This document shows positions 1-40,988 of a stretch of 40,988 nucleotides of DNA, piece by piece. The notes beneath the pieces are model-generated. The model was given only the letters and a program-made list of their open reading frames with translations, was not told the DNA's origin and ran no database searches. The stretch comes from a virus. Lineage: Duplodnaviria; Caudoviricetes. The stretch covers positions 1 through 40,988 of the IMG/VR virus record IMGVR_UViG_3300024284_000006, one strand, 5' to 3'. Made by a program: the position numbers and the translations under genes. The first letter of the stretch is position 1, and the number at the start of each line of letters is the position of its first letter.

Positions 1-127
1 TTGTGGGAGAAAATCGGTCAGTCTGTATCAACCGGTAAGCGTCTCGCCGTCTATGAAACCGGCCTTTTATTCCTCGTCTTTCTCGACTTATGATAATTCG
101 ACCAATGCTGGCTTTAATGTCAACTCT
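1..127. repeat. Terminal overlap of circular assembly (copy 1)
   Basis: 1-127 is identical to 40862-40988; 127 nt is a common assembler k-mer; the tail ORF is continuous across the junction. Confidence 0.95.
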
Positions 128-1603
128 TATCAGGTGGGTAGCTCGCAGACTACCCTCATAACGACTGCATATAACGAAAATAGCTCATTAAAGAGGTTTT
201 TTCAGACAGACATTGAACCACTGCAAAAGGTCGGTGTTTTTATAATCTCTAAAGGGACTGGCGACTGGACGCTTACTTTACACGATGGATTGAACAATGT
301 TTTGGCCACTTCAACAATCACGAATGCTAACTTGACAAACAACGTTTTCAATTATTTTACTTTTCCAAATGCCGCCAACTCACAAGTCAGGCTGTACGTA
401 AAGCCGAATGCCCGAACGTACCACTTCCACCTGACGTCTACCGTTGCTGACGGAACGGTCTCGTCAACTGCTAAGAACGACTTAGGGACTTGTGACCTTC
501 AGGTGTGGGCAGATCGCATGGTACAGACCACCAATGGCATGCACCCGATGACCCGGTTTTTGCAATACGAGTGCATAGGTAACGGTAATTACCTGAGCGT
601 ATGGGAGCCGTTGAGTGATCCGCCAACCAACGATGAGTGGCAGCGACACAGGTTAGTTTTCCCACAAGAATATGAAGTCTGTGGGCTGGCCGTATTCAAC
701 GAATACCTGGCCATTGCCTGTGAGCGTACGACAACGAGCACGGATAATCCCCAAGAAGGCATAATTTTCTTCTGGGACGGTCTTAGTTCTACCTATAACT
801 ACCTTACAAAGATACCCGAAGGTTCGCCATATGCAATTCATGAATACAAAAACGTCATATATTATTACGCTGGGGGCGCTTGGTATGCGATTGGTTCCCC
901 TGCCTCGCAACCGGTAAAGGTTAGAACAATGCCGGGAGTTGATGGAGAATTTTCGGGATCGTCGATGCAGATAAAGGTTAACCCCTATGCAGCCACGGTG
1001 CGCAAAGGGATACATATGATGGGCTGGCCATCCACGACAGTTAATACTGATATCCAGTTTGGAGTGTATTCGTACGGGGCTATTGACAAGAACTTCCCAG
1101 ATTCGTTTGGCTACTCCTACCCAATAAGCACGGGGACACTTACCTACACGCCTCAGAACAATCTGACTATTGGTATGGTCAAAAGCTACGGCTCTTTGAT
1201 GCATATATCGTGGAGAGACGATATCAATGGCGGCTATGGTATAGATGTAGTCGATAACTCTTCACCGCCAGCTACAACGGCCATCTGGGAATCGATTATA
1301 TTTGACAATGGGTTTACCTCTAAGGAAAAGACAGGGCTTTACTTGCTTGCAAGCTTTTTAGATTTGCCGGCCGACTGCTCTTTTGTTCTGAAATATAGTA
1401 TTAACAGGGGAGATTGGGTGTATTCGGATCCGTTTACGAGTACAAACCAGGTTTACCCTGGGCTTGCGAGGTTTGACGTTACGGGGAATAACCGGTTTTA
1501 TGAAGCAGAGATAGGCATTGAGATCACTTCGGGGACCACGACACCAACGTTTACAAGCTTGGCGCTTATCTTTAATGACAATGCTGAGGAAAGCTTGAGC
1601 TAA
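1..1603 (+). CDS. 3' part of a ~647-aa tail nozzle/stabilisation-type virion protein that starts at 40521
   Basis: In frame with ATG 40521 across the junction with no stops; beta-rich; follows the adaptor-like gene and precedes the ejection-like genes, as in podoviruses. Confidence 0.65.
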   Translation, partial: CGRKSVSLYQPVSVSPSMKPAFYSSSFSTYDNSTNAGFNVNSYQVGSSQTTLITTAYNENSSLKRFFQTDIEPLQKVGVFIISKGTGDWTLTLHDGLNNVLATSTITNANLTNNVFNYFTFPNAANSQVRLYVKPNARTYHFHLTSTVADGTVSSTAKNDLGTCDLQVWADRMVQTTNGMHPMTRFLQYECIGNGNYLSVWEPLSDPPTNDEWQRHRLVFPQEYEVCGLAVFNEYLAIACERTTTSTDNPQEGIIFFWDGLSSTYNYLTKIPEGSPYAIHEYKNVIYYYAGGAWYAIGSPASQPVKVRTMPGVDGEFSGSSMQIKVNPYAATVRKGIHMMGWPSTTVNTDIQFGVYSYGAIDKNFPDSFGYSYPISTGTLTYTPQNNLTIGMVKSYGSLMHISWRDDINGGYGIDVVDNSSPPATTAIWESIIFDNGFTSKEKTGLYLLASFLDLPADCSFVLKYSINRGDWVYSDPFTSTNQVYPGLARFDVTGNNRFYEAEIGIEITSGTTTPTFTSLALIFNDNAEESLS

Positions 1604-2298
1604 TGAGTGTATTGAACGATGCTCAGCAGGGCGGTGATCCCTTCTTAGTTAAGCAGCCGTTTACCGCGGAGGTCGGAACGGTACCCGAAATGAACCTGGA
1701 ACGCACCCTTCCCCGTCAGGTTAGTACAGGTGTGTCGCGGGGAGTTCAGCAGCTAGGTAGCCCCAATGTGTTTGTAGATTCTGGGTCGAACCAGATCATG
1801 GTATCAGATACGGTAAACCAGATCACCACTAATAGGGTCCTTGTGGGCAAGCAAGAGACATTTGGGGAGGGTTTTTATGTGTCCAAACCAGGCAAAGACG
1901 TGGCGAAGATCACCGATTCGGCGGAGCTCATCTTTAACAGCAATCAGAATGTTTTCAAGGTTGTAGATTCAAACTCAATAAGTTTTGCTGTTAGCAATCT
2001 CGCTACTGGGGCTACCTTTACCGAGCCGGTTGCGCATGGGCAGAAAGACGTGCCCGCCATAATCGCTTTCTTAAATGGTAGCAGTTCAAGCTATTTGACA
2101 TTTGGGAGATACTATGCGGTACCCACTACCGTACCAGTTGCTGTAGGCGGAGTATATCAAGCCGGTATCCAGTACAGTTATCAGGTCGACCAGACGTTTA
2201 TATATTTTACAGTTAGCAACTATACCAGTCTATCTCCCATAACAGATGTCGGGACGGCGACCTTTAAGTACTATATATTACAAGAGACGGCGGCCTGA
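1603..2298 (+). CDS. Putative virion/tail protein
   Basis: 231-aa ORF coupled by TAATG overlap; beta-rich; lies in the tail module. Confidence 0.55.
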   Translation: MSVLNDAQQGGDPFLVKQPFTAEVGTVPEMNLERTLPRQVSTGVSRGVQQLGSPNVFVDSGSNQIMVSDTVNQITTNRVLVGKQETFGEGFYVSKPGKDVAKITDSAELIFNSNQNVFKVVDSNSISFAVSNLATGATFTEPVAHGQKDVPAIIAFLNGSSSSYLTFGRYYAVPTTVPVAVGGVYQAGIQYSYQVDQTFIYFTVSNYTSLSPITDVGTATFKYYILQETAA

Positions 2299-2300
2299 GG

Positions 2301-2366
2301 TTGTTTGCCAGGGTTTTTTGTCGTATAATACCCCACATAGGACAGCCCTTCGCGGGCTGTTTTTTT
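2301..2366 (+). promoter_or_regulatory. Sigma70-like promoter with promoter-proximal AGGACAGCCC terminator
   Basis: TTGTTT-17-TATAAT (2324-2329), 9 nt, then AGGACAGCCC-TTCGC-GGGCTGT-TTTTTT. Confidence 0.75.
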
Positions 2367-2383
2367 ATTTGTAAGGAATTTAC

Positions 2384-3166
2384 ATGAATCCTGCGAACTC
2401 TCAAGAAGCTCTTGCCCAGTTACAACAGATACAATCTCAGGCTCAGAATCCTAACGACATTCTTGCAAACCAACGTCAACAGTTGGGAGTTAATGCCGCG
2501 AATGAGACCGTGACTGGTCTGCGTGGCGCTATAAACAATACGACACAACTGCTGAAGCAAGTCGCCCCTTCTGTTATGGGACGTACAGGCAATTCTTTGG
2601 TCACGAGTGCGCAGGCTGGCCGGATTATCCAGAATGAACAGGCTCCTATCTCACAGAACTTGGCTGATCAGGGACAACAATATAGCCAAGCCGCCGAGAA
2701 CTTAAACAAATTGGAATCACAAGCAGGACAGGCTGCAAGCGGGATTTACCAGGGGCAGCAAGATAAGTTGAGTTATGCACAGAACTTGTACAATACGCTG
2801 TATCAGAAGGAACGGGACGCTCAGCAAGCAGCCCAGGCTGAAGCAAATCGACAGGAGCAGATTAGGCAGTTCAATGAGCAGCAGGCTGCGAGTCAGAAAG
2901 CAGCGACTTCTGCTTCCGCGAGTAACTCTCCTAACTGGGCCCAATTACTATCTTCGGTTATGCCTACACCAAAGTTTATAGGTAACGATGATCTTCGCGG
3001 TCGTTTGGCGTATGCTGCCCAAAAAGAGGGAAACCAAGATGCGGCTATTGCTTTGAAATATGTAGGTAATGACGGCAAATACTACCTGGATCCTTACGTC
3101 ACTAACCCTTCTATCATCAAATCACTTAACGCTGTTGGTGCTACTAATGTGTGGAAGCAAAAATAA
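2384..3166 (+). CDS. Putative ejection/internal virion protein (Gln/Ala-rich, helical)
   Basis: 260 aa, Q/A-rich coiled-coil composition, AAGGA RBS, positioned after the nozzle gene. Confidence 0.55.
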   Translation: MNPANSQEALAQLQQIQSQAQNPNDILANQRQQLGVNAANETVTGLRGAINNTTQLLKQVAPSVMGRTGNSLVTSAQAGRIIQNEQAPISQNLADQGQQYSQAAENLNKLESQAGQAASGIYQGQQDKLSYAQNLYNTLYQKERDAQQAAQAEANRQEQIRQFNEQQAASQKAATSASASNSPNWAQLLSSVMPTPKFIGNDDLRGRLAYAAQKEGNQDAAIALKYVGNDGKYYLDPYVTNPSIIKSLNAVGATNVWKQK

Positions 3167-5154
3167 TGGGTACACTCATCGGTGATTATTTTGTAGAGAA
3201 GGGGCAAAACATTCCGTCTAGTTCGGCCGGTGTCACTAAACAACAAACACCAGCAAAAAAGAAGCCTGGGGGGCTCGGGGGGCTCTTAAGTGCTGTGGCG
3301 CGACCTTTTAACCAGTTACTTATTGAACCGACTGTTTCTGCCACTAAACAATTAGCAGCCGAAGTTACAGGAAACAAAGTCGCTGAAGTGAACGCTAGAA
3401 AAAACTTATTCGGTGGTGCTAAAACCGCTGAGGATGCCTTGAAGAACATTGCCGGTAACGCTGCTCAAGTTGGTGCGACTTTTGTGGCACCCGGAGCCAC
3501 AGGTATCGGCTCAAAAATTGTACAGGGAGCAAAGGCCGGAGCTCTAGCCGGGGGTGGACAAGCCCTTGCAAACCATGAGGATGTACTTAAAGGTACGCTC
3601 GGGGGGGCCACTATTGGCGGCTCCACCAGTGGGATTTTAAGTAAGGTACTTAAGAGTAGTGGACCCAAGACCTCCGCTAGCAACTCGTTTCTTAAGAACC
3701 TAACAACGCAAGGTCAACAAATGCAGGCCAGAGGGCTTGGGATTAGCGGTGGCGCAAAAGTCGCCGGCAAAGAGCTTGCACCTCAAGATACCGAGAGAAT
3801 GCTAAATGTACTGAAAAACGAAGGTATTCAGCCGGGCAATGCTAACAGTGCCGCACGAGAGCTAAACGTAAAACTCAAAACATATGGACAACAGATAGCG
3901 GATCATTTTAAAACCAATAACGCTCCTTTGCACCCAGAGGACACAAAAGCTATAGCATCCAACTTTATTGGGGGTTTAGGGACAACTGATCCAAGTGTCT
4001 TAAAACAGGCTCAGATTCTGGCCAATGATTTACGGAAAAATGTTAAAGATACCAAGACTTTATGGGAGTTCAGAAAAACCCTTGATAGCAAGATACCAGA
4101 TACTAAATTTATGGATGCGGCCACATCTAACAAAGTGACTGCTCTCAAAGCAATGCGGGAATATATATCAAAGGAGTTAGGGGACACCCCTGGGATGCAA
4201 GGGTATCATAATTTGTCGGAGATCAAACCATTTTTGGGTAAAGGTATGCGCGAGTTGAATCAACCCAGCGGAGGAGTGATCGGTCGTATAGTTTCAAGCG
4301 GGCCGGCCCAAAAGGTCGAAGCAGGGATAGGTAAAAACGTAGAGAGATTAGGTAAAATAGGGGACTTGCCCGTCGAAACGACTCCGTCAAGTTCAAGAGA
4401 AGGCTTTTTGAATAGAATGCTATATAAAGCCGCTGGGAGTCGTGCCGCACCAGCCGTTGTAACCGAAGGGGTAATGAATAATCGTACCGATCCAATAAGC
4501 CAAGACCAATCTAGTGCGGATCTAGTGCCCTCGCTTGACTTGGCACCCAGTTCTAATCAGTCTACACAGCCTTACAATGAAAAAACTACTCAAAGCTCAG
4601 ATCCTTTCGCTCCCGAAAATGTGCCGAATCTAGTCGGGTTAATACTCTCACAGGGAGGGACGCAAAAAGATGTTGCAGAATACCTAGCAAACGTAGAGCT
4701 ATATCAAAAACTTACAGCTTCTTCCCCCAAGTCTAAGATCGGTGTTGTGAGTAGTCAGAATTATGCGAATGCGTTAAGTGGCTCTCAAAGCATTCAGGCC
4801 TTGAGAGATAAACTGACACAGAATCCTTCTCTTCTGACAAAAAGTGCTATACCTGGGGGTAGCCTGCCCATCATTGGAGGTTACATTAAGAACATTAGTG
4901 GCACTGGCGAACTAGATGCGTTGGCATACAATATTGCTGATAAATACCTAAAACTTACGACAGGCGCAACAGCTACTGATGCTGAGATTAAAAATACGGC
5001 CACAAAATTGATGCCCCGGGCAGGAGATAGCCCAGATACTGTCAAACTTAAGCTACAACAGCTTGAGGATTACTATAATACGATCATTGGACAGGCAAAT
5101 GGTCAAACAAATGATGCAGGTATCCAAGATATACTAGCTAATAATGGATCATAG
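3166..5154 (+). CDS. Putative large ejection/DNA-transfer protein
   Basis: ~662 aa with G/A-rich amphipathic segments typical of podoviral ejection proteins; TAATG coupling at 3164-3168. Confidence 0.55.
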   Translation: MGTLIGDYFVEKGQNIPSSSAGVTKQQTPAKKKPGGLGGLLSAVARPFNQLLIEPTVSATKQLAAEVTGNKVAEVNARKNLFGGAKTAEDALKNIAGNAAQVGATFVAPGATGIGSKIVQGAKAGALAGGGQALANHEDVLKGTLGGATIGGSTSGILSKVLKSSGPKTSASNSFLKNLTTQGQQMQARGLGISGGAKVAGKELAPQDTERMLNVLKNEGIQPGNANSAARELNVKLKTYGQQIADHFKTNNAPLHPEDTKAIASNFIGGLGTTDPSVLKQAQILANDLRKNVKDTKTLWEFRKTLDSKIPDTKFMDAATSNKVTALKAMREYISKELGDTPGMQGYHNLSEIKPFLGKGMRELNQPSGGVIGRIVSSGPAQKVEAGIGKNVERLGKIGDLPVETTPSSSREGFLNRMLYKAAGSRAAPAVVTEGVMNNRTDPISQDQSSADLVPSLDLAPSSNQSTQPYNEKTTQSSDPFAPENVPNLVGLILSQGGTQKDVAEYLANVELYQKLTASSPKSKIGVVSSQNYANALSGSQSIQALRDKLTQNPSLLTKSAIPGGSLPIIGGYIKNISGTGELDALAYNIADKYLKLTTGATATDAEIKNTATKLMPRAGDSPDTVKLKLQQLEDYYNTIIGQANGQTNDAGIQDILANNGS

Positions 5155-5163
5155 GAGGACATT

Positions 5164-5340
5164 ATGAACACGATTAAGAAAACCGGCACATTTCACGGTA
5201 AGAGCAACAAACTCGGTGGTGGTGGCAGATTTGCTCAAATGGAAGCCAAAGGCATGAGCGGTGGCCTGGCTGCCTTTATTGGTCGCAAACTCTATGGCAA
5301 GAAAAAGATGGTCAAGATGGCTGCAAAGGCCAAGAAGTAG
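5164..5340 (+). CDS. 58-aa highly basic Lys/Gly-rich protein
   Basis: AGGAGG RBS; MNTIKKTGTFHGKSNKLGGGGRFAQMEAKG...KAKK; not in the ORF track. Confidence 0.7.
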   Translation: MNTIKKTGTFHGKSNKLGGGGRFAQMEAKGMSGGLAAFIGRKLYGKKKMVKMAAKAKK

Positions 5341-5357
5341 ACTCGCTTAATGCGAAA

Positions 5358-5513
5358 TCATTCGTCATCGTCGTCTTCATTATCCCCGGATTTATTTCGT
5401 TTCAGCCCTTGACCTTCTAGCATGCTGTCCAAGACGACACAGATTATTAGGCCAAGCCATGTGAAAAACCACCAGTTAAATAACAGGCCCACTAGGTAAA
5501 CAAGAGTTATCAC
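5358..5513 (-). CDS. 51-aa membrane peptide with acidic tail
   Basis: GTG start after AAGGA; hydrophobic ITLVYLVGLLFNWWFFTWLGLIICVVL then ...NEDDDDE; lies downstream of a consensus promoter. Confidence 0.55.
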   Translation of the reverse strand: MITLVYLVGLLFNWWFFTWLGLIICVVLDSMLEGQGLKRNKSGDNEDDDDE

Positions 5514-5540
5514 TGCGGCTATCCTTTTAAACTAATATGG

Positions 5541-5569
5541 ATTATACCATGTGGATAACTATATGTCAA
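5541..5569 (-). promoter_or_regulatory. Consensus sigma70 promoter with a DnaA box in the spacer
   Basis: TTGACA-17-TATAAT on the minus strand; TTATCCACA at 5550-5558 (minus). Confidence 0.8.
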
Positions 5570-5576
5570 TGGCATT

Positions 5577-5604
5577 TTGACGTTCTTAATAGACCTGCTA
5601 TAAT
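5577..5604 (+). promoter_or_regulatory. Sigma70 promoter for a short non-coding RNA
   Basis: TTGACG-16-TATAAT with extended TG; no convincing ORF downstream. Confidence 0.7.
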
Positions 5605-5610
5605 GAATGC

Positions 5611-5790
5611 AGTCTTTGGCCAGGCGGGTAAAAGCCCCTAATTGTGTAAGGGGCTTTTTGTTTGCTTTCTGGCCAGGCGGGTAAGTTGATCTTGATGCTC
5701 TTGTGATAAGCGCCAGGACTCACCCGCCAAGTGAAAAGCAACAAAAAACGCCGAGGATATGTTCATATCACTCGGCGCTGTGCCTGATAG
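5611..5790. ncRNA. Convergent sense/antisense small-RNA locus
   Basis: Promoters on both sides; bidirectional terminator 5630-5658; 15-nt direct repeat TGGCCAGGCGGGTAA (5617, 5670); long hairpin 5655-5748; minus-strand terminator 5743-5777. Confidence 0.6.
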
Positions 5791-5801
5791 GTATTATAAC
5801 A
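5743..5801 (-). promoter_or_regulatory. Extended -10 promoter with promoter-proximal terminator (variant AGGCACAGCGCC)
   Basis: TGtTATAAT (-10 at 5798-5793), 7 nt, then AGGCACAG-CGCCGAG...CTCGGCG-TTTTTT. Confidence 0.65.
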
Positions 5802-5803
5802 CG

Positions 5804-6037
5804 TTAACTTAGGAGGCGGCGGGTTTCGTCGTTGAGGTTTTTGGCTTGTTCGGGGTAGGCTTTGTAGAAGTCTACTTGGTTTTTTTGGAGCATCTCTTTG
5901 CGGTGGCGGACCTTCATATCTTCGCGGCCGGCACGGGCAGCAGTTTCGTTGGGTTTGATGATCTCGGCTGAGATGTCATCGCCGTAGATGATGCGACCTG
6001 ATCTAATAACTGCTCTTTTTTTAGTGGGTTCAATCAT
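5804..6037 (-). CDS. Hypothetical protein
   Basis: 77 aa, AAGGAG RBS, last gene of the chaperonin operon. Confidence 0.7.
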   Translation of the reverse strand: MIEPTKKRAVIRSGRIIYGDDISAEIIKPNETAARAGREDMKVRHRKEMLQKNQVDFYKAYPEQAKNLNDETRRLLS

Positions 6038-6044
6038 TACTATT

Positions 6045-6272
6045 CTACTCCTTAGGATTAAGGCGGGCCATCATTTTTTCGCGTTCGTAGAGGGCGGTTT
6101 GTACGGGGTCATAGGGGTCAATGATTTCGCTTACTGGTTCTTCTTTGACCGGTTTATCCACCTTCTCTTTTACGGCTTGTTGGAGAGATTTGATCTGTTT
6201 TGTGAGGTCGCCTAGTTTGTAGCCGAGAGTGAAGGACGCTAGGAGGGAGAGGAGCCAAATGAGATAAGTCAT
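6045..6272 (-). CDS. Small membrane-anchored protein
   Basis: Start MTYLIWLLSLLASFTLG (TM segment) overlaps the upstream stop (ATGA). Confidence 0.65.
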   Translation of the reverse strand: MTYLIWLLSLLASFTLGYKLGDLTKQIKSLQQAVKEKVDKPVKEEPVSEIIDPYDPVQTALYEREKMMARLNPKE

Positions 6273-6388
6273 CCCAGTAGTCCATGTACAATAACCTTGC
6301 CACAAATAGTGCATTTGAAGCGCTCTTGGGTCAGAGAATAACTGGTACACAGATATCTGTGAAGCCCAAGTTTACACCTCCAGCTCAT
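6269..6388 (-). CDS. 39-aa Cys/His-rich peptide (possible zinc binding)
   Basis: MSWRCKLGLHRY...KCTICGK; fills the gap between groEL and the next gene, with ATGA coupling. Confidence 0.5.
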   Translation of the reverse strand: MSWRCKLGLHRYLCTSYSLTQERFKCTICGKVIVHGLLG

Positions 6389-6390
6389 AG

Positions 6391-7971
6391 TTACTTTTCC
6401 GTGTTATCCGCAAAGACGACACCGAGGCCAACTTTGATGGTTTCGGCGGCCATGCCGGTGGCGTGGGTTATTACTTCTCTCACGACGACGTAGGGGTCAA
6501 CGACTCCGGACTTTACAACGTCTACTAACTGATCGCCCTCTTTCAGGTTGTAGCCTTGACCTTTGGGTGCTTTGAGAGCTTCGTCGAGTTTTAGTTCTGC
6601 GGGCAGGTTGGCATTGATGAGTAGCTGTTGAAAGGTGGCACGCAAGGCGTTGCGCGTAATGTCGGACACATCTAGCTTGCTGAGCTCGAGCATCGACACA
6701 CCGCCACCAGGTACGATGCCTTCGGCGTAGGCGTGGCGGGTGGAGTTGATGGCGTCTTCTACCCTGAACTCGATTTCTTCTTTGGTGGAATCGGTTGGCG
6801 CGCCGATTTTAAAGATGGCGATCTTGCCTTCTAATTTTGCGACACGGTCTTTTAGCTTTTCGGCGACTGCTGGGACCTCTTCGTTGGCTATTTGGTCCTT
6901 GATTTCGGCTATGCGGACCTGGATGTCTTCGGTATCGTTGGCAGCAAAGAGGGTTGACTCGCTTTTGTTAGCCACGACTTTGTCGACTGTGCCGATGTAG
7001 TGTGAGTATGGTTTGTTGTCGCGAGTGATGACGAAGTTTTTGAGGTTGGTAGTTTCGCTGATGAGCTCGCAGCCAGCGTAGAGGGCAATGTCGCTAAGCA
7101 GATACTTGCCGAGTTCGCCGTACATGGGAGGAGTTTTGATGATGACGGCGTCGATTTGGCCGGCGTTGATGGTGTTGACAATGGTTTGGTAGGCGGCGTC
7201 TTCAATATTGCCAATGAAGAGGATGCGCGGGATTTGGCCCTGTTGGAGGTTTTTGGCGCGCATGAGCCCGTTGAGAATGTCAATAGCGTCTGCACTGGAG
7301 CTGAGACGTTTGCTGGAGATGATAACGTACGGATCTACGAGCTCTTTCTTGCCCGCCTGGAGGGCTGTGAAGCCGGATTGGAGGTAGTAGCCGTCAATAT
7401 ATTCGCGCTCGATCTCGTTGATGGGAGCTTTTTCGGTGAGGATGCCGCCGTCTGGACCCACATAGAGCAATGCCTCGGCAATGAGTTGGCCGATGAGGGG
7501 GTCGCCTGCTGATACGGTAGCGACTTCTTGGAGTTGTTCGTCTTTGACAGGGATAACAAGTTTTTTGAGCTCATCGAGGAGTATGTAGCTGTCTTTTTTG
7601 ATGGTATCGCTGACATCCATGGGATGTTGGCCGGCCGCAACAGCTTGTACGGCGTTTTTGAGGAGGTTGTAGGTAAGTACGACTGTGGCGGAACTGCCGT
7701 CCCCGGAGACATTGTTGGCGGCGCGAGAGGCTTCTGCTAGGGCCTGAGCGCCCATGTTGAGTACGCGGTCGGAAAAGAACACTTGCTCGACGATGGTTAC
7801 GCCATCTCTGGTGTATGTGGGGCGGCCAAAGCCGCGCTCTAGTAAGACGTTCTTACCTTTTGGTCCGTATGTTTTGCTGACTGCTTCAAAGGCGGCTTTT
7901 GCGCCTTCGAGGAGTTGTTGCCGTAGTTTGTCTTCTTGGACGAGGATTCGCCCTTCTTTTTTATCTGCCAT
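6391..7971 (-). CDS. groEL: Chaperonin GroEL/Cpn60-like protein
   Basis: TYGPKGKNV, TRDGVTI, GDGSSATVV, RVEDAINST, GIVPGGG and GVVDP match Cpn60 signature motifs; no GGM tail. Confidence 0.95.
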   Translation of the reverse strand: MADKKEGRILVQEDKLRQQLLEGAKAAFEAVSKTYGPKGKNVLLERGFGRPTYTRDGVTIVEQVFFSDRVLNMGAQALAEASRAANNVSGDGSSATVVLTYNLLKNAVQAVAAGQHPMDVSDTIKKDSYILLDELKKLVIPVKDEQLQEVATVSAGDPLIGQLIAEALLYVGPDGGILTEKAPINEIEREYIDGYYLQSGFTALQAGKKELVDPYVIISSKRLSSSADAIDILNGLMRAKNLQQGQIPRILFIGNIEDAAYQTIVNTINAGQIDAVIIKTPPMYGELGKYLLSDIALYAGCELISETTNLKNFVITRDNKPYSHYIGTVDKVVANKSESTLFAANDTEDIQVRIAEIKDQIANEEVPAVAEKLKDRVAKLEGKIAIFKIGAPTDSTKEEIEFRVEDAINSTRHAYAEGIVPGGGVSMLELSKLDVSDITRNALRATFQQLLINANLPAELKLDEALKAPKGQGYNLKEGDQLVDVVKSGVVDPYVVVREVITHATGMAAETIKVGLGVVFADNTEK

Positions 7972-7972
7972 A

Positions 7973-8215
7973 TTACTCCTTGTTCTCTACTATTTCTATC
8001 TTTTCTAAAGAGTTTGTGCCCATAACGTCCATCCATAGTTCCATTAGTCGCTTGGACGGCATAGGGGTTTTGTTCTTTAGGGCCCTAACCATTTCGGGGG
8101 TACACAGTATTTTTTCTGGTTCGGCGGAGTTGACCCTTAGAAACTCACAGTACATGCGTACTAGGTCTTGGAATGTCAGGGTAGGTTTTTCGGTTAGGTC
8201 GAGATTGGCCATCAC
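7973..8215 (-). CDS. Hypothetical protein between groES-like and groEL
   Basis: 80-aa ORF coupled on both sides. Confidence 0.6.
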   Translation of the reverse strand: MMANLDLTEKPTLTFQDLVRMYCEFLRVNSAEPEKILCTPEMVRALKNKTPMPSKRLMELWMDVMGTNSLEKIEIVENKE

Positions 8216-8592
8216 TGCTCCATTCCGAAGGAGCCGGCGCCGTCACTGTGGATGTTTTGGGCGGAGCTTTCGGGGTCATCTTCTGCTATAAGGCTCGTTA
8301 ATTTTACGAATGCGAACTTCTCGTTGCCCTTTTGGATGATGTTGCCACGCTCGCTGAGAGCAGTCCAGTAGACTTTGCGGCCGATTTTGCTTTCCCAATA
8401 CTTGTAGAGTTCGTCGAGCTCTTTGCGCGCCATAAAGGAGTTCTCGAAACTGAAGGACCAGAAGCCAAAATAGTTGAACTTGTCTGGAAGGGCGACAAGA
8501 ATGCCACACTCTGCGGTGTCTTTGCCGTTTGGATCACCAAAGGGACCGGGGTCTTCTAGTTTGATTTTTGCTAGGTCGTTAAGCGCTTGCAT
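8212..8592 (-). CDS. Divergent GroES/Cpn10-like co-chaperonin
   Basis: MQALNDLAKIK...GILVAL...KIGRKVYW...GNEKFAFVKLTSLIA parallels the GroES strand order with an insertion; upstream of groEL. Confidence 0.6.
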   Translation of the reverse strand: MQALNDLAKIKLEDPGPFGDPNGKDTAECGILVALPDKFNYFGFWSFSFENSFMARKELDELYKYWESKIGRKVYWTALSERGNIIQKGNEKFAFVKLTSLIAEDDPESSAQNIHSDGAGSFGMEQ

Positions 8593-8691
8593 GGTACCTC
8601 TCAACTGTATAAGCTAGGGCGCCGATAACCGCAAAGCTTGACGCCCTAGATGATAAAGTTGAAGTCTTTGCGGCTAGTCTCATTACCGGAG

Positions 8692-8722
8692 ATTATACCA
8701 CGAACTAGCCGTATGTTGCTAG
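8692..8722 (-). promoter_or_regulatory. Chaperonin operon promoter overlapped by CTAGC-N8-GCTAG palindrome
   Basis: TAGCAA-18-TATAAT with extended TG; palindrome at 8705-8722. Confidence 0.65.
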
Positions 8723-8746
8723 TCGGCATCTGGAATACGTTCCAAA

Positions 8747-8794
8747 TGTGGTAAAATAGGGCTAGTAGGACAGCCCTTCCAAGGGCTGTTTTTT
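8747..8794 (+). promoter_or_regulatory. Lysis operon promoter with promoter-proximal AGGACAGCCC terminator
   Basis: TGTGG-TAAAAT (8752-8757), 9 nt, then AGGACAGCCCTT-CC-AAGGGCTGT-TTTTT. Confidence 0.75.
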
Positions 8795-8814
8795 ATTTGT
8801 AAAGGAGAAAATAT

Positions 8815-8922
8815 ATGCTTCAGGTAACTGACAAACGTAAAAAAGAGACGCGTATCAACCCGGATACTGGCAAAAAGGAAGTCCGGTACGAGGGTGACTT
8901 CTTTTGGGTGGAGGTAAAGTAA
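8815..8922 (+). CDS. 35-aa microprotein
   Basis: AAGGAGA RBS; MLQVTDKRKKETRINPDTGKKEVRYEGDFFWVEVK; TAATG coupling to the next gene. Confidence 0.65.
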   Translation: MLQVTDKRKKETRINPDTGKKEVRYEGDFFWVEVK

Positions 8923-9287
8923 TGCCTGCTCCACTTAGTGGCCCCGTAACGTTCAGCACCGTGGGTTCTGCAACTGTTTCGTTACCATTTACACCTACTA
9001 CATTAGAGTTTCACACAGCTGGCAAATACAGCGTGAATGAGACAACGAATGCTCGTTCTGGTGAGGGCTGGGCTAGCTCGAGTTACCAGTGGGCGACGGC
9101 TGAGCTCACCAATGTTAATGGGTACTTTTCTCAACAGCGCCTGAACACTGCTTGTTTCTTAGTTCTTGATGCTTCTGGTGTGTCGGTTGTCGAAGGCTCG
9201 CTCACGTCGATCGGTACGAATTCAGTAACCTTTAACATTACAAAAGCGAGTTCGCTATTCCCGGTGTTTATGACTGTAAGACCATGA
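8922..9287 (+). CDS. Hypothetical beta-rich (possibly virion) protein
   Basis: Start MPAPLSG after GGAGG; Ser/Thr-rich. Confidence 0.6.
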   Translation: MPAPLSGPVTFSTVGSATVSLPFTPTTLEFHTAGKYSVNETTNARSGEGWASSSYQWATAELTNVNGYFSQQRLNTACFLVLDASGVSVVEGSLTSIGTNSVTFNITKASSLFPVFMTVRP

Positions 9288-9811
9288 AAAAAGATAGTCG
9301 CATAATCTTAGCCTTTGTTGTCCTTGCGGGGCTTATGGTTTTGCTGCTCGTTGTTTCTATGCAGCGTAACCAACAGGTAAATAAGGCTATTGCGACAATA
9401 CAGGGGCTGCAAGCTCAGGTTGAGCAGCTGAAAGAAACCAAAGTGCAAGTTGTGAACGGAAGAGACGGATATACTCCGGTAAAGGGTGTGGACTATTTTG
9501 ACGGTGCTAATGGCGTAAGTATTCAGGGAAACATGGGACCGCAAGGTATTCAAGGCCCTGTTGGCCCGCAAGGTCCCCAGGGTGCTGTTGGGTTAAGTGC
9601 ATATGACATTTGGAAACTTGCTGGTAACGATGGCGACTTGCAAGACTTTCTGGTGTCTTTAAAGGGTGAAAAGGGTGACCCGGCGCAACCACCCCAGGTT
9701 CAAGTTAACCCCGAAACAGGAGATTTGGAGTTCAAGAATGCCCAAGATTTCTTCTGGCAAGTGTGGATGAAGAAATGCGAAGTGCGAGATAGTTGTGATG
9801 ACGCAAATTGA
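9284..9811 (+). CDS. Membrane-anchored collagen-like protein
   Basis: N-terminal TM, coiled coil, GRDGYTPVKGVDYFDG, Gly-X-Y repeats, GLSAYDIW...FLVSLKGEKGD. Confidence 0.8.
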   Translation: MKKDSRIILAFVVLAGLMVLLLVVSMQRNQQVNKAIATIQGLQAQVEQLKETKVQVVNGRDGYTPVKGVDYFDGANGVSIQGNMGPQGIQGPVGPQGPQGAVGLSAYDIWKLAGNDGDLQDFLVSLKGEKGDPAQPPQVQVNPETGDLEFKNAQDFFWQVWMKKCEVRDSCDDAN

Positions 9812-10202
9812 CAGACAACTTAAAGAGGTGCGACCGAGCCTTAGATTAGTTGCCCCGCACACTTTCTACACTGGCCTAGGCTTTGCAGTTTTTAACATAG
9901 TTATGGGGGCCATTTCCTTTAACTATCTCTCTAGCAGACTTACGCTAATAGGAGTTGTAGGCATAAAAACTTGGGCCGTGCTTTTTGAGTGTATAGGGCT
10001 ACTTTTCTTCTATTCGCTCGTCATTAACAACTGGCGTCTTTTACGCCAGCTTATGTTGATAGGAATTTGCGTTAAAACGGCATGGCTCATGGAGCTCTTA
10101 GCAGACCAGAAATTTGTACTCTCTACCCTTTGGCTTTTGATACTTTACCTCCAGTGTTTGAACTACATTTATTTTACACCGGTGAACCGATATGGTAAGT
10201 GA
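9795..10202 (+). CDS. Multi-pass membrane protein (lysis cassette)
   Basis: About four hydrophobic segments. Confidence 0.65.
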   Translation: MMTQIDRQLKEVRPSLRLVAPHTFYTGLGFAVFNIVMGAISFNYLSSRLTLIGVVGIKTWAVLFECIGLLFFYSLVINNWRLLRQLMLIGICVKTAWLMELLADQKFVLSTLWLLILYLQCLNYIYFTPVNRYGK

Positions 10203-10401
10203 CAATGTACTTATATCTTTTATCTCGGCCGCTAGTGGGGTTGTCGTCACTTACATTACGGTTCGCTACCGGAACCAGACCCTTAAACCGAAAGCCAAGG
10301 ACCGTATTGATACGGCCTTTGACTACTATGAGCGAGTTATCAAGTCTCAGGAAAGGGAGATTGAGAAGTTACAAACAAGATTAGATAAGTTAGGAGAATA
10401 A
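10192..10401 (+). CDS. Small TM plus coiled-coil protein (holin-like)
   Basis: N-terminal TM, charged C-terminus, immediately before the endolysin. Confidence 0.55.
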   Translation: MVSDNVLISFISAASGVVVTYITVRYRNQTLKPKAKDRIDTAFDYYERVIKSQEREIEKLQTRLDKLGE

Positions 10402-10402
10402 C

Positions 10403-11128
10403 ATGAATCAACAGCAAATTTATCAAAACTGGAAGCCGGGAGTGTTGGGGCATCACATAGATATCGACAATGCCTATGGTGCGCAGTGTGTAGACGTGGA
10501 CCTAAGCTATGGAGAGGCTTTGTTCCCCGGAGTGGCGTGGTCGACCGTGTTTCCACCCGTAGCGAGCGCCAAGCTACTGGGTTCGCATCATAACGATACG
10601 TATTTTGAGTGGATCGAGAACGATCACAATAACCCAAACCAGCTACCGCAACAAGGAGATATCTTGGTTTGTGACTCGACCCCGCAATCTGGCTATACTA
10701 ACCCTTACAGTAACCCAGATGGCCATACTGGGGTAGTAGATAGTGCTGACTCCTCTGGTTACACCATCTTGATGCAAGACGGCTCAAACCCGGGCGGTAG
10801 TGCATTCTTGCAGCACCAGGCATGGCGATACCGACCAGTACTTGGGTGGTTGCGCCCGCGCCTATCGTCGACTCCTGCGCCCGCGCCTACTCCATTGGGC
10901 AAGAAGCTGTTCCTTCCGGCGAGCGTGTTACGGTGGCGAGTGTATCGTGTAGGTGGACCATGGACAGTCGGGAACGAGATTGCATTTCTGTGGCCTTCTC
11001 AGTTTCCCCCGGGGCTTACGTACACGATTGAAAAAACGCTTGCCCCGAACTTCTATCAGATTACTACTCAAATGTTTGGTACGGTGGCCATATATGCCGG
11101 CCCCGATACTGATGCACAAATAAGTTAG
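10403..11128 (+). CDS. Endolysin, CHAP-domain amidase
   Basis: DIDNAYGAQCVD (catalytic Cys), PQQGDILV, DGHTGVV (His), LGWLRP; Pro linker and C-terminal binding domain. Confidence 0.9.
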   Translation: MNQQQIYQNWKPGVLGHHIDIDNAYGAQCVDVDLSYGEALFPGVAWSTVFPPVASAKLLGSHHNDTYFEWIENDHNNPNQLPQQGDILVCDSTPQSGYTNPYSNPDGHTGVVDSADSSGYTILMQDGSNPGGSAFLQHQAWRYRPVLGWLRPRLSSTPAPAPTPLGKKLFLPASVLRWRVYRVGGPWTVGNEIAFLWPSQFPPGLTYTIEKTLAPNFYQITTQMFGTVAIYAGPDTDAQIS

Positions 11129-11136
11129 GAGGATGT

Positions 11137-11301
11137 ATGAATCTATCTAGATATAGAAAAACGATCGTAGCTGTTGTAGGAGCGGGGCTCACCTGGGCTC
11201 TTGCAACCTACGGTAATGATCCAGACGTTACAAAATGGCTCTCATTAGTGAGTGCTGTATTAACTGCTGCTGGAGTTTATTCGACTCCAAATGCTAAATA
11301 A
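11137..11301 (+). CDS. Holin-like two-TM protein
   Basis: AGGAGG RBS; RYRKTIVAVVGAGLTWAL...VSAVLTAAGVYSTPN; follows the endolysin. Confidence 0.7.
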   Translation: MNLSRYRKTIVAVVGAGLTWALATYGNDPDVTKWLSLVSAVLTAAGVYSTPNAK

Positions 11302-11312
11302 AGGAGAATTGT

Positions 11313-11483
11313 ATGTCATTATCAACACTAGGACTCGCGCTTGTATTGTTTCTGTTGGCCGCTGGCTGGCTAGGGTGGTTCGCGGTATCGGGAACCTTCT
11401 TAGGGGTAGTAGCGCTTATTACAGCTATATTGCTCGTTATTGAGGGTGGCCCGGTTGTTTACAAGCGGTACTTTGTACGGTAG
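11313..11483 (+). CDS. Small two-TM membrane protein
   Basis: AAGGAG RBS; 56 aa, almost entirely hydrophobic. Confidence 0.65.
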   Translation: MSLSTLGLALVLFLLAAGWLGWFAVSGTFLGVVALITAILLVIEGGPVVYKRYFVR

Positions 11484-11579
11484 ATATTCCCAACTATGTA
11501 AACAAGTGTGTCCCTTAGAAAAGACACAGCCTTTTAGGTGACAGTATTCAGGTTTTGCCATATCTGTTTTCCTCCGTAT

Positions 11580-11807
11580 TTAATTGATAGGCTCAGCAAT
11601 CTTTTTCGTAAAACCAGACCCTCTGACAGGGTACAGTGCTATTTGGATAAGCAGTATGTCTATGAAATCAAGATTCGCGAGAATGGAAACATGTAGACGG
11701 TGACCGAGTGCGCCCACCGCAAGCATTGTGATCCAGGGGAATAGCGTCAAGCTGAGCCCTAGGGTTACTAATGAGTCTTTAGGGTCGTTCTTAATTGTGT
11801 ATTTCAT
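11580..11807 (-). CDS. Small membrane protein
   Basis: GGAG RBS before MKYTIK; two hydrophobic segments. Confidence 0.6.
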   Translation of the reverse strand: MKYTIKNDPKDSLVTLGLSLTLFPWITMLAVGALGHRLHVSILANLDFIDILLIQIALYPVRGSGFTKKIAEPIN

Positions 11808-11931
11808 AGGTGTTTTCTCCAAATTTACTTATTATTAACATATTGATGTTCTGCAAACCAGTGGGCTTTACAAACCCATTTGCCTCTGATGTATTCGGTG
11901 GCTGGGTTGGGGCATTGCGAGCTGCAAAGGA

Positions 11932-12489
11932 TCATCGTTTTAGCCTGAAGTCTTTCTTTTTGATCTTGACCATTCGGCCATCGGGATGGTGCCAGACTAG
12001 ACCTTCGATATCTTTGTCTGTAAGCCATTGTTTGAGCATTTCAAACTCCAGTGGTACATTCTCGTATTCAGTGGCAAGACTGTGCTTTTTAAGCTGGTGC
12101 TCTCCGACTTTCTCTGGATTCCCCTGGACTTTTGGACCAAGAAGCTCATAGGTACCATCTGACAGAGAAACGTTGTCAGGATTGCCACCTTTGGCGGCTT
12201 CACGAAACCATTTGTCCTCTGCGCCCCAACCGACTTGGACCCAGCCCATTGTCTTTCCGGTGGTCTCGTCGTGGTCTACTGGCTCAAAGTCTGGTGGGGC
12301 TGTACGACCTGCTTTAAGTTCGTAGCGCTTGTACATCTTATGGTCACGGATAAGCACACAGGTACCGTCGTATTTACGCGTAGCTACGCCTTCGCCACGT
12401 ATCACCCATTCGGTGCCTTCAGAGTATGCATCGTAGACTTGGCCACCGTTCTCGAAATCTCGCTTAAACAATGTTGGTATTTTCTTCAT
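11932..12489 (-). CDS. RNA-ligase-like nucleotidyltransferase (DUF5565-like)
   Basis: ATRKYDGT (KxDG motif I), YELLG, IEGLVW, MVKIK (motifs III-V). Confidence 0.7.
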   Translation of the reverse strand: MKKIPTLFKRDFENGGQVYDAYSEGTEWVIRGEGVATRKYDGTCVLIRDHKMYKRYELKAGRTAPPDFEPVDHDETTGKTMGWVQVGWGAEDKWFREAAKGGNPDNVSLSDGTYELLGPKVQGNPEKVGEHQLKKHSLATEYENVPLEFEMLKQWLTDKDIEGLVWHHPDGRMVKIKKKDFRLKR

Positions 12490-12595
12490 TTCTTTCCCCT
12501 CATCATATTTATTAACTCCTTAAGTGGTAAATAGATCAGCAGCCCTAGAATTGAGACTAGGAGCATGATTGCTATGAAGCTTTTGATAGCATCGG

Positions 12596-12973
12596 TCATT
12601 TCAGGAGCTCCGGGTTTTCGTGAATGTTGCCGACAACACGGTAGTTGCTGGATTCGTACTTAAAAAGATTGGCGTTGCTATACTTATATCTTGCATAGTT
12701 AACGTCCCACTCAAAACACATGAGTTTTGTAGGTTGCTCTTTAAAAACATAAGCACCATTACTGAAATCGGCAACTTCACAAATATCACTCTCATAAATC
12801 TCAACACCATTTTTGTCTTTCAAGCCTGTGTACTGCATAAGCTCTACTTGATCGGGGCGATATTTCATAGTGTGATGGCTCGCCATAACTTTTTCTTCGC
12901 CACTGAGGGGCAACACACCAACATCAGCGTACATCTTGTGTCCGTCCCACGCCCTAAATTTTATTTCACGCAT
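12596..12973 (-). CDS. YopX family protein
   Basis: MREIKFRAWD...LMQYTGLKDKNGVEIYESDI...VVGNIHENPELL. Confidence 0.9.
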   Translation of the reverse strand: MREIKFRAWDGHKMYADVGVLPLSGEEKVMASHHTMKYRPDQVELMQYTGLKDKNGVEIYESDICEVADFSNGAYVFKEQPTKLMCFEWDVNYARYKYSNANLFKYESSNYRVVGNIHENPELLK

Positions 12974-13262
12974 ACTTCTTTCCCTTCTCCAGCCCAAGCT
13001 GAGCTCTAATCTCCGCACAAGCATTGTCTCGTCCAGGGCTTGCACTACCTTTTTCAGCTGCTTGGAGGGCGGTTTCTACTTGTTTGCGGAGGAGGTAGTT
13101 GGCCTCTCTATCCTGCTTAATGAGCTGCATGATCTGGTCAGTCGTCAGGTTCAATGCTGTATTTATAGTTTTATAATCGGCAAGGCCTTTGGTTTCTTCA
13201 CCGTATTGAAAGGCGTCATTCACTTTGTGGCGAATGGCTATTTTTAGTGCTTCATCATCCAT
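12966..13262 (-). CDS. Hypothetical protein
   Basis: 98 aa, overlapping chain of early genes. Confidence 0.65.
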   Translation of the reverse strand: MDDEALKIAIRHKVNDAFQYGEETKGLADYKTINTALNLTTDQIMQLIKQDREANYLLRKQVETALQAAEKGSASPGRDNACAEIRAQLGLEKGKKYA

Positions 13263-13521
13263 TGGTCTTTCCCTCTATTAAAGCCATTTTTTTAGTCAGT
13301 GACGCAAAAGAATCTAGCATTTCTTCGTTCATGAGCTGGAGCTTCTCGTATGAATCGCACATGAACACCAGACCTTCATAAAGCCTTTGCACGCGGTCGT
13401 CAAAGAGACCGTCGTTGTTGAGGGATGCTTTAAGCTGGAACATGATAGAACGATATTCTTTTAAAGATAACGCAACTTTAGCAACACTGCTTTTTTTAAT
13501 TTTCTGATCTACCTTATCCAT
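13255..13521 (-). CDS. Hypothetical protein
   Basis: Start MDKVDQ after GGAGG. Confidence 0.65.
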   Translation of the reverse strand: MDKVDQKIKKSSVAKVALSLKEYRSIMFQLKASLNNDGLFDDRVQRLYEGLVFMCDSYEKLQLMNEEMLDSFASLTKKMALIEGKTNG

Positions 13522-13921
13522 TGGTCTTTCCTCCAAGCTGGCCTGCGTCGTCTAATGCGATTACTAGTTTTAGGAGGGCTTTGAGAGGGGTATCAGCGTA
13601 CTGACTTCTCAGGCTCGCAAACTTGTATGCCGCTCTGTAGCGCATAGCTACGGTGGTTGTTGATTGCTTTTGTACAAAGACTCCCTTTTCGATGCGAGGG
13701 TTTTGCAAACCGGTCTCATCAGGTAGTTTCTCTAGTATATAGTCGGAGGTGTAGAGGGGGCAGTACCAGAACATTTTTGAATCGTCGTAGTTATGCTCAG
13801 TCTTGACCCAAACATCATTAGACTTGAAGTCAACGGGTATGTAGAAAGCCTCTAAAGTGTCCTTCCACCCAGTACGCTGATACACCTTCTTGCAAAGCTC
13901 AAGTAGTTCTTTATCTTGCAT
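13514..13921 (-). CDS. Hypothetical phage protein
   Basis: Start MQDKEL; contains PLYTSDYILEKLP and ADTPLKALLKL segments. Confidence 0.7.
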   Translation of the reverse strand: MQDKELLELCKKVYQRTGWKDTLEAFYIPVDFKSNDVWVKTEHNYDDSKMFWYCPLYTSDYILEKLPDETGLQNPRIEKGVFVQKQSTTTVAMRYRAAYKFASLRSQYADTPLKALLKLVIALDDAGQLGGKTNG

Positions 13922-14297
13922 TGGTCTTTCCTTCCTGTTTGAGGTGGCGCACATCTGCATTAATCTTGTCTGCCATTCTTCGTACCTGTAGAGCCGCTTT
14001 TAAATCGTGCTCGCTAATGCTTTTAGATTTTCGCACAGGTTTGTACCCGTGCTTTTCCTGTAGCCTCTCCATAATTAACTTCTCGACTAGACTTGCTGGT
14101 TCAGTCGCATAGTATAGATCACACAGCAGACTCCTCTCTGCTTCCATGATTACGTCGTAAAAGAAGGTGGCTAGGGACTGATTCTCGGTAACTTGTTTGT
14201 CTTCGTTAAACCAAATATCTCGGCCACCATCGAAAGGCTTTACTAACTTGAATCCCAATGACTGCATCCACACTGCTACTTTTTCTTGTTTGGTCAT
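13911..14297 (-). CDS. Hypothetical protein
   Basis: 128 aa, ATGA coupling. Confidence 0.65.
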   Translation of the reverse strand: MTKQEKVAVWMQSLGFKLVKPFDGGRDIWFNEDKQVTENQSLATFFYDVIMEAERSLLCDLYYATEPASLVEKLIMERLQEKHGYKPVRKSKSISEHDLKAALQVRRMADKINADVRHLKQEGKTNAR

Positions 14298-14560
14298 GAC
14301 TCTATCGCTTGATCCTTAGTTGCCTTTAGCTCTCGTAACTTTGATTCAATGCGCTCGATAGCAACCTCAAATTGGCGCATTATTGGGCCTTCAGTACCTA
14401 ATGCTTCAGCCTGATGTTGCAGTGACTTAGCGACTGTCCATTGGCCTTGATATCTAGCAATGGAAAGCAGGTTATCTACTTCTCTGTGAGCTACTCTCGT
14501 TATATCTAGGTGGTCTTCTACTTGCATAATATCCTCTCCTTTAGTTTTCTTACTCATCAC
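14294..14560 (-). CDS. Hypothetical protein
   Basis: 88 aa in the coupled chain. Confidence 0.6.
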   Translation of the reverse strand: MMSKKTKGEDIMQVEDHLDITRVAHREVDNLLSIARYQGQWTVAKSLQHQAEALGTEGPIMRQFEVAIERIESKLRELKATKDQAIES

Positions 14561-15090
14561 TCTGTGCCTTTCTTTAGTTGCTGGAGGCGCTCAACTTTTT
14601 GCTTGCCAGTGGAGGCGGCAAAACCCGTTCTACCTTTATTCCATGGTTTTTTGCCAAGATTATCAAATGAGTGTCGCTCATTCTCAGAATATGTAGCCCA
14701 CTCAAGATTGCTGACATCGTTGTTTACTTTGTTGCCATCAATATGATTGACACAGGGTTTATTCTCTGGATTGGCTAAGAACGCCATAGCAACGAGACGA
14801 TGCACAAACATGCACTTGCCATATCCAAGCGATATACGCTCATATCCGCTAACCAATGCAGGCTTTAATATTTTGCCAGTTTTGGACGAGCGAACCTTGC
14901 CTGTATTACTAACCTCATATCCTTGGTTACCAGTTGGCACAAATACCTCCCGTGCCTCCCTCAGCATCTGGGTGAAAAGCTGCTCAGCTTCTACAGGGCC
15001 GAAGTAGAATTGTGCGCTCTCATAACGAGCCTCGAAGTTCCTAATACCTTGGATAATTTGCTGTATCCGTTCTGATTCATTTTGTGGCAT
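14557..15090 (-). CDS. NUMOD4-HNH homing endonuclease fused to a helical N-terminus
   Basis: YEVSNTGKVRS, VHRLVAMAFL, VNHIDGNKVNNDVSNLEW. Confidence 0.9.
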   Translation of the reverse strand: MPQNESERIQQIIQGIRNFEARYESAQFYFGPVEAEQLFTQMLREAREVFVPTGNQGYEVSNTGKVRSSKTGKILKPALVSGYERISLGYGKCMFVHRLVAMAFLANPENKPCVNHIDGNKVNNDVSNLEWATYSENERHSFDNLGKKPWNKGRTGFAASTGKQKVERLQQLKKGTE

Positions 15091-15092
15091 GG

Positions 15093-15287
15093 CTAGGACT
15101 CAATCATTTCTGCTAACTCTTGCTTAGTGTAGCCGTGTATGTAGTAATAATCTTCTGGCATTGGTTCACCGGCGTGCCCGTTACCACTGACTTCATCATC
15201 AATCCACTTCTGTACTTCTTTCTTTGTGCGGGCCATGAACTCACAGCCTTCATCGCCAACAGCACCGTATTTCACGATTTTGCTCAT
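15093..15287 (-). CDS. Hypothetical protein
   Basis: 64 aa, GGAG RBS. Confidence 0.6.
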   Translation of the reverse strand: MSKIVKYGAVGDEGCEFMARTKKEVQKWIDDEVSGNGHAGEPMPEDYYYIHGYTKQELAEMIES

Positions 15288-15586
15288 ATATTCTCCAGTT
15301 CTTTGGTTAGTTTCTGGTAAATGCTTGCCTTAATAGTATTAAGGACTGATTGGACTTCACCACCTTCTTCAAATCCAGATAGCTCAGTATTTATCAGCTC
15401 CAGCACCCTCGTGATTGTGTCCTTTTGGGTTTGGGCGTAGCGGCTTAGCACGCCATCTACAAACTCGCGCCTTGCTTGGGCTTTGGCTTCTCTAACATAC
15501 TGGGGGTCACTCTTTTGGATGGGAACCCATGATTCTATATAGCCAGTTAGCCAGGCTTCTAGCTCTTCGCGCTGTGGGGCTGTCAT
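15284..15586 (-). CDS. Hypothetical protein
   Basis: 100 aa, coupled. Confidence 0.6.
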   Translation of the reverse strand: MTAPQREELEAWLTGYIESWVPIQKSDPQYVREAKAQARREFVDGVLSRYAQTQKDTITRVLELINTELSGFEEGGEVQSVLNTIKASIYQKLTKELENI

Positions 15587-15768
15587 TCTGGTATCCCTTG
15601 TACACCATGCTGCTTAAGAAGCTGTTTAGCGGCCTCGTAGTCTCGAAAATCGCTTGCTGGATTTGCTATTAATTGTGCAAGCTGTTTATCTGTACGGGTG
15701 GCCAAATAACTAAGTCTACGTCGCATATCATCCTGCTGGCTGGACTCTAGTAAATCTTGGAAGGTCAT
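15583..15768 (-). CDS. Hypothetical protein
   Basis: 61 aa, AAGGAG RBS. Confidence 0.6.
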   Translation of the reverse strand: MTFQDLLESSQQDDMRRRLSYLATRTDKQLAQLIANPASDFRDYEAAKQLLKQHGVQGIPE

Positions 15769-15772
15769 ATAT

Positions 15773-15946
15773 CTATTTCTCCTTTATGCCTATATTCAAT
15801 GATTTCCGAGCTGCATTTTCTCTTGACTCCATCAGCTTTGCGTAGCCAGCAATAAGCACTGGGCGTGCTTCTGGATGTGCTACGATGTCTCTAACGAAGT
15901 CTTCAAGGAATTGTTTGGGGGTTGCTGGTTCAGTTTCTGTGCTCAT
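15773..15946 (-). CDS. Hypothetical protein
   Basis: Start MSTETE after AAGGAG. Confidence 0.6.
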   Translation of the reverse strand: MSTETEPATPKQFLEDFVRDIVAHPEARPVLIAGYAKLMESRENAARKSLNIGIKEK

Positions 15947-16114
15947 GACTTTCTCCTTAAAATCCACCGACAACTATCTCTAAGAACTTTCCCCAGATGA
16001 GTGATAGAATCACAAGTGCGAACCCAGAGATCCCGAGAAGCAGTGTGAATGTGTGTGCGGTGCTTCTTAGTTTCATTGTATGTTTCAAACTTGAGTTTAT
16101 AGTCTTTCCAGGGG

Positions 16115-16315
16115 TCATGAGCCATACCGTTCCCGTAGACCTTTTTTGGCAGCTTCTTTTGCCCGGTCTCTGTTAGCGGCGAAGCCTTTGTTTGGGTTTT
16201 TGACTTTTCCACCCTTGCGCCCAATCTCTTGGTAGACTTTCCGTACTTCCTCAACGCTGCCATACTTGGCAATACGGCTTTTCCACCACGGTGTATCGTA
16301 ATCACTTGTTGCCAT
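16115..16315 (-). CDS. KGG-repeat (general stress/Con-10-like) small protein
   Basis: EIGRKGGK...GFAANRDRAKEAAKKG. Confidence 0.75.
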   Translation of the reverse strand: MATSDYDTPWWKSRIAKYGSVEEVRKVYQEIGRKGGKVKNPNKGFAANRDRAKEAAKKGLRERYGS

Positions 16316-16505
16316 TTTTCTTGCCTCTTCTGGAGATTTTCCCGCCTTTGGCACCGGCGATTCGGGCGAGCTCACGGTTGGCGTAGAAGCCACCGGTGTG
16401 GCCGTTTTTGCCTCCAATTGCTCCAATGTTGACAAAGAAATCGTCTCCGTACCTTTTCTTAATAGTTGCGACGGCGGTGATTGCGCCTGTTTTGGTTCCT
16501 GGCAT
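16302..16505 (-). CDS. KGG-repeat (general stress-like) small protein
   Basis: GGAGG RBS; MPGTKTG...IGAIGGKNGHTGGFYANRELARIAGAKGGKISRR. Confidence 0.8.
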   Translation of the reverse strand: MPGTKTGAITAVATIKKRYGDDFFVNIGAIGGKNGHTGGFYANRELARIAGAKGGKISRRGKKNGNK

Positions 16506-16858
16506 CATTCCTCCATTTCTTCTAAATATTTGCTTCCCTTTTTGTTGTTGCACGCTGCGCAACAGGGCTGTAGGTTTTTGAGTGAGTAGCGTAGTTCTGG
16601 ATGTCTGCTGCGACTTTTGACATGATCGAGTGTGAGTTGTGACCGGGTGAGCAGCTTGCCGCATATGTAGCAAAAGTAATAGGGTGCTTTGTTTTGCTGT
16701 AGCCACCTTTCTCGGGTGTGCATCCAAAGCTTGAAATGCTTTCCCCTGGGACTAAGCGGCTTGCGTTTTGTCCAGGGACAGTGTAGGGAGGTGTGATTAA
16801 CCGACCCGCATTTCTTGCACCCTTTTGGTCTTAGACTGCTGTAGGCGGGCACTGGCAT
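16505..16858 (-). CDS. HNH endonuclease with N-terminal zinc knuckle
   Basis: CKKCGSVNHTSLHC; CYICG...LDHVKSRS...NLQPCCAACNNKKG. Confidence 0.85.
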   Translation of the reverse strand: MPVPAYSSLRPKGCKKCGSVNHTSLHCPWTKRKPLSPRGKHFKLWMHTRERWLQQNKAPYYFCYICGKLLTRSQLTLDHVKSRSRHPELRYSLKNLQPCCAACNNKKGSKYLEEMEE

Positions 16859-16918
16859 ACGGTGCTTACCTTGCGTTTTGTTTGCTTAATAGGTTTGTGG
16901 CACGTGGGACAGAGGCGT

Positions 16919-17257
16919 TCAACTGTCATAGCCGTACTCTTCCATGTGTCGGCGGGTGTGCATGAGCATATTGGTGGGATAGTAGTCGGCGTTAAGTTCC
17001 CAAATGCGAATGATGTGCCCTTTGGCCATTGTGCGGCGGGCCTTGGTGTAGCCAACTGCCTGGAAGATGTCGTCTTGAAAGACTCTACCTAGAAGATTCT
17101 TCTTTATGTATTTAGGTAACGGATGCACTTCGAGCAGGTCTTCGATGGTAATTTGCCCGCGGTTAAGAAGGAGCTTCTGTGCTATTTGGCGCGCTTCCTG
17201 GATCCATTGCTCTTTGTTTGTGCGAAACAAGTCTTGCGTGGTGTTTGGTACCCTCAT
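16919..17257 (-). CDS. Hypothetical protein (possibly winged-helix-like)
   Basis: 112 aa; helical then beta pattern; fold assignment is only a guess. Confidence 0.6.
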   Translation of the reverse strand: MRVPNTTQDLFRTNKEQWIQEARQIAQKLLLNRGQITIEDLLEVHPLPKYIKKNLLGRVFQDDIFQAVGYTKARRTMAKGHIIRIWELNADYYPTNMLMHTRRHMEEYGYDS

Positions 17258-17273
17258 CTTATATCCCCCTTAT

Positions 17274-17930
17274 TTAGTACGCTAGATTGCCGTTTTTTAG
17301 ATCTTCTAGGTCTTTGTCTGTCACCTCGAAGTTGTCTGGTGTTTTCACTTCGTGTACTATCTCCTCTTGTTCAAGGGGAGCGTCTTTGGGTTTTTTGGCG
17401 TAGATTCGAGCTATTGAACTTCTGACGGCAGCCTTGAAGACCATGTTTGGTTTCATGCCGATAGCTTGTTCGATCCAAGCGTCTAGTTCTTCGGCGCTGT
17501 CGATACCAGTCACGTTGTTGGCGGCTCGCCGGAGCTCGGTTATCTCTTTGGCATCTGCAAACTTTGCTTTGCTTTGGTTGGTCGCTTTGTTTATTTCGTC
17601 TACCGAGGCAATACTCTCGATAACCCCAATACCCATCATGGCAAGTGCTCGGCCCACGGCGCTGGTTTCAGCATTCTCTAGGGCTGAGGTTTTGTTGATG
17701 TAGCCGTCACCCCACTTTGCCTGGGAGTAGCCGGTAAAGAACCTATCGGAGTCATCAGGAAATATCTTTGCCTTGACGACTACGAAGTCACTGTCTACCG
17801 CCGATATGAGCTCAGTTTGGATCGAGCCTTTTGGATACATTTCGTTGAAGTAAAGCACGCGATCCGATACAAGGACATATTCCTTGCCCTTGATGTTGAT
17901 GGCCTTGTCTTTTAATTGCTTGTCTGCCAT
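17274..17930 (-). CDS. Single-strand annealing/recombination protein (Rad52/Sak-like)
   Basis: NIKGKEYVLVSDRV...SALENAETSAVGRALAMMGIG...SIASVDE. Confidence 0.65.
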   Translation of the reverse strand: MADKQLKDKAINIKGKEYVLVSDRVLYFNEMYPKGSIQTELISAVDSDFVVVKAKIFPDDSDRFFTGYSQAKWGDGYINKTSALENAETSAVGRALAMMGIGVIESIASVDEINKATNQSKAKFADAKEITELRRAANNVTGIDSAEELDAWIEQAIGMKPNMVFKAAVRSSIARIYAKKPKDAPLEQEEIVHEVKTPDNFEVTDKDLEDLKNGNLAY

Positions 17931-17932
17931 AG

Positions 17933-18169
17933 TTACGCCTCGGTGTACTCGTTATCTTCATTAATCTCTAGGTAGGCCTCCTCCTGACGCCGAGTCAGGT
18001 GTTTGTTGTGACAGTCTGGGCAAAACATTGTCTGCAAGTCACGGTCAAAGTAAATAAGATCGTGTACGCACCGAATTGCTAGGTGCAGACCTTCTTCAAA
18101 GTTTCCTTCGCTCCAGTCGTCGTCTAATGCGTACACACTTGACGGCTGGAGTAGAACATTAATCTTCAT
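17933..18169 (-). CDS. Small zinc-binding protein
   Basis: CVH...CPDC; AAGGAG RBS. Confidence 0.6.
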   Translation of the reverse strand: MKINVLLQPSSVYALDDDWSEGNFEEGLHLAIRCVHDLIYFDRDLQTMFCPDCHNKHLTRRQEEAYLEINEDNEYTEA

Positions 18170-18326
18170 CCGGTTTCTCCTTGTTCTGTAAATCTATGAT
18201 TGTTGCTATCTCGGCCATATATTCTTGGCCGATGGCTACGATCTCGAGCGATATTTTCTGTGATTGCAGTACTAGGTTGCTTAGTTCATCTGTCAGTTCG
18301 AGAGCTTTCTTGATATGGGGGTCCAT
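18159..18326 (-). CDS. 55-aa hypothetical protein
   Basis: TAAGGAGG RBS; MDPHIKKALEL...; not in the ORF track. Confidence 0.6.
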   Translation of the reverse strand: MDPHIKKALELTDELSNLVLQSQKISLEIVAIGQEYMAEIATIIDLQNKEKPDED

Positions 18327-18341
18327 GTTCCTCCTTAATAT

Positions 18342-18508
18342 CTGCTAGCTCTAAGAAGGCCAGGCAGCCCGCACGATGAGCTGTTGGTCTGGCCTTATTG
18401 GAACTAGCAGTTGGTTTGCTAGGTCTTAACGCACCAGAAAGACAGGTGGCCTCGAGGTTACACCTCATATTTGAGTTATCCCCCACCTGTCCATACAGTG
18501 CGTTAAGA
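18342..18508 (-). ncRNA. Structured intergenic RNA with two long stem-loops
   Basis: Pairs 18424-34/18498-508 (11 bp), 18441-49/18483-91 (9 bp), 18356-63/18389-96 (8 bp), 18342-48/18404-10 (7 bp); strand inferred from the operon. Confidence 0.6.
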
Positions 18509-18523
18509 AGTCTCTTTTGATAG

Positions 18524-18679
18524 TTAGAGCTTGGCTAGGACTGCTATCGATTGTTGGTCGCCGGGCTGTCGTTTTAGATGTTTGGCGATCTTTCGTTTCT
18601 TGTTAGCGGCAATTCTTGTAGGTCCATTAGCGTACCTAATCTTTTGCGACGGGCTGGGCCCAGTTAAATGTTTCGGCAT
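18524..18679 (-). CDS. 51-aa basic protein
   Basis: TAAGGAG RBS; MPKHLTG...AANKKRKIAKHLKRQPGD; not in the ORF track. Confidence 0.6.
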   Translation of the reverse strand: MPKHLTGPSPSQKIRYANGPTRIAANKKRKIAKHLKRQPGDQQSIAVLAKL

Positions 18680-18703
18680 ATGTACTCCTTAATACTCTTA
18701 TCT

Positions 18704-19126
18704 CTACCACCACTTCTGGCTAATCCATGTGCTGTAGGCACCCCACCACCCGCCGTATCGGCTATTTGCATAGGTGGTGAAGTGTTTGAGCTGACAGACT
18801 GCGTTCAGATCAGGACAGTCACTCTGGAGAACGCTCGCGGGGCATCTTTGGCCAAGTCCGAGGCAACCTTCGCTGTTTAAGGCATCTGGTTGCCAAGAGC
18901 TCTCGTGGCCCACGATGTATTCCACGGCATCCCACTCAGACGCAGGAATACCTGCGGCCTGCATGAGTGACTGGTGATCTGTAATTGGTGGCTGTGGAGC
19001 AGGCTCGGGAGCCGGTATTGGTTCTGGAGCTGCTACCACGGGTTCTGTTTGTTGTGTTGGTATCTGCGAGGCTTCTGCTTGCGCAGCAGGTCGCACCTCA
19101 CCTGACGACCTTACTGTTTTAACGAC
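18704..19126 (-). CDS. Lytic transglycosylase (SLT/aggregation-promoting-factor-like) domain
   Basis: YIVGHESSWQPDALN..GCLGLGQ..YANSRYGGW; frame is open only up to 19126. Confidence 0.8.
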   Translation of the reverse strand, partial: VVKTVRSSGEVRPAAQAEASQIPTQQTEPVVAAPEPIPAPEPAPQPPITDHQSLMQAAGIPASEWDAVEYIVGHESSWQPDALNSEGCLGLGQRCPASVLQSDCPDLNAVCQLKHFTTYANSRYGGWWGAYSTWISQKWW

Positions 19127-19287
19127 TTAGCTTGCAGGGAAACCATTGCTTTGGCTTCTTGCTTTACTTGACCGTTGACATGCGCTTGGTACTTCATGCC
19201 GGCTACAAAGGCGATAACGCCTGTAACAAGGACTGCGATTGCAATTGTCTTAAGTGTTTCTCGGGTTGTTTTACTTGGTGTCTTCAT
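19111..19287 (-). CDS. 58-aa membrane-anchor ORF, probable N-terminus of the transglycosylase via -1 frameshift
   Basis: TAAGGAG RBS; TM segment IAIAVLVTGVIAFVAG; ends G-TTA-AAA-CAG-TAA. Confidence 0.65.
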   Translation of the reverse strand: MKTPSKTTRETLKTIAIAVLVTGVIAFVAGMKYQAHVNGQVKQEAKAMVSLQAKSLKQ

Positions 19288-19568
19288 AGTGAATTCTCCT
19301 TAGTGTTTTTTGGTTTGTTTGTTTTTAAACGCTTAATTGTTAAGGTTCACCTTGCTGTCACTTCCGCATTGATACTGCCAATGGTCAGGCGATCAGTCTT
19401 TAGGGCGCATTTAATACACCGTTTGCACGGTCATTAATGCTTGTGTGTGATTTTCCTAAGCTAGTGGCAGCTCCAGGCCGGTAATATGACCGCTGGTCAG
19501 CGCTTTCACTGGGGGACAGGTTTCGTTACCTGCTGAGGTCAAAATGCTGTATCGTGACCTCAGGTAAT

Positions 19569-19601
19569 AAAAAAACCGTTCTGCTTTTCTACAGAACGGT
19601 T
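19569..19601 (-). terminator. Intrinsic terminator downstream of the tRNA 3' fragment
   Basis: AACCGTTCTG-TAGAAAAG-CAGAACGGTT-TTTTT. Confidence 0.85.
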
Positions 19602-19614
19602 GTTGTATCTCTGT

Positions 19615-19648
19615 TGGCTGGGGCGGAGGGATTCGAACCCCCGAATGC
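19615..19648 (-). mobile_element. attP core: 3' half of tRNA-Gln
   Basis: GCATTCGGGGGTTCGAATCCCTCCGCCCCAGCCA has a T-arm, acceptor 3' strand, G discriminator and CCA, typical of tRNA-Gln; no D or anticodon arm; about 125 nt from the integrase stop. Confidence 0.8.
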
Positions 19649-19743
19649 AATTACCGAATCTTATCTGTAGATTCAGTCCCCCGAATTGGAGAACAACAAT
19701 GTTTTCTGTAGAAAACGTTTTGTGTTGTGAATGAACTAATTAC

Positions 19744-19772
19744 ATCCTAGCATAAGCATTGGATGCTGTCAA
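19744..19772 (-). promoter_or_regulatory. Sigma70 promoter firing across attP into the early operon
   Basis: TTGACA-17-TAGGAT with extended TG, immediately after the integrase stop. Confidence 0.75.
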
Positions 19773-20624
19773 CTACTTTTTGGGTATGCGGGAGTGAAAC
19801 TCTGTATATGACTTGTCGCGCTTCTTGTCGCCTATATGCACATAGATCTGGGTTGTACTAATGCTCGTATGGCGGAGCTGTTCTTTAATATCGTAGAGAT
19901 CGGCACCATTAAGTCGCAGGTCACTGGCAAAGCTGTGGCGCATAACGTGGGGTGTTACATTCTTATCTATACCGGCCATATCGGCGTAGACGTGCATGAC
20001 CTGTTGGACGCGACTTACTGTTATCCGGCGGTATTGACCAGAGACAAAGAGAGGCTTCAGTTTATCTTTACGACTTGCGAGATAGTCGTCCAAGTATTGC
20101 AGGGCAACCTCGTCAAAGCGAAGAACCCCTATCTTACTTCCCTTCCCCACAATTTCGGCTCGACCATCTCTAAGGCTATCTCTGTTTAGGCTCAAGAGCT
20201 CCGAGATGCGCGCCCCACTACTAAAGAGGCAGGCGACGATTGCCTTATCACGAAGATTCTCGATAACACCAAGAAGTTGTGTCACCTCATCTAGTTCTAA
20301 CCATACAGGGGGTCGCTTTATAATTGTGGGCAGTTCAACATCACGGTAGTTCATAACCAAAAGACCGCGGCGCCTGAGATACTTAAGAACCTGGCGTAAG
20401 TGGGAGAGCTGGTGGGCTACAGTAGAACTCTGGAGGCCTCTGTACTCCATGAGGGTCACCCAACGAATACACGTCTCGTACGTAATAGTTTCTACCGCTA
20501 CATCGCCACATGCTTTAATAAAAGAATTACACGATGATCGATAGTTTCTCTTGGTTTTTTCTGCCTTCCCGCGTAGCCATAGCTGTGTACTGATGTACTG
20601 AGCAAAGGCTTCGGAAATGGTCAT
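19773..20624 (-). CDS. int: Tyrosine recombinase/integrase (XerC/D-like)
   Basis: SGARISELL, GKGSK, TPHVMRHSFA, LRHTSISTTQIY (R-K-H-R-H-Y catalytic set). Confidence 0.95.
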   Translation of the reverse strand: MTISEAFAQYISTQLWLRGKAEKTKRNYRSSCNSFIKACGDVAVETITYETCIRWVTLMEYRGLQSSTVAHQLSHLRQVLKYLRRRGLLVMNYRDVELPTIIKRPPVWLELDEVTQLLGVIENLRDKAIVACLFSSGARISELLSLNRDSLRDGRAEIVGKGSKIGVLRFDEVALQYLDDYLASRKDKLKPLFVSGQYRRITVSRVQQVMHVYADMAGIDKNVTPHVMRHSFASDLRLNGADLYDIKEQLRHTSISTTQIYVHIGDKKRDKSYTEFHSRIPKK

Positions 20625-20656
20625 TGAGTATTTCCTGTACAGTCTTTTGGGTTCAT
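20621..20656 (-). CDS. 11-aa leader peptide translationally coupled to the integrase
   Basis: AGGTAGGTGAG SD-like sequence, MNPKDCTGNTQ, stop overlaps the int start (ATGA). Confidence 0.5.
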   Translation of the reverse strand: MNPKDCTGNTQ

Positions 20657-20880
20657 GTTTAGACTCACCTACCTAAAAAGGTTATTTATGGTTTGATGAA
20701 ACCCCACTCTTGAGTAGCCAGTCTGTGTCCTCCCTTCCTGACACGGTCACTGACCACTTTATAACACCGTACATCCCCATAAAACAATCTGATTTAAATC
20801 ACCGTTAATCTTTGTTCTTTACACTAGATTTGCTATCTGTTTTCTTTTTTGGACCTACGCATATTGGGCACAGGCAAGCC

Positions 20881-21378
20881 TTAGTCTTCTTTAAACATCT
20901 CGCGGAGTTCTAAAGCGGCTTCTTCTTCTGTCTTTAGGTGGGACGCTATGACGTGATAGCTACCCTTTTTCTCGTTGTTCTTAATTTTTAGCTGACATCG
21001 CTTTTTTTGACTCAGGACACTAATGTTTTTACTTTTGTTACAGGGGTTACAGGCTAAAACTAGGTTATTTCTCTCGTTACTGCCCCCTCGTGCCTTTGGC
21101 ATAATGTGCTCGACATTAATGCGCATTCCCTTGAGGGGTATATCACAGTAGTAACATGTACCTCCTTGACGCAAGAACTGTCTTCGCTTCCATTCATCAA
21201 AGTCTGTTGTTTTTCTCCAACTGAGGTATTCTTTGTGCGTTGTGAGCCATGCTCCGTTTTGTACTTTTATACGTTTATTAAAGCCATTCCACTCACTATT
21301 CTTAGGCACGTTCCATATCCTTTCTGCACAGCCAGTTAAAGAGGCCGGCCGGGTTCTTTCCAGTAGTTGAACGTTCAA
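20881..21378 (-). CDS. HNH endonuclease (start uncertain)
   Basis: CYYCD...VEHIMPKARGGSNERNNLVLACNPCNKSK. Confidence 0.85.
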   Translation of the reverse strand: MNVQLLERTRPASLTGCAERIWNVPKNSEWNGFNKRIKVQNGAWLTTHKEYLSWRKTTDFDEWKRRQFLRQGGTCYYCDIPLKGMRINVEHIMPKARGGSNERNNLVLACNPCNKSKNISVLSQKKRCQLKIKNNEKKGSYHVIASHLKTEEEAALELREMFKED

Positions 21379-21583
21379 AGTTGTTCCATATCTGTGCTTC
21401 AGATAGTTTGTAGGCCACCTTGCAGTAGAAAGGAAATGAGTTTGGGGCTGAAAATTTGTCTACCAACTGGTGCGCTATTCTTTCTGCGTTCTTACTTGAG
21501 TTGAAATTTACATTGTCATTGACATTGTAAGTGTTATTGGGGTTATTAAAATAACCATTTACATTGACATTGTTGCTGTGCAT
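21302..21583 (-). CDS. Hypothetical protein, possible minimal replication organiser
   Basis: AAGGAG RBS; NVNVN/NVNDNVN linker and a helical C-terminus ending KNPAGLFNWL. Confidence 0.55.
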   Translation of the reverse strand: MHSNNVNVNGYFNNPNNTYNVNDNVNFNSSKNAERIAHQLVDKFSAPNSFPFYCKVAYKLSEAQIWNNFERSTTGKNPAGLFNWLCRKDMERA

Positions 21584-21815
21584 AACTCCTTTACCCTCCT
21601 TTTTAAGACAACACGAAACTCGCCCTGTTCGCTGACAGAGTGACGTGTTGGTGTTTACCTGAATCGAACACAGTCAGGTAAACGATGATAGAGAATTCTG
21701 CAATTTCGCCCTTGACAAATTAGAAAACCTCGTTCCACTTTTTGGGTAAAACGAGGTCTTTGTCACGAAACGTCAGACCTCTTGCGAGGCCACGACGCAG
21801 CATTCTGACATGGAT

Positions 21816-21844
21816 ATTGTAGCAAAGGATGTGCAAAAATACAA
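21816..21844 (-). promoter_or_regulatory. Sigma70 promoter for the 21583/HNH/int unit
   Basis: TTGTAT-17-TACAAT with extended TG. Confidence 0.7.
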
Positions 21845-21948
21845 GGTGGGACGGTCACCTAGGTGAGTCTAAACATCCGCAGGTTTGTGCCTGTGTTCAG
21901 TGGCCGCCCCATTCAGGGCACAAACGTTTTCTCCAGATGTTTAGACTT
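21845..21948 (-). ncRNA. Candidate ~100-nt antisense RNA
   Basis: TGcTATCAT -10 at 21955-21963; stems 21866-77/21936-47 (12 bp) and 21883-91/21917-25 (9 bp); 17-nt complement to 20655-20671. Confidence 0.6.
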
Positions 21949-21973
21949 AAGGATATGATAGCACAGTTGTAAA

Positions 21974-22003
21974 CTAGCATTATCCGGCTACATTTGATAT
22001 AAT
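21974..22003 (+). promoter_or_regulatory. Terminase operon promoter with CTAGC-N8-GCTAC operator
   Basis: TAGCAT-17-TATAAT with extended TG. Confidence 0.7.
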
Positions 22004-22199
22004 GAACGTAACGAATTAGAGACTTACGTGAGGCGTAGCTTCCCCTTCCTTTTAGCTACTCCTAGCACTTTGAGACATTAGATTGTCTCAATTCGTGTGG
22101 GACGTACCGCCAGCTGAATCATTGGTTTAAAAACAAACATGTTTCCCACATTTGGTACGTCTCACGTAGGTTTTTAATATACAGGCAGGAATCAGGCTC

Positions 22200-22589
22200 G
22201 TGATTGGCAAGAATGTATCTCCGGATGTAGGACGAAATACACAGTTTCAGCCTGGGCAGAGTGGCAATCCAGCAGGCAAGCCTAAGGGTGCTAAGCATCT
22301 TTCTACTTGGATTCAGGATATGCTCAACGATGAAGAGTTTGAGACGTATTTGCAGCATCCTACAAAGGGGTATGTGCCGTTTAAAGGCGCTCCTATTAAG
22401 GCTATTGTGCAGACAGCACAACAGAAGGCCGTGGCTGGTGATGATAAGGCTCGTGAGTGGTTGGCTAAGTATGGATATGGACAGAAGTTTGAGGTGGAGC
22501 ATTCGGGTGAGATTGCTACGGGGATTGCTGATCCGGTTATTGCGGCGGAGTTTGCTGAATACTTGAAGGGTAAGAAAAGTGACGGCTAG
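22200..22589 (+). CDS. Terminase small subunit-like protein (DUF5681-type N-terminus)
   Basis: TQFQPGQSGNPAGKPKG motif; upstream of TerL. Confidence 0.75.
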   Translation: MIGKNVSPDVGRNTQFQPGQSGNPAGKPKGAKHLSTWIQDMLNDEEFETYLQHPTKGYVPFKGAPIKAIVQTAQQKAVAGDDKAREWLAKYGYGQKFEVEHSGEIATGIADPVIAAEFAEYLKGKKSDG

Positions 22590-22740
22590 TCAAGAACAGA
22601 AGGTTCGTAAGTTGTTGGCACAGACTGCTAGTGGTGGCTATTCGGATATTCATGCCATAGACAGCAATGGCGACAAAGTTTTGTTTACTAGGCTAGATCT
22701 AATTGTTGAAGATCTAAAGACTATTCTGAATGAACAATGA
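22579..22740 (+). CDS. 53-aa hypothetical protein
   Basis: GTG-start ORF that bridges terS and terL; not in the ORF track. Confidence 0.45.
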   Translation: MTASQEQKVRKLLAQTASGGYSDIHAIDSNGDKVLFTRLDLIVEDLKTILNEQ

Positions 22741-24334
22741 GGACTTGATCGCTTCCACCCCACTGGCGTGGATACTTCTTAACAAGATGGTGAATGAGAA
22801 CCAGGAGCTGATTGAGTTTGACAATCACCGATTTATGATTGACTTCTACGCAGACCAGGCAGATGACATTGTGAGCCGTAAATCTGCGCAGGTAGGGTTT
22901 AGTGTCGCGGCTATCTTGAAATCGCTGCATGAGGCTCGATTTGGGCCGTGGAACATTATTTATGCATTGCCTACTAACAACGTGGTTGGGGATTTTGTAA
23001 AGCCAAAGGTCAATCCGTTGATATCCTCTAACCCTGCCATCTCTAGCATCGTACACGATGACTCGGTGAGTCTGAAACGCATTGGCGACCGCTTCATATT
23101 CTTTAAGGGTGGATTTAGTGACCGGGAGGCTATCTCTATCTCTGGAGATATCTTGGTGATTGACGAATACGATCGTATGCCAGATATGGGCGTAGTGAAC
23201 ACCTTTGATTCACGCTTGCAGGCTAGCAAGAATCCCAAGCGGTGGCGGTTCTCTAACCCTTCTCAGGTGGGATTTGGAGTGGATGGACTGTACCAAGATA
23301 GTAATCAGTTGCATTGGTTTGTGAAGTGCCACCACTGTGGGCATGAGTGGTATATGGAATGGGCGGCTACCGATGAACATGCACATTTTGTAGACCAGGA
23401 GCGCCGTATATATGCGTGTGGTAAGTGTCGTGGAGAGATCAGCGATGAGGATCGGCGAATGGGCAGATGGATTGCTAAGTACCCGAGCAGAAAGCGACAT
23501 GGCTATTGGTTTAGCCAAATGATGGCTCCGTGGGTTAGTGCTGATAGGATCGTTGAGCAGTTTGAGGAGAGCAATATTGAGTTCTTTCATAACTTTGTGT
23601 TGGGCAAGGCCTATACGCCTAGTGACATGATTGTTGACCGAGCTGCTATCTTGCGGGCTACGTCGCCGTCTAATATTGCTCGTGATCGGGTTGCTATTGG
23701 GGTTGACCAGGATGCCGGTGGCCAGTATTACGTGGCGATGACTGCTCAGGGAGTATTTGACCACGGATATGTTGACTCTTGGGATAAGATTGAGCATTTG
23801 AAGCTTATGTACAACGCGGTGGTTGTGTGCGATCCAAACCCTTACTCGGCCACTCCAAAGCAAATGGCTAACAAATATTCGGATTGGTATTTGTGCTATT
23901 TCAAGGCGTTGGATGGACTGTCGGCTGTGCAATGGAAAGAGAAAGAGCAAGTTGTGTATGCTGACCGCACACGGGCCATTGACATTGTGGCAAATGAGAT
24001 TGTGAACGCTAAGCTGCTGTTCCGAGAACGACCGTATGAGCTGGAGGATGTGATTGAGCATTGGCGGAATATCTACCGCACTACCGAGGAGAAAGACGAC
24101 GGACGGACTCGTAGTGTGTGGTTGAAGAAGGAGGGCAAGCAGTCTGATTATCCCTTTGCCATGACATATGCGCGAATTGGATTGAGCCAGTTGCTTGGTG
24201 GGGGATCTGAGTTTATTGAGCCAACACAGGCTAGCGAAACACAAGTGACTAATATAACGACCAAGGATGGCAACACCTTAACGGTTGACTTTAGAGACAT
24301 ATTAGAGGAGACGTGGGAGGCACAAGGTGAATGA
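22730..24334 (+). CDS. terL: Terminase large subunit (GpA-type ATPase)
   Basis: RKSAQVGFS Walker A, LVIDEYD Walker B, FSNPS, CxxC pairs, IGVDQ nuclease motif. Confidence 0.9.
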   Translation: MNNEDLIASTPLAWILLNKMVNENQELIEFDNHRFMIDFYADQADDIVSRKSAQVGFSVAAILKSLHEARFGPWNIIYALPTNNVVGDFVKPKVNPLISSNPAISSIVHDDSVSLKRIGDRFIFFKGGFSDREAISISGDILVIDEYDRMPDMGVVNTFDSRLQASKNPKRWRFSNPSQVGFGVDGLYQDSNQLHWFVKCHHCGHEWYMEWAATDEHAHFVDQERRIYACGKCRGEISDEDRRMGRWIAKYPSRKRHGYWFSQMMAPWVSADRIVEQFEESNIEFFHNFVLGKAYTPSDMIVDRAAILRATSPSNIARDRVAIGVDQDAGGQYYVAMTAQGVFDHGYVDSWDKIEHLKLMYNAVVVCDPNPYSATPKQMANKYSDWYLCYFKALDGLSAVQWKEKEQVVYADRTRAIDIVANEIVNAKLLFRERPYELEDVIEHWRNIYRTTEEKDDGRTRSVWLKKEGKQSDYPFAMTYARIGLSQLLGGGSEFIEPTQASETQVTNITTKDGNTLTVDFRDILEETWEAQGE

Positions 24335-24617
24335 GCTTGAGATTGTGTTTGTTAAGAAGCGGCAGATTGTTGTGGTGCCCGACAAGCGGTACAGGATACT
24401 TGTGACTTTGATACGAGCGGATCGGCCGCGGTATTGGAACTTCTTGTGTAATAACTGCGGCTCTAAGCTGGTTGAGTTGCAAAACCTTGAGTTGATTGGT
24501 GTTGATGATTTCTACGACCCACAGAATGTGCGCAATGATGGGATTGGGCGGCATTGCAAAGGGATATTGCCGGATGGGCTGCCTTGTCAGTATTCTTATT
24601 TCTTTCATGTGCAGTAG
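24327..24617 (+). CDS. Zinc-ribbon protein (Mu Com-like pattern)
   Basis: FLCNNCGSKL...HCKG..PC. Confidence 0.55.
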   Translation: MNELEIVFVKKRQIVVVPDKRYRILVTLIRADRPRYWNFLCNNCGSKLVELQNLELIGVDDFYDPQNVRNDGIGRHCKGILPDGLPCQYSYFFHVQ

Positions 24618-24797
24618 ACTTTTACGCTGTTTTGCTATAGCATAGTATCGTAATGAAGCGTATAATAAAGAGCATACCAACCGTTCAACTGTACTGGCGG
24701 TGTGCTTGGTGCAAATATTTGTACCCATGGCCGCAACAGAGAGCGAAACAATATTGTACGCGGAGTTGTAAGGATAAGGCGTATTATAGGAGGAAGA

Positions 24798-24947
24798 ATG
24801 GTCAAATATAAACCCGTAACACTTGCCATTAACGAGGATACTGGTGAACTGGTTGTGCTCGTCAAGGACAGCGAGACCCGGAAAGAGACGAAGTACAAGA
24901 AAGTTGGCATTGTGCGAATGGCGCCGGAGGCTGAGAATGGCAAGTGA
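24798..24947 (+). CDS. Small hypothetical protein
   Basis: AGGAGG RBS before MVKYKP. Confidence 0.6.
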   Translation: MVKYKPVTLAINEDTGELVVLVKDSETRKETKYKKVGIVRMAPEAENGK

Positions 24948-25113
24948 TTTAGATGAGAAGCTAGAACTGATACTAGGATTATATCGCAGAGATATTGAGC
25001 GTAACTATGGCGGTAGAACAGTTGGTAGGACTTTAACCGGAGACGAAGCTATCGAGCAGATCAAGCAAGCCTTTATAGATGCTGGGTGGAAAGAACCACA
25101 TGCAACAGATTGA
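24937..25113 (+). CDS. Small hypothetical protein
   Basis: GGAGG RBS before MASDLDEK. Confidence 0.6.
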   Translation: MASDLDEKLELILGLYRRDIERNYGGRTVGRTLTGDEAIEQIKQAFIDAGWKEPHATD

Positions 25114-25609
25114 ACTAGGAACAGGAATAACTCAGTACTTTGTTGATAAGAGTGGAGCGGTTTACTACCAATACCAGTCTCGCTTTCAGCAGATGGCTAA
25201 GCAGTTCACCAATACGGGCTATCAGTACATTCAAGTTGGCAGGCATCGACACTTAGTGCATAGGCTGATCGCCAAGGCATACCTACCCAACACCTTGAAT
25301 AAGCCTTGCGTAAATCATATTGACGGAGACAAAAAGAACAACCATGTTTCTAACCTCGAATGGGTAACATACAGCGAGAATATGCGCCATGCAGTCGATA
25401 CTGGGCTTTGGGTTCGGAAGGGTAGCAAACAGAATAACGCCAAGTTAACTGAAGCTATCGTTGAAACCATAAAGAACCGCTTGGTGGCCGGGGAAACCGG
25501 CACTAGTCTAGCCAAAGAATACGGAGTAGCACACGGCCGAATTTACGATATTAAACACGGGCGCAGCTGGAATCATGTGGCCGCCAAGAAAGCAGCAGGG
25601 CTAGAATGA
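25100..25609 (+). CDS. HNH homing endonuclease with C-terminal helix-turn-helix
   Basis: LVHRLIAKAYL..VNHIDGDKKNNHVSNLEW; AKLTE...LAKEYGV...IYDIKHGRSW. Confidence 0.9.
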   Translation: MQQIELGTGITQYFVDKSGAVYYQYQSRFQQMAKQFTNTGYQYIQVGRHRHLVHRLIAKAYLPNTLNKPCVNHIDGDKKNNHVSNLEWVTYSENMRHAVDTGLWVRKGSKQNNAKLTEAIVETIKNRLVAGETGTSLAKEYGVAHGRIYDIKHGRSWNHVAAKKAAGLE

Positions 25610-26001
25610 CCCAAGCTGAAAAACTAGAAGCATTGGTGCAGAAGGCCATTGATGGTGGGTGGGAATGCTTTGGACTAATCCCTATGATGAATTCGGTACA
25701 TAAGGGAGTATGGGAAGTTGAGTACGAGGAGCCTGATCTGAGATTATACTTCCGGAACTTGGGGAGAACTCGGCTTTACGATAGTAATGGGCTTAAAGTC
25801 GATGAGAACTCTATCATTTTCAACCACGCTTTTGCCCGTGCTTTGTTTGGGGAGAAGCTAGTGGATCATCAAGAGGTAGACAATGATGGCAATGCCTGGA
25901 ACTTTAGCACGTTAGCTTACCAGTACTACCCAATGCAAGCCGTAATATCCACAGACCCAATTTCTTATATGTATAAGGCGGTGCTCGGTGAAACATCTTA
26001 A
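25606..26001 (+). CDS. Hypothetical phage protein
   Basis: 131 aa, ATGA coupling. Confidence 0.65.
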   Translation: MTQAEKLEALVQKAIDGGWECFGLIPMMNSVHKGVWEVEYEEPDLRLYFRNLGRTRLYDSNGLKVDENSIIFNHAFARALFGEKLVDHQEVDNDGNAWNFSTLAYQYYPMQAVISTDPISYMYKAVLGETS

Positions 26002-26224
26002 GATTCACGATCTCGACGTTATAGGCAAGTTCGAGTTTCTAGTTGATGCTGAGAAGTCACTCAAGCGTCCCAAAGGCGATACTCGCGTTATAAGGACGGC
26101 GCACGGCCTTCTCTTTCCTGAAGACATCCAGCTATACAATGACAGAGATAAGTGGCTGTATGCTTTCGGGGCCACTCATACATGGCGTTCATTTGATGCA
26201 GAACATTGGGAGTTAGTTCGGTGA
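25988..26224 (+). CDS. Hypothetical protein
   Basis: 78 aa, overlaps the upstream gene. Confidence 0.55.
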   Translation: MKHLKIHDLDVIGKFEFLVDAEKSLKRPKGDTRVIRTAHGLLFPEDIQLYNDRDKWLYAFGATHTWRSFDAEHWELVR

Positions 26225-26400
26225 AGTATAAGTTAATTGCTACATGCTTCTATGTCGTTCTCATAGCAATAATTGGCTTGTGTTGGTGGATGTGGTTTAA
26301 ATTACCTTGTTCTAGTTTTAAGACCAACCCTGCATTGCGTACTGGTTACGCCCCTGCTCGATGCGTCCAATAGGTAACTAGCCGCATAACGACAGGTCCA

Positions 26401-26444
26401 TGGTATAATGGACCGTAAGGACAGCCCTATGTGGCTGTTTTTTT
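26401..26444 (+). promoter_or_regulatory. Portal operon promoter with promoter-proximal AGGACAGCC terminator
   Basis: TGgTATAAT, 8 nt, then AGGACAGCC-CTATGT-GGCTGT-TTTTTT. Confidence 0.75.
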
Positions 26445-26485
26445 GTGTCAAAAAATAGCTAACAGATTAGAATTACGAGAATATC

Positions 26486-28609
26486 TTGGGACAGACCGAC
26501 CCATTTACCCAGCAAACGGATGTTTACGAAGAGGCTTTTACCGAGCTGTATAGAGAGCCGGAGCCTTTTGAAGAGCTTGATCTGGAGATGTCTGACGACA
26601 TGCTGGACAAGATGCTTATTAACTCTTTGGAGGCCGACCGGGCACACTGGAATAAGAAGCCGTGGAACTTGGAAGAGACGGATGTAAAGAACACCGCCTT
26701 TTTGTTTGGTGATCAGCTGAACGATAAGGACTTTTTGCGGACGGATACCAAGTATGTTGACAACCGACTATTCTCTTCTGCGCGGGCGATCTTGAGCTAT
26801 GCGACCGGACAGCTTGCTAAACCAGACATTACGCCCAGTAAAGGTGATGAGATTTATTTGAAGGGTGCGCGAGATATTGGCGCAGCTTTGTACCAGCACT
26901 CTGTTGATGAGGATGCTGACCAGAAGTTCCGGGCAGCCACACTTAATCTTATTACTCGTAAGCGTGCTTATCTGAAGCTCCGGTTTGACCCAAACATTGG
27001 GCTGAACGGAGATATTGTTACGGAGATTTGCAACCCTGAAGACGTGATCTTGTGTCGCTTTACGGGCTACTTGCAGAATCCAAAGAAGATTTATCACCGG
27101 TTGCGATGTAGCGTGGATGAGCTGTGTGCTCGCTTTCCTGACAAGAAAGAGGAGATCTATGCCGCTTTTTCTATCCGACGCGGAGTGTATTCACAGACCT
27201 CTCGGATGGTGACGTACTTTGAATGCTGGTTCACGTACATGGGCAATGATATGACACCCAAGGAAGGTGTCTGTTGGTTTGTTGCCGAGAAGCACTTGGT
27301 GCTGGATAAGATGCGCAACCCAAACTGGGTGTACTTGAGCAGCGACAAGAAGGAAAAAGAAGCCAACGTTATGTCGTTGCCTCCTAAGCCATTTGTTGTA
27401 TTCAATCATATCAATACAGGACACTCGGCTATTGATGAGACATGCTTGATTGAGCAAGCACTTCCCTTGCAGGTTGCTTTGAACAAGCGATTGCGGCAGA
27501 TTGGGGAGAACGCGGACTATGTGAACGGCCGGTGGGTGGCTAGCAAGAAGGCTTTTAGCCAAGAAGATGCTCGCAACTTAATTAACAAGGGTGCGCGTAC
27601 GGTTGCTATGGCCGACCGGGAAGACGTGTCGAATGCCCTTGTGAATGTGGCACCGAATCAGTTGGGAGCATGGGTTGAGAATACTGTATATGACTATCGC
27701 AATGAGATAGACGGCATGATGGGTACGCCGGCGCAGTTTAAGGGTACTGACCCGAAGAGTAACGACACCCTTGGCCGTGATTTAATGATTAAACAGCAGG
27801 CTGGCGCGCTTCAGGATGACTTAGTCCGTTCCATTGCCGTGTCTGCTGCTCAGTACTACACCATTAAGTTGCAAATGTTCCGAGTGTATTATACCGACGA
27901 CTATTGGTTCCAGACCAAGGGTGGTGATGGCAAGTATGAATTTATATTGATTAATGGTGACAAGCTGGACAGCAACGTGCGCGTTAGTGTGCAGACGGAT
28001 AGCACATTGCCTTTGGACAAAGCGAGTATTCGGGCAACGGCTATGCAGCTATGGCAGGCAGGCAATGCGATCGACTATAAGAGTCTCATGGAAGACTTGG
28101 GGTTGCCAAACCCAGATGTGCGCGCTGAACGCTACCTGAAGAGCAATATTGACCCTGTCGGGTATCTAAAGTCCATCGAAATGGATGATATTAACGCTGA
28201 GGCTGAGTCGGACATTCAGCTTTTGATCGCCAACAAGACGCCAGAAGAGCGTGATGATTACGACCAAGGGTACTTTGATTACTTTAATAAGTTCATGGCC
28301 AGTAACCGATTTGCTAAGCTGCAGGGTAAAGACCCGAAGGCCGCACAACGTATCACGATGTTCCTGATTGCTGTGCAACACGCCATGATGCAGAGCTTGA
28401 ACTTGCAAGAAAGTATGACCCCGCAACCACAGCCGGGCATGTCGCAAGATCCGAACGCTATGCAGCCTGGACAGCTGACTCAGGCCGGAGGCGCGCCAGC
28501 ACCTGGCGGCCAAGCATCCCCGCAGTTGCCACCTAATCCGCAGGCTCAAGTCCCAGCCGATGCAACTTCTCTGCCCCCAGCGGCAGCCCCACCAGTACCA
28601 ACACAATAA
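26486..28609 (+). CDS. Portal protein (podoviral type, long Q/P tail)
   Basis: ~700 aa between terminase and scaffold/capsid; helical; Q/P-rich C-terminus; start uncertain. Confidence 0.8.
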   Translation: MGQTDPFTQQTDVYEEAFTELYREPEPFEELDLEMSDDMLDKMLINSLEADRAHWNKKPWNLEETDVKNTAFLFGDQLNDKDFLRTDTKYVDNRLFSSARAILSYATGQLAKPDITPSKGDEIYLKGARDIGAALYQHSVDEDADQKFRAATLNLITRKRAYLKLRFDPNIGLNGDIVTEICNPEDVILCRFTGYLQNPKKIYHRLRCSVDELCARFPDKKEEIYAAFSIRRGVYSQTSRMVTYFECWFTYMGNDMTPKEGVCWFVAEKHLVLDKMRNPNWVYLSSDKKEKEANVMSLPPKPFVVFNHINTGHSAIDETCLIEQALPLQVALNKRLRQIGENADYVNGRWVASKKAFSQEDARNLINKGARTVAMADREDVSNALVNVAPNQLGAWVENTVYDYRNEIDGMMGTPAQFKGTDPKSNDTLGRDLMIKQQAGALQDDLVRSIAVSAAQYYTIKLQMFRVYYTDDYWFQTKGGDGKYEFILINGDKLDSNVRVSVQTDSTLPLDKASIRATAMQLWQAGNAIDYKSLMEDLGLPNPDVRAERYLKSNIDPVGYLKSIEMDDINAEAESDIQLLIANKTPEERDDYDQGYFDYFNKFMASNRFAKLQGKDPKAAQRITMFLIAVQHAMMQSLNLQESMTPQPQPGMSQDPNAMQPGQLTQAGGAPAPGGQASPQLPPNPQAQVPADATSLPPAAAPPVPTQ

Positions 28610-28621
28610 TAAGGAGGCTTT

Positions 28622-29584
28622 ATGCCAGAACCGCAGATACAAACTGTTAAGGATGCGCTGAGTGAAGAGCAAGTAAAGGCTGCTAATGAGGCTGAGATGA
28701 AGAAGTGGGAGGGTGATTTTGACCCTGCTAGTTTGGAAGTGCCATACAGCCGTGAAGAGTCAAAAGACGACAAGAAATCTGAAGAAGAAGACCCGAAAAC
28801 GGACAAAGGTGATGAAGACGGCCAAGAAATAGACGACGCAGAGGTGGAAACCGATGATGAATACACCGAGCCTGCGCCTGTTTTGACCGTTGAAGACCCC
28901 GGTGAGTTTACGCCTGGTGATTATTCTTTTGAAGTCACGCTGAAAGATGGTAAAACGCATAAAGTTAGCACCCCTGAAGAGGCAGATAAGCTAGCTGAAG
29001 ACCCGGAGAACTTTGAAACTCCTAAGCAGCTGCTTGATTTTATCCGTCGCTCCCAGAAAATGGAGAATCAGCTCGACAAAGACAAAGAAAAGTGGGAAGC
29101 GCAGAAGAAAACGTTTGATGAGCAGACAGAAGTGGCTGAGCAGCGACAAGAAACTGTCGAGAACATGGTGAGTGAGTTTAAATACCTGGTTGGTAAGGGC
29201 TTGATGCCCAAGATTGACAAGCAATACCTCGATGCCGATTGGAGCGATCCAGAAGTTGCCAAGCAACCTGGAGTTAAAGAGCAAATGGAACTACTCAACT
29301 ACATGGTGAGAGAGAATGAGGTTCGGGCTAAGGCCAAAGTTCGCTTGTTGACCTCTGTAGTGGATGCTTATAACGCTTGGCAGCAAGACCCTGAGCGTAA
29401 AAAGGCAGACGAAGAACGCCAAAAAGCCGAGGACGATAAACGAGCTGCTGGTGAAGCACGCCGAGTTGCTGGAGCACGGGTGGCGGGCGTTTCGGCCTCG
29501 AATCAAACGCCATATGCACCTAAAGGTGTGGCAGTTGGTCGGGTGATTAACTTTGGTACCGACCCGAGCGTATGGGACGACTAA
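28622..29584 (+). CDS. Capsid scaffolding protein
   Basis: Very acidic N-terminus with coiled coils; lies between portal and capsid. Confidence 0.7.
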   Translation: MPEPQIQTVKDALSEEQVKAANEAEMKKWEGDFDPASLEVPYSREESKDDKKSEEEDPKTDKGDEDGQEIDDAEVETDDEYTEPAPVLTVEDPGEFTPGDYSFEVTLKDGKTHKVSTPEEADKLAEDPENFETPKQLLDFIRRSQKMENQLDKDKEKWEAQKKTFDEQTEVAEQRQETVENMVSEFKYLVGKGLMPKIDKQYLDADWSDPEVAKQPGVKEQMELLNYMVRENEVRAKAKVRLLTSVVDAYNAWQQDPERKKADEERQKAEDDKRAAGEARRVAGARVAGVSASNQTPYAPKGVAVGRVINFGTDPSVWDD

Positions 29585-29588
29585 AATA

Positions 29589-29696
29589 CTTGCATTATCT
29601 GGCTAGGTGATATATCATGCAACTAAGGACAGCCCTTTATGGGCTGTTTCTTTAGTTGACCGCAGACAGCAGACAGCCTGGCAAAGGCTGTTTTTT
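29589..29696 (+). promoter_or_regulatory. Capsid promoter with operator and two tandem GACAGCC terminators
   Basis: TTGCAT-17-TATCAT; CTTGC-N8-GCTAG; AGGACAGCCC-TTTAT-GGGCTGT-TTCTTT, then AGACAGCCT-GGCAA-AGGCTGT-TTTTT. Confidence 0.8.
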
Positions 29697-29722
29697 ATTA
29701 CAAGATAATAAGGAGCATCTGC

Positions 29723-30796
29723 ATGTCAGCGACTGCACAGAATGACAGGGTTAATAACATCACCCTGCAGGACTACAACTCCACTGTAGTCGACACTATT
29801 AGCAAATCTAGTGAAATCATGAGAGGTATTGTCTCTCGTCCGGACCGTTGGAACGGTCGAAGCTACAGCTCGCCGATTTTTACCAACAACTCGCAACTCG
29901 GTACGAGCTTTAAGGGTACGGAAACCTTTGACACCTCGATTGACTACAACACGCAGCAAATGACCTGGTTTCCGACTGGTTATGCACAACCTGTTGGTGT
30001 TTCGGTTGTGGAGCGCTCGATCAACTCTACACCGAGTGGCGTTGTTGACCTGTACAAGTCTTCGTACCAGTACGCACAGAACTCGATGATCACGGCGCTT
30101 GGCCAGATCTTCTACGGCTACGGCAACGGCAATGACTTTGATGGTCTGGGTGTGATTGTAGACGACGGTACGAGCACGGCTAGCTATGCTGGCTTGACCC
30201 GTGCTACCTACCCGACGATCAACGGCTACGTAACTGCTGCTTCTGGCGGTGTGCTTGATCTAGATCTGATGGCTGCAGCCGACGATGGCGCAAGCATCTC
30301 TGGTGATGAGTCTGAGACTCCGAACAAGATTATGGCTACTCAGAGCGTCTGGAGTTTGTACGAAAGCTTGCTGTCTCCGACGGTGAGCGCTCGATACGAT
30401 AGCCTTGGTGGATCGTTTGTAGACGGCTCGAGTGCACTTAACCAAAGTGTTAGCCAGAGCAATGCTCAATGGTTGAGGGGTGGTGCCACAAGCGTAAGCT
30501 TCCGCGGCAAGCCATTGATCCGCGACCAGAAATGCCCAACCACCCAGATGATTGGTCTGAACGACAAGTGGTTCCACTTCCGCAGCCTGAAACTTGAAGG
30601 TCTTGACCTAGTCGCTACCGAAGAGGACGTGACAGCTGGCGCCTACAAGCAATACAAGGTATCTGCCTTCCAGTTCCGCAAGCCACTAATGCCGGTGAAC
30701 CAACTGGCTGAAGTCGGAATCTTCGTTATGTACGGCCAGTTCTACTGCGAAAACCCCAACCGTAACTTTAAGATCACTGGGATCACGACAGTTTAA
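29723..30796 (+). CDS. Major capsid protein
   Basis: 357 aa after the scaffold; FDGLGVIVD, YAGLTRATY, GKPLIRDQKC and CENPNRN are typical of HK97-fold capsid proteins. Confidence 0.85.
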   Translation: MSATAQNDRVNNITLQDYNSTVVDTISKSSEIMRGIVSRPDRWNGRSYSSPIFTNNSQLGTSFKGTETFDTSIDYNTQQMTWFPTGYAQPVGVSVVERSINSTPSGVVDLYKSSYQYAQNSMITALGQIFYGYGNGNDFDGLGVIVDDGTSTASYAGLTRATYPTINGYVTAASGGVLDLDLMAAADDGASISGDESETPNKIMATQSVWSLYESLLSPTVSARYDSLGGSFVDGSSALNQSVSQSNAQWLRGGATSVSFRGKPLIRDQKCPTTQMIGLNDKWFHFRSLKLEGLDLVATEEDVTAGAYKQYKVSAFQFRKPLMPVNQLAEVGIFVMYGQFYCENPNRNFKITGITTV

Positions 30797-30822
30797 TAAG
30801 ACAACTCTAAGGAGAAAAAACT

Positions 30823-31566
30823 ATGTCATTAGCAGCATCAATCCAAATCACCGACCAGGATATCTATCAGCAAAGCTCTACTAAGGGTGCCGAGAGAATC
30901 GGTCAGGTGGCTACCACGCCGAGCGGAAAAGTCTTTGCTTACGCCTTGAACGGCGCTGGCGCGCTTACAGCCGGCAAAATTACTGAACCAGTTGCTGTAA
31001 CGGCCAACTATGCTACCCGTACTTTGACCACTGCCGTTACTCAATACTCGAACCAAGTCACTATTCCCCTGGGAACCACAGCAACCGCCGACGCCTTTAT
31101 AGGCTTCTGGCTGGTTGTGACCGACGGTACTGGTAAGGGACAAGGAGCGTACAGCGTTCTGGGAAACACCGCTGCAACTGCTGGCAACAGCAACACGACG
31201 ATTGTTACGGTGAGCGGTGGCGTGAACATCGCGCTAGACACAACCAGCGTTGTAGGCCTATACCCGAACCAAGAAAGCTCGGTTGTTACCCACACTGCCG
31301 CTGTCGCAGTACCAGTTGCTGGTGCTCCAGTAATCAACGTGACGGCGGCGAACTACTTCTGGAACCAAGTTGGTGGATACGCCTCTGTCTTAAGTGACGG
31401 TGCGATCACCAAAAACGCTGGGGCCATCGCCTCTGACGCTGTAGCCGGCGCTGCCGAAATCGAAGTAGCAGGTTCGGTTACTCAACGCATTGGATATGCC
31501 CCGGAGCTCACTGTTGACACGAAATACTCGCCGCTTGTGCTCTCTTGCCCGATCTCAAGCATGTAA
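30823..31566 (+). CDS. Putative capsid decoration/cement protein
   Basis: Follows the capsid gene; GKVFAYA...NYFWNQVGG pattern; A/T/V-rich. Confidence 0.55.
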   Translation: MSLAASIQITDQDIYQQSSTKGAERIGQVATTPSGKVFAYALNGAGALTAGKITEPVAVTANYATRTLTTAVTQYSNQVTIPLGTTATADAFIGFWLVVTDGTGKGQGAYSVLGNTAATAGNSNTTIVTVSGGVNIALDTTSVVGLYPNQESSVVTHTAAVAVPVAGAPVINVTAANYFWNQVGGYASVLSDGAITKNAGAIASDAVAGAAEIEVAGSVTQRIGYAPELTVDTKYSPLVLSCPISSM

Positions 31567-31593
31567 AAAGCCTAACCCACGGGAGAAAAAACT

Positions 31594-32190
31594 ATGGCTA
31601 TTGGAAACTTGAAACTTGAAAACTATGTACCCGTCGTAAAACTAAACGAAGGTTTGTACACCAAAAAGGCGATTAGTACTACTAGCAACCTGTCGGTTGG
31701 CGGTACATCGACGTTTACAGGAGTGGCGACCTTTACGGCTGCTCCTGTGTTTAGCGGCGGCAGTAAGCGTAACGTCGTCTCTGGATCAGGCGCAACGGTA
31801 ACGTTGACGAGCTCACAGAGTGGTTCAGCAGTCTTAATGGATCGAGCCGCCGGCATCGTTTTTACGCTTCCCGCACCAGTCGTTGGTTTGAACTTTGAGT
31901 TTTTGGTGACGACAACGGTATCGACTAACAGTTATAAGGTGATTACCGATGCCGGCACTACGTTTATCGCGGGATCTGCGGTTATGAGCAGTGATAACTT
32001 GGCCAGCAAATCATTCTTGGGGAACGGTACGACACATCTGGCAGTCACTCAGGCGGCTGCGAGCTCTAATGCTACCGGTGGTATCGTAGGTAGCGTACTG
32101 AGGCTGACGTGTGTAAGTAGCACTCTTTGGGTAGCAGCCGGCAATCTGGTCGCAAGTGCAACACCTACTACACCGTTCGCAACATCTTAG
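31594..32190 (+). CDS. Putative virion fibre/decoration protein
   Basis: T/S/A-rich; VFTLPAPVVGLNFEF module. Confidence 0.55.
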   Translation: MAIGNLKLENYVPVVKLNEGLYTKKAISTTSNLSVGGTSTFTGVATFTAAPVFSGGSKRNVVSGSGATVTLTSSQSGSAVLMDRAAGIVFTLPAPVVGLNFEFLVTTTVSTNSYKVITDAGTTFIAGSAVMSSDNLASKSFLGNGTTHLAVTQAAASSNATGGIVGSVLRLTCVSSTLWVAAGNLVASATPTTPFATS

Positions 32191-32202
32191 AAAGGAACAC
32201 CT

Positions 32203-32466
32203 ATGGGGAATTCAGCACTATATGGCAATATGGCACGATATAGTGCTGTTTCTCCTACCCTTTCAAATGGAAAAGCTGTGGCTCTACAGGTGAACAGTAG
32301 AAATGCTCTGAAGCTCACTACTGTTCTGCCTGTAGGCTCCGGAACCCCCAGACCCAAAGTGAAATATGGCCAATCTGCCCGATATAACTCCAACGCCATG
32401 ACACTGCAAGACGGGGAAGAAGTAGCCTTACAAGTTGATGTTAATGGGAATTTAATAGTTACTTAA
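32203..32466 (+). CDS. Small virion protein with two internal ~30-aa repeats
   Basis: ARYSAVSPTLSNGKAVALQVN and ARYNSNAMTLQDGEEVALQVD. Confidence 0.6.
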   Translation: MGNSALYGNMARYSAVSPTLSNGKAVALQVNSRNALKLTTVLPVGSGTPRPKVKYGQSARYNSNAMTLQDGEEVALQVDVNGNLIVT

Positions 32467-32481
32467 TGAAAGGATGATGCC

Positions 32482-32745
32482 ATGCCTAAGTCTTCACTAT
32501 ATGGGATGCCCGCAAGGTATCTGGCCACCCCACCGACTTTAACAGATGGGGACGCCGTACCTTTGTTGGTTAATCAGAGTGGCGCTTTGGTAGTAACCGG
32601 CGGCAATGTTTCATCTCAGGCATATACTGTCTCTAACTTTACTCCGACCCGTACCTATAATGCTGGGACCGCTAGTAGCGCCGACACCAATAACACTTTG
32701 GCAACACTCATAAGTGACCTGAAAGCAGCTGGCATCCTCCAATAG
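32482..32745 (+). CDS. Small virion protein (repeat module plus head-fibre-like C-terminus)
   Basis: ARYLATPPTLTDGDAVPLLVN; ends NTLATLISDLKAAGILQ. Confidence 0.6.
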   Translation: MPKSSLYGMPARYLATPPTLTDGDAVPLLVNQSGALVVTGGNVSSQAYTVSNFTPTRTYNAGTASSADTNNTLATLISDLKAAGILQ

Positions 32746-32754
32746 GAGTGCCAC

Positions 32755-33513
32755 ATGGCAAATTGGAACACGATCCCTGGTAATCAAATTGTTGCTGTAG
32801 GAGAGACCGTTCGTCGCAAGCTTGACGACTCGGGCTGGGAGGGGCATGCGTGGGCTAGCACGAAGGCCGATGTAGGACTCGGCAATGTCGATAACACATC
32901 TGATGCTAGCAAGCCTATCTCGACCGCCACACAGACTGCTTTGGATGCCAAGCAGGACTTGATAACGAGCGGCACGACAGCACAATACATGAGAGGAGAC
33001 TTGAGCCTGGCGACTTTTCCCACTATTCCGGCCGCCCAAGTGAATTGTGACTGGACGTCCGTATCTGGCGTGAGCCAGGTGCTCAACAAGCCTACGCTGG
33101 CGACAGTGGCGACTACGGGAAGTTATACGGATCTGTCAAATAAGCCCACTATACCGACACTGCCTAGCTACGGCCAGAGTGCTGTAACGCGATCTTTTAA
33201 CACCGTGTTTGTTCCTTCGAGCACGCGTAATGTTGTGGTCTCTTACTCGGTGGAGATCGCCGCTACGATTAGCCTGACGGCCGGTCAAACAGGTACGGTA
33301 TTTCTGGAGATATCAGCAGATGGAAGTACAGGTTGGACGGAGATTAGTCGAGCGACCAATGGCAATACTGGAACGCTTACGATAGGCTTGAACCTTACTC
33401 AGACGGCGACTAACCCTGTGGTAGGTACCGTGCCAGCTGGTTATTCGGTGAGATTGAGAACTACAGGGACTGCGACAATAACCTACCGAGCAGGGCAAGA
33501 GACGTTGATATAA
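32755..33513 (+). CDS. Fibre-like virion protein
   Basis: TKADVGLGNVDNTSDASKPISTATQTALDAKQD and LATVATTGSYTDLSNKPTIP are phage fibre repeats. Confidence 0.75.
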   Translation: MANWNTIPGNQIVAVGETVRRKLDDSGWEGHAWASTKADVGLGNVDNTSDASKPISTATQTALDAKQDLITSGTTAQYMRGDLSLATFPTIPAAQVNCDWTSVSGVSQVLNKPTLATVATTGSYTDLSNKPTIPTLPSYGQSAVTRSFNTVFVPSSTRNVVVSYSVEIAATISLTAGQTGTVFLEISADGSTGWTEISRATNGNTGTLTIGLNLTQTATNPVVGTVPAGYSVRLRTTGTATITYRAGQETLI

Positions 33514-33553
33514 CTAGCATTATTCGGCTAGCTCTTGTATAATGCGGGGTATG
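33514..33553 (+). promoter_or_regulatory. Promoter with CTAGC-N8-GCTAG operator and leaderless start
   Basis: TAGCAT-17-TATAAT (33538-33543); ATG 7 nt downstream at 33551 with no SD. Confidence 0.7.
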
Positions 33554-33778
33554 ACTTTAGAAGACCGCATTACTGAGGTAGAACAAAAATTTAATGAAAA
33601 ACAGGCAGAACGCGAAGAGTGTTTACAAGAAATGCTCCGGTTACAAGGTGAACACCGCGTGCTATTGTCTCTTTTGAACGAAAAGAAAGGAAGCGAGCCG
33701 GGGGAAACTTCGGCTTCTGTTCCTGTCTCTGATAAGGCAAATGTAATCGAGGCTACTGCAGCCGAGGAGAATAAATAA
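33551..33778 (+). CDS. Small coiled-coil protein
   Basis: MTLEDRITEVE...; probably leaderless. Confidence 0.65.
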   Translation: MTLEDRITEVEQKFNEKQAEREECLQEMLRLQGEHRVLLSLLNEKKGSEPGETSASVPVSDKANVIEATAAEENK

Positions 33779-34422
33779 TGGCTCTTGTTGGCCCAGGCGC
33801 AACACAACAAATTACCGAGGCACCGGCTCCTACACTGGAAGGTGCAAGTGAATACGAGTTTGTAACTATTTTGAACCCTCTACCAGATGATTTTTCTGTT
33901 CTGGTAGCACAAGATGTACCGGTGAATGTGCCGTATCTGACGAAAGATCAAGACGGAAACACACTGAACGAGGCGGAAGTCAACCGTACTTACGGTGTTA
34001 GCCTGCGCAACAAAGACTTTAAAGGCCGTAAGCACATATCGAACGCTACGACTATTAAGGCCGGCCAGACTATTAACCTCAAAGGTAACGAGGCACAAGT
34101 CGCGGTTCGACAATTGGTGAACGAGATCTTGCAGCGTGAGGGCAAACGGCGGCTGATGGCTGACCCTCATCTACGCCAAGAAGTAGAGGCGAGAATTATC
34201 AAGAACCGTGGCTCTGTACAGGAACTTATGGACAGAAACTTGCAGCCGATGCGCAACCAGTTGGACGAAGCAATTAAACAATCGAACGAGGCCCACGATG
34301 AAGAAGCCTTCCCCGAACTTAGACAGCCAGATCAAGGCCCAGGAACAGAAGCTGTCAATACTCCAGACTACGGTCAAAGCCAGCGAAAAAGAGTGGGCCG
34401 ACCGAAAAAGACAGATAGCTGA
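33778..34422 (+). CDS. Hypothetical protein with basic C-terminal KRVGRPKK motif
   Basis: 214 aa, GAGGAG RBS. Confidence 0.7.
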   Translation: MALVGPGATQQITEAPAPTLEGASEYEFVTILNPLPDDFSVLVAQDVPVNVPYLTKDQDGNTLNEAEVNRTYGVSLRNKDFKGRKHISNATTIKAGQTINLKGNEAQVAVRQLVNEILQREGKRRLMADPHLRQEVEARIIKNRGSVQELMDRNLQPMRNQLDEAIKQSNEAHDEEAFPELRQPDQGPGTEAVNTPDYGQSQRKRVGRPKKTDS

Positions 34423-35074
34423 CGATACCCAAGTTACCATTGAAGTTTCGAAGAAGGCGATAGCCTCAGAACTTCGTGCTGCCAAGAAAGAGCTGTTGGA
34501 AACCCAAGAAAAGGCCAAGAAGACAGCCCAAGAGTTTTTTAGGCACCGACAAGCGCAGGAAGATATAGTTTCTAAGGTCGAAGCGGAGATTGAAGATCTG
34601 CAGTACACCAAAAAAGTGCTTTTGCAGACCAATACTGATCTTGCTATTGAAAACAGGGAGCTTAAGAGTGCGATCACTGTATTACAGGCTGACAGCCAGA
34701 TGCTAAAAGAGGATGAGCGTGAACTGAACAAAAGACTTGTTGACTTACGGGAAGCTGAGAAGACACTTGCACAACAAAAGTCTGACTTAGACGCTGAAAT
34801 TGAAGATCACGAGAACGCTTTGGAGTCGTTTGTAGTTGAAGCTGACGCAAAAAGACAGCAATTGGAGCAAAGTATAGTGGCGTTGGAGCTCAAAAAGCAG
34901 GATCTTGCTAACGAGATCATTGAGAACAGGGCTCAAGACGATAAGGTAAGAGATAATTTGGCGCAGTGGGAACAAAAGCTTGCGGATTCAGATAAGAATT
35001 TGCGGATTCGGGAAGCGCGAGTCAATCAACAAGAGTCGGCGATAGCCCGCAACTACAACCTGCTTCAGCTCTGA
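34298..35074 (+). CDS. Long coiled-coil protein
   Basis: Heptad-rich E/K/Q/L sequence; probable start MKKPSP overlaps the upstream gene by 125 nt. Confidence 0.7.
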   Translation: MKKPSPNLDSQIKAQEQKLSILQTTVKASEKEWADRKRQIADDTQVTIEVSKKAIASELRAAKKELLETQEKAKKTAQEFFRHRQAQEDIVSKVEAEIEDLQYTKKVLLQTNTDLAIENRELKSAITVLQADSQMLKEDERELNKRLVDLREAEKTLAQQKSDLDAEIEDHENALESFVVEADAKRQQLEQSIVALELKKQDLANEIIENRAQDDKVRDNLAQWEQKLADSDKNLRIREARVNQQESAIARNYNLLQL

Positions 35075-35075
35075 T

Positions 35076-35123
35076 TGTGGTATAATGCAGGATAATAGGA
35101 CAGCCCTTCGCGGGCTGTTTTTT
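35076..35123 (+). promoter_or_regulatory. Promoter with promoter-proximal AGGACAGCCC terminator
   Basis: TGTGG-TATAAT (35081-35086), 10 nt, then AGGACAGCCC-TTCGC-GGGCTGT-TTTTT; hairpin identical to the copy at 2339. Confidence 0.8.
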
Positions 35124-35126
35124 GTT

Positions 35127-36710
35127 ATGAAATATATTTCTCCTAACCACAGGGAATCGCTCTCCGCAACGTCTAGCCTTAACGGTCAGAACGAGTACGT
35201 TACAAGCACGAACCACGCGCTAGATGTTAATGCAACGGTGAGCGGAAGCGTGACTATACCCGGGGTTTCCACGGCGACGAATCAAACAAATGGGTCGCAA
35301 TTAACGCAGATTGTTGATGCTGGCGGTGAAGCCGTGACAGTAACTGGCGGTAAGCTTGATGTCAATGCCACGGTATCTGGCGGATCTGGTACGTCAAGCA
35401 TAGATAAGTCGGCTTTTACTGTTGGATCTGACTCGGGCACACCGGCAATGGGGGTATATCAGAGCAGTCTGGATACTCTTTCTAACGGCACGACTGCTTT
35501 GTTCGGCATGACTAATAAGCGCGCCATATTTGCAAATCTGCAGACATCTGGCGGGACTGAGACGGGAGTGGCGGCTACACCGTTACAGGTATCTCTGGCG
35601 AATACGGGGGCTAACGCTACGGCAGTCAAAGTCGACGGTTCCGCTGTGACCCAACCAGTAAGCGGAACGGTCAGTATCCAGGCTAACGCGTCAGTCAACC
35701 TCTCGCAGGTAGCCGGACAGACGGCGATAAGTTCGGGTGTGAACGGCTCTCAGGCTGTGGGTGGTGATACGGCGAGTGCGGCGGCGGATGCGGGCAATCC
35801 TGTAAAAATAGGTGGTAAGGTCAACACGACACTTCCGACCTTCACTGACGGACAGCGCGGTGACTTGCAACTAGGTATACGCGGGGCGGCACTTGTACAG
35901 ATTATGGGTGCTGGCTCGACTACTGGAGCGGCAGCGAGTGCTAGTGGTGCAGATGGCAAATCTAACTCTACTGCTGGAATAAATGTCTATACGTTACCTA
36001 GCGTTTTTAATAGTTCTACATGGGACAGAACGGTATCGGTCGTAAATGCCACAAACTCTACAGGTACTGGTATCGCTGCGGCGGGTATCCTGGCGCAGTT
36101 TGATGATGTCTCGCCTACGTCTATCACTGAGAACCAATTCGGTAATATACGCATGTCGGCAAACCGTAATGTATATGGGACTATCCGTGACGCTGCCGGG
36201 AATGAACGGGGTGTGAATGTAACATCTGGAAATTCGTTGCAAGCAGACCTGACCACTATAGCCGGTACTGGAGCAGTAACCGGACATGGTACTGCCACTG
36301 GCGCGCTACGCGTAGAACTGCCGACGGATGGTACGGGGCTTGTCAACGCCGCTCAGAACGGTACGTGGACAGTACAACCGGGCAATACGGCGAATACTAC
36401 CGCGTGGTTGGTAAAACAAGACGTATCTTCGTCGGCTACAGAGTCTTCCGTTAACGACACGGCTACCTCTACTACGATTTTGGCGTCAAATTCAGCTAGA
36501 AAGATGGCCCTGGTTGAGAACACTTCAACGGCTGACCTTTACATCCGTTTTAGTTCTAGCGCGGCTACGACTTCTATAGGCGGGTATTCAGTGATTATCC
36601 CTGCGAACGGCGGATATTACGAGCTACCAGTACCTATATACACTGGACAGATAAATGGTATATGGTTAACCGATCCGAATACGGGCGGAGCGAGCATAAC
36701 GGAGTACTAA
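35127..36710 (+). CDS. Large Thr/Ser/Gly-rich fibre-like virion protein
   Basis: Start MKYISP after the terminator; repeated beta modules. Confidence 0.7.
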   Translation: MKYISPNHRESLSATSSLNGQNEYVTSTNHALDVNATVSGSVTIPGVSTATNQTNGSQLTQIVDAGGEAVTVTGGKLDVNATVSGGSGTSSIDKSAFTVGSDSGTPAMGVYQSSLDTLSNGTTALFGMTNKRAIFANLQTSGGTETGVAATPLQVSLANTGANATAVKVDGSAVTQPVSGTVSIQANASVNLSQVAGQTAISSGVNGSQAVGGDTASAAADAGNPVKIGGKVNTTLPTFTDGQRGDLQLGIRGAALVQIMGAGSTTGAAASASGADGKSNSTAGINVYTLPSVFNSSTWDRTVSVVNATNSTGTGIAAAGILAQFDDVSPTSITENQFGNIRMSANRNVYGTIRDAAGNERGVNVTSGNSLQADLTTIAGTGAVTGHGTATGALRVELPTDGTGLVNAAQNGTWTVQPGNTANTTAWLVKQDVSSSATESSVNDTATSTTILASNSARKMALVENTSTADLYIRFSSSAATTSIGGYSVIIPANGGYYELPVPIYTGQINGIWLTDPNTGGASITEY

Positions 36711-36711
36711 A

Positions 36712-37242
36712 ATGCCTCTTTCGTACCCTTTCCCTGATGCAACCTCTACGCTTAAAGGTAAGATACAACTTACCGGAGATTTAGGCGGTACTGCGGCCTC
36801 TCCTACAGTAGTGGGTGCGCAACAAGGAGTAATCTCTGCGGCTGCTCTTTCTACTTCGGCTATTACCTTAGGCTTTGCTTCTTCTACGAGTACATTTACG
36901 CTTTCGTCATCCCAAACCACTCCTACTCAAGTGACGGGACTCTCTATAACGGTAACCATTCCTGCTGGAGGACGTCGAATACGCGTCACTGCCTATACAT
37001 CATCCCTCTCACCAGCCAGTGGAGTTGCGCTGTTGACTATATGGGATGGAACGGTGAATGTAGGCACGCAATTACAGCAATATAATTCTGCGGCAAATAA
37101 TGGGGCGAATTGTCAAGTTATTATAAGCCCTGCCGCAGGGAGTAAGACCTACAACGTAGGTGTCAGCAACTCAGGCCTTAATACTACTACTGTATCGGGT
37201 TCTGCAACAAACCCATCTTTCATACTCGTGGAGGCAATATAG
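36712..37242 (+). CDS. Virion fibre-associated protein
   Basis: PDATSTLKGKIQLTGDLGGTAASPTV fibre motif. Confidence 0.65.
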   Translation: MPLSYPFPDATSTLKGKIQLTGDLGGTAASPTVVGAQQGVISAAALSTSAITLGFASSTSTFTLSSSQTTPTQVTGLSITVTIPAGGRRIRVTAYTSSLSPASGVALLTIWDGTVNVGTQLQQYNSAANNGANCQVIISPAAGSKTYNVGVSNSGLNTTTVSGSATNPSFILVEAI

Positions 37243-37604
37243 TGCCCTTATATGGAGGAATTAACCAACTTGGGCCTACAATCCCCTCGGTAGAGATTAC
37301 CGGTACGTCGCAGCAGGCTAGTGTGAACACGAAGTATCTGACTAACAATGCCTCGTTGGTCACTATTACGTTACCCGCATCCGCTAACATAGGGGAACAG
37401 GTGTTGGTACGTGGTAAAGGTGCCGGGGGCTGGAAGCTTGTCCAGAACGGCGGGCAAACTATCCATGGGGCTTCGGATACTACGACTGGAACGGGCGGTT
37501 ACTTGGCCTCCCAGACTTCCCGCGATACGGTGACTATCGAGTGCACTACGGCCAATACAGATTTCTTGATCATTGCTGGAAGAGGGACATTGACGTATGG
37601 CTAA
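37242..37604 (+). CDS. Small virion protein
   Basis: VTITLPASANIGEQVLV module. Confidence 0.6.
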   Translation: MPLYGGINQLGPTIPSVEITGTSQQASVNTKYLTNNASLVTITLPASANIGEQVLVRGKGAGGWKLVQNGGQTIHGASDTTTGTGGYLASQTSRDTVTIECTTANTDFLIIAGRGTLTYG

Positions 37605-38106
37605 TCTGATACGAGAAACTGGTAGAGGCTTTGCATCGAGCCTGACGGCTAATTCTTCGCTTTCTAATTCGACTGTTGAGACTACGCTGTTTAGTCAAAC
37701 TATATCTGGTGGTAAGATGGGTACGTCGAAAGCGCTTAAATTTACGCTCTATTGTAGCCTTACTACGCCCGCCCTTGCCGTCCCTACCCTTACGGTCAAG
37801 GTAAAGCTAGGGAGTACAAGTCTGACAGTAATGAGCGGTCTGTCGCTGGCCATAAGCCAGACGAACGCACCATTTAATGTGACGGGTCTTATCGTCAACA
37901 AGAGCGCCCCGAACGCGCAATTTACTTTCTCGCAGATAATCCAGCAATCGGCGTCTATACCGCTTGTCCTGACCTCGGCGCTCGCGGATGCAGACTGGAC
38001 GGTCGATACTACTACTGACCAGTTATTTGCCGTGACTGCCCAGTTCGGTAGTCTGAACGCTACCACTACCTTGACATTCCGCTACGCAGATATAGAATTA
38101 ACCTGA
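37597..38106 (+). CDS. Putative virion protein
   Basis: T/S-rich beta protein in the tail cluster. Confidence 0.55.
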   Translation: MANLIRETGRGFASSLTANSSLSNSTVETTLFSQTISGGKMGTSKALKFTLYCSLTTPALAVPTLTVKVKLGSTSLTVMSGLSLAISQTNAPFNVTGLIVNKSAPNAQFTFSQIIQQSASIPLVLTSALADADWTVDTTTDQLFAVTAQFGSLNATTTLTFRYADIELT

Positions 38107-38115
38107 TATTTATAG

Positions 38116-38157
38116 TATAATGCCTTTAGAGGAAAGCCCCCGCTTGGGGGCTTTTTT
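38116..38157 (+). promoter_or_regulatory. Promoter with promoter-proximal terminator (variant AGGAAAGCCCC)
   Basis: TATAAT, 8 nt, then AGGAAAGCCCC-CGCTTG-GGGGCTTT-TTT. Confidence 0.7.
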
Positions 38158-38170
38158 ATTTGGAGGAGAA

Positions 38171-38419
38171 ATGAAATATATCACTGCTTCTGGCTCTACC
38201 ACGGTAGCTACGACCTGTAATGGACTGCTTGTGCAGGTGAATACTGCACTGACAGGAACGATTACCCTTGCCGCAGGCGGCACGGCATTTGCGGTCATTA
38301 CCAACCCGACGGCGGGCGCGCAGTTCCGCTATAACGGCCTGCGTGGACAAGGGGCTATTACGGTAAATCCAAGCGCGACTACTGATATAACGGTTAGCTT
38401 TTTAAATAGGGACGTGTAA
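38171..38419 (+). CDS. Small virion protein
   Basis: GGAGGAG RBS before MKYITAS. Confidence 0.65.
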   Translation: MKYITASGSTTVATTCNGLLVQVNTALTGTITLAAGGTAFAVITNPTAGAQFRYNGLRGQGAITVNPSATTDITVSFLNRDV

Positions 38420-38613
38420 TGGCCGTAAATGTTCCTGTCACTATCTACAGAGATACGAACGGACTCACTGAATATAGTAGTGACGGCGTTAATGATATTG
38501 TCGATACTCTCGGGAACAATCTGGTGGACCCTTCTGGGAACCAAGTTGTCGATACCGGTGTGGTTGCTACATTGATCCCCGCGACTTCCTGGGAAAAGGA
38601 TGATTCATTATGA
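38419..38613 (+). CDS. Small acidic protein
   Basis: 64 aa, TAATG coupling. Confidence 0.6.
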   Translation: MAVNVPVTIYRDTNGLTEYSSDGVNDIVDTLGNNLVDPSGNQVVDTGVVATLIPATSWEKDDSL

Positions 38614-39593
38614 GTGATATGGTAATTGGCGATTACACCGCTGCGGTAACGGTAGATGGCAGCACGAACTACCTGTTAATCCAACCTGGTAGTAGCTCGA
38701 CCGCGTATAAGAAGATAAACCGAAATGTATTGCTTGGCGTGAGTGGGCAGCCAGCTGATACTAGCACGGCGCAGGCCCTTACGAACAAGACCTTGGGCAA
38801 TACGAACACGGTTACGCTCAAGGATACGCTGTTTACACTCCAAGATGATAGTGATACAACCAAACAAGCGCAATTCCAGCTCTCTGGCCTCACGACCGCC
38901 ACGACCCGAACGTATACAATGCCAAACGCTAACACAACACTGGTAGGGCGCGATACGACTGACACACTGACCAACAAGACATTGACGGCGCCAGCGATTA
39001 CGGGCGGTACGATAGACAATTCTACGGTTACGGTCGACGCCATAGGCGAACATACGGTAAACAACGGCGTAACTATTGATGGCCTGAATATTATGAACGG
39101 CGCGTTAAACACTAATAATTCTGTGGTGACGGCCAATATTACTGACGCGGCAGTGACTCCGGCCAAACTATTGGCCGGTACTGGCTCCGGCTGGGCATGG
39201 ACAACTTATTCTCCCACTTTGAGCAATATAACGATAGGTAATGGAACGGTTGTTGCACGTTATATACAAATTGGCAAGAATGTTTTTGCTCGAATCACTA
39301 TAACATTTGGTTCTACGTCAAGTATGGGAACGAGCCCCACTATAACTTTACCCGTTACTGCGATAAGTGGATATGCTTCGGGAGCAGAGAGTTATGGTAC
39401 ACTTCAGATTCTTCACGTAGGCAACTACGTAGCTTTGGGCATTTTAATAGTTGGAAGTACGACCACTGTTACAGCTGCCGCATTAAGCGCATCAAACACT
39501 TACCTGCAAAACGTGAACATTACTTCTACAGTTCCGTTTACATGGGGAGCAGGTGATGCACTCTACTTCTATATCCAGTATGAGGCGGCCTGA
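38610..39593 (+). CDS. Tail fibre protein
   Basis: QALTNKTL/DTLTNKTL shaft repeats; C-terminal WTTYSPTL..ARYIQIGKNVF tip domain. Confidence 0.75.
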   Translation: MSDMVIGDYTAAVTVDGSTNYLLIQPGSSSTAYKKINRNVLLGVSGQPADTSTAQALTNKTLGNTNTVTLKDTLFTLQDDSDTTKQAQFQLSGLTTATTRTYTMPNANTTLVGRDTTDTLTNKTLTAPAITGGTIDNSTVTVDAIGEHTVNNGVTIDGLNIMNGALNTNNSVVTANITDAAVTPAKLLAGTGSGWAWTTYSPTLSNITIGNGTVVARYIQIGKNVFARITITFGSTSSMGTSPTITLPVTAISGYASGAESYGTLQILHVGNYVALGILIVGSTTTVTAAALSASNTYLQNVNITSTVPFTWGAGDALYFYIQYEAA

Positions 39594-40519
39594 TGATTAC
39601 TTGGACGGAAGCTTGGATTAAGGCTCAGACGATAGCTGGAGATTTTACGCCCACTACTTTGGTGCAATTAAAACAAGACATAAACATCGGGTACCAGCGG
39701 TTTAATGCTGCGTTGGGGCGGTACTTTTCGCGAAAGCAGCAATTTACTGATGTAGTGAACGGCCAGCAGATTTATCAAACGCCGATAGATTGTGTGCGTA
39801 TTATCGGCATGACGGTAGCGGTGTCTAATACCTACCAGACTCCGGTTAAGGAGGTGCGCAGTGAGTTCGAGTGGCGCCAGATTACGGCTTACCCATACAG
39901 TTCGAATTGGCCAGCGTATTACTTCATGATTGGTAACGATGAGTTTGCTTTATGGCCAACGCCTTCGCAGGATGTTACGAATGGTCTGAGATTTTACTAT
40001 CAGCAGCAAGATCATGATTTGTCGATCGAGGATATTACGAGCGCTTCGACGAGTGCAACAGTAACCGTGCAGAACGGGTCTAACCTCGTGACAGCCACAG
40101 CCGGCATATTTACCCCAAATATGGCAAACTTAAGGTTTCAGCTTACAGGAGTAAACGACCTGACCTGGTACGAAATTGTAGGTGTCCCGACCAGTTCTAC
40201 CTTGACACTGAAGTCTGCTTTTGTGGGGCTGACTGGAGTGGCTCAGGCTTGGAGAATCGGGCAAGCGTTTATATTTCCTGATGAGTATGATGACGTGCCA
40301 ATTGACTATGCTTTAGGCAGATTCTTTGAATCGAGGAACAACCCGCAACGGGCTCGATTTTACTATAACGAAGATTCTAACAATTTAGGCAAGTACAATG
40401 CTGCTGTCAAGGACGCTATACAGAAGTACTCGAGTTCAACAGAGGGTAACGTCATATTCGACGATGGCACGTTTACTAACGCCTGGTTCTTGACGCCACT
40501 GCCGCCAATGGGGAGCTGA
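39593..40519 (+). CDS. Head-tail adaptor/tail tubular protein-like
   Basis: 308 aa; ALWPTPS and FPDEYDDVPIDYA adaptor-like motifs; precedes the nozzle gene. Confidence 0.6.
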   Translation: MITWTEAWIKAQTIAGDFTPTTLVQLKQDINIGYQRFNAALGRYFSRKQQFTDVVNGQQIYQTPIDCVRIIGMTVAVSNTYQTPVKEVRSEFEWRQITAYPYSSNWPAYYFMIGNDEFALWPTPSQDVTNGLRFYYQQQDHDLSIEDITSASTSATVTVQNGSNLVTATAGIFTPNMANLRFQLTGVNDLTWYEIVGVPTSSTLTLKSAFVGLTGVAQAWRIGQAFIFPDEYDDVPIDYALGRFFESRNNPQRARFYYNEDSNNLGKYNAAVKDAIQKYSSSTEGNVIFDDGTFTNAWFLTPLPPMGS

Positions 40520-40520
40520 T

Positions 40521-40988
40521 ATGGCTATAAAAGCGTTTGTACAGAGAAATTTCGAGGGTGGTTGGTCGACAGATCTAAAGGTTGGCATTAAGAACAGCTT
40601 TGCTTATTCGCGGGCTATTGATTTTCGTAAAAAACCATCCCAGATAACGGTTTTGCCGCAACCGAGAAGGGAGGACAACGGCGTTCTGAAAGATCTTATT
40701 CAGAACGAGGTGATGGTAAACGATGGGACTATTTATGCCACTGGCAATGCCGGTTTCTTTTACCGTCGTGACTCGGGTACGGGTCAGTGGTCCCTTGAAA
40801 GTAGCATGGTGCCTGGAACGTTTGGTATGGATTATCGCATTGATGCTGATGCCGTATATGTTTGTGGGAGAAAATCGGTCAGTCTGTATCAACCGGTAAG
40901 CGTCTCGCCGTCTATGAAACCGGCCTTTTATTCCTCGTCTTTCTCGACTTATGATAATTCGACCAATGCTGGCTTTAATGTCAACTCT
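40521..40988 (+). CDS. 5' part of the tail nozzle/stabilisation protein (continues at window start)
   Basis: MAIKAFVQRNFEGGWSTD...; open through the junction into ORF 53..1603. Confidence 0.75.
   Translation, partial: MAIKAFVQRNFEGGWSTDLKVGIKNSFAYSRAIDFRKKPSQITVLPQPRREDNGVLKDLIQNEVMVNDGTIYATGNAGFFYRRDSGTGQWSLESSMVPGTFGMDYRIDADAVYVCGRKSVSLYQPVSVSPSMKPAFYSSSFSTYDNSTNAGFNVNS
40862..40988. repeat. Terminal overlap of circular assembly (copy 2)
   Basis: Identical to 1-127. Confidence 0.95.

Follow-up and report, generated by a model that had tools for sequence, protein, structure and literature searches.

We judge the chance slightly better than even that a lineage of CPR phages times virion assembly by a one-protein, many-promoter switch, in which a zinc ribbon without a close solved structure reads a word of 7–9 nt at the 5' end of the RNA and cancels terminators lying only about 30 nt past the promoter. 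By copying, the circuit would expand from a lone capsid cassette to six or more, and it would disappear as a unit. The window, which is the whole stretch of 40,988 nt analyzed here (IMG/VR record IMGVR_UViG_3300024284_000006), is a complete temperate podovirus-like phage with a relative in the TM7 phage DolZOral124 (capsid 39%), and its host is likely to be among the ultra-small (CPR) bacteria. GTDB was scanned with the capsid protein and a capsid alignment, and no prophage was found; a scan with the capsid of MW202566 gave no matches. ARAGORN detected no tRNA in the window, and no Rfam family matched at gathering score, while an E-value scan returned four sub-threshold Rfam matches in the region 8560–8900.

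The first-pass annotation had described seven sites at which a promoter is followed at once by a terminator, and all seven were located. The six on the plus (late) strand share a -10 box, a gap of 7–10 nt, AGGA[C/A]AGCC, a loop, GGCT and a T run, with -10 boxes at 2324, 8752, 26404, 29613, 35081, and 38116 (TG-extended at 8752, 26404, and 35081), and 28–30 nt separate the A of AGG from the eighth base of the T run. The cassette at 2324–2366, with the hairpin AGGACAGCCC, lies 5' of a core virion-block ORF (2384–3166), and the same site was present in relatives. The cassette at 8752–8794 heads an operon that holds the CHAP endolysin gene (10403–11128); the ORF next to this cassette, labeled 'lysis' earlier, is one of 35 codons at 8815. 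The portal gene (26486–28609) is preceded by the cassette at 26404–26444, and the major capsid gene (29723–30796) by that at 29590–29649, in which a -35 box TTGCAT is separated by 17 nt from the -10 box TATCAT. The capsid leader also carries, as had been reported, a second GACAGCC terminator-like hairpin (29672–29696, plus strand). The remaining two cassettes lie at 35081–35123, 5' of an ORF starting at 35127, and at 38116–38157, where the variant AGGAAAGCCCC precedes an ORF starting at 38171. No PHROG or Pfam match backs the labels 'ejection' and 'fibre' given earlier to the ORFs at 2384 and 35127. AGGA[C/A]AGCC occurs in the window only at these six late-strand positions; in 200 dinucleotide shuffles of the window no cassette arose, and the 9-mer alone occurred 0.5 times on average.

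The seventh site, at 5785, comprises a -10 box, a hairpin and a T run (5743–5798, minus strand). It probably does not belong to the family, because its stem differs, no gene follows it, it lies just 3' of the gene that ends the groEL operon, and it was not seen at that place in 14 relatives; the region 5340–5800 is not conserved.

To survey conservation, 29 close relatives were chosen by protein only. A promoter, a GG-led hairpin, a T run and an SD were present in the capsid leader of all 29, usually with a -35 box. The spacing between the -35 and -10 boxes was 16–18 nt in the 25 distinct capsid leaders, 23 of which scored at least 8, compared with 17% of shuffles. The hairpin and T run of the capsid leaders end upstream of the SD, in most of them well before it; in leaders L132, L133, L135, L138, and L139, the 5' arm is repeated further downstream or a hairpin covers the SD. 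In total, 70 late-strand cassettes were found in 14 of 17 records scanned, with one to six or more separate cassettes per genome. In 67 cassettes the arms of the stem were paired in register, the GG facing the T run, and the layout is family-wide, the letters of the stem having changed while the pairing was kept. Most cassettes offer no competing RNA structure. Inspection of the 70 cassettes by eye gave no shared sequence between the -35 and -10 boxes and no -10-like element after +1. Several phages with the candidate gene described below lack a cassette 5' of the portal gene.

Cassettes were rare in host-like DNA, where a -10 box stood just upstream of only 4 of 168 terminator-like hairpins (508 kb). 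A pattern scan of IMG/VR gave 117 loci in 25 distinct contexts; two unrelated terminators, occurring repeatedly, accounted for many of these, and seven of the distinct contexts resembled the cassette family. A strict motif-free scan missed known cassettes, and a loose one did not separate the groups compared (53 sites in 344 kb vs. 33 sites in 267 kb).

The annotation had taken AGGACAG as the conserved signal. Across relatives only GG...CC was kept, and each phage carried its own word at all its sites, except G011 and G012, in which words were mixed; specificity must therefore be loose. Cassette heads from one genome had a likeness of 0.83, heads of the same gene compared between genomes 0.66, and unrelated pairs 0.65; none of 5000 permutations matched the within-genome value (68 cassettes). 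GA-N3-CC was present in 51 of the 68 cassettes and the exact GAG(N)2CC in 5, and several distant phages carried GAGCC. Two promoters of MW202566 share the 5' word separately from the stem, and G022 has kept the word but lacks the 3' arm. Base counts ruled out reading the word as a CsrA-type (ANGGA) or a T-box-type (UGGN) motif.

A gene co-occurring with the cassette in relatives, for which the annotation had proposed a search, was found: it encodes a small four-cysteine protein (predicted zinc ribbon, hereafter the zinc protein). In the first set of 40 records, the capsid cassette was present in 29/29 with the zinc gene and 0/11 without it; a second set of 30 new records contained 19 with both, 8 with neither and 3 discordant. 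Among 91 protein clusters from 30 near-complete genomes, the zinc family gave the best automatic fit (18/20 vs. 0/10) and was the only one to show joint presence and absence with the cassette. The two automatic misses were the window itself and MW202566, and the gene was found separately in both. Other core genes (8212, GroEL, 6045, and 5804) were tried as the trans factor and rejected; they fit worse, and none matched the cassette pattern. G016 and G017, which match the gene-less group in gene content and whose zinc gene is some 19–20 kb away from the capsid gene, nevertheless have the cassette. Trees showed only two or three independent changes of gene and cassette, with independent pairs agreeing in 2/2 cases (p = 0.5). 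Of the discordant records, G034 (86% complete) carries the zinc gene clearly, yet a cassette was found neither at its capsid gene nor gating any other gene; in G059 there are six cassettes or more, and no zinc gene was found in this record, which ends 260 nt upstream of the portal gene; and G036 is a 57% fragment.

In the window, the candidate antiterminator gene (24327–24617, plus strand; 96 aa) directly follows terL (22730–24334). A promoter-like TG-TATAAT at 21998, with no cassette, precedes a putative terS (22200–22589, assigned by position) and terL, and this unit (21998–24334, plus strand) is the likely ungated source of the zinc protein. The usual place of the gene is upstream of the portal gene, the point at which the G059 record ends. 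Proteins of the family are 75–100 aa long, with about 30–45 residues between the cysteine pairs and four cysteines that are invariant or nearly so, and near and distant members align (hhalign probability 82, E = 1e-5). Structure models were mainly beta (pLDDT 89 and 83). The zinc protein matched no Pfam or PHROG family and no PDB sequence; Foldseek returned no match to the fold, the best VIA Z scores were 2.9 and 3.5, only its own relative matched in a viral structure library, and Atlas matches were all under 0.9. These blank sequence and fold searches do not show that the fold is new.

Taken together, we consider it reasonably probable that the four-cysteine protein reads the GG..CC word on nascent RNA and opens the terminators at virion-gene promoters. 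RNA would start about 7 nt after the -10 box, and the terminator-shaped hairpin 7–10 bases past the promoter-like -10 would stop transcripts of virion genes, those for capsid, portal, and lysis among them, after about 30 nt, with termination at the T run. The zinc protein, probably made from the ungated terminase operon, would bind the word at the start of the nascent transcript and prevent hairpin closure. Only a few bases separate the exit of the word from the polymerase and the stop; therefore, the protein probably either meets a complex that has paused at the U run or sits pre-loaded on the polymerase. It would be an activator and not a repressor, since losing the opener would force the phage to discard a terminator lying 5' of its capsid gene, and since G022 retains the 5' word without the 3' arm. 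RNA, not DNA, would be what it reads. The mechanism is likely RNA-read antitermination by a Mu-Com-like zinc ribbon. The distributed late switch that had been proposed is supported by its conserved layout, its rarity in host-like DNA and its co-occurring phage gene; AGGACAG as its signal, an RNA as its factor and the 5785 site as one of its parts found no support.

The same protein might instead open the cassettes through the polymerase, or through DNA at +1 to +10, in the manner of Q or gp39, with the word a product of within-genome copying or a loading site. Phage antiterminators acting on RNA polymerase are described (PMC3351154, PMC9388147), the time window would be very short for a free RNA binder, and G011 and G012 mix their words. 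Zinc-protein distance did not follow word distance once genome distance was removed (partial rho 0.00, 13 genomes); the gene after capsid did track word distance (0.57, p = 0.003, the best of 21 tests). We nevertheless consider this reading unlikely: the sequence between -35 and -10 is not conserved by eye, the word forms part of the hairpin's 5' arm and is similar to the Com target, a processive factor would make a cassette per operon unnecessary, and MW202566 has its word at two promoters away from the stem.

A hairpin so near the promoter might also gate nothing, terminating no transcript from that promoter, guarding the mRNA 5' end and stopping or dampening transcripts from upstream. The GG pairs with the T run so that the stem is closed almost to the 5' end, and protection of mRNA by 5'-terminal hairpins is well established. 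This explanation leaves unaccounted for a hairpin that comes and goes with one distant gene and a single word per genome, and the gene-less phages use other layouts, promoter-then-SD or terminator-then-promoter; we regard it as improbable.

It is very improbable, in our estimate, that the zinc protein is a repressor that promotes termination, or a post-transcriptional regulator that affects how stable or how well translated the transcripts are, with read-through as the default, which would place it closer to Mu Com. Com does act on translation (PMC6483171), the five leaders with a downstream 5'-arm copy or an SD hairpin would suit such a role, and G034 keeps the gene without a capsid cassette. 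However, no intact hairpin stood 5' of capsid in 19 records lacking the gene (11 + 8), as expected if the hairpin blocks expression by default, and the SD of most leaders lies well downstream of the hairpin. We give scarcely any credence to an antisense RNA or a host factor (e.g., a host Com-like protein) as the opener, which the cassettes of G059 might suggest, since in the 11 genomes examined the complement of the word had no shared position and no antisense partner was conserved, the 5340–5800 region is not conserved, and cassettes are rare in host-like DNA.

Our literature search, mostly of open-access main texts, found neither the cassette nor any account of how CPR-bacteria phages control their late genes. 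These hairpins could be among the entries of a catalogue of candidate RNAs (e.g., PMC10690425). If antitermination by the zinc protein is true, phages would have a late antitermination route besides the Q-type and polymerase-binding ones, with RNA reading at terminators from about +1; an unannotated protein family would gain a function; and the reach of Com-like zinc ribbons, so far translation, would widen to include transcription. With about 60 bp and a 96-aa gene the part is minimal, natural variants of the word exist, and a tight switch for Saccharibacteria genetics is a potential use.

The gp39 protein of Thermus phage P23-45 is likewise a small phage protein giving read-through of intrinsic terminators, as proposed here, and we know of no repeated 5' word in its system. 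Its partner is RNA polymerase, whose pausing at poly(U) tracks it suppresses (PMC3351154). HutP, BglG/SacY, and ANTAR proteins resemble the proposed factor in preventing a terminator from a position on leader RNA; HutP first engages a 5' site that is part of the terminator RNA and destabilizes the terminator (PMC2425495). These proteins serve metabolic operons, respond to ligands or signals and have unrelated folds, and none of the 77 window ORFs matched a CAT, ANTAR, or HutP domain in Pfam. The words 'phage' and 'zinc' appear nowhere in the main text of a review of RNA-binding antiterminators (PMC12591593).

The lambdoid Q system (PR', QBE, sigma-dependent pause, and terminator) shares with the cassettes a host-type sigma70 promoter, a terminator, late genes and, as proposed here, a phage protein that allows read-through; the order promoter, terminator, late genes is present in the window as sequence layout. 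Q itself serves one cassette, depends on a pause and a DNA element, and moves along with the polymerase (PMC9388147), whereas here there are one to six or more cassettes, a hairpin at about +1 and a 96-aa candidate. The Q families PF03589, PF06530, and PF06323 matched none of the 77 window ORFs (Pfam and PHROGs), and no Q family was among the matches listed for 78 zinc-family members (the first 25 of 30). We do not regard the zinc protein as a Q.

Mu Com (PF10122) and its mom RNA offer a small four-cysteine protein, here a predicted zinc protein, in a phage late region. At 62 aa, Com disrupts a structure covering the translation start and so activates translation (PMC6483171). In contrast, the zinc-family proteins are longer, with their wide spacing between cysteine pairs, and the hairpin here is terminator-shaped, lies upstream of the SD and hides neither start codon nor SD in the capsid leaders, some of which have a further hairpin at the SD. 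The window protein did not match PF10122; 3 of 14 distant members gave weak matches over the first cysteine pair only (14.3–20.6 bits, best E = 3e-4), and the window protein and all distant members stayed below the curated cut-off of 22.9 bits. By hhalign, the near set aligned to Com with probability 6 and the distant set with probability 82 over 26 columns, out of register, with the first cysteine pair on the second of Com. The selected core of the Com target is GAG(N)2CC (PMC6483171), which resembles the GA-N3-CC of the cassettes.

The seven hairpin sites named in the first-pass annotation were all present in the window. Six on the late strand shared one pattern, were the only copies of AGGA[CA]AGCC and measured 28-30 nt from AGG to the eighth base of the T run; the pattern did not arise in any of 200 shuffles. 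The seventh, on the minus strand at 5785, is probably not a member, as no gene lay behind it and it was not conserved. In the region 5599-5798, two promoter-hairpin units converge, TGGCCAGGCGGGTAA is repeated, and a two-way terminator separates the late and groEL operons; the units were not conserved among 14 relatives and are possibly small RNAs.

Relatives of the capsid gene (n = 29, 64-86% identity) were picked by protein alone, and all 29 carried the upstream gene's stop, a promoter, a hairpin that opens with GG, a T run and a ribosome-binding site. Across 25 distinct capsid leaders, the -35/-10 spacing was 16-18 nt, and the GG lay 7-10 nt past the -10 box in 24, the remaining one being a script mis-call; 23 of the 25 scored at least 8, versus 17% of shuffles. 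A GG-requiring regular expression yielded 70 late-strand cassettes in 14 of 17 records, preceding portal, capsid, tail-block and lysis genes; it counted none in the TM7 phage, none in MW202566 and none in relative G007, the last of which showed cassettes by eye. Two atypical matches were set aside and 68 cassettes were analysed. The stems paired in register although their sequence changed, with the GG facing the T run. As a sequence feature, the cassette is real and family-wide. AGGACAG itself, proposed earlier as the conserved signal, was limited to the window genome, and relatives carried other words in the 5' hairpin arm (GGATAGCC, GGAAAGCC, GGAGTCCC, GGATTTCC and GGCAGCCC). Cassette likeness was 0.83 within one genome, 0.66 for the same gene across genomes and 0.65 for unrelated pairs; the high within-genome value suggests that the cassettes either answer to a partner specific to each genome or were copied within genomes. 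In six capsid leaders (L132, L133, L134, L135, L138 and L139) and in the window (29665-29696), the 5' arm recurred past the T run; this extra copy can pair with the 3' arm or the ribosome-binding region, which suggests an alternative fold for read-through or an additional layer of control at translation.

The window is a complete 40,988-bp phage genome with direct terminal repeats, encoding a terminase, P22-like portal, major capsid protein, chaperonin, integrase and CHAP endolysin. Its closest named relatives were TM7 phage DolZOral124_53_65 (capsid 39%) and MW202566 (28%). Downstream of the integrase, the 3' half of a tRNA-Gln followed by a terminator (about 19615-19648, minus strand) is likely the attP of a temperate phage. 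Thirty-two bases of this half recurred in 120 metagenome loci among the matches listed, the window's own included, and one of ten examined flanking proteins bore the name Peregrinibacteria. From the named relatives and these loci, we infer a Patescibacteria (CPR) host. Forty tRNA-Gln loci of at least 6 kb (508 kb, taxa probably mixed) served as a control: of 168 terminator-like hairpins, 4 lay just behind a -10 box and 16 had one downstream. The GG expression gave six loose matches, without repeats, in 119 such loci (636 kb). Judged by these sequences, promoters in tRNA-Gln-locus DNA do not generally take the cassette form.

Elsewhere in the window, a K/G-rich basic 58-aa protein (5164-5340), possibly DNA-condensing, ended the virion block and was present in 11 of 14 relatives; two long overlapping plus-strand ORFs (33778-34422 and 34208-35074) were each conserved in relatives, and 16115-16727 (minus) encoded adjacent paralogous small proteins with KGG-like repeats. 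The first gene of the chaperonin operon (8212-8604, minus) encoded a conserved 130-aa protein with no Pfam or PHROG match; Atlas leads were the Gp3-like and Pam3_Gp34 clusters (about 0.9). In the leader of this groEL operon (8614-8702, minus strand), the 5' segment CCGCAAAG was complementary to the loop of the hairpin immediately upstream of the ribosome-binding site. Crossing stems of at least 7 bp were found in 11 of 14 genomes versus 8 of 140 shuffles, and the two pairing partners varied in concert across genomes. The leader has the appearance of another two-state RNA switch, arranged back to back with the lysis cassette.

An RNA had been considered as the trans factor, and a search for an antisense partner found none. 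When a gene co-occurring with the cassette was sought in relatives, a core gene for a predicted zinc-ribbon protein (the zinc gene, 24327-24617, plus strand) was found to track the capsid cassette. With cassettes scored by eye in 40 capsid-gene records, 29 had the zinc gene, all with a capsid cassette, versus 11 without it, in none of which the promoter was followed by anything but the ribosome-binding site. Among 91 protein clusters from 30 near-complete genomes, the zinc family fitted the cassette pattern best. Records G016 and G017 matched the gene-less group in gene content, yet both had the zinc gene, some 19-20 kb away from the capsid gene, and one cassette, found at the capsid; their sister on the portal tree, G022, lacked the zinc gene and retained a word-like AGGCAGACAGCC on the 5' side without the 3' arm. 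A second set (32 of 80 capsid loci, selected for record length; 30 new records after two repeats) gave 19 with both, 8 with neither and 3 discordant: G036, a 57% fragment; G059, with at least six cassettes and no zinc gene found in a record that stops just upstream of the portal; and G034, with the zinc gene and no capsid cassette. The trees required just 2-3 gain/loss changes, so a sign test is unable to reach significance; many records were near copies. Motif-free cassette scans were noisy or insensitive.

The zinc gene encodes 96 aa with four conserved cysteines and adjoined terL in all 13 relatives holding terL. The predicted structure of the protein was a domain of mostly beta type (pLDDT 89), and the protein had 59 relatives at the 50% level. 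Among distant phages (about 30% identity) added by a portal scan, many had, next to the portal, a distantly related four-cysteine gene, the products of which aligned to the near family (probability 82); their cassettes used other words, often with GAGCC or AGCAGTCC. In several distant phages (zinc gene starts L339, L340 and L388), the zinc gene's own -10 box lay 6-7 nt upstream of ATG, suggesting a leaderless mRNA.

Most likely, host sigma70 enzyme would start about 7 nt past the -10 box, which places the hairpin at the predicted +1, and stop by default at the cassette U run; zinc protein, produced from the terS-terL unit, whose promoter-like site (21998) is without a cassette, would accumulate, engage the 5' word and open the cassettes. 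Activation is favoured because the hairpin was absent before the capsid gene in all 19 gene-less records scored as neither, as expected of a block on an essential gene. The main rival is that the zinc protein acts on polymerase or DNA. Distances between zinc proteins and between words were not correlated (partial rho 0.00). Reading of the word as RNA by the zinc protein is favoured, given where the word lies and how it resembles GAG(N)2CC, the target core of the phage Mu zinc protein Com (PMC6483171).

Our literature searches found no printed description of a cassette switch, and the zinc family, whose window member is longer than Com and divergent and may yet be its kin, fell outside the Com family (PF10122) by score. 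The cassette resembles control by the lambdoid late antiterminator Q in layout (PMC9388147), but is not a Q system; in proposed action it resembles the RNA-binding antiterminator HutP (PMC2425495, PMC12591593), but is not a HutP system.

Follow-up and report, generated by a model that had tools for sequence, protein, structure and literature searches.

A candidate RNA antiterminator and its cognate terminator lie on either side of the predicted attP of a temperate phage that likely infects Saccharibacteria

The nearest published case to the locus described here is the integrative element ICEKp1, in which, in the accessible part of the paper, excision joins a promoter at the 3' end of the element across attP to a terminator-like structure, the target being the 3' end of a tRNA gene (PMC13023037). 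A 15-bp segment upstream of attP was required for reporter activity in that system; its pairing with a stem-loop (SL3) is an in silico proposal that was said to need validation (PMC13023037). Our account of the following systems likewise follows the accessible portions of their sources. The Pcirc promoter of ICEclc is a further case of an excision-dependent end promoter (PMC5812530). Tn916 has a terminator (T1) at the element end that insulates its genes from host promoters, and an RNA antiterminator of the element (canT) that is needed after excision, is processive and acts on heterologous terminators (PMC11658703). Mycobacteriophage BPs has attP in its repressor gene, and its integration yields a stable protein repressor (PMC4557955). 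The P4 CI RNA with seqA, and the C4 RNAs, combine RNA-RNA pairing with premature termination behind a constitutive promoter, with CI, whose locus lies within a Bro-network gene, acting in trans (PMC10111431). ICEclc Pcirc, Tn916, BPs and P4 CI are all further from our case than ICEKp1. Other patescibacterial prophages have been reported in a paper whose accessible text contains neither 'attP' nor 'repressor' (PMC13059738), and in the literature outside subscription journals we found no description of a switch of the kind proposed below in a phage. The principle has already been published for ICEKp1 int and for Tn916, and its use in phage lysogeny seems new.

We analyzed a 40,988-nt stretch of DNA (hereafter the window), which is a complete circular phage genome of ~40.9 kb (127-nt terminal repeat; classed as having direct terminal repeats and as 100% complete) in which family searches recognized a terminase, a portal, a capsid, an endolysin and a 283-residue tyrosine integrase. 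The integrase gene lies beside a fragment of a tRNA 3' end that matches a host gene letter for letter, which is the pattern of a temperate phage that targets tRNA genes. Of 120 host loci fetched, 77 contained an exact match to the 34-bp core of this fragment; by title, most of these loci were from Patescibacteria, including Saccharibacteria. Across the 77, ARAGORN called 72 tRNA-Gln sites, identity to the window was gone beyond 36 bp, and no whole tRNA was called in the window itself. Related prophages were found in genomes belonging to the same class as a Saccharimonadales record, so the host of this phage is likely a Saccharibacterium. No close relative of the integrase was seen among GenBank phages (the best among the matches listed was ~30% identical), and a single-protein integrase scan of viral contigs gave no match. 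The features of the region, in the order in which the minus strand is read, are as follows.

19773-20624, minus strand: tyrosine integrase, 283 aa, with a SAM-like N domain and a catalytic domain (PHROG 1, E-value 2e-50; PF00589, PF02899)
19744-19772, minus strand: predicted sigma-70 promoter, TTGACA-17-TAGGAT with a TG extension, 10/12 by pattern scan, in the same place after the integrase gene in relatives
19704-19715, minus strand: leader segment a, TTTTCTACAGAA, the putative antiterminator strand, folded in the terminated form within a local 6-bp hairpin (19716-19701)
19689-19699, minus strand: leader segment b, 11 nt, TTGTTGT (19699-19693) plus TCTC (19692-19689), predicted by stepwise prefix folding to pair with the trailer before segment a does
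19670-19687, minus strand: second, degenerate T-arm core, lying 40 bp upstream of the true core (repeat D7, 17 nt, 82%)
19653-19677, minus strand: middle hairpin by folding, its ACAGATA loop being the third TCTACAGA copy
19615-19648, minus strand: predicted attP core, 34 bp identical to the tRNA-Gln 3' end including CCA
19600-19611, minus strand: trailer segment b', GAGA-T-ACAACAA (GAGA 19611-19608, ACAACAA 19606-19600), by pairing computation
19596-19585, minus strand: segment a', TTCTGTAGAAAA, the upper 5' arm and loop of the terminator, separated from ACAACAA by ccg
19569-19601, minus strand: predicted intrinsic terminator, 11-bp stem (19601-19574) with 7 U, by terminator scan
19517-19563, minus strand: two more hairpins directly past the terminator, by folding
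11580-19287, minus strand: early operon of small ORFs, with an SLT transglycosylase-like gene near its start, HNH nucleases, YopX and an RNA ligase (ORF list, family searches)

Every coordinate in a preliminary description of this region was confirmed when we re-checked it, and so was its central observation that attP, here the predicted core at 19648-19615, lies between the promoter with its leader and the terminator of the early operon. The promoter-like site (19772-19744) was the best between positions 5600 and 23000 and is abutted by the integrase stop codon (19775-19773, minus strand), and transcription would start (+1) near 19737. It is followed by an 89-nt leader, the 34-bp core, a 13-nt spacer, the 11-bp terminator-like hairpin with its seven T residues, and the early operon of ~8 kb, past the end of which is another terminator-like hairpin (11528-11507). 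The integrase gene is upstream of the promoter, so the regulated unit downstream of attP is not the integrase. The only minus-strand ORF over the core (19650-19456, TTG start) runs through the tRNA fragment and the terminator, and an Rfam search of the region returned a weak tmRNA T-arm match alone (E-value 0.059). A stretch like the degenerate T-arm copy was also present in three relatives (L123, L122 and L125), and this copy is possibly an accessory integrase site; the loop letters of the middle hairpin were retained in L123 despite its differing leader and terminator. A low-depth contig of a related strain, a weak source, had 11 differences from the window over 19651-19852, the 10 listed all falling at 19740-19821 and none of these in the leader or the promoter hexamers. 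By eye, a long and a small hairpin directly follow the terminator in most relatives and could be a second antitermination or protein-binding element. We claim no covariation for these downstream hairpins, because RNAalifold on a MAFFT alignment gave no consensus and a motif framed after the fact, which matched 5/17 elements, missed the window.

The 12 + 7 bp of complementarity between leader and terminator in the preliminary description proved exact, and the helix was longer than claimed, with four further pairs between TCTC (19692-19689) and GAGA (19611-19608). The resulting 23-bp leader:trailer helix (12 + 7 + 4) had a duplex energy of -25.9 kcal/mol (p = 0.002 versus 500 leader shuffles), the window leader ranked first of 18 leaders on its own terminator side, and a search for the bipartite pattern matched the window at just two places, one on each strand (chance mean 0.00). 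The folding order was predicted by stepwise prefix folding of the transcript. A 6-bp hairpin is predicted to mask segment a at first while the core folds into a tRNA-like domain; b:b' would be closed round this domain by nucleotide 130-140, and by nucleotide 147-153 the terminator's entire loop and the upper part of its 5' arm would be paired with segment a (P = 0.71, arm average). With the 3' arm present, the terminator fold is predicted to be 4.0 kcal/mol more stable (P = 0.90 in the window), and the terminator was the dominant full-length fold in 16/20 rows, so that read-through must be kinetic or assisted. Given this difference of 4 kcal/mol, and since the unpaired CCG could seed refolding, we consider read-through to be probably kinetic and partial. 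In models of attL built with three host tRNA 5' parts, the terminator arm had no upstream pairing (P = 0.00) and the terminator formed with P = 0.97.

We consider the best reading of this locus, with a probability of roughly 0.7, to be a co-transcriptional antiterminator that is cut in two by recombination. In the circular phage the leader would pair with the first arm and loop of the terminator, and RNA polymerase would read into the early operon; b:b' would close round the tRNA-like core first, and segment a would then capture the 5' arm and loop ahead of synthesis of the 3' arm. Integration would move the promoter and leader to the far prophage end (attR), and in the prophage the same hairpin would just end the transcript of the restored host tRNA. 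The early genes of a lysogen would thereby be silenced, and induction would begin with excision. Insertion would likely switch off the early genes, possibly without a repressor protein. From sequence we can show how the parts are arranged, that leader and terminator are complementary, that this complementarity covaries among relatives, and that in related prophages the two are physically separated.

That split was seen in six relatives (G242, G341, G326, G412, G415 and G416). At one end (attR), the integrase gene, promoter and leader run up to a tRNA-Gly copy, past which lies other DNA; at the other (attL), the terminator and early genes lie behind a tRNA. The three genomes have this second tRNA complete, and in the three virus records the contig begins inside it. 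One of the six, G242, is a complete prophage, its ~34 kb between attL and attR encoding SLT, RusA, terminase, capsid, lysin and integrase. Differences between the two tRNA copies confine the crossover to the 3' side of the D-loop, short of the tRNA end, and in these related prophages it is thus bounded within the tRNA homology, where the preliminary description had placed it. In G406, a tRNA-Gln element like that of the window, the same 127 nt lead once to the terminator and early genes and once to foreign DNA, junctions that we read as attP and attR in one assembly; another tRNA-Gln 3' half is found ~2.1 kb beyond the foreign-DNA junction. For the window's own phage, four contig sets yielded neither an attL nor an attR joint. 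The G242 prophage also has a KwaB-like gene (L404:5478-6443) and an Acb2/Tad1-like gene (L405:14579-14908).

Relatives were collected via the integrase, the architecture pattern and the SLT gene, which gave a first set of 20 elements with boundaries drawn by hand, of which 18 were counted and two near-duplicates set aside. Left out were L122, whose contig stops after CCA, L124 and L398, which have the integrase gene without this leader next to it, and SLT loci without leader or other junction (such as L278, L281, L288, L292 and L300). Against 500 dinucleotide shuffles of the leader, with a threshold of p ≤ 0.05, pairing was significant for arm plus loop in 12/18 elements, for the whole trailer in 13/18 and for either in 15/18, and each measure gave the cognate leader the top rank among the 18 in 12 cases. 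The three elements that failed both tests were G406 (p = 0.056), L282 and L389. Because this set had been delimited after looking, we built a second set by rules fixed beforehand from 54 new loci of a second integrase subfamily (the 53 closer of 80 matches plus one more); 4 were too short, 16 had no promoter, 7 had no terminator and 6 were duplicates, leaving 21 to be tested. Pairing was significant for arm plus loop in 11/21, for the whole trailer in 14/21 and for either in 17/21, with 4/21 failing both tests, and the cognate leader was first in just 8/21 (arm) and 6/21 (trailer), several members being related to one another. The arm figure is the cleaner one in this set, since inverted tRNA pieces inside the automatic boundaries inflate the whole-trailer figure in some cases. 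We observed tRNA fragments that were reversed, or in both orientations, between leader and terminator in L508-L510, L512, L524, L533, L537 and L538. As controls, host tRNA-Gln genes with a terminator (the 19 of 120 loci that passed the filter) gave 2/19 for arm plus loop and 0/19 for the trailer, and host tRNA genes with their own promoter (the 14 of 23 loci with a terminator) gave 0/14 on both measures.

Complementarity is conserved across relatives while the letters themselves vary, with G-U pairs and bulges tolerated in the leader:terminator helices. L123, whose integrase is 50-53% identical to that of the window, as is that of G406, has other letters and kept the pairing at p = 0.004. The prophages G242 and G341 are 97.7% identical in the integrase and 98% identical over the 300 nt past the terminator, versus 57% at the leader ends and 53% in the trailers. 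The G341 leader scored -27.9 with its own trailer versus -8.6 with the other type; the reverse cross was less clean (-16 to -20 for type-1 leaders with the type-2 trailer). A compensatory single change was seen between G412 (leader G, arm C) and G413 (leader A, arm T), and G242 is a mismatched combination with one mismatch (-19.1 for its own pair versus -23.8 with the G413 trailer). Wider searches added little: a metagenome integrase scan gave mostly distant XerD-like matches, of which we used 3 loci; 401 host-class genomes had no close integrase (E-value ≤ 1e-60) and no strict promoter-leader-tRNA pattern; and a scan for the motif upstream of the core gave 26 matches and no new relatives. A scan for a promoter with a dif half-site gave 22 matches, none with an integrase or SLT gene and 0 pairing in the 2 that were testable, which we took as chance.

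The cores of the first set were pieces or whole copies of several tRNAs (Gln and Gly by ARAGORN, others that we take to be Pro, Asn and Thr), two non-tRNA sequences beside an integrase gene, and two sites in records without a tyrosine recombinase. In these last two (L291 and L295) the leader and terminator are kept. A 15-mer between leader and terminator of L295 (2699-2713) was present in 55/81 host-class genomes, mostly once (control, 1), and is part of a 9-6-9 palindrome (L410-L421), the left arm of which is shared by L291 (~2830). This palindrome of Saccharimonadia-class genomes is presumably the dif site, which suggests that the site in L291 and L295 would be used by host Xer recombinases; a recombination site would therefore still part the two strands where there is no integrase. 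Whatever its kind, be it a tRNA, a non-tRNA palindrome or a dif-like site, an att-like site always separates the strands in the sequences compared. G406 carries a further copy of the palindromic site (L408), and L291 has an upstream hairpin at ~2685-2725 with a loop that exactly repeats the leader's 13-nt segment.

A temperate phage would ordinarily be expected to depend on a repressor. HTH_3 was found above the cut-off in 0/10 records, with one weak match in G406 (E-value 0.0016), and S24 in 0/5 records; no repressor family was found among the window ORFs (78 searched against PHROGs, 76 against Pfam) or 53 ORFs of G242. The earlier idea of silencing without a repressor stands to the extent that no known repressor family was recognized, which is an absence of families and not a demonstration, and because most of the phage ORFs have no family an unrecognized repressor is possible. 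Nor did we find a separate promoter past the terminator, which would have spoken against the preliminary model: no site of at least 9/12 occurs in the 300 nt after the window terminator, such sites are absent there from 14/17 elements (the window included), and in the other 3/17, which belong to a single tRNA-Gly clade, there is one such site each, a weak one of 9/12. In L124, a close integrase relative, the leader is replaced by a convergent gene (4767-5189, minus strand) that we take to be LexA-like, and L124 may represent a repressor-using branch. We also noted ACGGTG followed by seven A/T (ACGGTG-W7, 13 bp) in three copies on the minus strand of the window, one in the early leader region (19410-19422) and two upstream of the integrase gene (20758-20770 and 20793-20805), with a chance mean of 0.17 for a pattern chosen after seeing it; it is possibly an operator or a directionality-factor site, and its copies around the integrase gene leave room for a protein regulator. 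Further upstream, at 21840-21720 (minus strand), a candidate extended -10 promoter seen by eye only, and not passed by the scan, has a hairpin-rich leader; a strong terminator-like hairpin (21760-21724) precedes the genes for a 93-residue protein, HNH and the integrase, and the 21840-21720 leader strand is complementary to the terminator arm, a pairing that folding did not favor.

Two other accounts of the leader-terminator pair accept the RNA helix and give it a different role. It might be an attenuator set mainly by a factor in trans, either a P4 CI-like RNA (e.g., the released tRNA trailer) or a phage protein, with the att site secondary and the cassettes serving as immunity types. The bipartite a/b complementarity, the small hairpin masking segment a, the unrelated cassettes in 98%-identical prophages, the equilibrium preference for the terminator fold and the three ACGGTG-W7 copies are all consistent with such a factor, but neither the window region nor 14 related loci had an Rfam match of C4/CI type (the related loci gave tRNAs only), the cofold of a finished trailer with the leader gained just 0.2-5.9 kcal/mol in 8/8 tested (2.7 kcal/mol in the window, from b:b' pairs alone), and an att-like site of whatever kind lies between the strands. 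Leader and trailer are adjacent at attP and so would be swapped together under either model, and on balance we think a trans-set attenuator unlikely. We give still less credence to the long helix as an RNase III or RNase P processing signal on integrase read-through RNA, which, like lambda sib, would destabilize int mRNA while the phage is circular. No terminator-like site was found between the integrase gene and the leader on the minus strand, and the helix closes a tRNA-like domain (in G412 the predicted fold closes a whole tRNA-Gly cloverleaf); against this, the pairing is aimed at the 5' arm and loop of the terminator (12/18 and 11/21), the promoter-like site is kept directly before the leader, and the arrangement persists in the two records without an integrase.

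The preliminary description had itself offered an alternative in which the TCTACAGA copies are DNA sites for protein binding of the arm type, the RNA complementarity being incidental. Three copies do lie within 125 bp around the core (19588 on the plus strand, 19664-71 and 19705-12 on the minus strand), but two of them are simply the two strands of the helix, and L123 and G406 carry other letters there, with the pairing kept in L123. Because the letters of leader and terminator change freely among relatives, arm-type sites are not supported, and covariation so contradicts this reading that we regard it as very improbable.

The antiterminator split by recombination, which remains our preferred reading, would work like the arrangements of ICEKp1 and Tn916 yet belongs to neither family, and these are closer to it than BPs, which the preliminary description had named as the known analogy. 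As in ICEKp1 and ICEclc, a promoter-like site lies upstream of the core and is found at attR in related prophages. The ICEKp1 promoter tunes int alone, going by the accessible part of that paper, whereas here the integrase gene is upstream of the promoter and the gated unit is the phage early operon, and in G242 most of the genome; the pairing, unlike that of ICEKp1, is bipartite, supported by covariation and found also across non-tRNA and dif-like sites. With the same limit on the sources for the other systems, the predicted terminator resembles Tn916 T1 in lying directly behind an intact tRNA at attL, facing host transcription. Unlike canT, the leader has a single cognate terminator as its complement, and recombination separates the two; because the complementarity is cognate we argue for a mode other than that of canT. 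As in BPs, integration itself would alter the regulatory state, but there is no recognized repressor gene over this attP or in the window. As with P4 CI, early transcription would be under RNA-RNA pairing and premature termination; here, unlike P4, the pairing is across attP, there is no Rfam match to C4 or isrK, and the predicted trans pairing is weak.

More tentatively, and with somewhat less than even odds, we suggest that a widespread family of Patescibacteria phages keeps lysogeny without any repressor protein, recombination acting as the master switch that parts an RNA antiterminator from its terminator, in a design that would be portable across tRNA, palindromic and dif-like att sites and would use swappable leader-trailer cassettes, which may be immunity types. 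If integration alone silences the lytic program, this would be a minimal lysis-lysogeny switch suited to hosts with tiny genomes; induction would then start with excision, and lysogens may lack ordinary superinfection immunity. The module is ~200 bp and could be tested with purified polymerase though the hosts are hard to culture. It would bring comparative support for a kind of pairing proposed just in silico for ICEKp1, and could serve as a compact recombinase-gated part for synthetic circuits.

Elsewhere in the window, the 93-residue ORF (21583-21302) had look-alikes only among unnamed viral proteins, a phage-borne GroEL is encoded at 6391-7971 on the minus strand (PHROG, E-value 3e-94), and a divergent pair of near-consensus promoters lies at 5569 (minus strand, 12/12) and 5577 (plus strand, 11/12).
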